Origin: Entomortierella parvispora E1425 | Taxonomy: Eukaryota; Fungi; Mortierellomycota | DNA length: 64,000 nt | Direction of reading: 5' to 3' | Assembly: GCA_020891255.1 (NCBI GenBank) | Contig: BQFW01000002.1 | Span: 2,480,001-2,544,000, forward strand | Part shown: positions 1-64,000 of the stretch, piece by piece | Layout: the number at the start of each line of letters is the position of its first letter | How positions within the stretch are numbered: position 1 is the first letter of the stretch | Translations under genes and position numbers: made by a program | The notes under the pieces: model-generated | What the model was told of the DNA's origin: nothing | Databases searched by the model: none | What the model saw: only the letters and a program-made list of their open reading frames with translations

Positions 1-3000
1 GATTGCGACGGATGGTCAACCAATCTGGAAACACCACCCCGAAAAGTGGTCGGCGGGAGTGCAGAACGCTCTGAGACTCTAGTTGACGATAGTGTTTTGG
101 CCAAGCTTCGGGGCGCACCCCATGCAAGTCCTCCACTCAGAGAGAGGCGACGCAGTTCATCGTCATCAGTCGAGGGGTCGTTTTATTCAGCCACCTCGTC
201 TCTAAATGACCGAGTGGCCGACTATCAGCTTGCAGAAGGCGCAGGTCAGGAGCGCACGGAAATCATAATTGCTCACAAATCACCTACACTGCCGATCAAG
301 GAAGAGGAGGTGGAAAGATCTCAATTACTGGAGGATGGCCACGTAAACTCATGGGCAACAGCGGACTTGAATATTAAGCCGGAAGACATGGGCGTAGCGA
401 TTTTATCGGTACCATCGGTCCCTCTTATCGACACAGACTTGACACTACCTATGTCGTTCCTGCAGGAAATTCAGGATCCCGAGAGTCCAATATTGCAAAG
501 CACGCAGGCATCCGACAGTGGCCTTCTTTACGATGACCATCTTGATGGGATCTCAAGCTCTGCTCTCGATAAGGCTCTTCGTAGCAAATCGAATGAAAGC
601 AGTGCTTACGCAACGCAGAGCAGGCGGGACAGTCGATCTCAGAGGTCCAATCGGGACGGCGGCCCTTATTCTCGCGACAGTTTGAAGAAAGGAACGTACT
701 CCTCTCATTCACAAGACCTTCTCCCTGAGAACCTGCCGCTCGATGAGCCGTGGATTTTATCTTCGCCCGTAATGGACGATCACGACATGGACATTGATGT
801 CAAGATTGAGGATGTCGGTGTTGGACCAAACGGACTTTACGTTGATATGCAAACTCGGGGCGACACCGCCGCGATTGAGGATGACTTTGACAATATTGCC
901 TTCAGTCAGTTGGATGATGGCTTTAATATTATGGAACCCACGCAAGGCCCGCCACCCCAGCGCAGGAAAAGCCACGGGCATACAAAAGAGGCTCTCGTCG
1001 GCCAGCCTGCCATTCAAGAGATTGCGGCTACAGCTAAACCTCGCACTGCAGACGAGGTTGATTGGCTTTCAGCCAGCAATGCCATGCTGGGGGACATGCT
1101 GCTGCCCCGGAGGAATGATTTGATGTCAGATCATGCAGAGTCTTCAGCAGAGGTTCCTCGACAACCGCCGCCCAGTCTGACGGGATTTGCTTCTGCTTCT
1201 GGAAAGAAGTTGAAGCCCGTTTCTAAGGACACTCTGGCGAAGTTTGCCCGTTTGCTTGATGACAACGGAGGCAGTGGAGAAACGGGGATGGTCGAATCCG
1301 AGGATTGCGCCACAAATCGCCAGCCCCCGGTTATGACTGGATTCAGTAGCGGCGCAGGAAGGAAATTAGCCCCTATTTCCAAAGACGCGCTGAAGAAAGC
1401 AGCCGGTCTCTTTGACGACGTGGAGCACGACATTGATCCTATGAACATTGTAACGGGTGTCCAAGGCGCCCTACGGGATGTAATCCCACCTATGGTTGGA
1501 TTTGCGTCTGCTGGGGGAAAAAACCTCGCGCCGCTATCCAAGGAAGCCCAGGAGCGGGCTAGGCGGCTATTCGAGGACGAAATGCCATGGACATCGGGAT
1601 GTTCTGATACAGTTAGTACAGAAAGAGAGCCAGTTCTCGGAGGGTTTGCATCAGGAACAGGCAGAAAGCTCGCCCCTGTCTCCATTTCGTCTGTTGAGAA
1701 GTGGTCAAAAACGTTGGACTTGGACAGCGCTCCAGCACCATCCATCCACTCTGCAGGGGGGTTCTCTTCGGGCAAAGGAAACCCGCTAGCACCAATATCA
1801 GAGTCTGCGCGTGGTCGAGCACTCGGACTCTTGGAAATGGAGCATCCTCCAGTATCTGTAGTCTCAGTGCGTGATTCTGGTGCTATGCCTCTGGCAGGCA
1901 AGAACAGCATACATCCTTCAATTCAAGGACCAAAGCCCGGTCAAACCGCGGGTCAGGATTCGCAAGTGCCTAGGCAGTCTGCTGTCTCTGCCAACATGGC
2001 GAATCTCATGATGAAGTCCCTTCGAGCCAATTCTGCGGGGAAATCCTCACTTCCTGGAGTTCTAAAGCCCAAGTCAAAGCTCCCGTTCAAGTCCCCAATG
2101 CCGTTCAAGTCACCTTTGAATAGCGGAACGGTGGCCGCCTTGGCCCATGGGAATCCGAGTGGTAAGAGTGCCGTACCCACCACGGTCACCACTCCAAAGA
2201 AGTTTGTTGGCAAGAAAGCCCTTCATCCAAACGCCAAGCCAAACCTCGTGTCGCCCGCGCCCAACGTCTTGAAAGAAATGCCAGTATGCTCGTTTCAATC
2301 TCTTTTCAATCTTACAGGTACAGTTTCTCTTGAACAGGCAGATGCGTTTCCTATTGTGCCATCGCATTTGCTAATCTATTTTCTTTTATTAACTCTAGCT
2401 TCTGGAGAGAGAACATCTTTACATGGGACCCTTTCTGCCCCTAAACGACGTGAGACTGAGGAATTATTGAGTCTTGGAGTGTATGTTCTGACGAGTGAAT
2501 TATCTTCCGTGCTATCCCTTGTCTATTCTGTACAGGGTACTAACTCCTCTTTTCGCACTCTGAATAGACCGAAGGATGCGTTGGACATGACTTTGAGCAA
2601 AGCCAAAGTTTATCGGTTCTCGGAATGGGGTCCTGAGCAGGCGTTGGATGAGCTTTTGAGACGAGGCGCAGCCCCGGATCTGGTTTCTCTGAAATGGGTC
2701 CAGAATCATTATGGTCTCATTGTATGGAAGCTGGCTTGTTATGTCCGCTCCTGGCCGGAAAATTTTCCATCCGCAGAATGGTTCTGTCCTGAAAAAATAC
2801 TGGATCAACTGGCGTATCGGTACGAAAGAGAAATCAATCGTGCAGAAAGACCAGCTCTGCGAAAGATTGTGGAAGGTGATGATTCAGCTTCACGGCACAT
2901 GGTCCTCTGTATCGCCGACATCTCGTCGGGGTCTTCAGAAGAAACCCAAAAGGATAGCCTCCAGGTGACCGTGACTGATGGGTGGTACGTTCTCTCGGCC

Positions 3001-4456
3001 ATGGTCGATCCTACCTTGGTGCGCTCGATAGAAAGAGGACGACTTGGAATCGGCAGTAAGATCCATGTGTGCCGTGCAAAACTGAATGGAGCCGAGAATG
3101 GAGCTGCAATCCTTGAGTTGATGGAGGGGTCTTCGTCTTCAGTATCTTTGGCGCTTCAGGCAAACCACACGCGGCTCGCCAGATGGGATGCCAAACTTGG
3201 TTTTCAACCTTTTCCATTGTTGTGGACGAAACGATTGAAGAGCATTACACCTGAGGGTGGATTGGTCCCTGGATTGGATGTTGTCGTTCTCCGAAAGTAC
3301 CCAGTTGTTTATCTGGAGACGCTGACTGACGGCATCACCAAGATTAAACGGACTGCACGAGAAGAGGACAGGGCAGCAGAAGCTCATCAGGAATCGCTCC
3401 AGACCAGATACCAGCAGATTGTTCAGGATGTGGAGAAGGAGTTTGGAGACAATAACGTTGATTCGGAAACGATTCGCTTGGAGGTTGAATCAAGAGCTCA
3501 GGAGTTGCAATCGGAGGCTGCCAGGAATGTGACACCCATGTTTACGATCAGGGTCGGAAACTATGACGTGCATGGAGACCGCGACCATGAAGAGGAGGCG
3601 TTGGTGACATTTTGGAATAATGTGCATGCTCCTTACCGTGAGGGTCACCGCGTTAGGGTAAGTCTCACAGAGTGATATGGATCTAAAGGTCATTGTAGTT
3701 GGTTCCGGACATCAACTTATTTTCTACCCTTGGTCTATAGATCACATCATTGATTGCAAAGAAAAGGAGCCGTGAACTAGGATTTGAGGACATAATTCAA
3801 CTGGTGGGCACGCGACAAACGACAGTTCACGACATGGCAGCGGATACCGAGACGATGACATTGACCCATTATCAGCCTCGCACGGTGACTTTGTGTGCAG
3901 ATGTTGGTCAGCTCTACTTTGGTGCCGAGATGGACCTTGCTGTGGTCGTCCTAGGTATGTTGTCACTTTTGATGTAAGGTTGGTTTAAATTGTCAGAGCC
4001 GATGAAGGAACTCATCGTATGTCTTTTTGTAATCAAAAACACGTAGCTTCAAGTGAAGTTGCCGGTGGGTCCAACAACAAACAATACGCGGTGGTCACGG
4101 ACAGCTCGCTGCGATTGCTCCTAGTTGAACATCAGGGACCTAGTTCGAATAATCCATCTTCAACTCCGTTCAAAGTGACATCCAAGATCCTGATTACCAA
4201 TGCTCGATACAAAAGCCACGATGGAAAGCTAGGATTAGACATTGTTTCGTGTCCTCAAAACTACACACAGTTGACAGCCACTCAGGGAACAAGCTCATCC
4301 AACTGGCCGACCTATGCAGAGACTGCTTTGCAACGATTGGCGGCTCTCGTGCCTGGTCAGGCTCCAAAACAGGGCCGTGGTCAGGAGCAGCAGACTATTG
4401 GAGATCTGATGGCGCAAGCGAACGTGATCCTTACCACCATGCACCCTTCCCTTTGA
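1..4456 (+). CDS. BRCA2: BRCA2/Brh2 homologous recombination mediator (5' partial, 4 introns)
   Basis: Frame is open from base 1. Five BRC-like repeats (GF(A/S)SxxG(K/R)xLxP(V/I)S). Helical/OB1 motifs YGLIVWKLACY, QLAYRYEREIN..RPALRKIVEGDD, MVLCI and VTDGWY. GT-AG introns at 2318-2398, 2481-2567, 3658-3740 and 3955-4046 join the ORFs in frame to the stop at 4456. Confidence 0.93.
1183..1836 (+). repeat. Five BRC repeats within BRCA2
   Basis: GFASASGKKL (1183), GFSSGAGRKL (1339), GFASAGGKNL (1498), GFASGTGRKL (1642), GFSSGKGNPL (~1759), each followed by a helix of the AxxLF/LL type. Confidence 0.85.
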
Positions 4457-4564
4457 GCAGGACTCTATTGCTCAATAAATTTTATTTGGATTCACTCGTG
4501 GCGTCCTCCAACACTGATTTTGCTTCCTTTCGTTGGACTATGATTTTTTTTTTTTTTTTTGTTT

Positions 4565-5839
4565 CTAAGGGAATCTACGACCTTCAAACAACAGAGGCGC
4601 TAGAGCTTTGCCAGTCAGTTCAAAGAATTTGCCCACATTTTTGGCACCTCCTTGACCGTTCTTCTTTATGAAGGCCAAGGCTATCAGAGCTTCTACGTCA
4701 CCTTGATCGCCCGCCTTCTTGAACCATTCTTGAGCCTTGGAATAGTCCTCAGGGACGCCACGCGCATGTTTGTAGCTATTCCCTAGGCACCTCTGCGCTT
4801 GTACATGTCCTTGAAGAGCCGCCTTCTGATACCACTGAAAGGCTAGTGCAAGGTGCTGAGACTCAACATCGCCATTGTCAGCTAGCTCTCCTCTGTCGTA
4901 CTTCTCTGCTAACAAGTATTGGGCTTGTGCGTCTCCACCCTCGGCTTCCTGTAGGAGAGGCCCCAGTTTTTCTAGGGAGCGGGAGTTTTGATTCCCACTG
5001 ATATCGGGAGCACTGCCGACAGTGAGATTCTCCATCGTAGACGCCAACTCGGCGGTCGTGTCCTCATCGGGAGCACTTTGAGGTCCGGTACCAATTGGTG
5101 ACTCTATTATTTCCGAGGGGGCTTTACCGATCATAACCTTGATCGGTAAAACCGCTCCTTGCTGACCTTCCTTCTGAGCCACGTTTGGGAGCTTGGCCCT
5201 AATAGACGAGAATGGATCCCGCATCTGAGTGAGAGATCGGGGCTGAGGTACTGGACGCGTTTTAGGTAAGCTCGCCCTTTGGGTTGTCCCTGCTACTCTA
5301 TCTAAGTTCAGCGCTGCAGAAGAGCCAACACCCACTGGCCGCCCATCCTCCTGCGAAACTTGTCTGGTGTCCTTGCTCGCTCCATTAGAGGACTCATCTA
5401 GGGGAGGAGAGAGAAGAGCACCTTTTTTTTTTCAATAAAACTTGATGACGCGGGCGGGTGTCCACTCGACTCCTGATGAGATCGATCACAAATGTGGTAC
5501 CTGGATCGTCCTGGGTTTCTATCACATCTAAAACGTCATCTGGGAAATACCCGATACAGAGAGGACTGAGTCTAGAAATGACGGGAAGGATTTGCGTAAG
5601 GGGGCTATTGGTAGAGGACAAAAGAGGGCCACATGGTCGCAGCCATTTCCGTACTTAATATTGTTCGAGTCTCGTTTGAAAGCGACTGGCGCGTTGCCTT
5701 TCTTGACCTGTGCCAGCTTTGGAAAGAATTGCTCAATGTCGTCCCAAACGACCACCTTGAGCCCTTGTTGGTGACGAACTGGAACATGCACGCTGTCTGC
5801 TGTACCGGACAGGCGAAAAGATTGAGTCTCTTTCTCCAT
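4565..5839 (-). CDS. Short SLR protein 1: uncharacterised ~85-aa N-terminal domain, low-complexity linker, ~3-4 Sel1 repeats
   Basis: Exons 5839-5655, 5571-5501 and 5397-4565 splice in frame via GT-AG introns: MEKETQSFRL...DSNNIK|LSPLCIGYFPDDVLDV...; C-terminal AQYLLAEKY, GHVQAQRCLGNSYKHARGVPEDYSKAQEWFKKA. Confidence 0.85.
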
Positions 5840-6539
5840 CAGTTCGTTCTTGGGTAGGGGTTACTAATGAAAAAAAAAATGGATCGAAGCTACAGGATGT
5901 GTGTTGTGAAGGTACCATGAAATAAAAGATCATGGGAGATGGGCAATAACAAGGGTGGGGGAAATTGAGGGATGAGAAAAAGTACCAAGAGGGCGACTTT
6001 GCCTTGTGACAAAATCGATCAGCCATTGCTTTGCCAAAATTTTCTTTCTGTAGTCCGTTGATGCATTTTGGCTGTGCGCCCAGAAAAAAACCTGGGGAGT
6101 GCCCACCCTCTGTACTCCTTTTGACCTCAACATGCAAATTGTCGGTAGAATGCGCATGGCAAGCATCCTCCATCAATATTTCACCCACAGAGGTCTCCTT
6201 TGATGTTTTCTTCTCTCTCTCAGTAACACTCTTCCTCATGGATGTCGATCGTAAAGACAACAGTCAATCGGGGATGGTCAGTTGTCCGTTCTCCAGAGCC
6301 GTCAGTGTCTGTTTTGTTTGCCACCCCATGCAAGGCAGCGCCCGTTGTCAGTGGGGCTTTGTGGAACAACGAAGGATGGCAAAGTCGAGGGTGTTTTCGC
6401 CCTGGGAGGTCGACTATTTTTCTTTCGCACGTTGTCTTGCCCGAATCCACCCCGCTTTTTTCCTTCGACAATTTCCTCTCTTCACTGTAGCACCCATAGA
6501 CACCACCGCTCGACCCCTTTCTCCACTGGCGTTGCCGGC

Positions 6540-8558
6540 ATGTCGACTTGTAAATGGGCCACCAATCCAGCTCTTGTCCAAAATATCAACATCAGCGGTC
6601 ATGATGGCGTTATGAGAGGACTCAGGTAAAGAGCAAAAACTCGACTGTTCCGTTCCTTGCAAATTCAGATGAGCTCTAACAGTCTCCTACAAACCCTCCA
6701 GTATTGCCAGTCTATTGGAAAGAGACCCAACTGCCCAAAACGAGACTGGCCGAATGTATGAGCAGGGTGAAGAAGTTCCGCAGAGCGACACCGAGGCTTT
6801 GAAGTGGTACCTGAAGGCCGCCCGCCAAGGAAACACCTCTGCTCAGAACAGTGTGGGCGTCTTTTACCGTGACGGAAGAGGTGTCGAGAGGAACTACTCG
6901 ACCGCGAGAGAGTGGTTTGTCATAGCCGCCTACAAAGGACACGCTGCAGCCCAGTGCAATTTGGGAATGCTCTATCACCTGGACCACGACTATTCAAAGG
7001 CCATAGAGTGGTTTATAGCTGCTGCTGAGCAGTCGTGCGCCGAAGCTCGATTCAATATTGGCTCGATGTATTACGAAGGACACGGAATTCCACGGGACTT
7101 GTCAAAGGCTGTGGAATGGTACTTGAGGGCAGCCCATCAGGGATTCGCAATGGCGCAGTTCTGTATAGGCGCAATGTACGATTCAGGACAGGGCGTTGAT
7201 CAGGATCATGACACAGCTACCATATGGTTTTTAAGAGCTGCCCATCAAGGATGCGCCATTGCCCAGTACAACTTGGGATGTATATATCAACGTGGTAGAG
7301 GTTTAAAACTGAACCTTTCTCAGGCTGTGGAGTGGTTTACAAAGGCGGCAAATCAAGGACTGGCGGAAGCTCAGTACTGCTTGGGACAAATGTACCAAGT
7401 CGGCGAAATTGTTCGTCAGGATATCTTGCTAGCTGTTGCTTGGTATGTGAAGGCCTCCAATCAAGGGGACCCCAATGCTCAGTTCAATCTAGGATTGATA
7501 TATGACAGTGATGATGGCAGCCCTGAGAACTTTCAGAAAGCCACAGAGTGGTTCTCGAAGGCTGCTCACCAAGGGCATGTCGAAGCCCAGTATCACCTTG
7601 GAGTACAATTTCAACATGGAAGAGGGAACCAAAACGATGATCCCAAGGCTCTGGAGTGGTACATGAAAGCAGCAGACCAAGGACACATGCTGTTGCCCAG
7701 AATTGCGTAGGTGACATGTACTTCAATGCCCTTGGAACATCCCAGGATTTACTCAAAGCCTCTGAATGGTATCGCAAGTCAGCCGAACAAGGATATACAC
7801 TTGCGCAGAAAAATATGGGGAATGTCTGTGAGCTTACAAGGGGTGATTCTCAGGGAGATCTGGAGGCCATGGGGTGGTACTTGAAGGCTGCTCATCAAGG
7901 AAATGCCGATGCTCAGTGCAAAATTGGCTTGATATACCATGATGGCAAGAATGTTCCTGAGGACTACCAAGGGGCTATGGAGTGGCTTTTGAAAGCGGCC
8001 AACCAAGGCCATACCGTTGCTCAGTGGAATGTAGGCTTGATGTATGAGCGTGGCCAAGGCATTCCTGAAAATCATGAAGAAGGAATGAGATGGTTTCTGA
8101 AAGCTGCGGAACAAGGAGACGCCAATGCACAGTGCAGCATTGGTCTTAATTACTACATTGGCAAGGGTGTTCCTCAAGATTTCCAAAAGGCCATGGAGTG
8201 GTTTGTCAAGGCAGCTGACCAAGGCGATGCCAATGCTTGGTACAACATCGGTACGATGTATGATACAGGTACGGGTGTTCCTCAGGACTATCAAAAAGCC
8301 ATGATGTCGTATTTGATAGCTGCAGACCAGGGACATGCTGCTGCCCAGTTTGTGGTAGGTGGGATGTACCATGCGGGCGAGGGTGTATCTCAGGACTATG
8401 AGAAAGCGATGGAGTGGTACTTGAAGGCTGCCAATCAAGGAGATGTCACTTCTCGGTGCGTCATTGGTGCGATGTACCGAGACGGCGAGGGTGTTCCTCG
8501 AGACCCCCAAAAGGCCACAGAGTGGTTTAACAAGGCTGCTGACCAAGGGCTGTCGTAG
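6540..8558 (+). pseudogene. Long Sel1-repeat gene A (~17 repeats) with a +2 frameshift at ~7684-7688 (pseudogene or sequencing error)
   Basis: Exon 1 6540-6625 (MSTCKWAT...), intron 6626-6701, then 36-aa repeats AQxxLGxMYxxGxGVxxDxxKAxEWYxKAAxQG. The array continues in another frame after GGACACATGCTGTTGCC, where GGA CAT GCT GTT GCC is expected. Confidence 0.85.
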
Positions 8559-8888
8559 CTCGGCTCGATATACTCAGCTTTGGCACGGGTCTTCTGTGGG
8601 ATAACCATTGTATCGAGATGCGTACAACAATTAACGACGCATTGCGCCTTAGACGTATTGAGCATAGATGCGCAGAAAAACTAGTTCCAGTACAGTAGAT
8701 TTTTTCTCTCGTCTTCGTCCACTCTCTTCATTCCTCATGTCGCTTTACTTCACTTTGCCGGCTGTGGATTTAGAACTCTTTTTTATTTCTATCACCAGTC
8801 ATCCCCTCTACTTGAAGCTATGAAATGGGTCCATGGCTACTTGGGCACCATGCGAGTCCCTCCCTGTGACCATCACTTTTTTTTTTCA

Positions 8889-10180
8889 TCAAAAGAATCG
8901 GTGACCTTGACCTTCAAACAGCAAGGGTAGTAGAGCCTTGCCCGCTAGTTCAACGAACTCTGACATATTTTTCTCACCTCCTTGACCGTTCTTCTTCATG
9001 GATGCTAAGGATACTAGAGAACCCACATCCCCTTGGTCGCCAGCCAGCTTGAACCATTTTTGAGCCTCTTTATAGTCTTCAACAACGCCACGGCCGTGCT
9101 TGTACATAAATCCTAAGTTCCGCTGCGCTTGAACATGACCCTGAACCCCTGCTTTCTTATACCATTCAAAGGCTAGCTGTAGATTCGAATCCTTGTCTAC
9201 GCCATTGCCTGCTAGCTCTCCCTTGTCGTACTTTTCTCCCAGTAAGAACTGAGCATGGGCCACTCCACTCTCAGCATCCTGTCGAAGAGATACTACATTT
9301 TCGTATGAAGCGAAATTGCTGGTGGAAAAAGAGCCATTGAGATTCCCAACAGAGGCCGCTAATGTCGTATCGGACACATATGAGCCGTCGCTCTCAGTGT
9401 AAGATCCGCCCATATTGAGATACGAAGAATCAGACCCCTCTCCAAAGGCCCTTCTAGTTCCCAAGAATGAGTCCAATAAAGAAAAAGCGGGTTGTTGTTC
9501 GCCTTTCAAGTGGATCTCATCTGCAAGTCTGACCGTGGTCGGGGCCGTAGGATCTCTCATATGATTCGGCGAACGAGTTTGAGAGGCCAGACTTGACCAA
9601 GGTGTGCTTGCCTGTGGGATTGTCCATGACAGTCTACCCGTGCCTAGGGCAAGAGATCGGGCAATACCCTCTATCTGCTGAGCTTCTTGTGATACTTGTG
9701 TGGTGCTGGTGCAGGTGCTCACTTCGTCAGAAGACTCGACTACAGGATGCACAGGATGCAGAAAAGGTACCGTTTTAAAAATACTATAGTGTATGTATAG
9801 CTGCTGGTCTCCAGTTCGAATCATTTACAAGGAGATACCTGTTCCGTTCTGGCTCTCTAGTACAACATCTAGGATCTCGTCCGGAAGATACCCGATACAG
9901 AGAGGATTGAGCCTAGAAGAACAGAAAAGACTCTTGTTAGGACCGACTGAAAAACCGAACCGTCTCCACCCTTTTTTTCCTTATGTTGCCTTTCATACTT
10001 GTTATTGTCCGAGTCTCGCTTGTGAGGAACTGCCACCTTGCCTTTCTTGACGTAGGCCAGTCTTCGAAAGACCTGCTCGATGTTGTCCCAAAAGACCACT
10101 TTGGACCCATCAACCTGGTTGACGGCGATTTCCACCACGTCGGTCCTACCAAACACACGAAACGACTGAGTCTCTTCCAT
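8889..10180 (-). CDS. Short SLR protein 2, paralog of 4565-5839
   Basis: Exons 10180-9999, 9912-9839 and 9739-8889 with the same intron positions and phases as its paralog. MEETQSFRVFG...DSDNNK|LNPLCIGYLPDEILDV; C-terminal Sel1 repeats ending GKALLPLLFEG. Confidence 0.85.
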
Positions 10181-10828
10181 CTTTAAACTGCAGTATTTGT
10201 GGAGTAAGGTGAGGATTGATGGCAATACGAGAACTGGAGTGATGATATGGGGCAGGGAGGATTAGAGGGGAAGCGAGGCGATGAGGCAGAGTGGGAAAAA
10301 GGGCAATGAAAAGGAGAGGGTAAAGACATGGTTTTTTCCTTTTCTTTTTTTCCCGTCCTTGCGCCTGTTGCGGTCGGCTGTGCACCTGGAAACCCATGGG
10401 AGAATCGCTCCCTGACCACAGCGCTACAGTTTGACGGTAGAGTGCTACTGGTGAGGAGGAAACAAAGAGGACGCACGTGCACACACAGGCTTCTGTACAG
10501 CCTACATGCATGATGATATTGTTGATCGTTCTCTCAAGACGGCAGTCGACTGGGGGCACCCCCCCCCCATGCAAAGCAGCACTGTCTGCAAGCGGGCGAT
10601 TGTTTTTTCCCCCTGTAAGTTTCCTTGTGGAACCGCTTCAAGGCAGCTGTGCGGACGGGAGGGCAAAGCAGTTGTCTTTGCCCTGGGAGAGAAATTTCTG
10701 CTCTCCTTTCATACATCGACCCCCCCCCCCAAATAAAAAGCTCTCTCCTGCTCTTTCACCCACCATCTCTCACCGCAGAACATACAAACATTCCTTTGCT
10801 TAAATTCCCCTCTATCAAAGATACTGTC

Positions 10829-12996
10829 ATGTCGACTTGTACCATCACTCTTGTCGAAAATATCAACGTCAAGACTAATTGTCATAGTCATAACAACAAC
10901 ATGAGAGGGCAAAGGTAAACAACAAAGAGCTCTACAGAAGGCTGCCCCGAAATTTCAGATCCATACTAACGATCTGTTACCTCTTTGTAAATAAAAGATA
11001 CCCAACCTCCCAGAACAACGTCGGTCGAATGTATGAGAATGGAGAGGGTGTCCCACAAAACTATCCCAAGGACTTGGAGTGGTGCCTTGAGGCCGCTCGT
11101 CATGGAAACGTCGCTGCTCAGAACATTGTCGGCGTCTTGTACCGTGACGGTAAAGGTGTCGAGAGGAACTACTCCACTGCCAGAGAGTGGTTTGTCAAGG
11201 CCGCCTACCAAGGGCATTCTGAAGCCCAGTGCAACTTGGGAAGGATGTATTACTTGGACGGCGACTACTCCAAAGCGGTAGAATGGTTTATTGCAGCATC
11301 CAAATCCAAGGATCCGTACGCTGAGGCTCTATTCAATATTGGCTCGATGTATTGTGAAGGCCGCGGTTATCAGCAAAACTTTTCCAAGGCGATGAATTGG
11401 TACAAGAAGGCTGCCGATCTGGGATATGCAAAGGCACAGCTTATTATAGGTGTGATGTACGACAGAGGCGAAGGCGTTGATCAGGATCACATCGAAGCTG
11501 CCGATTGGTATTCCTGCGCTGCAATTCAGGGGTGCGCCATGGCTCAATATAACCTGGGCTTTCTATATCGATATGGCAGAGGCGTTGATCAGAACAATTC
11601 CAAGGCCCTGGAATTATTCACTGGCGCAGCCAAACAAGGGCTCGTAGAGGCCCAGTACTACTTGGGAGTAATGTACCAAAACGGTGACACTGTTACTCGT
11701 AATATCTCTAGGGCCATGTCGTGGTATTTGAAGGCTGCCGATCAGGGAAGTTCTGACGCCAAGTTCAGCTTAGGCATGATACACGAGACTGGCGATGGTG
11801 ATGCCGAGGATTACCAGATGGCCAAGAAGTGGTACTTGGAGGCCGCCCACCTAGGACATGTTGCTGCTCAATATGAGATCGGCACCATATACTTCAGGGG
11901 CAAGGGAGTTGCCCAGAATCATCAAATGGCCATGGAGTGGTATAAGAAGGCGGCTGGCCAAGGGCACGCTGCCGCTCAGTATTGTGTTGGTGACATGTAC
12001 TCCAATGGTCATGGGGTGTCCAAAAATACATTCGAGGCTGCCGAATGGTATCTTATGTCGGCCGAACAAGGATATGCACCTGCGCAGAGAACTATGGGCG
12101 ACCTGTTTCTTTTTGACAAGGACGATCATAACGATAGCTCAGAAGCCATGGGGTGGTATTTGAAGGCTGCTAGCCAAGGGGATGCCTATGCCCAATGCAA
12201 ACTTGGGCTATTATTCTATGACGGCAAGGGAGTTCCTAAGGACTACCGGGAAGCCAAAGAGTGGTTTTTTAAGGCAGCCAACCAAGGGCATGCCGATGCC
12301 CTGTGGAATATAGGTCAGATGTGCGAGAACGGTCAGGGTGTTGTGGAAGACCATGAATCAGCGATACAATGGTTTTTGAAAGCCGCTGAACATGGATGTG
12401 CCGATGCTCAGTGTAGAATAGGCGATATGTACTGCACTGGAGAGGGCGTTCCTCAAGACTACCGGAAGGCCATGGAGTGGTTTGTCAGGGCTGCTGACCA
12501 AGGGCAAACGGATGCCATGTGCAACATTGGTGCAATGTATTTTGCTGGCAACGGTGTTCTTCAGGACTATCAAAAATCTATGAAGTCGTATTTGAAAGCT
12601 GCAGACAAAGGACACGCCGCGGCCCAGTTTGTGGTAGGTGGGATGTACCATCACGGCAGTGGCGTTCCTAAGGACTACAAGAAAGCCATGGAATGGTATA
12701 TTAAGGCTGCCAAGCAAGGAGATATCAGTTCTCAGTACACCATAGGCGTGATGTGTCAAGAAGGCAACGGTGTCCCTCAAGACGACCAGAAGGCAGCAGA
12801 ATGTTTTCAACGGGCTGCCAGTCAAGGACACGCTGCTGCCCAGTGGAGCTTAGGTTTAATGTACAAGCGTGGTCAGGGCGTTTCTAGGGACATCAAAATA
12901 GCCAAAGCCTGGATTAAGAAGGCGGCCGACCAAGGACACGATGCTGCTCGGGCCTACATATCTGGATCCAATACCGCGACGGGGGCTTCTACTTGA
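10829..12996 (+). CDS. Long Sel1-repeat protein B (~18 repeats)
   Basis: Exon 1 10829-10914 (MSTCTITL...), intron 10915-10997 with TACTAAC branch point, then an uninterrupted Sel1 array to TGA at 12996. Confidence 0.9.
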
Positions 12997-13140
12997 CTGC
13001 CAACAAATGATGGGCTCGGAGGTCATAAGGTTATATCGAGAGCAAAGGCGAATGAACTCTAGGACAAATAATAATAAAGAAACACGCGACGTAGCTAAAC
13101 TCTTACACTTGGAAAGAGTGGCCCTCTCATATACTTCATA

Positions 13141-13782
13141 AAGCGCCAACTCTAGTCAATGAGATTGGGACAATACTGAATTTATGATAGGCAGTCTCGG
13201 GTGATGAGCTCGATGCTTTCTTAACATAGGAGCCTGTCGCCAGAGATCCTGGAAAAGATGGCCAGATCATTGTTCAAAGGGCTATCTTAGTCTGGATCGT
13301 TTCTCGGACCACGATCGCAACGAGTCTCTGCCATCACCATTTATATTGGTGTTGGAGATGGGCATTATCAACTGTGGAAGGGACAGAGTCATGGATGTGG
13401 AAATCTACAGAGAACTTGATCAGACAGACAAGTGATGGCAATCTTTGAGTTTGAGTGTGTGGGTGGAGCATTGGTGAAGACAAGTTTCTAAAAGAGGCGA
13501 GATCTGGCCAAGGACCTTTCCAGGAACAAGGAAAGGAGGCCCATTGTCACCAAGCTTGTCAAGATTCCTGAGTATCGGTCTTTGATGTTTTGTTGTTCGT
13601 GCCTCTTTCGCGTGAAAGAGGAGGGTCGATCGGTCATCTGCAGTGAGTGCCGCAAGAGCCGCGACTGGGACCATGTTTCTGCTACGAATCTGTCGCATGC
13701 GGCCCTACACTTTCTTCGTAAACGAGAGTGGCCTGCTCCTCTTGCGGACGTTTCCAACCACTCCCACAACAACGATGCTTGA
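13141..13782 (+). mobile_element. Decayed Fanzor/TnpB-like RuvC nuclease C-terminal remnant
   Basis: One frame with 6 internal stops carries, in order: IYIGVGDGHYQLWKG (13339-13383), IPEYRS (RuvC-II-like E at 13570), CCSC (13591) and CSEC (13639) zinc finger, RDWDHVSATNL (RuvC-III-like RDxD..N, 13660-13692), and WPAPL. Confidence 0.62.
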
Positions 13783-14998
13783 AAAATGACTTCAACTGGC
13801 TCTTGTACTTGGACTGTTAGGAACAAGCGCCTGCAGCTGTACAGTACATGCCCCCGTCCCCCGTTCCCCCCCCCCTTTTTTTTTGATGTCTGTCAATCTC
13901 AAGCTTGGAAGCATCCTTTCATCACTGATGAAGCAACCACCTTCATTCACATTGAGCGACGAGGATCGAGCCTTGTTCAACGGAGCCTCAAAGTGGTTCA
14001 AATCTGGGGTGAGAATGAGATACAGAGTCAGCAGTACTGTACTTCGCTTCTCCTGAACTGCTTTACCTTCCCCTGCCCGTGCGCGTTCTCAACAGCCCTT
14101 CCCTTTGTCCACTCCTGAGTCCTAACAATCAAAAAAGCACCCCTGCATCCCGGTCTTTTTCTATATCTCCATTTTCTTTGGCTTTCCTCCCATTTTTTCT
14201 ATTCGCCTGCCCTTGCTTCGTGTCTGCCCTTGCTCCGTCCCTACCCTCCTCCGTCCCTACCCTTGCTCCATCCCTGCCCTGCCCTTGCTCCATCTCTGCC
14301 CTTGCTGTCCCCAGCTCTCCATTGCCCCTTCTTTCCCTGCCCCACCTTTTTTCCATTAGTATTGTGGTGTAACTAAAGGGTTGGGGATCTGATGGAGCTC
14401 AAGGGGGAAAGGGAGGTTGGTGCAGGATCTCACTGTCTACTGTGTGAACAAAGTACCAGTGAAGATCTCAATCCGGGTGGAGACTCAACTTGCAGGGAAG
14501 CGAACATGATCGATAGAATGGAAGTGGTTCAATTATATCAGCACAGGCAATCGGAATTGTAGGCGTCGACGACCTGCTGAAGGGCAACTGTCAAGAGGGA
14601 TAACTGTTCATAGGAAGTGTGTTCAACACCAATGCAATGCAAAGTGTAAGAAGGAAGGAGGCGACCCGGAGCAAGCAATTACTAGAGGTTGCCAAGGGAG
14701 TTCTATTCTTTTGTTCCAGGATGTGAGATGTAAATCCTCTACACGACAGTGTTGTTTCCCATGCCACCCCTTACATTGGTATCCCCTTGGTCTTTCAGGT
14801 ATCCCACTATACATCTCTCTCCTTAGTGTGGTGTGGTCTTCATCTCAATATCTCCCTGTCTCCTTCGACCCCTGTGTATGTACTGATTTATATCGATAAG
14901 GATTAAATACTCTGCCACACCACGGGCACATTCTGTCCTTGAACCTAATGCCTCAAGGTAACAAAGAGAAAGCGCGCTTAGGCTCCCCGACTTTTCTG

Positions 14999-15005
14999 TA
15001 TAAAT
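14999..15005 (+). promoter_or_regulatory. TATA box of the small secreted protein gene
   Basis: TATAAAT ~120 bp upstream of the ATG at 15123. Confidence 0.5.
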
Positions 15006-15122
15006 TGGTCCTCCTTCAAGTGCAACTCAGGCATTTTCCATTCTCTCTTTCAATCTTATTACACAATCTCATCCTGCAACCCCGCTTTACTCAAAACCGA
15101 ATCCATTCTTCAAGCTACTTAA

Positions 15123-15320
15123 ATGAAATTCCAATATTTACTCATTGCCTGTGCCCTGATGAGTTGGGCGGCAGCCACTCCTCTCCCTGCAGATGCCCCG
15201 GCTCCCCCAGGCGGCGCCGGAAACTCTTTGGACAACTTGAGTGGCGATTTAGGTTCTCTGACTGGAGGAGAAAAAAAAGGAGGCGTTTTGGGTGGCGTTT
15301 TGATTGCCGGCTTCCTTTAG
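15123..15320 (+). CDS. Small secreted Gly-rich protein (65 aa)
   Basis: Signal-peptide-like MKFQYLLIACALMSWAAA|TPLP, then a Pro/Gly-rich mature part; upstream TATA box. Confidence 0.7.
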   Translation: MKFQYLLIACALMSWAAATPLPADAPAPPGGAGNSLDNLSGDLGSLTGGEKKGGVLGGVLIAGFL

Positions 15321-16185
15321 CCTCAGCGGACACCAGAACTCTTCAAGTAGTTTGAGAGAATAAAACCGCCTGGTTCCCATCGAATGACCCTTCATTTTCA
15401 TATATGGAAAAGTTACGTCTGGGGGGAACGGATAGACATTTGGAATCGAACAAAGTAGAACATGGACAGTGGGCGCGCTTGGCATTGATATCTGAATACA
15501 GCTTTGATTATGGGAGGGGGTCTCTAAGTGTGTCTCCCTTGTACGCTTTCATTGCCCCAAGTCATCGGCGACCAAGAACGGGTGTGCCCAGCTCAATGTA
15601 CTTAGTTTTGTAGAGATATTTTCAAGGATAACCGGAACCTCGGCATTTTGCTGTCAACTAACGATACCGTTGTGCAATGATCATCTCGAGAATAGATGTA
15701 GATGAGCCAGCACCAATTCCCTGTTTTTTTTTTGTGTGTCTAGTTTTCGATTGAAGTTACACATATACATATGGCTTGGCCGTTCTTAGTCATTCACACT
15801 ATATATCTGGCTTGGAGAGGGGGAGAGGCGGCCGCATATGAGGGAGGGACGGAAGAAGAGAAACGAAGAAGGGAGAGTGGGAAAGCAGACGATGAAAAGA
15901 AGCGAGAGATAATTTTGGATCTGGGCAAAGTCGTGCATTGCCTGCGTTTCTTTCTCGTTCCTGTGTTCCGTAGAAACCCCACAGGGGCATTACTCTCTGC
16001 TCTCGCTTGGCTGCAGCGTAGCAGTCTGTAGGTAGTGCACAAGGTATTACGGCTGCTACTTTAACTGAGAAAACACATATGTGTACGCAGATAGGCAGGC
16101 ACACACAAAACGAATGAATGGCCATTGCTTGCTGTTTCTCAAAACAGCAATCAACTGAGTGATGGCCCAGAGATGTCCGTCTTTC

Positions 16186-16220
<35 letters not shown>

Positions 16221-16397
16221 CCTCCCCTGCAATTCGGCGCTGTCTGTAAGCTTCTTTCCCCCTTGAAAGTTTCCTTGTGGAACGTATCAAGGCAGCTATA
16301 TCGACGGCAAGGCAAAGCAGAGCTTTGGTCTTCGCCTTTTTTGAATTGGGAGGAGAGATTTCTGCTCTCCGTTGACAGCTCGATCAACGATACTGTC

Positions 16398-16598
16398 ATG
16401 TCGACCTGTACTGTCGCCAATGGAACTTGGATTTGATGTATGTGTAGAGTCAGGGTGTAATGAATGTGTAGAGTCAGGGTGTAATGAAAGGACAGCAAAT
16501 TCGCGGAGGAGTGGATTAAGAGGGCGGCTGACCAAGGATACGATGCTGCTCGGTCCGACGTAGCCGGGTCCATCTCCTCAACAGGGGCCTCCACTTGA
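16398..16598 (+). pseudogene. Internally deleted copy of Sel1 gene B
   Basis: Starts GATACTGTC-ATGTCGACCTGTACT (MSTCTVA), as in B and E. Ends WIKRAADQGYDAARSDVAGSISSTGAST*, matching B's end WIKKAADQGHDAARAYISGSNTATGAST*. Only ~200 bp lie between start and stop, with stops and frameshifts. Confidence 0.85.
16440..16487 (+). repeat. Exact 2 x 24-bp tandem duplication
   Basis: ATGTGTAGAGTCAGGGTGTAATGA twice. Confidence 0.95.
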
Positions 16599-17644
16599 CT
16601 TCCAAAAGAACAAAGTGCTAAAAGTAAAGGATTTCAAATTATATCGAGGGCTGGCTTTTCCTGACAAAGAAAAGAAAAAAACTCGGAACAATCCCTCCCA
16701 TCTACGCTCTTACTGCTAGGAAGGAGTGTACTGTTGATGTGTCAAGACTTCACGTAGATCTGATAGAACTGAAAGCGGATTTAGTGCAGTTGAGCAGAAA
16801 CGGTTCTTTAGTTCAATTGAGAGGGGAAGTTTTTTCTTCTCCTTTCCTTCGATGGAGGACGCCAGTTCTTGTTAATGACATTGAGGCATTACTGAATGCA
16901 GAATTGACACGATATTCCATGATCGGTAGTAAGTGAGTGCAATCATTAATCGTGACCGGCCCTATCGTTTGGAATTGCTTGTGTTTATCGCAGCGCTAAA
17001 AAGTTCTAGACAAATCCTTGCTTCCTTTGTTGGTCGCAGTTGGTTCCGCTTCAGCGACCACGTTGTTCGCTAAGGAATGTGATCGCAACAGAAGGCTGAT
17101 GGAAGCGAATAGATGCTGCAGACGAGGGACACGAGAAACAGCCGCAAGGCGAAGTAGGCTGAGATTGACTGCATGAAAGAATGAACACGAAGGGGGGGGT
17201 AGCGAGTTTTGACCTGTCGTCGATTTTTGTCTGCTCTCAAAGTGGGGTCACAACCCGAGTCAAGCAAGGCGCCTATCAGTTTTGGATTGAAAAATGATTG
17301 CGCTGTGCTGTGTCTTCTCATTTACATCCGGCACCGGGCCACACCCTAGAGCTGTTGCCCTCTAAACCAGAGTTCAACACCAACACTACTGGAAAGTCGT
17401 TGACAATCAGACTTGGATGCGTGTCTGTGCGAAGGTGATGACTGGTCTCTGCTCCCCTGATTCCTTTTTTTTTTTGTGGAACGGATGGCAAAGTAAAATG
17501 TTTTTGTCCTTCTTTTGGGAGACAGACCATGCACATTTTCGCTCTTCCACCTTTTCTTCTCCTCCCCCACCTTTCCACTCCCACGGTCCTCTCTTCGTAA
17601 AAATACATATCATCATTTCACCCTCTTTTATCGGTGGTACAGCC

Positions 17645-20594
17645 ATGACAACTTGCGCCGAAGTCATTCTACCCGAGGCGGAAGGCATTAGCCTCAAGAG
17701 CCTTGCCCACAGGATCATAGATCAAAACCTTCAAGACAAGAAAGATCAATGCCACATTGGATTGAAACAAAATTTGAGTGAACTCGAGTAAGAAAAAATC
17801 GAACGGCGACCATGTCAATGCATCATAGATCCCTTCCTCAACCCTTGGTATTTTTGGTGTGGTTTGGCCCGTTAGCTTAGACGGTTTAGATCGAGGAGAT
17901 CCAATCGCTCAATACAAAGCTGGTCGAATGTACGAGCGTGGAAAAGACATACCTCAAAGCTACACTGTTGCTATGAAGTGGTACCTGAAGGCTGCCCACC
18001 AAGGCAACGCATCAGCCCAGAACAGTGTCGGCGTCTTTTACCGTGACGGCAAGGGCGTGGAGAGGAACTACTCCACTGCCAGAGAGTGGTTTTTGAGGGC
18101 CTCTGATCAAGGACACGCTGCAGCCCAGTGTAACTTGGGGCGGATTTATCGCCATGACAACGACCATTTCAAAGCTTGGGAGTGGTTTCAAGAAGCAGCT
18201 AGCCAGTCGTACGCTGAAGCTCGATTCAATATTGGCACCATGTATTACGAAGGACGTGGGATTCCACAGGACTTGACAAAGGCCGTGGAATGGTACTTGC
18301 GGGCAGCCCATCAGGGATACGCAATAGCTCAGTTCAGCTTAGGTGCGATATACGAAGCTGAGAGTACTCTTCAAGACTTCCATTCAGCTGGAGATTGGTA
18401 TTCGAAGGCAGCCAAACAAGGTTTCGCCAAAGCTCAGTATAACTTGGGCGTTCTATATCGATATGGTAGAGGTGTTGATCAGAACGCTTACACGGCCCTG
18501 AGTTGGTTCAGGAAGGCAGCCAATGAAGGACTCGCAGAGGCCCAGTGCTGCCTGGGACAAATGTACCTAGAGGGTGACACTGTTCGTCAGAATATCTTGG
18601 AAGCTGTTGCTTGGTATGTGAAGGCAGCTGATCAGGGAGATCCCGATGCCCAGTTCAGCCTAGGCTTGATACACAGTGATGACAACAGCAGTCCAAAGTA
18701 CGAGAATGCTATGGAGTGGTTTCAAAAGGCTGCCAACCAAGGACATACCGCTGCCCAGTTTAAAATCGGTTCGTTATACCACGTTGGCATGGGTGTTGAC
18801 CAAGATCACCAAGTGGCCATGGAGTGGTATAAGAAGGCAGCCGACCAAGGACATGCCGCTGCCCAGTTTGAAATCGGCTCGTTGCACCACGCTGGCATGG
18901 GCGTTGACCAAGATCACCAAGTGGCCATGGAGTGGTATAAGAAGGCTGCTGATCAAGGATACGATGCTGCCCAATGTGCACTTGACTCAATGAACCTCAC
19001 TGGCAAGGATCTTCTCGATGGCGCAGATGTTTCCGTTGACAGCGACGTCCTCGATAGCAAGGATGTTCCCAATGACAGCGATGTCCTCGATAGCAAGGAT
19101 GTTCCCGTTAACAGTGATGTCCTCGATGGCAAGGATGCTTCTGTTGAGAAGGACGCTTCCAGTGGCAAGATTGATCCCAATGACAATATTGCTCCTGTGG
19201 ACGAGGATGTTCCCAATGGCAACATTGATCCCAATGACGATATTGCTCCCGTTGACGAGGGTGTTTCTAATGGCAAGATTGCTCCCGACGATAAGAATGT
19301 TCCTGACGATAACAAGGTTCCTGACGATAACAAGGCTCCAAAAGATCAAGGACACTCTGATGCCCAATTTACCCTGGGTACGAAGTACCGTGACGGAGAT
19401 GGAGTTTCCCGGGACATTAAGAAAGCGATGGAGCTGTACTCCTTGGCTGCCGATCAAGGACATGCCGATGCCCAGTACCACTTGGGAATGATGTACCTCT
19501 CTAACACAGGCGTTTCTACGGACTACGAACAGGCCAAGAAGTGGCTGTTGAAGGCTGCAACCCAAGGACACCCCGATGCTCAGTGTAGAATTGGGTTAAT
19601 GTATCGAACTGCCAAGGGTGTTACTCAAGATTACAACAAGGCCATAGAGTGGTATGAGAAGGCAGCCGACCAAGGAGTTGCCGATGCTCAGTTCAACCTT
19701 GGATGGATGTACCGAACTGGCAAGGGTGTTCCTGAGGATCATAAAATGGCCATGGAGTGGTATTTAAAAGCCGCAGGCAAAGGAAATATCGCTGCTCAAT
19801 GCGACATTGGCCTAATGTACCGCACTAAGCAAGGTTTTTTTACTCAGGACTTCGAAAAGGCAATGAGTTGGTACATGAGAGCTGCCAACCAAGGCGACGC
19901 CTCAGCTCAGTTTACAGTGGCCACGATGTACCATGCTGGCGAAGGTGTTTCTTCTAAGGACTACCAGAAAGCTGTAGAGTGGTATTCGCGGGCTGCCGAT
20001 CAAAAATATCAAGCTTCCCTATACGCTCTAGGCGTGATGTACCATGATGGAGACGGTGTTACTAGGGAGTATCCGAAGGCCATGGATTGGTTAAGGAAGG
20101 CTGCGGATCTAGGTCACTCGGCCGCCCAGTTCAAGCTAGGTTTGATGTACTACGACAGCAGGGGTGTTGATCGAGACTTAGAGAAGGCACTTGTATGGTT
20201 CCAGAAGGCTGAGAAGCAGAACTTCGCCGATGCCCAGAGCAAAATAGCCGTGATGTACCAAAACGGCAAGGGTGTTCCAAACAAGGACCGCAAAAAAGCG
20301 GAAGAATTGCATATGAAGGCGGCGAAACAGGGCAATCAAATTTCTCAGTACAGCGTCGGTATGATGTATCATGATGGCTCAGGCGTCCCCCGGGACTATC
20401 AGCAAGCGATAGTTTGGTTGAAGAAGGCGGCAGATCAAGGACATGTCGTGGCTCAGCTTAAATTGGGTTTGATGTACATGAATGCCACGGGTGTCACAAG
20501 GGACTCTCAGAAGGCCAAGGAGTGGCTGAAGAAGTCTGCCAGTCAAGGAAATACCGATGCACAGAAATACTTGGATAGCATGGCTAAGGAGTAA
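17645..20594 (+). CDS. Long two-lobed Sel1-repeat protein D (~10 + ~11-12 repeats, acidic hexapeptide linker)
   Basis: Exon 1 17645-17787 (MTTCAEVI...), phase-2 intron to a probable acceptor at 17875, then a 900-aa ORF of Sel1 repeats interrupted by an Asp-rich linker. Confidence 0.9.
19008..19349 (+). repeat. Coding 18-bp minisatellite, 19 hexapeptide units
   Basis: DLLDGA DVSVDS DVLDSK DVPNDS DVLDSK DVPVNS DVLDGK DASVEK DASSGK IDPNDN IAPVDE DVPNGN IDPNDD IAPVDE GVSNGK IAPDDK NVPDDN KVPDDN KAPKDQ. Confidence 0.9.
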
Positions 20595-21060
20595 GGATAG
20601 TATAAGCAGTGGGCCCGGTCGTAAATAAAAGGATCTCAGATTACATGTTGACCAGTTGTACTCTTCGCGAACATCTCCCGATATATTTGAAAACCTCTAA
20701 GGACTTTGTTCATCCGATGGGGAATCGTGATTGTTTAGCTATAGAATGCCTACTTGATCTAACGACGACGGAGCAACTCCCATAGAAACATGCACAGCTT
20801 GTGGATGATCGGCTATAACCAGCAAACACCCCGAGACTCTTCTGGACGACCACAGTTTATTATACAATGGTCGAATTCTAGTGTAGAATAAACAATTAAA
20901 CAGACAAAAACGCAAATCTACCTCTCAGACGCCTGTGCGCTTACTCTTGGGAAAGGCAGCACCCATAGTGCGCCCAGGTTCCAGACTTCATGCATATATA
21001 ATGCAGCTTGCCTCCTTCCTTCATAAAACTTTAGCCCCATACCATGATGCTGGTGCAGTA

Positions 21061-21113
21061 CAGTGTAAGTCGCACATTAGACCGAATGTCGGTCCATTGT
21101 GCGACTTGCACTG
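21061..21113. mobile_element. 53-bp foldback element (MITE-like) with Tc1/mariner/pogo-type ends
   Basis: TA|CAGTGTAAGTCGCACATTAGACCGA-ATG-TCGGTCCATTGTGCGACTTGCACTG|TA: 25-bp inverted repeats (3 mismatches), a 3-nt spacer and flanking TA. Confidence 0.6.
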
Positions 21114-22121
21114 TACTGAACTTGGAGCCGACACGACATTCCATGATATCCAGTGCCTCTGTGCAGTGGTTGACCTCGACTGGCTACATGAATGTTTATC
21201 CAAATGGGATTGCTTTACATGAGCGTGTCACTCCTTGTTTTTCGCTGCCCGACAAACCTTACTGATACCAATTTTTTCCTCTGTTGTCTTTGTTTCGCCA
21301 AGGAAGGTGATCGAATCATCGACTTTAGAACCAACAGAGGGCCGATGACAGGAAAAAAAAAGCCAAAGCAGCGGCAAGGCGAAGCGGGCTGTGTGTGTGA
21401 TCGACAATAGCCTACCATGGACACAAAGGGGCAGCGCGGGTCGCTTTTGACTGTGGTCTCAACTCGCTCGAAGATTTTCACTCTGGGCCACAACAGCACC
21501 CCTCGATTTTCGTACCCTGCACCCAACAGGATAAAATGAATGGAGTATCTTTTCTTCTTTGTTCTTAGGTCATGCCCAAGAGCAGTTTCCCCCAACACCA
21601 ACGCCACTGGAATATCGAGAGCATCCTTGAACCACAAATGACAATCAGATCTCTGTGAAAATAACTTCAGCGCTTCAGTGCGAGTTAATTTTTTTTTTTT
21701 TTTTTTTTATTGTGTAGAATGGATGTAATCAGGGAGAAGCCGATACGATGAAAAAAACTTGATGCATCGTCAACTGAACCGTCAACTCCAAAACAGCGAC
21801 GTCGCTAGGAGTGCTTCGCCGCAAATCAGCCCATTTCGTCCCAGACACGGAAAAGGTTTTTTTTTTAGTGTAACTGGGGGCGAGCAAGGGGCAGAGGCAA
21901 AGGTAAACTCCAGGCACAGTTTTCGGTAGATATGTTGCTTGTTCCTTTTCGTTCTTTTCCTTCCTTCATCACTGTCAGCTCCTATCCTTCTCTCCCCCTC
22001 AATTTTTGTCCAGTGATCTTTCACCCCATTGTCTACCAGTCTTGCAAGTACCCAAGGTGTGAGTACTCCTCAACTCCATATCACTGTTGTGACAACAAGA
22101 TGAAAGGTTGTAGATATTGAC

Positions 22122-24997
22122 ATGGCTTCTGCTTACTGCCGTATTAGGATCAACATGGCACCTTTAGCACATGATGCTCTGGAGCTTTTGGAGAAGGCGA
22201 GATCCGAAATCAAAGCTGCCCAAACCGCCAGTGGTTCTCAACGACTTTTGCACTATCGGGCTGCAAAAAAAGTCCTTGTTAGCATCGGCACAAAGGTGGT
22301 TACCGCGCCTTTGAGTGGGATGGTCATTGCCTACGAGGACCTTGCCAAGATATTTGACCACTCGGGAGATCAGAAGAGGGCCACAAAGTGCAGAAAGAGA
22401 GCAGATGCTCTAAGGTAGGCTATCTTTCTGTGTTTCGCCAACTTTGACTTGGAGGTGCATGCAGAAGGCGCTCTAACAGTACAACGGTAACGTGTTAGGC
22501 CTGCAGCCGATAAGAATACGAAGACCCTTGCAGCCACCAACTCTTCATCGCTTATCACGCCTCCAAGCAGCGCCGTGCCCACTGTGATTGGAACAACTAC
22601 TTCCACCACCAGTGCTGTGAACACCTCTCCAGCCTCTCGAGAGCTAACTCCCTCTCCCGTCTCTGTCTCGGCGGCCGCTGCCCTAGTGTCACCCCCGTCG
22701 TTCTTTAGCAAGGATATTAAAACGAAGCCCTATGTCTGTTCGTTGCCAGGACAAAACGAGCCGTTTGAAACCACCCGGCAACTCGCCTTTTGTCTCGCAC
22801 TTTTACGACCTTCAATTCAAGAGCACGACCTCTCTCCAGAGAATCTCGAATGGCGACGGAAAACCCTAGAGAACCAGGAGGAGAAGGCCCGCTTGGAGAA
22901 CTTGTCTGAACAACTAATCAAGGCATTCGCTAAGGATGTCATGAAACGTGATACTATGGTCATCGAGGTTATCCAACTGGCGCCTGTGCTCAGTAGCGAC
23001 GATTCTCGATTTCTTATCAAGACCTTTATCGATGCTGTACATCAATCACATATGCTCGATTTTCATTCATTGGAAGGATTGGCCATGGCGATTCAAGGAG
23101 CTGCCTCAGAATCATGCGACTCGGATGACCTTGTGAGAGTTCTTGGATCCCTTCACCGAAAACTTCAGTCCACTCATTCACAGAGCGATCGGTCTCGATA
23201 TCGTCTGCTGGTCACAATTTCCCATGTTTTGGATGGGATGGTGGATGCTCGTATTGGTGATGTCCAAGTTGATCTCCACGGGCCATTGACAGAGCTTCTT
23301 CGAGAGTCGGAGAAAGAGTCAGGCGACAATCCTTACCTCGCTTACCAAGCTGCGTATGCTACTCAGGCATTGCTGAATGTGTCTGATAATGAGAACATAT
23401 GGAGTGCAGGGTTCAAACGAGGGTGGCTAGTACTGAAAGGTGCTGCAGGATGCGCCGAGATGCCTGATCTGACGCAGGTAAAAGACTATCTTGACGGGTT
23501 GGAAACGCTTTATAAAGCTTTAACAGGGGGCGCTAGACTACTGAAGGATGCCGTGGATGCGATTAAGAACAACGAACGTCCCACATTCACCGTGAAGGAG
23601 GGTCTCAAGTTCAAGAGGGCCTGGTATTGGGCTGTCCGCACGGCAGAATCGTATCTTGAGATTGGAAAACTTGTAGAGTTCAAGGAACTGGTCATGACCG
23701 CGCCGTGCCGAGACCAACTCATGTTCCAGTGGGGAATCTGCCAATTGCTTAGACAGTTTGCAGCTGACACCGAATGGGATCCAGAGGCGCAACAGGACGC
23801 AATTGAATTTCTAAGAGCACTCTACAAGGACAAGGCAATTTGGGATCTCCAAGAAAAGGTCGATGAAGTTATCTTTGATGCCATTACCAGTATGGCACAA
23901 GATAATGAGGGTATGAAAATATCCATGCATCACTAGTTCATGTATACCAACCAAAGCCGGTGAAGGGTACAGCACGCTAATGCCCTAGCCCCCCCCCCCC
24001 CCCCCTTTTTTTTTTCGCCTTTCGATCTTCGTTAGCATCCAAGTCCTTCCTGGAGGAGATGAAAAAGCGGAACCCGAACCTCGAACCAACCGCCAATCTT
24101 AAACTATCGCCCTGGAAGAATATTCTACCTGTGGAACCAGCTGAAGCTTCTGCCACAAAGTCTTCTTTACTAAAGGATGTCCAAGCTCGATCTAGTCGGC
24201 ATGCCAACCTGGAGAATATACAACACCGCCTTTCACAGTCCAGTTTCGACAGTGATCACTCAACACCCAAGAGCTCCCAGGAAACAGATATTGTTAACCC
24301 TGGAACGCCGAGAAGCGAGTTGAGCTTTGTCAATCTGGCCCTTGAGGGAGCGCCGGAGAATCAAGAGAAAGAGAGGCAAGATATGAACAGGCAGATGTGC
24401 CATACTACCAAGGATGTCCCCGATGACAAAGATGTCTCCGCTGGCAATGAAGTTCCTGACGACAAGGGTGTTCCCCTATGCAAGAATACCTCCAATGAAA
24501 AGGATACTACCAAAGATCACCAGACGTCTACCGACGATGCTAACAAAAAAGAGGCTGCAAAGCAGTTTGCCGAGGGACTAAAGTTTCATGCTGGCTATGG
24601 TGTTCAAAAGAACTGTGTGATAGCCAGGAACAGGTATCTGAAAGCGAACAAGCTAGGACATGTTGATGCCCCGTGTGTTCTTGGCACGATGTACCGCGAT
24701 GGCGATGGTTTTCAGAAGGACCTCAGAAAGGCGGTGGATTGGTACTCCATAGCTGCCCAGCGAGGAAACGCTCTTGCTTACTACAACTTAGGCATGATGT
24801 ACCATAATGGAGTCGACATTTTCAAGGACTATCCAAAGGTCATGGGATGGTTCAAGAAGACTGCAGATTTAAGCCACTCTGACGACAATGGTGCTTCCCA
24901 AAACCACCAGCTTGCAATGGCGTTGTGGAAGAAAGCCGCAGATCTAGGAAATGCCGAGGCGAAGAAACGACTTGATGCGCTGCCGATAGCAGTCTAA
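22122..24997 (+). CDS. Chimeric protein: helical ARM-like N-terminal region, hexapeptide linker and ~4 Sel1 repeats
   Basis: Exons 22122(or 22155)-22414, 22499-23910 and 24036-24997 splice in frame. Helical region (TRQLAFCLALL, YLAYQAAYATQALLNV, FQWGICQLL) followed by KDVPDD-type units and LGTMYRDGDG Sel1 repeats. Confidence 0.8.
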
Positions 24998-25460
24998 ACA
25001 ATGAGTGTAACTGTCAATAAAAATATATCCCAGGCTACATTCTGGATAGGTATGTCTTGCAAAGCCTCACAGTGTCCATAGATCCTAGAGGAGATCCCTT
25101 TCTCTCGAATGTAATTGCAGATCGGCAACTCAGAATTGCATCCGAACCACTATCGCTCTCCGATTGCAGCCAAGTAAACGCAAGTCTTTGAGCGACGCCC
25201 GACGGTTGAGCGAAGACGGGCCCGTGCGAGTTTGTTCCCCTGATTTTTTTTTCTTTTTTTTTGTGAAACGACAAGAACCACAAGACAGCATGCCATTTGA
25301 AACATTTTTTCGGCCATGCCCTGGCAGCTCATGTTCGCTCTTTTTATTTCCACACTCTTTTTTTTTTTTTTTTTCCTGCTCTCTTCCCAAATTTTCAATT
25401 CCTTTTCACAAAACATATACACCTTTGGTTGACTCTCTTTCCTCTGTCCACGATACTGTC

Positions 25461-27782
25461 ATGTCGACATGCACTGTCACCAGTCCGACGCTGGTCGAGA
25501 ATAGCAACATCAGTGGTATAATCAGAGGTCATGGTGACATTGTGGGCGGACTCAAGTAAGCAAACACACGGTCAAAAGCCACTCTATTTGTCTCTTCAGT
25601 CCTGCAACATCCCTTTGAACAGTCTGTTTTCCCTCTTGTCATGAATTGGTACTCCAGTATAGTCAGTCTAGCTGAAAGAGACCCGGCCGCCCAAAACGAC
25701 ATTGGCCGAACGTATGAGAAGGGCACAGGAGTTCCACAAAGCGACATCGAGGCTATCAAGTGGTACCTGAAGGCCGCCCGCCAAGGCAACACCTCCGCTC
25801 AGAACAGCGTGGGGATCTTTTACCGTGACGGAAGAGGTGTCGAGAGAAACTACTCCACTGCAAGAGAATGGTTTGTCATAGCCGCCTACAAAGGACACGC
25901 TGCGGCCCAGTGCAATCTGGGGATGCTCTATCGCCTGGACGGCGACTATTCCAAGGCCAAGGAATGGTTTGTCGCCTCCTCCAGGCAGTCGTACGCTGAG
26001 GCTCAGTTCAATATCGGCACCATGTATTACAAAGGGTACGGGGTCCCCCAAAACTTTTTCAAAGCCATGGACTGGTATCTGAGGGCAGCCACGCGGGGGT
26101 TTCCCATGGCGCAATTCAGTATAGGCGCCATGTACGATGCAGGAGAAGGCTGCGAACAGGACCATCCTACAGCGGCGGATTGCTATCGAAGGGCGGCCGA
26201 TCGAAGATGCACCATGGCCATGTATAATTTGGGCTTTTTGTATCGACATGGCAAAGGTGTCAAGAGGAGCCATGCCAAGGCCCTGGGGTGGTTCAACAAG
26301 GCAGCAGAGTTAGACCTTCCCGAGGCTCAGTATTATGTAGGAAGGATGCACCACATTGGCGACATTGCCTCTCAGGATATCACCAAAGCCATAGAGTGGT
26401 ATCTCAAGGCGGCCAATCAAAGGCACCCCGCCGCCCAGTTCGCCCTAGGCGTCATGTACAATGATGGCGATGGCCTTCCGCAGGATTATCAGAAAGCGGC
26501 CGAGTGGTTTTTAAAATCAGCCGAGCAAGGAGTCGCGGCTGCCCAGCGCCGCGTGGGGGATATATACCTGTTGGGCAAAGGCGTTCTTCAAGATTACCAA
26601 AAGGCGATGGAGTGGTACTTGAAGGCGGCTGAACAAGGCAACCTCGACTCTCTGCGAGCCATTGGGACGATATACAAAGATGGAAAAGGTGTTCCCCAGG
26701 ACCACCAGAAGGCTAAAGAGTGGTTCTCAAGGGCCGCTGATCAGGAACACACTGCTTCTCTAGTTGCCGAGAATGCTGGGAGCGTAACGGACAGCATCTA
26801 CGAGGATGTCCCTCAGGACAACCAGAAACCCACGAAGCGTCAGTCAAGAGCAACCGATCAGGAAAACTCTGACATTCAGCATGTCAATTCAGAACAGCCT
26901 GCTGCTCACTCCAGCCTAGGTGAGATGGACTGTGATGCAATGAACATAGCTCAGGGCTCCCATGAACATGTGGAAGAGATTCTCGTCGCCGCTGACCAAG
27001 GGTTCGCAGATGCTCAGTACTGCATGGCAAAGATGTACCGATCCGGCGAAGGGGTTCCTCAGGACCATAAAATGGCCTTGGACTGGTGTATAAAGGCCGC
27101 CAACCAAGGACACGCTGGCGCCCAGTACACCGCAGGCATGATGTACAAGCGAGGTCAAGGGGCTATTCAGAACTATCAGAGTGCTGCCGAATGGTTGAAG
27201 AAAGCGGCGAGCCAAGACGACGCTGAAGCGCAATTCGAATTGGGCAAGATCTACCGGACTGGAAAGGGGGTGGACAAGGACTCTCGAAAAGCCATGGACT
27301 GGTTTTTCATGGCCGCCGATCAAGGACACACTGCGGCCCAATACACCATTGGTATGATGTACCTCAACGGCGAGGGCGTTACCCGAAGCTGTCGGCAAGC
27401 TATAGGATGGTATTTGAAGGCAGCTGGAGAGGGACACGCTGCTGCCCAGTTCAACGTGGGTCGGATGTACCTTGAAGGAGAGGGAGTTTTCCAGGACTAT
27501 CGTCTTGCGGAGGAGTGGTTCTTGAAAGCTGCCGATCAAGGACAAGTGGACGCCCAATACAACATAGGACTGATATACCAGGAGGGCCAAAAAGTGGCGC
27601 AAGATTTTGAGAAAGCAATGGAGTGGCTGTTGAAGGCTGCTGACCAAGGACATGCCGAGGCTATGTATAAGATATCGGGCATGTATCAGAGTGGTCAAGG
27701 TGTTCCCCAGGACTCGAGGAAGGGCAGAGAATGGTTCGCAAAGTTTGTCAATCAAAAACGACAGGCCGATGCGCAAAAATGA
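25461..27782 (+). CDS. Long Sel1-repeat protein E (~10 + ~8 repeats, degenerate central hinge)
   Basis: Exon 1 25461-25555 (MSTCTVTS...), phase-2 intron 25556-25657, Sel1 array to the stop at 27782. Confidence 0.9.
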
Positions 27783-28127
27783 TGAACATTTGCAGATACC
27801 AAGGGCAGACACACAGCACTTCAAATAGGAAAAAAAAAATAGTTGATGTAAATAATAGCAGATGTGCACAATAGCTTTTCCTGACCGCTCCAACAATCAC
27901 TTTTGGCAACCCTGCCTATGACAAGTGTCAATGAATGGTGTGTTCTCTCCTATTTTATTAGTTATCGGTTGATTATTGTGAAGAGAGAGAGAGAAGGGAG
28001 AAAGAGTACACTGTGTATAGGTATGATGGTATGATCTACAAATCGAGCAGACGCAATGTTATATTTCGGTGGAGGATGTCATTCCTGGCGCTGCTGCTGC
28101 GGTGTATGTGTATTTGCCCATGCGTGT

Positions 28128-31100
28128 TTACCAGCCCTCCCTTTGCCCCGATCGATGGTCCGAGTGGAAGCTATTGTGACCATTGCTGTTGACGCCACTT
28201 CCGCTGGTCCGTCTGCTATGAACTCCGCCGGTAGGCACGCCCCGGTCGCTTCCTGTACGGCTCATCCGGCGGCCTTCCAGAATAGAGCCGTCATAGGGAT
28301 AGCTTGTCGCCCCTGGTGTGACAGCAGGTGGCAATGGAGGCAGCAGAGGTGGAGCAGCGCCAAGACGAAGATTGGCAGTCATGGATGGTGAAAGTCCAGG
28401 TCCATCCTCAATACCTGATCCCGAAAATGAACGTCGTAGGAGATGAAGATTCTCCACGCTGTTTTGACCGTTCGTGTTCGATCCACTGTTGGATCCGCCT
28501 CGGCTGTGGCTGACACTATTTGACCGACTGCTGTTACCATTGTTGCCATTGTTGCTGAACACGCTACCGCTCATAGGAGCATTTCTTCCAAAGAGGCGAT
28601 AGTGAGGTGATGAGGAAGTCGATGCTGGACCTCCGTTTCCAGAAGAGGGATGGTAAGGCGATCCATGCGGCCCCATCGCTGGTGACTGTGACTGCGACCG
28701 AAGATTCATCATGGCTCCTGTGAGTGGCATCATTCCACGCTCCGTGGGTGCACTGCTAGGCAGAAAAGCGGCAGTGCCTCCTGCTCCTGGGTAAACAACA
28801 TTCGCCCCAGTTGAAAATGACTGATACTGGGTTGCAGGAGTGGATCCAGGACTGAGCTCGCTCATGATAAACAGCATGTCATCATCATCGTTCAGACTGG
28901 TGTTATCATCACGCTTCTCTTCCTGACTTGGCCGAAGCTCTTCAGACCTAGAGTCATCCTGGTCATCCTCCTCTTCGTCCTCCTCCTCTTCGTCATCGCC
29001 CTCAAACTGACCTTCACTTCGCTCGCCATGCTGATGTCCTCGTGCGTTGCTAGTAGAGGCTACGTCGTTCAGGGATTCGTTATCGTCCCCAGCTCGACTG
29101 CGAAGTCGAGGCAACGTAAAGCTCGTTCCGCTTGATCCGCTACCCAGGCGCAAAAGTCGACCGCTAGGGCGACTAGAAGTTGCACCAGAGTGGGCGGAAG
29201 ACGGGATCGGTCTAGGATCTGCTCCAGATGTAACGTTGTGTTCGGATGTCTCTCGACCAGTTTGCAATGGTGCTGAGTAACGAGATTGCTGGTGGTGAAC
29301 ATCCTCTGGGAATGAGCCAAAGGCAACCTCTGTGGGGCTTGAGATGCCAATCCTGCCCATGGCCTCGTCCATCCCAAAGATATCTTTTCCTTGGTCTAGG
29401 CTTCCGTGACGGAAAGCAATACTTCCCATGTTGGTTCCTTTACCGTGGCTACCATCTGCTCCAAGCAGCCATGAAAATCGCTTTGTAGGGGTGCTTCCTG
29501 TCCTGCTATGTCCTGAGGCATGCTGGTGCACAGACGAAGAGGACGGTCGAGTCTGTCCAGAAGACGTGAGTGGGTATAATGGCACCTCGGAATGAAGAGG
29601 AGAAGGAGTTCCAGGCTGATGAGATAAAGACTGTGAATGTCGACTAATTGCCAAGGGGATGGCTGTGCCGGTTGGACTGGTGGTGCCAATATCACTCAGA
29701 GTCGATCGCCGGCTCAAATAACCAGTCGTAATGGTCAAGTTCGAAGATCCACTAGGCCGAGAGTACGAGGATGATTGTTGCCCTTGTTCCTTTGACAGGA
29801 TTTGACTCGCAGACATGGAATCCGACAGATCTGCATTGACCTGCTTCAGCTGCTGAAATCTATCCAAGGTCGACTTTGTTTTCAATGCTGAGGAAGTGAG
29901 GCTCGACTCGCCAAATCCAAAGGATGGCCCGGTGGTGGATCCAGATGTCTTTCCAAACATTTTAAGAGGCTCGGGTGTGTCCAACATCCGAACAAATGAA
30001 CTCACATCGTCATCGTCTGGTGTGAATTGAAATAGAGACTATCAAGAAATGAATGTAAAGCCGCGTTAATAATAGAGGCCAAAATAAAAACAGCATTCTC
30101 TTCTCATATCTTACAGATGCTCCGATGATTGAACCCCGGTTGCGACCTCCTGGTAAGCTTTCACTAGAGGATCGCCTTCCATCGTGGCGATGGCTGAAAA
30201 TGGAGGCGACACGAGGTGCTGACGTCGAGGACGATGCATTACTCTTCACCGAACTTGAAAGCATCGCTGTTCCTCCCGACTGCAAGTTGGATGGTCCAAC
30301 AGATTGAGTTGGAGTAGCAGAGCCTGTCCTTTGGGTGGAGCTCAGCAGTCCTGAACCAAGCTGTGATGACTGGACACGGCTCATTGAAGAAGTCGAAGGA
30401 GAGCGACCCATTTTAATGGACGGAGGCCGAGAGGAGAGTGATGAGCTGACAGGTTCTAGATATGACGGAGAGGGTGAAGACGACAGGGAGGGTGTTTTGA
30501 ACGGCGAGAAGTTGGAAGAGAGTGGGCGCTGGCTGCCAGTCTATAAACAAAAGAAAGCGGGCCGGTTAGGTTCTCTCGTTCGAGTAAGATGGAGGGTTGT
30601 AGTTTTGGTAGAAAACGGTGGCACCTACCCCAAGTTTCAAAGGAGGGCTTTCCAGGATGGCATCGGCCCCGGTCCTTGAACCTGTCGAATTTCCGCCATG
30701 AGTAGAGAAGGGCGGCGTGCTGCCTGGGTTCTGAGCATCGATAGAGGTAAAAAGACTTCCTGGTCCGCTTGACTCCCTTCGGGTCCCTCGAGCTCCCAGA
30801 GATGATACTGAGGACTGCGACGAGGAGTACTCTCCAGATCGCTGCTGAAAGGATTGAATGCTGCTTCGTCTATGTCCCAGTGTCTGCAGCGGAGCGAATT
30901 GATCCTGATAGTTCCCAGAGTTGTACAAGTCACTGCTTGACCTCCGTGGTAGCGGCGATGGTGCCGTGGGTCGGCGCCCCTAAATGGCAAAAGAACATAG
31001 GGTTAGGCTCCTCATATGCTTAACAGGGCCCAGACTCATGTGAGCAGAAAAGTCATAAACATACATCAAAGCTTGGCCGTCCCGAGGACTTTACAGATTC

Positions 31101-33200
31101 TTGAGAGTGAGTGACAATCGTAGGTGTAAAGTAATTCTCGTCCATGTCGTTGAATCTATAGATCATTGATGCCTCCGACTCATCTACGTGGAACTCGCAA
31201 TTGCTGCGATACGTTACTTTCAAGGAGAAAGCACTAGGAGAAGGGGAAAAAAATAGGGACAATAAGGTCAGATAACCACATCAAGGCGGGCGTTGATGTC
31301 CACATTTGGCTGTATCATTGGCTGTCAAGGCAAGGAAACAACAAAAAGAAGGGGCCCCTGATTGTCATTTCAAGGATGCCTGCAGCTCTGAAAGATGTAG
31401 CCCTGGGCGAAAGTGACGTTTTTCCTTGTCCTTTCTCAGTCCACGGGAAATTCTTACCCAAGCGGTGTCTCTACTTGTCCAAATCGATATTCAGATAGAT
31501 TGGGCCTTGTCTCTCCTTCGATGAGCGGAACCTCTATCATGTGTGTGCACAAGGCAAAAGAGCAAGCGAACAAAAGAGTCAGCTGGGGTGGACAAAGTGG
31601 CTGCAGTTGGGTGGAGTGGTTGGATCATTGTGACACACAATTATGACAGTGGTCACTCCTCATTCCGAGCATGGTGGGCCTGTTGCTTGTCGTGGATAAA
31701 CAACAACAAAGCGGTCAGGGCCTTGATCGACCCTTGATCCGTCTCAGAGAGAACATCCTTACCAATTCCGATATCAGAGTCCCGAAACATGCTCTCCTCT
31801 GGCGGCTGTCCGCGACTGACGCGAAAGCCAATCTTGAGCGGGAGGTTTTGTTTCCGTAGGCGCTTGTAGAGTTGATATGCAGGCAAAAGTCGCATATAGG
31901 CATAGAGGGACCGGAAAAAGATGATTGACTTTTTGTAGACCACGGGGGGTTCTGGTGCAGGATCGGGCGGGGTATTACTGTTGTCGAGATGTTCAAGAGT
32001 TGAGACAAAGGACAGAGAGGGGTGGTTGCCATTGTTTTGTCTGGTTAGCGATGGCACGCGATGACTAGGCAACAAACAGATCAAACATATCTAATGGAAA
32101 GGACAGAGGAAGAAACGAGAGAACAGGAACAGGAGAGCAAGGAAAGGGTGAAGGATGGACTGTACCTTTGTGTAAGAGACCAAGACTCGAGGATGATGTT
32201 GCGTCGAGAGCGGCTTTGGCCGAGGGGCGTCGTTGCGGTTGAGGAGGGGCCAATCTCGACCCTCTTTCTCCTGTTGCTCTCGTCGACGAGCATGAGCATC
32301 TGGTTAGGGGCCAGCTCTGAGGTGTCAAGCAGCAGCTCGACCAGCATCGCAGGGGGAGACTCTGTGATGGCCATGGCCCTCCAGAACTTTGCATCCTCCT
32401 TATAGATGTCTAGGTCCTCGAGCTCGAGATTGAACTGCAGTAAAGTGCAGTGCAGCGCATTGCAGGTGGTGGCAAAGGCAAAGCACATAATAAAAAAAGA
32501 AAGAGGACAGACAGACAGATGAGCAGGGGGCACAGCAACCCATACAGACCATACAGACCATACAGAACCAAACAAAAAAAAAAAAAAAAAAAAAAAAAGC
32601 AGGCATGATCCCGTCCAATTCGGGGTCCAGGCACGGCACCAGTCAGATCAGGCCTGCACCAGTTCCCCCGCCGACTAAGAGTCAACTCAACCTTACCCAT
32701 TTGCTGGTCTTCCTCACCAGAGGTGCACCGCGCAGCGAACCTTTTCTCGAGACTGCACCCGCCGACGGATCCGGGTGGGTCACTCGAGCGAGGACCACAA
32801 TCTGAATGACCTTGACATAAAAGTTCTATGTACGCAGAGAGAGACGCAGCGGAAAGTAAAAAATAGAAAAAGAAAATTGAATAGATGTAAGGGAAGCGTT
32901 CAGGATCGACGCGAACACGTAGCAAAGAAAGTTGAGGCTCTCGGGAGAGGTGGACACGGGACAGGGCCAGGGATGCGAGTCATATGTATCCTCCTCTGAA
33001 CGTGTTACCTGAAGGATGTGATCGGCCTTTTGGTTCCTCGGTGGTGGTGGCGGTTGCTGCGGCTGGGAGGCCTGCGCCTGGTGAGGCGGCCGTAGTTGCA
33101 GCTGCTGTTGTGAATGTGAATGGGCTTGTGCAAAGGCAGAGAAAAGGGCGGGTGAGTCGGGTCGGGATGAAGAGGAGCTGCTGGAGCGTCGACTTGACAT
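28128..33200 (-). CDS. ATG13: Autophagy protein Atg13 (HORMA domain plus long disordered Ser-rich tail; multi-exon, 3' end approximate)
   Basis: Spliced N-terminus KADHILQ|NFYVKVIQIVVLAR...KW|FNLELED...MLVELLLDTSEL...IILESWSL, then PVVYKKSIIFFRSLYAYMRLLPAYQLYKRL, the characteristic Atg13 HORMA motifs. Confidence 0.9.
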
Positions 33201-34904
33201 TAGAGAACGGGGAGAGGGATCAGCAGCAGGCTGGACTGACTGACTGATCGCGTGTGAGGCAATGGAGGAGTACGAATCAGTTGCGAAGAGGATGGGAGGA
33301 AGGAGGTGTGTGATTCGTTTCGGGAAGGAAGGGTGTGTTGAGTGTGTGGAGTGAAGAGCGGTGAGTGTGTGGGTATGCTGTGTGTCCAAGGCAGCACGGG
33401 AGGAAAGAGGAGAGACGAATGCAAAGAAGGACAGTTGGGCGAGGGGATGAAGACAGGGAGGAAAGAAGAGCGAACAAGAACAAGAACAAGAAGAAGAGGA
33501 GGCGGTGGTGGTGGTGGTAGAAGAGAACAAGAAGGACCAGAACAACAAGACACCGAGGCAAAGGAAAACGAAACGCAACAACATGGCCCAGAATGACGAA
33601 AGTTGCTGTTGATGCACAAAGGGTGTGCGAGAGTGCGGCGAGTCACGTTACCACTTGTGCTCGCTGGCAGGTTGGCACCAGTGAGTGAGTGGACACGCAA
33701 CCTAATGCTTTGCATGCCATGCATCCTTCTATTGGTTGTGTCTATGCCCATCATCACACACGCAATACGACTCATCATGCCCCCAATCTCTGCAGACAAC
33801 ACACGGACCACTAGGCTGATCAGCCTTCCCTGATTGTGTGTCGACGGATGGACGAGCACTGGCCCCGTAGAACACCTTCACCCTTTTTTTTATCCTTTCC
33901 CCTTGGCTCAGATAAAGACAGCATGTCCCGAGCAAGAAGAGTCAAAAGCAAAGGAGACAGACAGACAGTCAGCCTGTTTGTTTCCAAACTGGCTTGGGGT
34001 TCGAGCACAAGAGATATTTTTATTTATTTTCATGAATGCGACGACCTTTTTTTTTTTTTTTGTTGGATCAGGAACGGGATGGATCAAAATACCTGGAGGC
34101 AACAATTCAAAAACAGAAGTTAGTAATCGTCTCGAAATCAAAAAGAATCGAGTTGTTTACAAATGAGAATGTGAATCCCTGGCACAACTACCAGCAGATC
34201 TGGGTCCCACTCCCTCCGAAGAAGGCGGGTCCCACTCCTGCTAGTTGTTTAAGGGAACCGGGTGTCCTAAAACCCCTTCTCTCTCGAGGAGAAAAGTTTA
34301 CTCTTATCCGATTGAATAGTACAAATGCCAGCAGAGAAAGCTTGGCCTTCGTGGGTGCGGATGTGTGCGGTGATGGAAGCAATGGGCGAAATAGCACGAT
34401 CAAGGGAATGAGGACCCAGGTCATCTCTTTCAGTAGGTGTTGCTCAAGTGAAGAAGGGGAACTAGGACACCGCTGGAGTGCAGTGGAGTGAAGAGGACAA
34501 CTGTTATTACCTTTTAAACGACAAATAAACAAATGGAAGGAGTAGGCAATGGATAAAGAACGGAAGGGAAGGGAAGGGAAGGGAGAGTTGAAGAGAAAGA
34601 ACGATACAAAAGACCAGAGATTGTATTTATACCTGCGTTCTAAGCCACTCGATTTCTTTTCTTTTTTTTTTTTTTGCACTCGTCTTCCTCAGTCAGTTGA
34701 AAAGAATGGGCCAGAAGGATGTAGGTGGATGCCAAAGCAGCGCGCTTTTCTTTTTTTTTTTTTTTTTTTTTTTTTTTGTTCTTCTGATTGTCTTATTTGC
34801 ATCGTTCGTTTACTCTTGACGACTCTCCACACCCCCACTCCCACTCCCTCATCCCTACCCCTCGCTGTCCTTCTTCTTCCTTCCCCCCTCATAAGCACCC
34901 CCAA

Positions 34905-36989
34905 ATGCCCGAAGAGATCAAGAACACCCTCGACACCATCACTGTCGACCATGCCGGCGAGATCAACACTGCAAAGGCCGACGGCGACGGTCCTCTCTTC
35001 CAGGACATTGATGGCGACCAGCAGGTCACCGAGATTGAGAGCATGTGCATGAACTGCCACGAGAATGTACGTTGGTGCATGTGCCTTACTGTTTTTGTCT
35101 GCAAGAGAGAATCTCTTTCCCTTTTGCCTGTCACTCCTCTTGCCAGACAGACTGGTGCCAAATCATGGTAGACTGACAATCTCCCCACGTCCTTCTTTTT
35201 TACCATGTCAACAACCACAGGGTACCACTCGTCTCTTGCTCACTCGCGTCCCTCACTTCCGCGAGGTCATCCTCATGGCCTTTGACTGCCCCCACTGTGG
35301 ACACAGATCAAACGAGCTTCAGCAGGCCAACGCCATCGCCGTCGGAGGCGCCATCTATACCTGCCACATCACAACAAAGGCCGACCTTAACCGTCAGTTG
35401 GTCAAGACTGATACTGCCGTTGTCAAGATCCCAGAGATTGACTTTGAGATCCCAGCCCAGCGTGGCCACTTGACCACCGTGGAGGGTCTTCTTTCCACCG
35501 TCCTCGACGATTTGCAGAGCGATCAGCCTGTGCGCAAGGTATTTTTTTTCTTTCATTTTGGTCTTGAAAAAAAAAGGGGGGATAGCAATATGGCTATGCC
35601 TTGCCGCAGCTAACAAAACAAGGAAAGTGAGTCAACGAGTCTAATCCAGCCCCTTCTTCAACACTAGCACTTGGACGAGGCTTTATACCACCAGATCGAG
35701 GATGTTATTCAGAAGCTTCAGGATTGCATTGACAACAAGACCCCATTCACCATCATCTTGGACGACCCTGCAGGAAACTCTTATATCGAATCTCTCTCTG
35801 CACCTGATCTGGATGACAAGCTGGACCTTTCCGTCTACATGAGAACCCGTGCTCAGGAGCGTGCCATGGGACTTTCTGTTCCCGAGGAGCAGGAGGGCGA
35901 GGTTGCAGAGGAGGTCAAGACCGTCCCTATGCCCAAGGATCAAAAGGAACAGCATGCTCAGCAGCAGCTCTGGGAGGCTGGTTTGACAGAGGCCGATCTG
36001 GAGAAGGAACGTGCCGAGAAGAGGGCTGCTGGACAGGAAGAGGAAGAGCTCCCTGAGGTCTTGTCTTTCCCCGCCAACTGCTCCTCCTGCAACGCCCCCA
36101 GTGACACAAAGATGCACATTTTGGATATCCCCCATTTCAAGGAGATGATCATCATGTCGACCGTCTGTGATCACTGCGGCTACAAGAGCAACGAAGTCAA
36201 GGCTGGAGGCCCCGTCAGTGAGAAGGGCAAGCGCATCATTCTCAAGATTGAGGATGCCGAGGATATGAGTCGCGATATCTTGAAGGTAAGGACCAGTGAA
36301 GCAAAGCAGACGAGTCAAGGAGGTATTGGTATGTGGAATCTAGCAACATGCACTAACAAATTGTCGACCTACACCTAGTCCGAGACTTGCGGTCTTTCCA
36401 TTCCCGAGATTGATCTGGAGTTGAACTCTGGTACCTTGGGCGGTCGATTCACAACAGTCGAGGGTCTTTTGAGACAGGTGCACGATGAGCTTTCCAGCAA
36501 GGTGCCACAGGAAGAGGAGAACCAGCCTGAGCGTCGTCGTGTCTTTACAAAGTTTTTGGATAACTTGGAGAAGGTAAACGCATGGAGCCCCTTGGCCACT
36601 TGGACACGATATATTGCATTTGGCTCTGATGGGTTCCGTGAAAGAGTTGTACTAATCGTTTTCTGTTTTTGTGATTTCGCCAGGTCATGTCCCTCGAGAT
36701 TAAGAGCACTTTGATCTTGGATGATCCTTTGGGCAACTCTTACCTTCAGAACTTGTATGCTCCCGAGCCTGATCCCGCCATGAAGATCGAGGAATACGAG
36801 CGCACATTCGAGCAGAACGAGAGCTTGGGATTGAACGACATGCGGTTGGAGAACTATGAACACGCAAAAGAGCCAGAGCATGTCAGCCACGATGAACATG
36901 AACATGAGGAGCACCATGAGGAGTTGACAGATGCTCAGAGAGAAGAGGAGGAGACCTCGGGCGGTGGTGTCTCTGGAGGACACTTCTAA
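34905..36989 (+). CDS. ZPR1: Zinc finger chaperone Zpr1 (multi-exon)
   Basis: Two ZnF-A/B modules: IESMCMNC...[23 protein letters not shown] and CSSC...[25 protein letters not shown]; TTVEGLL twice; [10 protein letters not shown] and [12 protein letters not shown]. Confidence 0.95.
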
Positions 36990-39870
36990 GATGTGGAACT
37001 ACTTTTTTTTTTTTTTTTTTTGAACAATAGAAGGAGAAAGAAAAAAGAAGAGTTCTTTGTCAGCTCCTTACATCCCTTGCTCACCCTCACTTCTCCAAAC
37101 ACTCCAATTGCATGTGCATCATTTACTCATTCATTCGTATTATTTACCTTCAATAACGATACATTAAAGAAAAAAAACTATCTTCTTCAACGACAAATCG
37201 GCAGAATGCCCAAGCTTAAAAGTCGACAGGAAGCAAAGAGTCCCAGAGCACAGACAGAGCCTCTCCCGGACAAGCACGGGAGTGAAGGGACCTTTTCTTC
37301 CCACGAGGGTGCTCGATGTTTGCACATGAGTTGGCCGATCAGGAGGTGCAAGAGGCTCGGAGAAACCGTACTTCTTCCCGTTTAGCCTGCCGCAGCTTTT
37401 GAAAGAGAATGACGATGGCGTAGTGCTCAACAGGCGTACAACAGCAAGAATACTCGACTAGCGAGAAGAGCAATTGGAAAGAATTGCAGTTTGCAAAAAA
37501 AAAAAAAAAAATCTCGGACGATCCCGCGATGCCGATTTTTTCTTGAAATTGACCCTTGCCCTGCTGCACCAACGCTCATTGTTTTGTGCATGGCAAGTCT
37601 CGTGGCAGAAAAGAAAAAATACCACACCATCAGAGCACAAAAAACTTTACCTCCACTCGACTAGCGCGCACGCGGGTCAATGGAATTGGAGGATCCATCG
37701 CAAATTTTTGTGCTCCAAAAGCCCGGACCCATGATAAAAGGGAAAAAAGTCTTGCCAAAAAGACTGCCCTTTGGCTCTGCATGGAATCGAAAAGAACAAA
37801 AAAGAAAGCCAAAAAAAATATGACTGAAAGATTATCGATTCCTCACGCGTTCACCCGTCTATGATTTGGTGGAACTGCCTCTGTTCCTCCACGTATCTTA
37901 CTTTTTCTGTTTCATTGATTCTGAGCAGAACCGGGGCATATCAAACTCGCAATCTCTAGAGTTTCACCTCTGAACATATGTGTCATGGCGCCATTCATTT
38001 TCATCACCTACATTACGTTCTGAACCCCGCATAGAATGGATAACCTCTTTATCTTATCCAGAAACGTAGACAGGTTTGTTCTCAATTTTATACTGGCAGA
38101 CTTTCGTGGTGCTAGGAAGCGGGGTTTGCGTGTAGGAATTGGGTATTCTTGGACAACGCGAGCGATTTTTGTTGTTGCAATGTGGAAACACTGCAGCAAA
38201 AAGGAGGTTGCGCTGCGCTGTTTGTGCGACCACGACCATTCCCGTGAAGGAAAAGAAGCAATTGAGGAGAACAACAAAAAGGAGGGTTGCGATCAAGAGA
38301 ATACAGCCACCGCGAAGCCTGCCCCGATCAAACGCTGGGATGGATGGCGCGACAAGGGCAAAAGTGAGCAGAGGAGTCATTCTTTGAAACAGAAAACAGA
38401 GTTAACCACGCGCTCAGACCTTAAAACTACCCCCACTTTTGGTCCTCCAATTATTGCAGGGATACATCCCGAGGACCCCCCTCATTTCTGTTTTTTACGC
38501 CCATCGCTGACAAATTCAGACTTCGCCCGAAAACAGCATTTGTTTTCTGCCAGCGCAAAGCATGGAAACTCACGGAACAAATCAAAGAAATAAAAAAAAA
38601 AAAAAAATTATCGCAATTGAGATCTGACACACAAATCCCTCCACATCCTCCTATCATACCTTGACACACCTCACCTTTTTTACTCACCTGCATCTGTTTC
38701 TTTGTACCGCAGCATCCACCACCTTATTTTTATACTATTCTTGCATGCAAAACAGGGTGCTCCACACTAAGCTAGTCTGCCTTTGGAGATTTGTATCTTC
38801 CCTCTCTCCAACTGCGGTTGAACAATATATTTTCCGACTGTGGTACGACACACAATTGACCGCTGCGCAGTCGTCAATTGAGAGGCACAAAAAAGGAATT
38901 TGACCTTTCCCACACCTCATTTGACGTTCCTATTCGCTCAGTTGCCGCAGTCGCAACCTTGACCTACATCAATTGAGAGCCAAAAGAACAAAGGCCCCTT
39001 CTGAATAATGTTAAAGGTCCATTTTAGACCATTGCCCAATCGTGCCTCAAAAAGACGCGACCACCTCTCCTTTCTTTCTTTGAACGGGGACTGAAAAAGA
39101 ATATTTTCAGCGTTTTGTACATACCTCACCTCAACCCCTCCTTACTGGGAAACCCCGGAGAACCGAAGAGGTTTTGGGTCAGAGGCATGGAAGACCGAGA
39201 ATAGCACAGACAAGAGTGGGGCGGAGAAGAACATAGAACAAGATAGACTCTCGTGGAAAGGAAGACCGAGAGATTCCTGGGAACCTCAAAGTGAAGGTGT
39301 GGATGTGTCATTGGCTTGAATATGGTTTTTTTCTGTCTGCCCACATTTTTTTTTTTTTTTTTTTTGGCCCTCCGATCATCACCTCTTTTTTTTTGGCTTC
39401 GCATGGCAAGTCGCGGTAACCCTTCTTCTTTTGGGCGAAATTCTGTAAATACACCTTTGGGCCATGGGCGGAGTGTTCGGTTTATCCATTCCCACAGGGG
39501 GGGCTGAGGTAGTTGAGCTCGCGACGAGAAGGACAGATTTCGGGCACAGCCATATGCTACCATGCAAAGAGATACACCGACAAAGGTACCCGTATGACCA
39601 CGGAAAGCAAAAGAGGAAATACGAAAAAGGAGGGAAAAAATGCGGGGAAAAGCATTTTGCCAGAAGAGGGGACACAGAAGAAATGCTCTTTTTCTTAAAC
39701 CATCTGGTGGAGTGGTAAGTGAGGCACACCCGTTTTATTTTCTTGACTACGGTAGGCGGAAAACAACTACTTGTTGACCAAAGAGCTGTTCAGAGGAGCA
39801 AGACGCGCCGCAGGAGCGGGGATAGGATACTAGCAAGTCTTAATAAACAGAGCAAGTAGGTCTTAGTGAA

Positions 39871-40787
39871 GGGTGTCATTGTGCTTTTGGGCAAGTGGAC
39901 GTGAGGTTGGCGCCATTGTAGAAAGCGATAGACCGTAGACGGGATAGAGGGGGTGGAGGGGAGGGGAGAGGGGGGGTGTCAAAGAGGGTGTCATAGAGGG
40001 TGTCATTGAGGGTGTCATTGAGGGTGTCATCGATGTTCCACAGAATGGACGGCTGTGAGAGGGGGGAGGGGTGTCATTGCACAGTTCCTAAATTGTGTCG
40101 CGGCGCTCTGCTTAACAATCCGAAGACAAAGGAAATCACAGTCGGGGTCCATGCCTTTCCTATCCAATGATTGGATTTGAGCCCGCAGACAAGAAATAGG
40201 GAGAGAGGCACATCCTCCTAACCCTAGCGAGAAAATGGAATATCGATAGTCCAAGGGTCTGTGAAGGCTTGGCACCTCCGTCTGCAAAACTGAGTGGGAG
40301 AAAACAGATCATTGCCCGGGTTTGTATCGGACCATTGCCGTCCCGCGTGGTGGTGGTGGTGGTGTGGAGAATAGGCACTCGAGACACGCATTGTTGTTTG
40401 GTAGTCTGACACAATGCACCAGCATGGTCATACAAAAATGAATGTTCCTCTTTAGCGCCCCTCGCTGTTTTGAAGAGGATACAAATGAAAAAAAGGGTCT
40501 TGCTTTTCCAGCTTCGCCCAGTCTGTGTGCAGACAAGGGAAGAAGGCAAACCGTTTTTAGGTAGAGGAGCCGCAACGGTCTATTGGAGTTGCACCATCGA
40601 ACGATGGATTGGCTGAGATGACGGCAAGACAGCGCAACAATGGGCATCAGCTTAGAAATCGGAATAAAAAAAAATTAAAGTAAAAAAAATAAAGACAGTT
40701 CACTTGACCCTCCTTTGTTCTCCTTGGCTGGCTCCACCTGCGCAAAACAGGAAGAATGGAAAGAGAGGGGAAAGCGCAAGGGTGTCA
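39871..40787 (+). repeat. Cluster of eight GGGTGTCA motifs, five in exact 12-bp phase
   Basis: Copies start at 39871, 39974, 39986, 39998, 40010, 40022, 40069 and 40780, all in one orientation. Confidence 0.9.
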
Positions 40788-40987
40788 ACAACAGGAAACT
40801 TTCGTTCGCCAACCTTGTCTTTACTTGGAACAGCAACAACAAACAAAAAAAGACGACTGCAGACTGTGACTCAATTGCTCTCTGAAAAAAGATCGCTACC
40901 AAAGATGGCGTTTTGAAGTACTCTTGCCGGGCCTGCTATTGAATTGCGAACAGGGCACTGTTGCAATGGAGTAACCTTCTTTTCTTT

Positions 40988-41020
<33 letters not shown>

Positions 41021-41166
41021 ATAGTCTGGCTGCACACACATACACACATACACACATACACACGCACACTTAGAGCGTGGCAGGTCGGACCCTCATACAT
41101 ATTCCGCCTATTCATCTATTCATCCTACGCAATTCAGTTCTTTTTGCCAGTGTCCCGCCTCTCGAA

Positions 41167-41173
41167 TATAAAA
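41167..41173 (+). promoter_or_regulatory. TATA box upstream of the arrestin gene
   Basis: TATAAAA ~250 bp upstream of the ATG at 41423. Confidence 0.45.
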
Positions 41174-41422
41174 GGGCATGGCCCCCTCGCTCCCTTCAAG
41201 AGAAAAAAATAATAAGAGAAGAGATTCAGACAAAGCGAACAAACGAGCATACAGAGCAAACAACAGCCTACCGATCAATCATCCACATCCGCAGCCTTTC
41301 TCCACCCTCACACTGAACACCTCACACTGAACACCTCACCTCACACAGAACACCTCACACTGCACACCTCACCTCACTCCACGCAGCGCCTTCCTTATCC
41401 ATCAGCATCTACTCATCCAGCA

Positions 41423-43252
41423 ATGACTGCCTTTATCAAGATCGAACTCGAGGACAACTACCTCACCCTTCCCCACTTGACCCGCGCTCAGCTCGCCCCT
41501 CTGTCTTCCCTGCAGCATGAGCCAATGTCGCCCACCATTGCCCCCGGTAGCCCCCTGATGACCATGGCCTCGCCCGAGCGTACCCTCTCCTTCGGCGCCA
41601 CCTCGGTGGCCTCCACCCTTCCTTCCTCCACGGCCTCTGTCCGCTCGTCGTTGGAGCTGGAGCGTCCAGCTGCCTCATCGAACCTGGAGCGTCCAGCTGC
41701 CTCATCGAACCTGGCCCAGCCCAGTGTTGGTTGCACCCTGCTCAAGGGCCGTGTGGTCATCACTCTCTCCAAGCCTATCAAGGTCGCCTCGCTTAGCGTT
41801 GCCTTGAACGGGTCGACCCACATTGCCTTCCTGGGAACAGGTAAACGTGCCCACTATTCCCGTCATCATATTCGATCCCAGCAGTACCTGATCGAGCCCC
41901 CTTCCTCTTCCGATCCCCAGCGTCAGTACACGCTCGTCAACGATGATTCTGTCACCTACCCCTTTGAGATTGAAGTCCCCAACCACTTGCCTGCTTCTGT
42001 GGCTACGCCTCAAGGAGGCACAATTTATCGCCTGACCGCCGTCCTGACCTTGTCCAAGAGTTCAGGCCTGATGTCCTTCCTTTCCTCGGGATCCACCATC
42101 TCTTCTTCCGCGACGGTCCAGATTTATCGTGCGCCTCGTGCGCGCTGCCTCGTGCTTGAACAGCCTGGGGAGTTTGTAGAGGACGACGATGAGGAGGATG
42201 AGCTGCTCAATGCGGACCAGACCCCTGGTGAGACCGAACGTGAACAACGGGACCCTGCGGACGAGAACGATGTCGTGCCCGCAGTCGTGTCTCATATTTG
42301 GCCGGGTCACTTGGAAGCTTCCGTCTCGATCCCGTACACGCAGCTGCCTCCCCAGTCCAAGCCTGACCTTCACTTGCGCGTCCGGGTCTTGCGCGAGAAG
42401 GTGGCCATCAAGTGTTTCCAGTCCGCCTTGCACGAGCGCGCCATCTTTAGGGTCCAGAAGGCCGGATCTTCCATCACCAGCAAGAAGCACATCGTTGGTG
42501 TCAGGGAAAGGGTTGTGAGTGCTCAACGCTGTGATGCTGGGTGGCAGAACGATGTCATCACAAGCATCGTGCCCCACACATTCGAAAAGGTGGTCCTGTT
42601 CTCGATCCCCAACGCTCTTCGATCCCACAATGATGTCCAGATGTCCCGAGGTTTGAACGTGTCGACCTATACCAGCATCTCCAAGCTGAAGAGGCATCAG
42701 TTGAAGGAGGATCTCGAGATCAAGGACAGCGAGTTTGGAGAGGTCCATATTGAGATCCAGCACTTTCTCCGATATTCACTCTTTGTCCACAACTCGGTCG
42801 ACAGCAAAGGAAAGACCTTGTCCGGTCCTGTGGAGCGAGTTTTAGGCGATGTCCCCGTCGTTGTTCGTGGATTACCGTCGGGGCCTGAATGCGACTTGTC
42901 GGGCTTACCCACCTACCTGTATTCGTTTTCGACTTCGCGCGTCTCCTATGAGGATGCTCGCGATTACGAGTTTGAGGCCACAGGAGTGGCTTTGGTCGAA
43001 GAAGCGGCCGAAGATGGCTCTAATACGACTGGACCCATCTATGGCGATTACGAGCGAGACGATGCCTTGATGGCGATCATGGGCTATCGCACTCCTCCGA
43101 GCTATGAAGACAGTGTCGGGCGACCTTCGATGGATCAGCTTTCGCTCTCAGATATGAGGCCTCTAGAAGCGACAAGCACCAATGGCTCGAGCACCAATGC
43201 CACCACAACACCTTTCAGTTGCAGCAACTCTACGCTCTTGATGACCCGATGA
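41423..43252 (+). CDS. Alpha-arrestin (ART-type Rsp5 adaptor), intronless
   Basis: Arrestin-N-like GRVVITLSKPIKVASLSVALNG and YPFEIEVPNHLPASV..GGTIYRLTAVL; C-terminal PY motifs LPTY and PPSY. Confidence 0.8.
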   Translation: MTAFIKIELEDNYLTLPHLTRAQLAPLSSLQHEPMSPTIAPGSPLMTMASPERTLSFGATSVASTLPSSTASVRSSLELERPAASSNLERPAASSNLAQPSVGCTLLKGRVVITLSKPIKVASLSVALNGSTHIAFLGTGKRAHYSRHHIRSQQYLIEPPSSSDPQRQYTLVNDDSVTYPFEIEVPNHLPASVATPQGGTIYRLTAVLTLSKSSGLMSFLSSGSTISSSATVQIYRAPRARCLVLEQPGEFVEDDDEEDELLNADQTPGETEREQRDPADENDVVPAVVSHIWPGHLEASVSIPYTQLPPQSKPDLHLRVRVLREKVAIKCFQSALHERAIFRVQKAGSSITSKKHIVGVRERVVSAQRCDAGWQNDVITSIVPHTFEKVVLFSIPNALRSHNDVQMSRGLNVSTYTSISKLKRHQLKEDLEIKDSEFGEVHIEIQHFLRYSLFVHNSVDSKGKTLSGPVERVLGDVPVVVRGLPSGPECDLSGLPTYLYSFSTSRVSYEDARDYEFEATGVALVEEAAEDGSNTTGPIYGDYERDDALMAIMGYRTPPSYEDSVGRPSMDQLSLSDMRPLEATSTNGSSTNATTTPFSCSNSTLLMTR

Positions 43253-44569
43253 GCGATCAAAAGTACACCTTTTTCCTTTTCTACGACTCGATTTCTTTTT
43301 TTTACAAATCGGAGAGGATGCGACCCGAGCATCCGGTGCTCCATTCCATCCCCGCGAGCCCTCTCCATGGCCCTCGACCGCCCCCCTGGTTGGCTTTTGC
43401 ATCAAGTCTCCCATCCTCTCTCATCCAACCATGTCACATTGACATCTCTTTTCCATCCACTCCAATCCGGCACACAGTATTCAACTTTCAACGCCCTGAG
43501 ATGTTCCCTCACCCGGAACCGGCGAGAATACTTCCACTTGGAGGCTGTCGAACGAAAAAGAAACCCCCTTTCTGCCATCCTTATGAATGATAAAAGAACA
43601 ACAAAACAAAAATCAGACAAAAAAAAAAAAGCCCATGGCTTGTATCTTCCTACACATTCCCCCCTCCATCGCCCGCCGCTTCAAGAAAAAATACCCTTCT
43701 CCTTCATCCCTGCCTGCTATCGGGTCCCTGCAATCGCTTCAAAAAATTTACCTTCAATAAAATATTTAGTTTGGAAAAACAAAAAAAAAAAAAAAGCTAC
43801 TTTGGTCTCATTTTTGCGTCTGTCACACTGCCTGATTTTGGCGGACCACTAGAGAGGGCAAAAGAACCGAACATGGAGGTACCACGTATGACTACCCCAA
43901 TCCTTCAACTCTTTCCAAGGAACTATTACTCGCCTGCAACCGCAACTGGCCCCAGTTCTTCCCCAGCTCTTGTTCGTGGAATGCCGTAGATACACACCAC
44001 TAGAGATGAGTGCTGTATGATCTCGTACGCGTCCTCTTGAAATCATCGGAGCGTCAACTTGTTTATGGCTAATCCTGTTCCTGCCCCGCCAGTTATGGCA
44101 AACGCGTTCCTTGAAGGGGGTCTATGCTTTAGTGTCTTCAGAGGCTTTAATTATCTAGCCGTTCGGAGCGGTTGCATCAGCATCCTAGGCTTATGAATGC
44201 GTAGGCAATGGACAATCGGTTAGCATGACACTAGGGCCATGGCCATGGATTATAGGCGGGCTCTGTGTAGATCTATATGTCTTCTGCTCTAGCAAGCGCA
44301 CGAAGCGTCCCCCATTCTGGCAGTGGGGATTTGCCTGGCAATGAGAGTGTGGCAGTGCTTGTGTACCTGGGTTATTGTGCAATCCAATTCATTCATTCGA
44401 CCACCTGGACAGGGTTCTCTTTCAGGATTGCAGGGTAAAAAACGGCGTTCATATATGGACTGTAGAAGTCTGAAGCAAGCACTGGAAGTTCTTTCTCTGT
44501 AGGAAATATCGTGGGTCCAGAGCAAAAGGTCGAAGCGAACGTCGGGGCAACTCGAACAACAAAACAGTC

Positions 44570-44760
44570 AACTTGAGAATTCGCACAGAGCGCGTTGCGA
44601 GAGCAATCCTACCAGCCGACACTCCAACTCCGTTTCAACCATCCCATTCATCATGCATCTTCCCAAGAACAGTTCCTTCGGACACTTCAGCTCTCATTGC
44701 ACCCCTCACCCCAAACCAAGAGTGTCAACTACCCTTGCATCAAACAACAACATTTGAAAG
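44570..44760 (+). pseudogene. Decayed C-terminal tail paralog of the membrane protein at 45319
   Basis: Encodes QSYQP...SSQEQFLRTLQLSLHPSP, matching SYQPY...SSQEQFRDTLQLSSHPKP of the intact gene; no intact upstream ORF. Confidence 0.65.
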
Positions 44761-45318
44761 AGAAAGCGCGAATCGCGTGGAAAATAAAGTCATCTTTTTG
44801 GTCTTCTTCCTCAAGGGTTGCCGCAGATGTCTCTTTAAAGACGGTCGAAACTGACGGACCTTCATCTTTGATAAACAGAGGTAGAGATCTCCACAGATCT
44901 TGTTGCTTGGTGTCAACTATTCAATTATCCTGGATCCGAGAAACAGTTCTACATCCAACAAAGACAACCCGCTCAGCGTGACCTCTATCCCCTCACCCCT
45001 GTTACATCCGATGCGGCTCCAATTAAATGTGGCAGTGTAGCATGCCAGGTAAAATTCTTATTCAATCGTCTGCCCGCCTAGAGAAAGGGTGGCGTTCCCG
45101 GGAAAACAAGATGCTCTTTCTCTCTTGTGACCAACAACAGATCGCCTTTAGCGTCTGTTGGGAGAGTTTTTTATATCCTATTTTTTTTGCATTTGGCTCT
45201 TTTCTTCTTTCTTTGTCCATCCAACTTCCCCATACCCGGTTCTGTCGTCCCACCCTCTTTCGCCCCTTCCTCTGGACTGATACCAACATGGGTAAGAAAT
45301 CTTAGCCAGGCAAATGAA

Positions 45319-47231
45319 ATGAACGTTCTCATGGTCCTGTTTCTGTCTTTAATCATGGTACATTGCCACTGCACAGGCAACTTGACTTTACTCTGTGTCG
45401 CCCGCAGTGAAGACGATGCTGCTCTTTACAGCTTTGGGTTAGGATTCAACAACTCTTTGACAAACCCTACGCAGCTCATTATCCTTCTCAAGGCTCCCAT
45501 TCCTCCAGTGCCACCCTCTTCTCTGTCATCTCTGACCTGGTCGTTGGTGTCAATGGTTGAACTGTCGAAAATGCACACCATCTATTCATCCGGTGATTTG
45601 GCGAACACTGCCTGTGCCGCTTCCTCCACTGGCGTTTATACTTTCGTATCCCAATACCCGGTCAAGGGAGGGTTCAGATATGATCCCACCCTGGGTTCAG
45701 GGGCCCCTCCCCCACCTTCAACTGACAACTTTCAACAGTCTGACCCGTACTGGGTCAGCATCACTGTGGATCTTGGGAGCAACTGGACATCCACCTTGAA
45801 CGTGTTCCCACAACTCTTTTATGTGCCTGTCACGGCCGGATCGTCGGGTACAAATGGTCGCAGTCTGGTGATGGTTGGGTTGAGGAATAACACTGTGCTG
45901 TTTGCGCAAGAGAATCAGACCCGAGGATTCAACAACACTGGTACCCTGCAAACGGTAACTTGAATGGCGGCTCCAACGTGCAGGCTCTCTTCATCCACAC
46001 ACACACGCACACACTAATTTTTTTCCAGCCAATGGACTATCTGAGGACTATTTCCGGTATCACGCACTCAAATGGAAGGCTTTACCTCATTGGAGCCCCT
46101 AGTTCGTCCGCGGCAGCGAACCAAGCCGGTGTATTGAGCATGCCTCTCCAGGACGGCCATGTCTCGAGTCTGCCCTCAGCGACCGACCTCAAGTACTACA
46201 ATTCCACACCGCCAAATACTGGGTCGCCAGCTCCGTCTTGTCTTTCTAGTCTATCTGTGGCTGCATCCATCGCTGGAAACAGTTTGTATTTTGTGTGCAT
46301 GGGGGTAATGAAGCATAGCAAAAGCAGATATACATGTGCGATAGGAGGGATGAAGGCTCAGAACTAACCGTCTTGCTTCTCATTGGGCCGAAAAAAGCCA
46401 TACGAGGCATCCAACACCATGTTCTCGATCCAAAATTTAGCGACGGATACATTGGTCGGCCCTGCCATAACGATCCCTGGACTCAGTACCACCCCTTCGG
46501 CGTCATATCCGGGTTATATGCAACGCCAGTTTGAATTTTTTATCCTCACTCCTTCCGCAGCGTCCCCTCCATCGGCATCCAAGGGGTATGGGTTCTTGAT
46601 GAGAGGCGACGGTCCTCGCGCGTTTCCTCTGGATGGATCTGGTCCAGTCTTGTTGGACCAGAAGGACCCGATCACCTACATTCCTGATTTGGATTACAAC
46701 AAATACAGTGGATCCATCCATTATAATGATACGAACAGTGTCAACACTCTCTCTGGTGGAGCTTTGGCCGGTATTGCCATTGGTGTAGTGGCCTTCTTCA
46801 CTTGCGCAATTTGGGTGAGGCTCAAACATCGAGCCATGTTGCGGGCAGCAGCCCAGCAAGAACAGGACACTGTGAGTCAAGCCCTCCAGCAACAACGGGA
46901 GCGATTGGCAGGTCACGTCTTCCCGGACCTGAACGAAGGCATCCATGGGAGTTCAGAGCAGCAAAAAGGTGGCGCCTACAATGTGGAAATCGTTTCATCT
47001 TCACCATCCTCACCACCGCCACTCCGTCCACGACCACAAATGTCCCCATCCACCTCGCTAGGGCTATCATACCAGCCATACACGTTGCTGCAGACCTCAC
47101 CCAGCGACAGCTTCCCTGACCTCAGCAATGGCTCCTCTCAAGAGCAGTTCCGTGATACACTTCAGCTCTCGTCTCACCCCAAGCCCAAAGTGGCAACCAC
47201 TGTCACTCAGACATTAAACAATAATATCTAA
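45319..47231 (+). CDS. Type I single-pass membrane protein with a beta-rich ectodomain (unknown function)
   Basis: Signal-like MNVLMVLFLSLIMVHC; introns 45955-46028 and 46305-46397 keep the frame; TM segment GGALAGIAIGVVAFFTCAIWV followed by RLKHR; Pro/Ser-rich tail ending LQLSSHPKPKVATTV. Confidence 0.8.
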
Positions 47232-47589
47232 AGGAAGGAGGAAGCAGCTAGAAAACAATAAAGTCACTTCACTTCAAACGCTCAAAAACGCGACGGGGCG
47301 TATCTGCAACTTACACTGACTTTTCTTGCAGAGCAAAGCCCTCCTGGTATTCTTGGCTCGTTTCCCCTGGATCTACGTTTATCGCGTGCCTCTGGGTGAG
47401 ATCATTGTCGCCTATCACTGTCTGCAGTACGTCCCCATCCCCGAATATGACAGGGCTCACACAAGATTGTGGCAGTGCTCGCAACTCCAGGGGAATCGGC
47501 GAACGGAAACAAAAGTGCACTCCTTAGCTTCGTTTCTTGAGTTTGGGCACCTGGTGCCGCCAGCGGGGAAGCTTCTATTTTTCCTTTTC

Positions 47590-48090
47590 CCTGGTACGCT
47601 CCAACGCTAGCTCAAAAGCAAACGGACAGTGGGAATCAAGTAGTCTTGCAACAACACCAAGGGCAATCGGATAGTCATATCTTTCCAAAATGGAATGAAG
47701 GGAACAGTGAGAGCTATGTTCGACACTGAAGCAGACCCTCCTCCATCATCATCATCACCGCCTCCTCTACAACCTCGACCACAGCAATCCTCGCCCTCCT
47801 CGGTTCAGATCCCAGGATTTCTTTCGCCGGCAACACAACTGCAGTCACTGTAACATGGGAACTTGAGCCAGTGCCATTTTTGCCAGAGTTGTCTTAATCA
47901 GCCGTACACTCCAACACCATTCCGGCCCCCACCCAGAGCTGGTAGCAATAACGACCCTCCCGTTGGTCAAGGATCTTCTCAAGAACAGTTTCGTCAGACA
48001 CTTCAGCTCTCGTCTCATCCAAAACCAAGAGTGGCGACTACCATGTATCAAACACTCAATTCAGAGTGTGTCGACTCATTTGTTGCGTAG
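47590..48090 (+). pseudogene. Second decayed tail paralog of the membrane protein
   Basis: AQKQTDSGNQVVLQQHQGQSDSHIFPKWNEG aligns with AQQEQDTVSQALQQQRERLAGHVFPDLNEG; SSSSPPPLQPRPQ; GSSQEQFRQTLQLSSHPKPRVATTM. Frameshifts and stops are present. Confidence 0.75.
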
Positions 48091-48491
48091 TTCTCTTACC
48101 GTAGAATAATACTGTCGGGTTTGGGGTCAAGCTTCTGCGACAAGCCAAGATCATCGTCGTTCTCACTTGACCAAAAACCATCATCCGTCCGTCCTTCTTC
48201 GTTTAGCCTATGCCCCAGCTCTCAACTTTTCTTCTCTCCTTCCCTCCTCACACAAGAAAAAACGTGGAGCCCTCTCCCCTCATTTTTGAGTTGACAAAAG
48301 GGGAAAATGGTGATCCATCTCTAGAAACTTTCCGGTAACTGTCAATCGAGTTGGCTCCTCTCTTCCACTCTCAGTCAAGTTCTTTTCTCCTTTTTTTTTT
48401 TTTTTTTTTTTTTTTTGTGCTCTCATTTTATTGTCATGACTCTATGGGTGGGTAACCGATGTCAATTGGATCACCCAATTGGCCACGGTGT

Positions 48492-50764
48492 TTAGATCAA
48501 GATGGACTCAAAGTACCCATGAACATCCTCCCATGCGCTCTGACCTACACCTTGAACTCGGTACGCAATATGGGAGTCGGGCCGAACCACGACGATTGCA
48601 CCCTTGCCTTCGTTCTTTGCAGCAGCATCGATCCCGTACCGTTTGTGCAACATCTTCCCTACATCTGTATGCACTTTGCCTTCACCGACAACATTCCTGC
48701 GCGCTGCCAAGAACTGAGCAGCTGTTGCAGCTTGGGAACCCGAAACGGTTGTCAGGACGTGAACCATGAATTGGGGGCGCAGAGAGTCCTTATTCTCGTT
48801 GTGCTCGACGGGAACACCGCTGGAAGAGGGCCACCTTGAACGCCACTCTGCAAGGTAACATTCTAGAGACTGCACAAGCTCAGAAGCAGCAGCGGGTCGA
48901 TGCTTCCATAGGCTTCCAGTGAACACGAGAATTTGAAAGACTCCTGGGTGAGCCATGAGCTCGTGCAGTCGAACCGTGTCATCGCTTGTCATACTATTGG
49001 CTGTGCGGCTGTGCTGGCGGTCGTGGTTGCTGCCGTCATTGCTCTCGCTGTTGTTGCTTCTGTTTTCGCCTTCCTTCCCGCTTGTGTCCGTGGGTCCATT
49101 GCTGACATGACTAAACTCGCTATCGCTGTTATGGCCACTGTCAATACGGCCAAGAAACGGCACAAGGGGACCGTCACGAGCACGACAACCAATCGCTCCT
49201 ACATCGGAGGCTGAGGCCTTTTGAGTCTTGTGGCTCTTGTTCAGTGAGTTTTCATAGTAGCGAAGACCAAGCTAAGATTTCGACATCCAAGCATGATTTT
49301 TTTAGTATGGAGCTCGTGGATGAAATGGTCGTTTTGTCACTGAGGCTATCCGCCTTACCATGGACATTTTGGGCGCTCTGTTCGCTGCTAGAGGCAAGAG
49401 GATAGGTGCCAGGGCAACAGCCACGCGCTTGACGCAACGCTGGATCAAGTTACCGGCCCAAACACTTTCCAGGGTGTCGGATGACAATTGGATGATCTCG
49501 TCACCGATGGCAGTTCGTTCCTCACTGTAAGAGTCCAACAAAGTGCTCGGTGCTGTGCCATTAATAACCATCGCCATCTTCCACACCAGGTTATAAGCAT
49601 CTTGAAGACCAGTGTTCATACCCTGACCCCCTGCTGGTGAGTGGATATGAGCTGCATCACCTGCCAAAAAAATCCGTCCCTTATAAGAGTACTCCCGAGC
49701 CCGACGTTCGTTGATGCGATAATATGTCAGCCAATTGACCTTGGTGATCTTCAACTGCAGCGGCCTCACCACGTCGTCCAGCATCTTTTGAAACTCCTCG
49801 ATTGTGATGGGTTTGGACTTTTGAAGCTCGAATTCCTCGGGTTCCAGAAAGCCATTGTCAAAGACGATGCGAACACGGTCCTTTTCGCCTAGTGGGAGCA
49901 CGGCCACGCTGCGATGACCATTCCCGTTGATCACACTGTACAAGAAAAGACGAACGTTAGAATCCGACCATTGGAGTGCGCGATGCCATGTCAAGTTCTA
50001 TCGACCACATACTTCATTTTCTCGAGGTCGAGGGTCGTGTCCAGGATGCCGTCAAACAGGATCATACTGACGTTTCGTGTCCTTCCTGGGAATGGCATGT
50101 TGATCTTGTGTCGCACTGCCGATCGGCCTCCATCGGCCCCAATGAGGTACTTTGACTTGACGACCTCGTACTCGTATCGCTTTTCTTCATCCTCCTCTGC
50201 AAGCTCCAGGGTGCCAAAGATTTGATTCGCCTCGCCCGCTCTCTTGTTGGTTCCTACCACTGCTCTTCTCATCATCGTCTCCACCCAAGAATCGCCATCT
50301 GCAGAGGAGCCCTCGACAACTTTTGTATCGATCAGCTCCCATCCGCGGTCGACCTTTGTCCCGGATGCCTTCTCGAACGCGTCTGCGAGGATTTTGACCG
50401 TCTTGTTTTGGATCAAGCACAGGGCCTTTTTAAAATGGGATTCCTTGATGGGGAGGGCCTCGATTTCGCCGGCGAGTTTGCCATTGTAGTAGATATGAAA
50501 GCTGGGCATCATAAAGCCCTGATCCATGAGTTCTTGTAGCAAGCTGGGGTCTGTCATGTCCAAGATCTCTTGAGTCCGAGCATGGATGCCCACGGCCTTG
50601 GAGAGCGGCGAGATCTCAAATTCGCGCTCAATGATCCTACAGGGAATGTTCATCTTGGCCAGAAGAATTCCTGCAAAGAGGCCTGTGGGTCCTGCGCCAG
50701 AGATCAGAACTGGAGTCTCTGTGGCCATTGGGGTAGGACAAGTAGGTGTGACGAGGGCTTCCAT
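48492..50764 (-). CDS. FAD-dependent aromatic-ring monooxygenase (PheA/TfdB-like, group A flavoprotein), multi-exon
   Basis: GAGPTG Rossmann motif, LIGADGGRSAVR (DG motif), FLAGDAAHIHSPAGGQGMNTGLQDAYNL (GD motif), C-terminal VVVRPDSHIAYR. Start at 50764 or 50728. Confidence 0.9.
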
Positions 50765-51262
50765 GCTTTTTTTTCTTTTGTTTTGTCGTTGTTTTCGGTT
50801 TTATTGAACTGCAGTTGGAGGGACATGATGGGCGGCCCTTTATATATGATCTTCGGGCAGTTGGGAATGGCTTTTTGAAGAGCCTCGGGTACTCACTTTA
50901 TCCGTGAGAAATCCTGGATCTCCGTTACTCCTGGACAACCAGAGATGGCATGGGAGCATTGGAGCGGAAAAGGAAAAAAAAGACATGCGGCAACGTTGAA
51001 AAGGAGATAAAAAGAAAGGAGGTGGGCTTTACATGGACGCAAGCTACGCAGTGAGTCGATCGGAAGGCTGAGGCGACTGCCCGTCGAAGAAATTTGATCC
51101 TAGGACGGGATGCACGCAAGGTGATGGACCGCATCGACGCCCCAACAGCTCCAATGGGTGGAACTCGTGCCGTAACCCATCGCCTATGCTTGTTCTGCAC
51201 TTCTCACACACGATATTTTTATTGTAAACTTATCAAGGTGGACAGCACCAACCCTACTGGAT

Positions 51263-51784
51263 CTATTCTTCTGTCGCCCTATAGTATCCACCGTCCGGGT
51301 TCCCTTCGAAATGAAGCACCTTAAAGTAGTTGCCATCTCCGTACAAGTTCTTGCCGTCCTTCAAGATATGGGTGTGCCCGTATTCTGCACAGTCACTCAC
51401 CGTCCAAGTCATTGGCCAGCCGACATCTAGGTATTGCTCTTCCGTGGCACTGGTATCTCCAGATGAAGTGGCATATTGGACGACGTAGTTGCCTGGCTCT
51501 CCTGCGAACGACAAAGCAAAGGTGCATGTGGTGTCGCTCTGCCAGATGACATGGAAGAGACACTCATATTCCTCGCCCCCATACTCATTAAGCTTGTTGA
51601 TTTGTTCCATGCGGTCCCTTTCCTGATACTCTTGAGGCGCGTCGACATTGGCAGGAAGAAGGGCGACTCGACTCATTTCGTGTTGCCCAAGTCCATTTTG
51701 AACCAACAGAATAGCCTTAGTTGCATGGCCATTGAGCACGTTTTGATGTACCACGATACATTCTGAAGGGGTGAGTAGAACCAT
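51263..51784 (-). CDS. Hypothetical intronless acidic protein (~173 aa)
   Basis: Complex, non-repetitive ORF starting MVLLTPSEC..., in a gene-sized gap between the monooxygenase and DTD1; no motif recognised. Confidence 0.5.
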   Translation of the reverse strand: MVLLTPSECIVVHQNVLNGHATKAILLVQNGLGQHEMSRVALLPANVDAPQEYQERDRMEQINKLNEYGGEEYECLFHVIWQSDTTCTFALSFAGEPGNYVVQYATSSGDTSATEEQYLDVGWPMTWTVSDCAEYGHTHILKDGKNLYGDGNYFKVLHFEGNPDGGYYRATEE

Positions 51785-52121
51785 TGTCAAATATACCTTT
51801 AAGTGTTGAGTGCAGAAGGTGTGTTGCTGTAGGGGTGGTCTTTGGGTGAAGGGATAAGGATGCCAAGAAAGTGAAAGGTTGATGGGAGTAGGCATCCCTT
51901 TTATTTGTAGTCAATTCGAACATCTCGTTCACCTTCCAAAGGGTCTGTGTAGCTCAACGCCCACCACCGAAGCGCGTACTTCTTTGGCAAGCAAGCAGAT
52001 TTTTGCTTTGCCTGCATCCTCGGATTCCTCGCTAAAACATGTTGGGTCACACAAACGTCGTTCTCGGTTTTTGTCTATTGTTTGTCTATTGTTTGTCTAA
52101 TTCCTTTCTATTTATTTTATT

Positions 52122-53414
52122 CTACTTGGACTCTTCCGAGTTCAACCTCACGTCCTTGATGGCTTCGATTGTTTGGTTCAGGCCATGCGACAGGGGTTCC
52201 GGTGTATCCGGTGAAGGTGAGGGCGATTCTGAGGGTGTGTTGGTCTTGGTCGTCTCTGAGCTCACTGGTGCAGATTTGGACCCTTGAGCCTTTGCTTTCT
52301 TCAGTGCCGCAGCCTCCGCCAGTGCCGCAGTCTTCATGGCCTTTGCAACAGCAGGATTGGTCTTGCTGCAAACAGGGACGTACTCAAACTTGCGAGAGTC
52401 CAGTTCCAAAGTCACAGGTCCATCGTTGGCAATGTTCACAAGCATCATGGCGCCAAACTCACCGTCTATTCCGCAATGAAAAAGGTAGTCATGACAAAGT
52501 GAGGATCACGAAAGTGACTATGACGTATACAGATTGTTGGACAATGAACATGGTCATTCATTTTCCGACGTTTGTTTGTTCTTACCCTTGATCCGGTCAG
52601 ACTTGTAAGCTTTTCGAAGGCGCGCCAAGAAGTCATGGTACATATCCTTGGACTGAGTTGACTTCATGGAGAGGTGAAAGTCTGGCTTGCTTCCTTTGAT
52701 AACCTGGCCGTACAGGGTAAACTGCGACACTGTGGATGTCATGTTGTAGTTGAAGAGAGGTGAAAGAGATCAGAGTTAAGAAACGGGAGAGCACCTGCTG
52801 GCATCGTCCTGCATGGATCGTCGAGATGTCGAGATGTCGTGCTTTTGTTTTTCAAGTTGTTCATACCGCACAGAATCTCGCCTCCAATGTCGACAACGCT
52901 CTTGGCCCACATCCTGTTTGGCTCCTCGACAGCATCTGCCGTACTTTCAGTTGGCAAGGAAGCAGGGGCGTCCACATGAGCGGTATGAGAATCAAAGACT
53001 CGAACGGACAGGAGCTTCTTGACCATGTAGTCCAGATCAGCAGTGGTATCATCCACAGACAAGCCGATCAGGACACAAAGGCCCCGCTTGATCTTTGAGA
53101 TTTGCTGGCCGTTAACTATATCATTGTGGGGGCAAAACTGATAGGGTGAGTAGGGTATTGAGGACCAAGTTTTGTTATAGTGAGGAGAAGTGCATGTGGG
53201 CGAAAAGGGTGAGGAGTTACCTTCTACGCTGGCCTGCACCACTCTTTGAAGAACCTATTGGCCGAGAACAGACATGATCAGCGAGCGGTCAGTTGAGAAT
53301 GAAATGAGAGACGATCCCGAGAACCTGGTGTCAATGCGATGGCAATAAGAGTAGAAGGAGTGCAGGAGAGAGAAGGGCACAGAGAAAAGGAGAATCTATC
53401 GTTACAGCTCGCAT
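52122..53414 (-). CDS. DTD1: D-aminoacyl-tRNA deacylase
   Basis: Spliced MRA|VLQRVVQASVE|...GLCVLIG...RVFD...MWAKSVVDIGGEILC|VSQFTLYG..KGSKPDFH...|GEFGAMMLVNIANDGPVT, with the SQFTL and DGPVT signatures. Confidence 0.95.
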
Positions 53415-53444
53415 GGTCGGATGGGGTTCGAGAAGAGAGTGGGT

Positions 53445-53621
53445 GAATGAATGAATGAATGAATGAATGGAAAGAAAGCGGAAAAAGAGGCTCTGTCTGT
53501 GTGTGCCCCTTCAAAATGAGCCCCAACCAACCGGAACCATGCTTTTCTTTCTTGCTTCAATTTCAATTCATTCATTCATTCATCCATCCATCCATCCATC
53601 CATCCATCCATCCATCCATCC
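53445..53621. repeat. Inverted microsatellites (GAAT)6 and (ATTC)4(ATCC)10 in the DTD1/PEX39-like divergent promoter
   Basis: Read directly at 53445-53468 and 53566-53621. Confidence 0.9.
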
Positions 53622-53648
53622 TCTTCTCCTCCATCATCACATCCAGTC

Positions 53649-54656
53649 ATGGAACTCGCATCCTCAACCACAGCACCGCAGCAGTCTGTCTTTGAGCTCT
53701 TTGAGCGGTACGACTTTGACCATGACCCGACATTCCAGGTACATTTCCATTGCAGGACCATGCTTCTTGGACCACTCGTCCCCCAGTTTGCTCTGTCTTT
53801 CTTTCTCTCTCTCTCTCTCTCTCGGCCAAAGATTAACCGCAGATTCAATTCTACGTTTTCAGTCCGGACTCAAGTCCATTGTCGCCAACAACCAGACAAA
53901 GTCGGCTCAGGAGCAGGAGGAAGCCATCAAGAACGCCCGTTACTTTTACTTTTCCAGGTACCGTAAAATGAAAGGGGGGGGGGGGGATCTTCACATGATA
54001 AACCAAGGATCAGTTGTTCCCTTGTCAGCGCGGATGTCGTCGCTAACCACCTTCTGGGGTCCTTTACTGGCACCTAGATTTGTTCAGAACTTTGACTTGA
54101 AGGAATATCAGGCATGGGCTGCTCAGCGATCTGGATCTACAGGAGAGACCTCAACATCTTCTTCCACCCAAGGACAGTCCCAGGCACAGGAGAACAACGA
54201 AGCGACCGCTTCTGATACCACAACGTCGACCGCTGGTAAGCGACGATGATCTTTCTGTCATCCCTTACTGTTGAATCCTCCAGAGGTTCTTGCCATGTCA
54301 AAAAGTCAATTGACTCACTCCCCTCTTCTCTTTCTCGGTTACATCTTTTGCATTCCTTTGTTTGAAAGCAGATCCAAGTTACCCAAAATCATTCCAGGAG
54401 ATCTGTGAGCTCATTGCCTCTGGAAAGCCCATTCCAGGTACAGATGGAGTACCAACGCGGACGAAAGAAAAGGTTTACTTTGACTACAAGAAGGGTCTCC
54501 ATTGATATTTATCTTTTGTCCATTTTTTTTCTTATCTCGCACCTAGGCATTCGTCAGATCCCCAACAACCTTGCAGAGGGAACACCAAGTGAGGCAAAGT
54601 TGGCTCCCAAGCCAAAGCCCTGGGAAAAGAAGGCAGCTGCTACAGCTCAGGAGTAA
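53649..54656 (+). CDS. PEX39: PEX39-like (C6orf226/YJR012C family) KPWE-motif peroxisomal PTS2 import factor, multi-exon
   Basis: FERYDFDHDPTFQ|SGL...ARYFYFSR|...SFQEICELIASGKPIPG|IRQIPNNL...SEAKLAPKPKPWEK, with the GxPIPGI and C-terminal KPWE motifs. Confidence 0.75.
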
Positions 54657-54868
54657 AAGTAGACTTGTAAAATAATACAGAATTGGACCTCATGGTGCTC
54701 AAATATCAAGTCTGCCTTTGTGATGATGTGGGAAAACACTACTTTTTTTTTTATTACAGAAAACAAAAAGTCAAAACAAACATTGATAAAAATAATAATG
54801 ATATTCCTTTTCCTTCTTTCCTTCCTCCTCCCTCCTCCCTCCTCCCTCCTTGTTCAGTCCTGGATTCT

Positions 54869-57800
54869 CTATCCCATCAGCTCCTTCAGTTTTCCTCCTG
54901 AGCACTTGAAGCAGAACCGAGCCTGCTTCTCTGCAAATCCAGAGATGGGCACAAATGTACACGTTCCACAAAAGACTCCGCCACAGGTTCGGCAATGGAA
55001 ACGTCTCTCCAGCAAGGGGAATCGACTCTGACAGTTGACACAAACAGTGTCTCGTCCAGGTTGCATCCAGTGAGTACATCCACTGCCGTCCGGCAACACC
55101 CAGATGTAGACTCTTCCTAATGAATCTCCACTGTACAATGCTCGCCTTGTGCTGATAAAATTTCAAAAAAAAAAAAAAAAAAACCCGTTAAATGACTGAA
55201 AAAAAAAAAATCATAGTGCAGATCCAATGTTTTCCTCGCTTCTTTTACCTGGACACATAGAGCGAGACAATGTTGGGAGCCGTGCCTGCATCCATTCGCA
55301 AGCGATCTTCAAACGTATAAGTCTGTCGAAGTCTCAAGGCCCACTTGGCCACTCTTTGCTTGGCCACATGGGTCACCTGCGATGATTGGCGCGTCCTGGA
55401 TCCAAATGAATCCTCTCCGCTACCAGAAGCAACAGTGCCTGCGGTGGTCGTGCTGACACTCGAGTCTGGCATATGGCCAGGGCGGAACGAGGTGGGTGAC
55501 CCAACGTCTACAGGGCTCATGGACTCTTCTGGCTCCTTGTTAGCTCCAGAGTCTTCCTCTGCGATCGTTGCAAATCCTGCAGGGAAGGATGAAGAGGTCG
55601 ATAGAAGCATATTGTCCAGGGAGAGCTGCAAAGAACTCATGCTTCCACTAACTCCATTGCTTCCTCCAGCTAGAGACTGATGTGAATGCCGTTGATACTC
55701 TGCGTCAATCACTGCCTTCTCCCAGACCTTGATGGTGCCTCGTCGATGACTCGTAAAGACAATCTCCCGAGGGACCCATTCGCCTGTCCTTCCTGCGTAA
55801 AAGACACAGTCCAGGATAGGATCTCCAATCTGGGTTGTGTACTTTTGCAAGATCAAGTCTCCATTCACTGTCCAGAGTCTCAGGACTGGTCCAGAGCACG
55901 TTGCAATGTCTCCCGTGGCGTCATTGATGGCCACCACTCGGACACCATCTTCATGTTTGCCCAACTGTCGGACATATTCGAGTCGGTTCAGGTCCCAAAC
56001 GATGCAAGATTTGTCTTCGGAACCCGACACAATGATCGAGTAGGCAACCGAGATCGCCACTGTGTTCACTGTCTCACGGTGGCCTCGAAGGCACTTCATC
56101 AGCTTGAGCTCATACGATCGACTCTGTACAATTCGCCAGATACACACCACCGTATCCCGAGATGTTGTCACAATCGTCCGATCATCGGCCCATTTAACAC
56201 AGGTGATGGCCTCCAGATGTAGGTTTTCAAAAATTCCAAGAACCTTTGTAATAAAGTAGACCAATCGCGAATTGATTAGACATCCAGTCAAAATAGCAGG
56301 GACTTCAAGAAATTCAAGATATTTCGGTTACCTTGTTCGTCTCAGTTTGATAGAGGCGGACAGAATTGTCAGAAAAGCCCCACTCAACGTATTTGCTGCA
56401 GGCATAGGGCTCGTAGGTCCGTTGACTGTGTCCAATGAACGGTTTGTCGCCCTGGTAAATGATCTCGCCAACAGGTAGACCGATATCTAGTCATGTTTGG
56501 TAAATGTTAGTTGTCCATTTCACTGACTGTCACCTCAAAGAGAAAAAAGAGATTATGGGCATTTACCCTTGACCGGAATCACAGATTGAGTCAGATACTC
56601 TGCGTGGTTGCCCAAATTGTAATAGTTGGGAGACATAGGATCCTTGTTGGGAGGAAGACGAGGTCCATGTGGCTTCTTGAACAACTGTCTGGGGGTCTGT
56701 CCAAAGTTGTGAATGATACCGATCGTGGCCGATTTCTGGATATGGTCATCGATAGTATCCAGGTCAATGGCACCCTCGTAGGACATGTGATGGAACACAT
56801 TCACAGCTCGGACAGATTCAGGTCCCTGCTGCTTATATCCAAAGATCAGATCGATCCACTCGTGCAGATGCGCGCTCACATAGTCGCACTCCAGGGCTTC
56901 TCGGTGCTTCTCAATAAAGATCTTGGGGTCATCCTTAGCCCAAGGAGGGAGCGACACATGATCAATCTGCTCGCCTGTCGTTTGGAGCGTTCCGAAATTG
57001 AACCCGTTCGTGTTCATCAAAAACTCTGGCAGATAGTAAAACTCGGGAATGAGCTCTCGGACGTCAGACATGGTCTTTTGAGAAGCCGAGATCCATGATT
57101 TGCCGATCGAGTGGAAGAGTCGATCAGCATGGTCAAATTGACCTCCCTGCAGTTTCAAATACTCTTGCGTGAAGGGCTCCAAACGAATGAGGTAGGAGCA
57201 AACGATCATAGCGGATGAGTAGTGAGTTCCATAGTGGAAAGGTGGTGTCCGATCATCTCCTCCGTCCCATGTGTGGTAACGATCGTTAAAGTCCTTCTCG
57301 CGATCAGGGGTCTGAGCACCCATGGGTCGGGCAAGGTCTCTGAACGTCTTTGGGTTGGTTAGATCCAACTCGGCGCTGGTGTAATCGGCCAAGATCCAAG
57401 GAAAGACGGGGTACTGCGTAAGATCGTTGTAAGTCCTTCCAGCCATCGTGTTCAAGTGCATCAGATACTGGAAGTTTGAAATCTCGTGTCGCTCCCACTT
57501 GGCAGAGATGTCCGCAATCGACGCTGGCGCAAAGATGTTCGCAAGCTTGGATCCAAGAGAGGACTGGGCCTGGCTGCCACTGCTGTTAGGCTCAATCATG
57601 GCAGAGCGATCGCCCATCTGCAAGCTGTTGGTAGCCAAGGATCCGACACGGCTTGCCAACTGGTTGTACACCATATCGCGTTGTTGAAGGTTCAAGTTGA
57701 TGAGATAGTTTCTTCCATCCACAAAGAACAGCTCCAGAGCAACGTTTCTCAGCAAGTATCGACGACGGTGAACCTCCTTAATGTCCTCGAATCGCCACTT

Positions 57801-60800
57801 CCTGCACTGATGGCGCACTTCCGTAGAGTCGGTCGAGGGAGGCGTTGAAGGGGCATTTGAGGCCAGGAGCTGAAGATACTGGTCACGTTCAGCGTCCGCC
57901 ACCTCACTGATGTCGACAACCTCACCATCCAGCTTTTGGAAGTAGTTGTCAATGAGGTACATGTTGTGCTTGCAGAGCAAGAGCAAGCCCTCGACGGCAT
58001 CCAGTCCTGTGACTCGACTCATGTTGTAAACCTCGTACACAACATCACCAGCCTCCAACAATCGCAGGATCTTGCGATTGGCGGCTTCTTCAAAAGCAGG
58101 CTCAGAGTCCTTGTCCTGATCGACATCAGCTGTGGCAGGTATATCTCCTTCCGCGCCATTGGCCTCGGGTTCCTGAGCCGTCTCAGAGTCGGAAGCATTG
58201 TCCTCTGCAGCATTGTCCTCTGCAGCATTATCGCCTTCATTGTCACCCGTGTTGTCGCCGATGCTGTCTTTGTCACTCTTGGCATCCTGATTCTTGTCGA
58301 CCGAGGCAACCGATGCAACATCCGCCTCTTTGAGCTTGTCAATCCTGCCCTTTAGAGGAGCTTGGCCAGTCAGTGGGCTAGATTTTACAGTCTTGGGGAT
58401 ACTAAGACTCGAGATCTTGCTATCCATGGAAGAAGTGGATCCACCTTGCTTGGGTAAATATGGTTCCTCCGTCTTTCGTTCGTCCACGCGAAGTTTGCGC
58501 CTCATTCTTGACCGTGCCTCAGTAAAGTCCAGTCGCCATCTCGTGGGAGCTCTGCTAGCAGCCGCAGTCTTGTCTTCCCAGATGGCACCCTTGCGACAAA
58601 CATCGCGAACAAGGTTCTTCCATTCGTTTTTGACAAAACGAACATGGTCGTCCAGGTCTTGCAGTGATTTCGCGTATCGGACCTCCTCCATATCCTGGAT
58701 GCTACGTGTCCATCCAAGCGTCTTCAGCTTGTAGGTCTGAAGGATGTTGCGCTCCACATGCTGTCGTCGGAAAAGTCGTTTCAGTTTTTGAGTCCGGCGG
58801 TTGTACTGTTGTCGCTGAGAATCCTCGCCCACACGGGTCTCGATTGCCATCATGGCATCCCAGGATTTACGGAACTCTGAAAAGATCGAGTCCAACTGAG
58901 CGGAATGAGCGGCTCGCCATTTCACGAACTCGGGGTAATTCTAAAAAAAAGTAAACAAGAAGGGAGGGAATAGAGAAGTTTAGTGGCCGAAATAACAATA
59001 TATGGGAAATATGAAATTGTAACAATCGTAGGGTACTTACGCCTTCCACAAGAGCACTATAGCCTTCATCAGCAGAGTCCTCATCATCACTGGGGCTTGT
59101 CGGTTTGAGCTTCAACAGACCCGAGGCTTCCACTGGTCGCATCAAGAAGACCAACTTGATCAAGATCATCATGGTAGCCCTTGTCTTTGCGTCCGCATCT
59201 GGCAAGAACCCAAATAGGTGCAAGATCAGGCACTTCATGAACTCGACATCGCCTGGCGACGAGCTCAATAGGATCTTCTGGAAATAAATGCACTTGTCCA
59301 AAAGAGCCTCCAGTTTTGATGTTTGAATCTCATGACCAATCTGGCACTGGCCCAGAGTAAAGCACACCAGTCGGTACAAAAGCGATGTCATCTGCGTCTT
59401 GACCACATCAGAGGCTGAGGACGAAGTCGCAGGCAGTGGACCTGTCGAGGTCGAATCGTGCGAAATGATCTCAAGCACGTTGGCAATGAGATCAAACTGG
59501 ATTAGGTACGAGCCCACAAACCAGTTCTGGCAGGTCAAGTCCACAATCAGCTCGCAAAACTGAACTACGTTCGCCATCACTCGACTGTCTGCAAGGACTT
59601 CGGGTTGTGCCTGAATGTTCTGCTCCAACCCAATGATAACATGTCCCAGTAGGAAGCTCTGGAAGTAGATTTGGTGATCTATTGGAGGGGTGTAGTGGGA
59701 GTTAGTAAGTATATATTGGTCAACCTGATCATAAGTTCACTTTCTCTTTACCTTTGTATGCTGGCGGGCATGACTGCAGCAGCAGCTCAATAGCGGTCAT
59801 GGATCGAGGAGCACTGTCCAAGACAGAATCAATGCAGATCACTACAAAGAGCTTCAAGATTGACAGCGCAATGGGCTCTTGGACAATCTTGAGGTCTACG
59901 TCGCGAACGCGACCCATGTTCGCATTGGAAGGGGTTCTCCGGAAAGTGCCCTCAGAGAAAATCTGGGAGACATTCAAGGACGAAGTCTGTGCAGCAGTGA
60001 GTGACAGGCCAGAAGAAGCTGAAGCGGTAGGGGCAGGCTTTGGTCGTGAAGCGGAGGCATTTGGGGGAGATTCGGAACGAGCGCTAGTCAATGGTGTAGA
60101 TCCTGACTCGCCGATAGAATCCGAGTCCACAGTCTTGGCCTCTGATGCGATAAAAGAGGACACTGAAGAATGTCCTGAACTGCGGTGGGAAGACGGTTTC
60201 GCTGTTGCCTCTGATTCTGCCTCTGGAACCGTACTGACTGTGGACGCTTGCTCGCTGTGTCGAGTTGTCGGCTCAGAGGCAATGTAATCCAGTTCAAGCT
60301 CAACCGCCATTGCCTTTGTGCTATGACAAATGAATGGGAACAGAATGGCTGCCAACTCGTCAATGAACTCGGGGCGAACGAAAATCTCTTTGAAGATCCT
60401 GGAGCTAGATTGCATCTCTGTGAAGAAGTCGATTAGGGTTTGGTACGTTTCCACAACCTTGGTCGTACGATCCTGATCAGTCCCAGACATTTTGCTGTGG
60501 GCTCCTGAGGGCGTTACAGCGGCGGCAACTCCATTTCTGAGGATAGTCATCAAGGTAGGGAGAATGTCAGGACAGGAGAGTCGACCAAACGCTTCGATTG
60601 AGTCTCCATAGAGCAAATGCAAGGTCTCGTTATCCATGGGAGCACGCAGAGGGACCTCACAAACATCTACACCCAGCAAAATGCTAATCACAACGTGGAT
60701 CATTGGGACAACATTCCAGAACTGCGGAATATAAGACTGGAGCACCAGGAAACCATAGGACGCCCTGAACTTGGTGACGTATGCAGGACCTTGGGTGTAG

Positions 60801-63800
60801 AGAAGTCGGGCAAGGATGCGCATGGCCAAAACTGCGCCGTATGGGTTTCCAGCGTTTTCGATAAACAGCAGAGTCCATTTGTTGGTGATGGTGGTGGCAA
60901 ATTTGTGCACGTAGTCCACATTTCCGCGTTCACACAAGATCTGTTCAAGCATCTCCATGATGGCGTTGCCCATCACTGCATGCTTCAATGTCGGAGGAAT
61001 AGTCATTTCCTTAGGATCAAACACAATGTCCACGTTGAGAGAAGCCCTGGAGCCATCCAAATCTTCCGCCTTCAAATCAGGATGTCTCTGAGAAGACACT
61101 GACAACGAACGGTTGCTGTTGGCTATAATACATCAATGGAGTGAGGTTAGAAAAATATCAACTCACGATGGAGAAGTCTTCACCGATTCAGATACGACGC
61201 CATACATTGCTTAATCGTGGACACCAGGAACGTTGCCAGGTTGCGGACAGTTTCTGTTGAGAAATGGTTGAATACGACAGTCTTCATGGCGTCCACATAA
61301 TGTGGTAGCTGGATGATAGGGTAGTTGCCAGTCCTCAAAGGTGCCAACATCTTCTTGACTACATCTAAATTGATCAAAGTCAACGAATCAGTACCCTTGG
61401 TCGCAAGAGCTCTCACGGTCAAGATCGTCAGTTTACTTACGCATTGTGCTCAGCCGTTTCACATTCAACGATGACTTATGACTGTGTTGCAAGAAGATCT
61501 TGAACTGCTCCAAGTGCAAAAGCTGAATATCGATGTCCGTCTTGCGCCAGATATCAAGATCCAACATCAAATGACGGAAGGCAAATGAATTCGTAATGAC
61601 AGAATCGCTAGAAACAACATGAACAAAAAATAAATATAAAAAGGGTCAGTAACACTGCTAAAACTAAATAATTGAGACCAATAAAACTTGACTTACTCAG
61701 GGTATTCGAGATCCATTCCTACGACACTGAGGAGCGTGTTCATCATTTCGATAGAAAACAACGCCTTCTTTTGCTTGAGAATATATCCCAAGATCTCATA
61801 TCCAAAGATGCGCTCCATGTCTTCCGAGTTGCGCCAGCTGCATCGAATTAACTGATCAAGCAGCAGCACCGCCTTCTCAAGAGTGGCGGTGTCCTAGTTA
61901 AAAGTCGGGAAGAATCAACAACACTGTTAAAATGCTGACCTCGAGGGTGAAGATTTCGTATCCAAGTCACTCAACATAAAATTTACCTTTGCACTTTCGA
62001 CAATCCGGAGTGCCACAACACATCCTCCAACCTTCCAAATCGAGTCATCCAAACCACGAGGGGCAGCAACCAAAGGATTTCCAACAAGGATACCGATCGC
62101 CGACAATGGATTGATTCCACGATGGATCCTTGGGATTGCAGAGTTGAAAAGAATCCGGCAGAACTGATCCTTTTGGTTGATACCTGCAAGAGCGCCTACA
62201 GTCCTGGTATCTGCAGAATCCAATAGGTTACCCCCAGAGAATGCAAAAACAAGCTTGTCCTCTGGGATGCTGTTTCCAATCGTGCCTCGGATGGCGTTCA
62301 TGAGGGCGATCTGCTCTTCGTGATTACGACTGTTGGGTGAGGATCTCCGGCGGGCAGCTTCAAGGTTGATGTTCAGCGCCGTGGATGTTTCGTACGTCTG
62401 GAACTTGCCAAGTGAGTCCTGGAAGTTGCCGTGGTATCTTGGGCTCAGATTATACAAAACGTCCATAATTTGGACATCGAGTGGTTCGTCCACAAGGTAG
62501 CAAGGTCCTAAATTCCATGACAACGTGGATCCTTCTTTCTTGGTCGTCATCTTTGGCTTTTGGTGTCTTCCAAGATAACCCTTGACTTCACCACTTGGGG
62601 ATGAAAGATATCCACACTTGATCTTATCTCCCAGAATGCCGTCAATGTAGACCGAGAGCGAGCCTCCTGGAATAGTCAGCTTTGGCTTGGAGTGCACCAG
62701 AGCGAGGTGATACCAACGTCCAATCTCGAATGCAAAGTTGAAAGACACGGAGTGGTGATGAGAAACACTGACCACCAGCTTATGAGTCTCCGGCTCAATC
62801 TGTACGCTCAAGAAACAGCGCTGATCTTCATCCGAGATCTCCAGGATTTGAATCGCCAGCTCGTCGTCAAAGGACTCAATGCAAAGCCAGGCCAAGAAAG
62901 TATAGCCACTGGTCGGGGGAAAGTTGTGAGAACCGAGTGATCGGAGATCAAGCCGACTGTACCCATCAAACTGGACAAAGCTCGGCCATCGAGAATGAGT
63001 GACGCCGTGCAAGAGCATATCCAGCAATCCAGAACATTCGCCAAATGAAATTTCCTTGGTGGCACTAAACTTCTCCATGAGGTAACGGAACCCGACAGAT
63101 GACATGCCCATCTCGATAAGACGTTTCGATAATCGTGACATGATATCACGCTTGGCACCTCCATCGTCGTCAGTACCTCCGTTTTCAATAGCCTGAGCCG
63201 GATTGTCAAATAGAACCTTGAGTAGCTCGTCCAGCAGTCCAGTCTGACCCATTAAGACCTGATTCCTCCTGTTGGCGCAAGACAATGCAAACAGTGACAT
63301 CATCGCACAGAAAGCAAGAGATTCTTGGTCCTTAAGATCCATAGAGATCTTCCAGATGCCAAGGACGACATGTGGGTTTTGAACACAGATCTTGGGGCTA
63401 TTGAGCCACTTGGCGACCATTTCCGGCGTTTGTTCGACCTCGTCGGGGTTGTCAAAGATATGAAGCACAGACTCGTTCTGGATCGCAAAAGCAAACAGAA
63501 TTCCCAGCATGCTGGCGGTATCTCCGGAAGGACCAAAGACTCCTGTCAGCTGTAATGCGTCGGCTAGGGATCCGAACCCGATATGTTCTTCAAAGTAATT
63601 ACTGTTTCCTGGGTGATCCCGCATAGACTCTGAAAGGACAGAAAATACCTTGGTAAACAACTCCATCATGTCTGCTTTTGTAGGGATTCTTTCATCCGTT
63701 TTGGGGTCCCGACGCTGTTTCCGCTTTGGCGTCTCGAGCTTGTCAAACTGTTCGATCATCACATATGCGTCCTCAAGTCGAATCAAAAGCGATACGATCG

Positions 63801-64000
63801 AGACATATCCTCCACCTTCTCTGAAGACGTCCTTGAGCTCAGCGCACTCCAGGAAAACCTCACTCAAAGCGTTCAGGATCGCCATCTTCATTTTGAAGTC
63901 GTATCGGTTCAATGACTGAAGGATTTCACAAAGCTGTGTGAGTTGGTAGGGAGCCGACATCAGCTTAGGACCTTGAGATCCCGCCCCTGAACTGGCCGGT
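54869..64000 (-). CDS. BEACH-domain protein (ConA-like, PH, BEACH, WD40, FYVE); Bph1/WDFY3(ALFY)-like; 5' partial, many introns
   Basis: BEACH motifs [40 protein letters not shown] and ELIPEFYY; PH RRRYLLRNVALELFF; WD40 LRGHRETVNTVA; terminal CxxC..RRFHCRTCGGVFCGTC FYVE. Confidence 0.95.

Follow-up and report, generated by a model that had tools for sequence, protein, structure and literature searches.

Old tandem duplication of a divergent gene pair in a Sel1-repeat island of Entomortierella parvispora

A short and a long gene that stand head to head, and do so twice in succession, raise the question of whether the two partners form a functional module or have merely been carried along together in an expanding gene cluster. 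Such an arrangement is found in a stretch of 64,000 nucleotides of the E. parvispora E1425 genome (contig BQFW01000002.1, positions 2,480,001 to 2,544,000, hereafter the window), where a unit of ~4.3 kb, composed of a short gene on the minus strand and a long gene on the plus strand, is present at 4565-8558 and again at 8889-12996 (copies 1 and 2 of the cassette, with the genes short1, long1, short2 and long2). This tandem organization, proposed in the sequence-only reading of the window, is borne out by direct-repeat blocks, which span both genes at a near-constant offset of 4275-4344 nt and exhibit 73-92% nucleotide identity between the copies. The elements of the cassettes are as follows:

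4565..5397, minus strand: short gene copy 1, exon 3; encodes the disordered linker followed by 2-3 Sel1 repeats and the conserved C-terminal tail
5501..5571, minus strand: short gene copy 1, exon 2; encodes the final strands of the N-domain (predicted ubiquitin-like fold); GT-AG borders, pieces match P0002
5655..5839, minus strand: short gene copy 1, exon 1; N-domain codons 1 to 61, family profile E 1.6e-26
5840..6539, no strand: intergenic region of copy 1; separates the divergent ATGs by 700 bp, with short conserved blocks only, e.g. around 6375-6405
6540..6625, plus strand: long gene copy 1, exon 1; 28 codons and 2 further nt, protein start MSTC, same start context at 10829, 16398 and 25461
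6702..7710, plus strand: long gene copy 1, assembled form of exon 2; encodes 9 Sel1 repeats and ends early at a stop that results from a frameshift
7687..7688, plus strand: AT insertion in the copy-1 long gene; +2 frameshift relative to copy 2, repeat spacing 110 instead of 108
7689..8558, plus strand: rest of long gene copy 1; 7-8 Sel1 repeats, readable in the shifted frame through 286 codons without a stop
8889..9739, minus strand: short gene copy 2, exon 3; part of EMPS_01638 / P0001
9839..9912, minus strand: short gene copy 2, exon 2; homologous to copy-1 exon 2
9999..10180, minus strand: short gene copy 2, exon 1; N-domain
10181..10828, no strand: intergenic region of copy 2; 648 bp, of which the long-gene-proximal ~270 bp recurs upstream of 16398 and partly upstream of 25461
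10829..10914, plus strand: long gene copy 2, exon 1; same start context as at 6540, 16398 and 25461
10998..12996, plus strand: long gene copy 2, exon 2; uninterrupted array with 17-18 Sel1 repeats, 694 aa in the gene model

The ATG codons of the short genes (minus strand) lie at 5839 and 10180 and those of the long genes (plus strand) at 6540 and 10829, which gives a divergent spacing of 701 bp in copy 1 and 649 bp in copy 2, in agreement with the earlier estimates of ~700 and ~650 bp. Both introns of the short gene and the single intron of the long gene (phase 2, placed after 86 nt) occupy homologous positions in the two copies, so the previous claim of conserved intron positions holds for both partners. 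The twofold occurrence of the cassette is far beyond chance, because the exon encoding the N-domain has just 17 occurrences in the 38.9 Mb genome (8 of the 17 copies of the domain are found in tandem clusters).

The short genes correspond to the annotated proteins EMPS_01636 (copy 1, P0002, 362 aa) and EMPS_01638 (copy 2, P0001, 368 aa), with which the three-exon models agree. Searches were run on single exons and, for the complete short proteins, on the annotated P0001 and P0002. Their products comprise an N-domain of ~80 residues with a predicted ubiquitin-like fold, a disordered linker of ~150 residues, 2-3 Sel1 repeats and a C-terminal tail, which is conserved across three sequences. Both genes score far above the gathering cut-off of the Pfam family PF08238, used here as the threshold of Sel1 membership (30.7 bits), with 46 bits for short1, 61 bits for short2 and 2 matched repeats. 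A word search with the last exon of the short gene matched, outside the repeat part, only the two window proteins. The predicted product of the long gene is a Sel1-only solenoid with 17-18 repeats (period of 36 residues, i.e. 108 nt) following a first exon of 29 residues; the Pfam Sel1 scores are 263 + 236 bits for long1 and 510 bits for long2, with 16 matched stretches in the latter. Neither a signal peptide nor any further domain was found in the long genes, and the products of both cassette genes are probably cytosolic.

The duplication of the cassette is old (dS 0.8-1.3 between the copies) and all its parts are under purifying selection, with dN/dS between the copies ranging from 0.19 to 0.37 across the parts of all four reading frames. 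The best conserved part of the short protein are the Sel1 repeats together with the C-terminal tail (dN/dS 0.19, compared to 0.30 for the linker). As had been claimed, the genes were duplicated as a pair: both were copied as one unit, and the four reading frames have been kept at dS ~1. The phylogenetic tree of the N-domain indicates that the duplication precedes the split from one other organism, represented by an orthologous Logan contig (L038), in which the head-to-head pair recurs with a spacing of ~715 bp and the same introns; of the two copies, it is copy 1 that has a clear orthologue there. Because the arrangement is conserved in L038 and the duplication is older than that split, both pairs have been intact for a long time.

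The cassettes belong to an island of four long-gene paralogues with a private first exon, which is lineage-specific and in E. parvispora sits between BRCA2 and the next conserved gene. Two of the paralogues stand without a short partner:

16398..20594, plus strand: long3, paralogous long Sel1 gene; degenerate exon-1 remnant at 16398, main array at 17859-20594, no short partner
25461..27782, plus strand: long4, paralogous long Sel1 gene; same exon-1 start, no divergent short partner

A gene that combines ARM_5 with 3 Sel1 repeats lies in tandem upstream of long4. The BRCA2-anchored synteny analysis of five related species identified neither the island nor the cassette; in E. beljakovae the single N-domain match is a divergent, unrelated member of the family, with no Sel1 nearby. 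Genes with Sel1-like repeats (SLRs) are highly numerous, with at least 626 candidates for such repeats. Generic SLR proteins saturated the search made with the long array, which retrieved thousands of relatives from bacteria and fungi at ~40-47% identity, the window's own genes not being among the matches listed. The scan of metagenomes for further orthologous loci, carried out with generic Sel1 patterns, returned only SLR proteins of the bacterial type. The kinship among the long genes is mosaic: the N-terminal half of long1 is nearer to long3 and long4 than to long2, and the C-terminal half is specifically closest to long2, which matches the relationship between short1 and short2.

Most likely, the cassettes arose by birth-and-death duplication of the ordinary kind within an island of Sel1 genes. 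We lean towards the reading in which an old tandem segmental duplication took place in this lineage-specific island and the short gene is a minimal member of the family defined by its N-terminal head domain, and we judge the adjacency of the short and the long gene to be mainly inherited by descent in the birth-and-death cluster, which does not make it proof of a two-component machine. Against this reading speak the order, spacing and introns kept in the L038 contig, as well as the long-term intactness of both pairs, which neutral adjacency does not require. Moreover, proteins in which the N-domain is fused to a Sel1 array exist both in this genome and in other genera (C10, C5, P0020, P0040), and according to the Rosetta-stone logic they suggest a functional link between the two domain types.

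The N-domain itself is predicted to adopt the ubiquitin-like β-grasp fold, with the N-terminal domain (NTD) of TDP-43 as the nearest relative. In the AF2 model (pLDDT >90 over residues 1-80) the closest structure is the TDP-43 NTD (Z 8.6, rmsd 2.0 Å, 70 of 80 residues aligned; Foldseek probability 0.99), the next-best matches score Z 6.6-6.0, and other ubiquitin-like domains follow at Z 5-6. Independently, the ESM Atlas identified TDP-43_N (PF18694) as the nearest clusters (TM 0.65-0.68 to TDP-43 models), with 21% of one Mucoromycota cluster carrying PF18694. Pfam sequence searches revealed no match to PF18694 at E<=10 in 7 N-domain-only members, and for 66 scanned members, in which 26 families were found, it is missing from the 25 that are listed; the PDB sequence search gave LRR matches only. 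The same Pfam scans (66 members with 25 of 26 families listed, and 7 members at E<=10) gave no match to a Crinkler family, and the identification of the domain as a Crinkler header was rejected.

The N-domain family comprises at least 489 clusters (E<=1e-3), and all 10 members that were looked up are proteins of Mortierellaceae, annotated as hypothetical or misnamed. The domain is nearly always located at residues 2-59 and has been combined with LRR_6, Sel1, NACHT/NB-ARC and a module without a Pfam match. In the usual architecture it is fused to an unrecognised Cys/His-rich middle module, missing from the short genes of the cassette, and to an LRR or Sel1 array. The fold-recognition analysis of the middle module revealed no recognisable NOD fold; its AF2 model (pLDDT 78) has no convincing structural match, and the last ~90 residues taken alone look LRR-like. 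From the predicted fold of the head we infer that it may self-associate. Under the birth-and-death reading, the head could then be a homotypic assembly or adaptor domain that would recruit the short protein into complexes with other family members (head, unrecognised module, LRR or Sel1 array), and protein-binding scaffolds might be provided by the Sel1 parts. Against this mechanism stands that oligomerisation is extrapolated from fold similarity to the TDP-43 NTD, with 17% sequence identity and no Pfam match.

A possible, if clearly less probable, alternative is that the cassette encodes a two-component module, i.e. a head/linker/Sel1-array protein split into two polypeptides. The long Sel1 solenoid would bind a ligand or a client, and the short protein would dock via its Sel1 tail and pass the signal on by polymerising through the ubiquitin-like head. 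The joint duplication and retention of the pair, with all four frames under purifying selection, its conservation in the L038 organism since before that split, the fused head and Sel1-array proteins, the strong conservation of the 2-3 Sel1 repeats and tail of the short protein, and the closeness of the C-terminal half of long1 to long2, which matches that of the short genes, all favor such a module, as does the adaptor-like predicted fold of the N-domain. The module corresponds to the sensor and adaptor proposed in the sequence-only reading, without the NLR label. However, a divergent Sel1 neighbor was found at none of the 13 other N-domain loci examined (±10 kb) and at neither of 2 foreign loci encoding N-domain and Sel1 (L. 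elongata, M. claussenii). Since homologues of the two genes are usually unlinked, half of what that reading had named as evidence against a module has been found, and the pairing, which arose once, has also been kept in L038. Moreover, long3 and long4 share the start region of the paired long genes and yet lack a short partner, the N-terminal half of long1 follows long3 and long4 and not long2, the frameshifted long gene of copy 1 stands next to an intact partner, and the Sel1 repeats of the short protein display no special similarity to the neighboring array (35-41% amino acid identity, the same as to any other array). For the last reason, the origin of the pair by inversion or fission of a single head and Sel1-array gene is also unsupported.

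The DNA between the start codons also argues against the module, as it is scarcely conserved. It can hardly be aligned between the copies apart from a few short blocks, and 3 8-mers are common to three loci; these 8-mers and one short block exceed the expectation from mononucleotide shuffles, yet the signal is weak. The previously suggested shared promoter is not supported. The long gene possesses a conserved start of its own together with a conserved proximal upstream region, which is common to the paired long genes and to the partnerless long3 and long4.

The lesion in long1 could be taken to mean that copy 1 is redundant and in the course of being lost, with the frameshift as the first step, but we consider this unlikely. 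Owing to the +2 insertion at 7687-7688, long1 is cut short after 9 repeats, so that the gene is not, as formerly assumed, a single open frame but is split into 6702-7710 and 7689-8558, and roughly the final two repeats of copy 2 are missing from copy 1 as well. On the other hand, because the 286 codons beyond the shift contain no stop and display dN/dS of 0.27 with respect to copy 2, the lesion must be either very recent or an error of assembly or polishing (the assembly was made from Nanopore reads with Pilon, and the long1 locus is repetitive DNA). Moreover, short1 is intact and constrained, and copy 1 has the clear orthologue in L038.

It is similarly doubtful, in our estimate, that Mortierellaceae possess a surveillance system of their own that lacks a NOD and uses the head for signalling or assembly, in which the cassette would represent a split receptor with a free Sel1 sensor read by the head and Sel1 adaptor. 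The head would then be analogous to the death-fold or TIR domains of NLR pathways, and a role toward the endohyphal bacteria hosted by E. parvispora is conceivable. The least probable interpretation, to which we attach hardly any credence, is a paired immune receptor comparable to the sensor/executor NLRs RPS4/RRS1 of plants, as the sequence-only reading had it: the head-to-head orientation with ATGs <1 kb apart and the presence of NACHT, NB-ARC or RI-type LRRs in some members of the N-domain family are in its favor, but every exon of the four genes lacks NB-ARC, NACHT and other NTPase domains (Pfam: Sel1/TPR-type matches only), there is no integrated decoy domain, and the middle module typical of the family has no recognisable NOD fold. 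As neither gene has NB-ARC or NACHT, neither is an NLR, and the cassette is not RPS4/RRS1-like in kind.

Taken alone, the cassette is a lineage-specific duplicated pair in an expanding cluster of Sel1-repeat genes, which is a common kind of event. It points, however, to an uncharacterised TDP-43-NTD-like head of predicted ubiquitin-like fold, which has been recombined with LRR, Sel1, NACHT and the Cys/His module in a modular manner reminiscent of NLRs, although no NOD is recognisable. Should the head prove to be a homotypic assembly domain, the short and long proteins (362 and 694 aa) would be a small and tractable system available as two natural paralogous pairs, in which one could test whether early-diverging fungi employ repeat sensors and adaptors encoded as separate polypeptides.

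Among the known systems, the plant NLR pairs RPS4/RRS1 and RGA4/RGA5 are likewise divergent, and the cassette resembles them in its short spacing (649-715 bp) and in having been duplicated and kept as a pair; unlike them, its partners possess neither a nucleotide-binding domain nor an integrated decoy, and long genes equipped with a start region of their own are found without a short partner as well. SLR proteins (PF08238), which function as adaptors, include Sel1L/Hrd3, Skt5/Chs4 and the bacterial HcpC/LpnE, and both cassette genes share their Sel1 repeats, while the long genes differ in that their four paralogues share a private first exon and make up an island specific to the lineage. Tripartite NLR-like proteins of fungi and ubiquitin-like headers of the Crinkler type have reportedly been described; like them, the N-domain family combines a small N-terminal domain with varied modules and C-terminal repeats (LRR, Sel1/TPR), occasionally including NACHT/NB-ARC, whereas most of its members carry the unrecognised Cys/His-rich module in place of a NOD. 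The closest parallel to the head is the TDP-43 NTD, on which its predicted fold superposes best and which is also found at the extreme N-terminus of multidomain proteins, but with RRMs as partners instead of LRR, Sel1, NACHT or the unrecognised module. The predicted fold also places the N-domain in one group with the ubiquitin-like assembly domains DIX, PB1 and Par3-NTD, to which CIDE-N is related; DIX and PB1, like the TDP-43 NTD, polymerise head-to-tail.

The tandem duplication of a unit composed of one short minus-strand gene and one long plus-strand gene, proposed in the sequence-only reading, is borne out by 10 two-copy repeat families (D3-D8, D10-D12 and part of D9), which span both genes with an almost uniform offset of 4275-4344 nt and 73-92% identity, and by full alignments of copy 1 (4565-8558) with copy 2 (8889-12996); the duplication measures about 4.3 kb. 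The short genes start on the minus strand at 5839 and 10180 and the long genes on the plus strand at 6540 and 10829, hence the divergent starts are separated by 701 and 649 bp, in agreement with the earlier estimates of ~700 and ~650 bp. Exon borders were placed at GT-AG sites common to both copies, which gave the following models.

Gene models of the duplicated unit (GT-AG sites, copy comparison; the long-gene models are inferred)
short1 (EMPS_01636, protein P0002), minus strand: exon 1 5655-5839; exon 2 5501-5571; exon 3 4565-5397
short2 (EMPS_01638, protein P0001), minus strand: exon 1 9999-10180; exon 2 9839-9912; exon 3 8889-9739
long1, plus strand: exon 1 6540-6625; 76-nt intron; exon 2 from 6702
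long2, plus strand: exon 1 10829-10914; 83-nt intron; exon 2 10998-12996

The introns, also described earlier as conserved in both partners, are indeed found at homologous positions in the short genes (two in each) and after 86 nt in both long genes, where they split a codon. The summed exons of short1 and short2 equal the annotated 362 and 368 residues, and the models are consistent with the annotated genes. In the searches exons were taken singly, and the annotated P0001 and P0002 served as the whole short proteins.

According to Pfam, the long gene encodes a Sel1-only protein. Long1 is not a single open frame: two extra bases with respect to copy 2 (AT, 7687-7688), right behind Q-G-H codons, split the gene into two frames. 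Because of this insertion the frame from 6702 ends at a stop codon (7708-7710) after nine repeats, and the remaining 7-8 repeats (7689-8558) are read in the shifted frame, where 286 codons contain no stop and give a dN/dS of 0.27 relative to copy 2. Either the frameshift arose very recently or it is an artifact of assembly or polishing (the E. parvispora E1425 assembly, for which RNA-seq data are also available, was made from Nanopore reads and polished with Nanopolish and Pilon). The array of copy 1 stops about two repeats before that of copy 2. The duplication is an old one, with mostly purifying selection on all four genes since.

Divergence between the two copies (Nei-Gojobori)
N-domain exon: dS 0.81, dN/dS 0.37
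Short-gene linker: dS 2.4 (saturated), dN/dS 0.30
Short-gene Sel1 repeats and tail: dS 1.2, dN/dS 0.19
Long gene, first half: dS 1.34, dN/dS 0.21
Long gene, second half: dS 0.89, dN/dS 0.27

The N-terminal exon of the short gene, which encodes the head of the protein (N-domain), has no Pfam match, and the sequence of the domain finds none in Pfam or among PDB sequences. The E. parvispora genome contains 17 copies of this exon, all with the intron at the same position, behind an RDSNG-type motif. Their profile retrieved 489 clusters (E<=1e-3) among 1.84 billion representatives, with the domain at residues 2-59 in nearly all of them; the 10 members looked up all belong to Mortierellaceae, nine being named 'hypothetical protein' and one 'Vacuolar protein 8'. 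The AlphaFold2 model built from 53 family sequences (pLDDT >90 over residues 1-80) predicts a ubiquitin-like beta-grasp fold, with the TDP-43 N-terminal domain as the best structural match (Z 8.6, rmsd 2.0 Å, 70 residues aligned; Foldseek probability 0.99), followed by other ubiquitin-like domains (Z 5-6.6), including TBK1/IKK ULD, DCX, PB1, Par3-NTD and CIDE-N. Independently of this model, residues 1-85 of P0002 fall beside TDP-43_N clusters in the ESM Atlas (score 0.93, TM 0.65-0.84).

The modules downstream of the head differ: RI-type LRRs (LRR_6), Sel1 arrays and, rarely, NACHT or NB-ARC/TPR. The commonest partner, present in 57 of ~150 family representatives, is a Cys/His-rich module of ~300 residues without a Pfam family (e.g. 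L021:99-1040, on contig C1 of this genome), which exhibits an invariant CxCGxHT motif and, also conserved, a GHVKWVC-type motif and several His residues; its AF2 model (pLDDT 78) gave no convincing structural match except for an LRR-like cap at the end. Eight of the 17 N-domain genes lie in tandem clusters, thus local duplication is common in this family. Its expansion in this way is seen in tandem arrays of head/module/LRR_6 genes, with four at C1:2625261-2650300 (two pairs separated by 13 kb, the members of each pair spaced by 4.0-4.4 kb) and two at C7:438922-445600 (4.1 kb spacing).

The short proteins comprise the head, a weakly conserved and therefore probably disordered linker of ~150 residues, 2-3 Sel1 repeats and a C-terminal tail, the latter almost unchanged among three sequences. 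Proteins with a head, a linker and an array of 7-19 Sel1 repeats occur in E. parvispora (contigs C10 and C5) and L. elongata, and an M. claussenii protein with the N-domain and Sel1 repeats (P0040) possesses also the Cys/His module. The short genes appear to be the smallest members of this series.

The anatomy of the cassette is secure, whereas its function we infer: the short protein would be an adaptor, in which a flexible linker would connect the ubiquitin-like head with a small binding surface of Sel1 repeats, and the long protein would be a Sel1 scaffold. The fold group of the head includes several domains of homotypic head-to-tail assembly (TDP-43 NTD, DIX, PB1). As to the adjacency of the two genes, we lean towards inheritance by descent within a birth-and-death cluster, with no obligate coupling of the two. 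That they form a real split adaptor/scaffold pair is less likely, even though fused head and Sel1 proteins exist and the genes have long been retained as pairs in an arrangement kept in a second organism. This is seen at the only orthologous locus found (L038, a 3.3-kb Logan contig from sample ERR15945747), where a short gene that shares both intron positions and the C-terminal tail faces a divergent Sel1 array (72% identity to 6727-7253) at a start-to-start spacing of ~715 bp; the opposite side carries sequence that matches the flank of copy 1 towards BRCA2 at 84% identity. In the N-domain tree short1 groups with L038, with short2 as their sister (support 99/98 and 97/79), so the duplication predates the short1/L038 split, since when both pairs have been intact.

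The pairing, for which the earlier reading proposed a search of related genomes, recurs in L038 but not at the other loci analyzed, and a single origin argues against coupling. None of 13 E. parvispora N-domain loci outside the window has an opposite-strand Sel1 array upstream within ±10 kb (for the other two, on C2 and C12, ±1.5 kb was covered); a Sel1 array is fused downstream in two of the 13, and LRRs or unknown domains in the rest. No divergent Sel1 neighbor was found for the N-domain and Sel1 genes of L. elongata and M. claussenii. The BRCA2/Brh2 homolog at 46-4460 (BRC repeat, helical and OB1 domains), tail-to-tail with short1, was used as a synteny anchor: neither the cassette nor a Sel1 array lies within 10 kb of BRCA2 in Gryganskiella cystojenkinii, E. 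lignicola, E. beljakovae, E. chlamydospora or Dissophora globulifera. A divergent head exon in E. beljakovae (L124:14250-14642), ~6 kb away from BRCA2 and lacking Sel1 repeats in its vicinity, is not an ortholog of the short gene. In G. cystojenkinii the ortholog of the gene at 28128-30005 (minus strand; a 625-aa ORF without a Pfam match, just past the Sel1 island) lies ~8 kb from BRCA2; hence this gene bounds the island, which is a lineage-specific insertion or expansion. Further on are two ordinary conserved eukaryotic genes, an arrestin-domain gene (41423-43252) and a large BEACH gene (55245-63960, minus strand; WD40, BEACH, PH_BEACH, Armadillo-like repeats (Arm_4) and Laminin_G_3).

The 23-kb island contains four long-gene paralogs, starting at 6540, 10829, 25461 (long4) and, in a degenerate form, 16398 (long3; array 17859-20594), in a genome with at least 626 Sel1 repeat candidates distributed over dozens of arrays. 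The start context (GATACTGTC ATG TCG AC) and an MSTC-type first exon are common to all four, and ~270 bp 5' of long2 recur 5' of 16398 and partly 5' of 25461. Neither long3 nor long4 is accompanied by a divergent short gene, and long paralogs with the same start region that lack the short partner argue against a split pair. So does the history of the long genes, whose relationships are mosaic: the second half of long1 is clearly closest to long2 (62% vs 46-47%), while its first half is nearer to long3 and long4 (63-64%) than to long2 (58%). In addition, almost no intergenic sequence between short and long genes is conserved, the short tail bears no special similarity to the neighboring Sel1 array, and the frameshifted long1 stands beside an intact short1; descent in a birth-and-death cluster remains our preferred reading.

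Exon 1 of long3 (16398-16480) has a stop after 12 codons, then a short tandem repeat with units of ~27 nt; a lone Sel1 unit follows (16488-16556), and the main 21-repeat array begins ~1.4 kb further, a layout that might result from an insertion. Long4 (25461-27782) lies in tandem ~460 bp behind a gene (22575-24997) with an ARM_5 domain (PF23948), a long low-complexity linker and three Sel1 repeats. These two genes follow the same logic as the short/long pair (globular head, linker, few Sel1 repeats, adjoining long array), but the head is another one and the orientation differs.

Divergent gene pairs, tandem duplicates and Sel1 expansions are known kinds of feature. We found no mention of the TDP-43_N-like head family of Mortierellaceae in the literature: the accession PF18694 appeared in no paper, and papers on Sel1 and Mortierella, or on NLRs and Mortierellomycotina, are silent on it. 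The proposed analogy to the plant RPS4/RRS1 receptors fails on their defining feature, because the nucleotide-binding domain is absent. The uncharacterised element is the head family itself, which exhibits an NLR-like modularity without a recognisable NOD.

Follow-up and report, generated by a model that had tools for sequence, protein, structure and literature searches.

What are the eight Sel1-repeat (SLR) loci that lie side by side between BRCA2 and ATG13 in the soil fungus Entomortierella parvispora, and which function keeps them there? In the window, i.e. the whole stretch of 64 kb of DNA that was analysed, the interval between the two flanking genes is a 23-kb stretch filled by these related loci. 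Pfam matched Sel1 (PF08238) above the gathering cut-off at all eight of them when every ORF named in the first-pass annotation was searched, and an HMM built from the window's own repeats mapped about 80 Sel1 units between 4.6 and 27.8 kb and no units of weight in the rest of the 64 kb. Both searches agree with the count of loci given in that annotation: two genes are short, four carry long arrays of 17-21 repeats, one is a collapsed relic without an array, and one is a chimera, an ARM_5-Sel1 fusion. BRCA2 and ATG13 had also been named correctly as the flanks, as domains of both were matched (see Table 1); the 625-residue ORF at 28128-30005, for which Pfam gave no match, is probably the disordered C-terminal part of ATG13. 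Rfam and tRNA scans of the region from 1 to 32 kb were empty. For spliced genes the queries were the individual exons, and L1, which carries a frameshift, entered all analyses as two separate halves. Our work suggests that the island is probably a lineage-specific tandem cluster of soluble SLR scaffold proteins, with the short proteins as oligomerising adaptors and the long proteins as solenoid platforms.

Table 1. Features of the BRCA2-ATG13 interval and its flanks (positions in the window).
Feature	Position	Strand	Evidence and details
BRCA2, left flank, large exon	46..3675	+	PF09103 BRCA-2_OB1 E=8e-35, PF09169, PF00634
S1 (EMPS_01636), short SLR gene	4565..5839	-	Sel1 (Pfam); annotated protein P0002 maps to the locus
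L1, long SLR gene	6540..8558	+	17 repeats (9 + 8), intron 6626-6701
S2 (EMPS_01638), short SLR gene	8889..10180	-	Sel1 (Pfam); 2-3 repeats; S1-like architecture
L2, long SLR gene	10829..12996	+	18 repeats, intron 10915-10997, Sel1 E=2e-158
Dispersed repeat of ~600 bp, transposon remnant	13196..13796		five copies on other contigs, 81-84% identity
Fragment of ~100 bp related to a high-copy element of Ty3/gypsy-rich regions	14421..14518		>35 matches, 77-79% identity
Collapsed SLR relic	16220..16605	+	similarity to the ends of L2; translation
L3, long SLR gene	17645..20594	+	21 repeats (10 + 11), intron 17788-17875, Sel1 E=2e-189
ARM_5-Sel1 fusion gene	22122..24997	+	ARM_5 E=3.5e-55 (Pfam)
L4, long SLR gene	25461..27782	+	17 repeats (10 + 7), intron 25556-25657, Sel1 E=1e-157
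ATG13, right flank	28128..32084	-	HORMA exon 31653-32084, PF10033 E=8.6e-18

The long genes carry canonical GT-AG introns at matching places, and their Sel1 scores in Pfam reach 510-608 bits over 16-19 stretches. Across 73 repeats, the structural positions of the Sel1 fold (Ala2, Gly7, Tyr10, Gly13/15, Ala23, Trp26, Ala30-31, Gly34) have a column entropy of 0-1 bit. The repeat blocks of L3 are separated by an Asp/Pro-rich linker and those of L4 by a disordered one, and repeats 9 and 10 of L3 are a recent internal duplicate with 89% amino acid identity. No kinase, NTPase or effector domain was found by Pfam in the ORFs of the island. In a hydropathy scan of the short and long products, the 19-residue Kyte-Doolittle mean never rose above 0.91 and a signal-peptide-like N-terminus was absent from all of them, the N-termini being polar; this is in line with the first-pass annotation, which had seen neither signal peptides nor membrane segments in the SLR genes. 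From their sequences, we predict soluble products, and the long proteins may form extended alpha-solenoids that serve as binding platforms for other proteins.

How did the cluster arise? In the tree, L1-L4 form one clade (support 100/98) whose sister group consists of copies that are present only in E. parvispora (100/100), and we can thus conclude that they arose in place. The paralogues of the island are collinear with 65-75% nucleotide identity. A single ancestral long SLR gene was duplicated in place to give L1-L4, and a head-to-head cassette of a short and a long gene of about 4.3 kb was duplicated once, resulting in the pairs S1/L1 and S2/L2. Later, the array was lost in one copy, and one copy suffered a frameshift of +2 bp. 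The frameshift is located in L1: the frame changes at 7689/7690 due to an insertion of 2 bp that L2 and L3 lack, at a site that is not a homopolymer, and a stop follows at 7708-7710. Since the eight repeats on the 3' side remain open and stop-free in the new frame, this lesion must be recent. The relic has lost its entire repeat array; what is left is an L2-like 5' region (16220-16373 versus 10562-10709, 71% identity), followed by the start codon, 12 codons and a stop; a duplicated motif of 23 bp then precedes the final half repeat, which still has its stop codon (16490-16605 versus 12888-13003, 78% identity). The clade, the frameshift, the collapsed copy and the domain fusion all support the earlier idea that the island was shaped by local duplication, with birth and death of copies. 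The transposon remnants that had been suspected in the island are real as well, and both of them have copies elsewhere. One of the sites matched by the shorter fragment is surrounded by ORFs for RVT_1, integrase and chromo domains. The longer remnant was considered as a Fanzor, and this identity is unconfirmed: its match to the Cas12f1-like TNB Zn-ribbon (PF07282, E=0.049) is below the threshold, and the 681-residue ORF at a longer copy belongs to no Pfam family.

Purifying selection has acted on the genes that survive, and eight repeats at the N-terminus make up a conserved block. Pairwise comparison of the duplicates gave dS values of 0.9-1.8 and omega values of 0.21-0.33, and both halves of L1 compared to L2 gave 0.23-0.27. 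At the core positions of the repeats omega was 0.08-0.21 and at the exposed positions 0.11-0.65; in no class of repeat positions was it consistently above 1, a result to be read with the little power that pairwise omega has for episodic positive selection at dS near 1. Each of repeats 1-8 has its positional orthologue in the other long copies. The mean identity among the repeats of one gene is 43%, with a single pair at 0.89, whereas other Sel1 genes of the genome contain near-identical units, such as L019 (C2:84 kb), where the mean is 0.68 and the nucleotide identity of units goes up to 99%. Concerted evolution as in fungal NLRs, i.e. highly similar repeats with few hypervariable positions, is not a trait of the island genes. 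These observations speak against the proposed likeness to rapidly evolving immune-receptor clusters: the duplicates are old, they are constrained, their repeats have diverged, and no NTPase or effector domain accompanies them. The exposed repeat positions bear no sign of diversifying selection.

The same data bear on the idea that the island is mostly a graveyard, with genes that are out of use and open frames left over from past selection. Three of the eight loci are indeed damaged or rearranged, transposon fragments lie among them, and word-based searches returned no annotated proteins for L2-L4; with L4 as the query, such searches filled up with repeat-rich proteins and failed to recover even the paralogues in the window. 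However, L2, L3, L4, S1 and S2 have kept long open frames and intact splice sites after a dS of about 1, which neutral decay would not allow. Moreover, a cDNA-guided annotation includes S1 and S2 as genes, and the recent lesion of L1 has left the half beyond it stop-free. A graveyard is thus very unlikely.

Alternatively, the SLR proteins might be housekeeping adaptors, such as chitin synthase activators of the Skt5/Chs4 type or ubiquitin-ligase adaptors, present as dosage or sub-functionalised copies. The purifying selection, the strong conservation of the N-terminal block and the soluble nature predicted for the products would fit such a role. Housekeeping adaptors are conserved across fungi, whereas outside E. 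parvispora no close orthologue was found, with the absence claimed for identities above roughly 65%; foreign sequences reach at most 50% identity to the N-terminal block, and the best match falls at internal positions. In addition, no island product contains a PPxY or LPxY motif, and the 17-21 repeats are of the canonical type of bacteria and arbuscular mycorrhizal fungi (AMF). We therefore regard this explanation as improbable. A recent transfer of the island genes from bacteria can be ruled out by their introns, a GC content that matches the genome, and their fungal clade.

If the long proteins are platforms, what do the short ones contribute? S1 consists of an N-terminal domain whose predicted fold resembles the N-terminal domain (NTD) of TDP-43, a disordered linker and two to three Sel1 repeats. 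The exons for the N-domain, near 5839-5651 and 5573-5502 in S1, are conserved with S2. AlphaFold2 modelled residues 1-80 of this domain with pLDDT values of 91-97, and the nine best rows of the Foldseek search were all TDP-43 NTDs. Superposition on TDP-43 NTD crystal structures gave Z scores of 9.5, 8.9 and 8.3 at about 2 Å rmsd (the best with 69 of 79 residues at 1.9 Å), while other ubiquitin-like folds reached no more than 6.1, and the ESM Atlas agrees with a TDP-43-NTD-like fold (TM 0.61-0.77). At the sequence level, Pfam, including TDP-43_N (PF18694), gave no match with E up to 5-10 for the N-domain exons and the proteins P0001 and P0002, and a profile of 16 N-domain exons yielded only chance matches against the PDB sequences. 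From the structure models, we predict with high confidence that the N-domain of S1 and S2 has the TDP-43-NTD fold.

The domain is not restricted to the island. The family comprises at least 443 protein clusters, and all ten that were looked up belong to Mortierellaceae. At two other loci the N-domain is fused directly to Sel1 arrays of 14 and 7 repeats, and it likewise forms the N-terminal part of RNI-type LRR proteins and of one NACHT protein. None of 60 family members contains a Walker A motif, and the unnamed middle domain of the LRR relatives has no match in the ESM Atlas. While the TDP-43 NTD is combined with RRMs, its counterpart in S1 and S2 belongs to a family whose partners are Sel1, LRR or NACHT parts. 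In TDP-43, NTDs associate head to tail in chains (PMC5830921, PMC5491494). Since that version of the fold self-associates, the short proteins, with their ubiquitin-like domain of the TDP-43-NTD/DIX type, a linker of about 190 disordered residues and few Sel1 repeats, may oligomerise and, as adaptors, bring SLR-bound partners together in larger assemblies. The similarity to the polymerising TDP-43 (PF18694) and DIX-type domains is one of fold, with 16-21% sequence identity, and self-association in the island is assumed from this fold. A functional coupling between short and long proteins is suggested by the adjacency of their genes and by the fused relatives. What is new here is this Pfam-invisible N-domain of the short genes, which has a predicted TDP-43-NTD-like fold and defines the family; it is the more useful by-product of the study of the island. 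Should it polymerise, fungi would have in it an equivalent of the adaptor domains that oligomerise in animal signalling.

The fusion gene links the island to the NLRs of the fungus. Its exons cover 22122-22418, approximately 22494-23910 (ARM_5) and 24036-24997, with a GT-AG intron at 23911-24035, and the third exon encodes an NLR-type post-ARM linker, an acidic linker and four Sel1 repeats. The paralogues in the genome are ARM_5-NACHT-WD40 or ARM_5-NACHT-HEAT proteins, i.e. NLRs of the N-NACHT type, of which E. parvispora has 26 (PMC12258605). They have the ARM_5 head and the linker in common with the fusion gene (52-62% identity), and the homology of 24032-24394 to their linker ends just before NACHT. 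In contrast to these NLRs, the fusion gene lacks the NACHT NTPase and the WD40 or HEAT sensor and has the Sel1 repeats instead. A tblastn search with the NACHT regions of the paralogues detected no NACHT relic in the gene, only the pre-NACHT linker, and Pfam found neither NACHT nor NB-ARC in any ORF of the island, where the N-terminal domain shared with NLRs occurs only at this locus. The Sel1 tail was not borrowed from a neighbour: compared with all Sel1 genes of the genome, its repeats reach identities of only 39-54%, and the island genes are not its best matches. Thus, a gene of the NLR family has been stripped of NACHT and the sensor part, and its present C-terminus is a Sel1 tail; the gene could equally be read as a decaying NLR.

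This link brings back the question of sensing. In keeping with the first-pass annotation, where Mortierellaceae were named as hosts of Burkholderiaceae endobacteria, the sequenced strain carries Mycoavidus, a Burkholderiaceae-related endobacterium (PMC8759367). The island might be, as proposed in that annotation, a non-self or endosymbiont-sensing array, with the SLR proteins as ligand sensors and the N-domain and the ARM_5 head as signalling adaptors without an NTPase of their own. The presence of the ARM_5 head in the genome's NLRs, the N-domain on RNI-type LRR and NACHT proteins, and the lineage-specific expansion with its pseudogenes are all compatible with this idea, and so are prokaryotic relatives in which Sel1 arrays are paired with caspase, TIR or trypsin domains. 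However, neither diversifying selection nor the repeat homogenisation of other Sel1 genes is visible in the island, the duplicates are old, the long genes lack effector and NTPase domains, the fusion gene has no NACHT left and may be in decay, and nothing ties the island genes to bacteria. To call them immune or symbiont sensors is a guess, and a sensing array seems unlikely. A broader version is more doubtful still: Mortierellaceae might possess an undescribed, NTPase-independent layer resembling innate immunity, in which the polymerising N-domain is combined with interchangeable Sel1 or RNI-LRR sensors, and the island would be a battery of sensors and adaptors, linked to the NLRs via the ARM_5-Sel1 fusion, that monitors endobacteria or non-self. 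The endobacterium of the strain can be cured and cultured, and the sensing idea is thus directly testable.

The scaffold cluster that we favour can be compared to other Sel1 systems. In the ERAD component SEL1L/Hrd3, a Sel1-like repeat solenoid likewise serves as a protein-binding adaptor. SEL1L/Hrd3 is ER-luminal and has a signal peptide and a membrane anchor, whereas the hydropathy of the island products indicates neither. The bacterial SLR proteins Helicobacter Hcp and Legionella LpnE and EnhC have a very similar canonical 36-residue consensus, and the identity between island and bacterial or metagenomic proteins is 40-50% over 330 residues. These proteins of bacteria are either secreted or periplasmic, and the genes of the island differ from theirs in having spliceosomal introns, the GC content of their genome and a place in a fungal clade. 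Lineage-specific expansions of Sel1 genes are a known, unexplained hallmark of Mucoromycota genomes. In the Glomeromycotina Rhizophagus irregularis and Paraglomus, which belong to the same phylum (Mucoromycota), such expansions are sometimes arranged in the tandem arrays already known there, and they are thought to have a role in signalling or perception (PMC8647823, PMC9453076); the proposed perception of the environment (PMC8647823) would again favour sensing. AMF genomes contain 1000-3400 Sel1 motifs, often joined to kinases, as compared to about 626 candidate repeats in E. parvispora and island genes without a kinase; kinase-Sel1 proteins do exist in other Mortierellaceae. The island is one of several concentrations of the genome's SLR family, which has more than 30 long ORFs, and it provides a compact and well-resolved example from Mortierellomycotina.

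The best-supported reading of the gene island between BRCA2 and ATG13 is that of soluble Sel1-repeat (SLR) scaffold proteins encoded by a tandem cluster that is old and lineage-specific and in which some copies are decaying. The assembly that holds it comprises 38.9 Mb in 20 contigs, with the window at 2,480,001-2,544,000 of contig 2; it was obtained by Nanopore sequencing with Illumina polishing from a cured E1425 line, and genes were annotated by AUGUSTUS with cDNA guidance (PMC8759367). With an HMM trained on the window's Sel1 repeats, about 80 repeat units were found, all within 4.6-27.8 kb, and Pfam confirmed Sel1 repeats in all large ORFs of the interval to which the first-pass annotation had assigned them. 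The products of EMPS_01638 and EMPS_01636 are 95-100% identical to those of the short genes S2 and S1. Two further Sel1 ORFs (open frames of 610 and 403 aa) lie on the minus strand about 10 kb past the window end (contig 2:2554419-2557411), thus the SLR genes of this neighbourhood are not confined to the BRCA2-ATG13 interval. An ORF of 65 codons is located between the transposon fragments and the collapsed SLR copy (relic). Its start resembles a signal peptide and its tail is rich in Gly; a gene for a small secreted peptide is one possible reading, a chance open frame the other.

Features of the BRCA2-ATG13 interval and related loci (window positions unless a locus is named; L005 to L011 are other loci of the same genome)
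Feature	Position	Strand	Remark
BRCA2 domains	46-3675		Pfam
S1, short SLR gene	4565-5839	-	EMPS_01636
L1, long SLR gene	6540-8558		
S2, short SLR gene	8889-10180	-	EMPS_01638
L2, long SLR gene	10829-12996		
Dispersed repeat, about 600 bp	13196-13796		five copies, 81-84% identity
Transposon fragment	14421-14518		more than 35 matching sites, in Ty3/gypsy-rich regions
65-codon ORF	15123-15320		
Relic	16220-16605	+	
L3, long SLR gene	17645-20594		
Palindromic element, about 50 bp	21057-21117		
ARM_5-Sel1 fusion gene	22122-24997	+	
L4, long SLR gene	25461-27782		
ATG13 HORMA domain	31653-32084	-	Pfam
SLR + ARM_5 pair, locus 1	17645-24997		
SLR + ARM_5 pair, locus 2	L005:1560-4520 + L005:6021-7340		contig 12:452-457 kb
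Middle domain, examples in own genome	L010:3137-6085, L011:2491-5559, L007:3793-5955		
Middle domain, proteins			P0243, P0156, P0144

The long genes L1-L4 share a layout in which a short exon 1, starting with Met-Ser/Thr-Thr-Cys and closing with a phase-2 GT donor, is followed by an intron of 76-102 nt and a single long repeat exon; S1 and S2 have three exons each, and single exons of the SLR genes rather than joined spliced models were used in our searches. S1 and L1, and likewise S2 and L2, are arranged head-to-head with about 650-700 bp between the start codons. The long-gene start (Met-Ser-Thr-Cys) and some 10 upstream bases are conserved even in the relic (6530-6550, 10819-10840, 16388-16410, 25451-25472), which may reflect translation-start context or an N-terminal Cys for acylation. 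Kyte-Doolittle means over 19 residues stay at or below 0.91 throughout the short and long gene products, which also have polar N-termini. These proteins are therefore likely to be soluble, in agreement with the earlier statement that the SLR genes lack signal peptides and transmembrane segments. The sole hydrophobic stretch among the island products is encoded in exon 1 of the fusion gene (22270-22330; 19-residue mean 1.68).

The proposed duplication is borne out by self-comparison and phylogeny. A cassette of about 4.3 kb is duplicated (S1/L1 versus S2/L2, 72% nucleotide identity), L1-L4 are collinear over roughly their first 980 bp with a nucleotide identity of 67-75%, and repeats 1-8 correspond one-to-one among them. 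In a maximum-likelihood tree of the N-terminal block, calculated from 10 own and 22 foreign rows picked from 2672 matches, L1-L4 form a single clade (support 100/98) whose sister group consists of three further genes of E. parvispora, located on contigs 3, 5 and 12 (100/100); none of the Mortierella, Linnemannia, Actinomortierella, bacterial or metagenomic rows is placed within this grouping. The identity of foreign proteins to this block does not exceed 50%, and they align at internal rather than N-terminal positions, in word searches that were saturated within the Sel1 family, missed the paralogues from the window itself and could hide orthologues below about 65% identity. The sequences thus indicate that the long genes are the product of local duplication within the E. 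parvispora lineage. Repeat 2 of L1 (6841-6945) and L4 (25797-25901) is 97% identical at the protein level, compared with 63% over the entire block; gene conversion or strong constraint could account for this.

The island had been likened to rapidly evolving immune-receptor clusters, and it was this part of the proposal that was not supported. For all pairs of long genes and for S1/S2, pairwise NG86 estimates gave an omega of 0.21-0.33 at a dS of 0.9-1.8, values near 1 at which pairwise methods leave room for episodic selection. Core repeat positions had an omega of 0.08-0.21; for the exposed positions in helix A, the loop and helix B it was 0.11-0.65, apart from one noisy value of 1.2 (32 codons), and the position-wise comparison gave no sign of diversifying selection. 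The average identity among the repeats of a gene is 43%, and only repeats 9 and 10 of L3 (89%) look recently duplicated; the mean is 0.68 in a contrasting Sel1 gene on contig 2 at 84 kb (L019, 82.5-86.5 kb), where units reach 99% DNA identity. With these omega values and this low identity, the island lacks both usual signatures of fast-evolving fungal receptor repeats. Unlike the island, other Sel1 genes of the genome (L019, L020, L021) have units of up to 99-100% DNA identity, so that stable Sel1 arrays and actively homogenised ones coexist in this genome.

The frameshift, the deletion and the transposon remnants noted in the first-pass annotation were all recovered. Two base pairs absent from L2 and L3 are inserted in L1 at 7689/7690; the insertion is probably real and not a sequencing artefact since it lies outside any homopolymer in an Illumina-polished assembly. 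The resulting frame change is predicted to end translation after nine repeats; as the eight repeats past the insertion are free of stops and have the same omega as the rest of the gene, the event must be recent. In the relic, an L2-like 5' region and a frame that stops twelve codons after the start codon are followed by a duplicated 23-bp motif and the last half repeat with its stop codon, the entire repeat array having been deleted. The dispersed repeat gave only a below-threshold match to a Cas12f1-like Zn-ribbon. A longer copy on contig 14 (L018:1060-3105) adjoins a 681-aa ORF that matches no Pfam family. The palindromic element, matched on both strands at 94-98% identity by at least six other loci, is possibly of the miniature inverted-repeat type.

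In S1 and S2, exons 1 and 2 encode an N-terminal domain of about 85 residues without Pfam match. The genome contains 16 copies, followed by RNI-type LRR arrays at five loci, by Sel1 arrays (14 and 7 repeats) at two, and by sequence without known domain at others. When 1.84 billion proteins were searched with a profile of the domain, 443 clusters were returned (E ≤0.001), nearly all matching from residue 1; the 10 clusters looked up were all from Mortierellaceae. LRR_6 was present in 9 and Sel1 in 3 of 60 members scanned, and NACHT in one of six longer members scanned separately. The AlphaFold2 model (63-row alignment; pLDDT 91-97 for residues 1-80) had only TDP-43 N-terminal domain structures among its nine best Foldseek matches, with Z values of 9.5, 8.9 and 8.3 over 68-70 residues at about 2 Å rmsd in VIA-align, some 3 units above generic ubiquitin-like folds, and the ESM Atlas pointed to the same domain. 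The TDP-43 domain assembles into head-to-tail chains (PMC5830921, PMC5491494); by analogy, the fungal domain may do so as well, and the modelled fold suggests that S1 and S2 probably act as oligomerising adaptors. In about two thirds of the family, the TDP-43-like head and the LRR part are separated by a common middle domain that has no name (motifs PRLFIVLP, FRLxFLCECGEHT and HLAKHEGY), for which we found no Pfam family, no Walker A motif and no ESM Atlas match.

Domain fusion, also suggested earlier, is evident in the ARM_5-Sel1 gene. For the ARM_5 exon of this gene the genome gave at least 90 matches, many of which form the N-termini of open frames some 1800 residues long, and sampled paralogues are of the ARM_5-NACHT-WD40 (1949 aa) or ARM_5-NACHT(-HEAT) type. 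A canonical GT-AG intron (23911-24035) links this exon in frame to an ORF whose first 120 residues are homologous to the linker of the paralogues, ending about 40 residues before their NACHT domain; no NACHT relic was found in the window. This NLR-type linker is succeeded by an acidic one and then by four Sel1 repeats. The best match of this Sel1 tail anywhere in the genome is 39-54% identical; with no close donor the fusion must be old, and borrowing from a neighbouring gene is not supported. At two unlinked loci, a long SLR gene has an ARM_5 gene about 1.5 kb downstream, roughly 0.3 such pairs per genome being expected by chance; the two ARM_5 copies share just 31% identity. For the idea that the island encodes immune-type sensors there is some basis: two architectural links are real, namely the ARM_5 head and the N-terminal domain that the short genes have in common with LRR and NACHT proteins, and the fungus hosts an endobacterium, which in this strain is naturally Mycoavidus sp. 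B2-EB (PMC8759367). However, the evolutionary tests run on the island do not favour it, and nothing ties the island genes to bacteria.

Arbuscular mycorrhizal fungi, a related group, have been described as having expanded sets of Sel1 genes arranged in tandem arrays, for which a role in perception was proposed (PMC8647823, PMC9453076). The island resembles these in being a tandem Sel1 gene array; tandem Sel1 expansion as such is thus already known, and the island adds another case.
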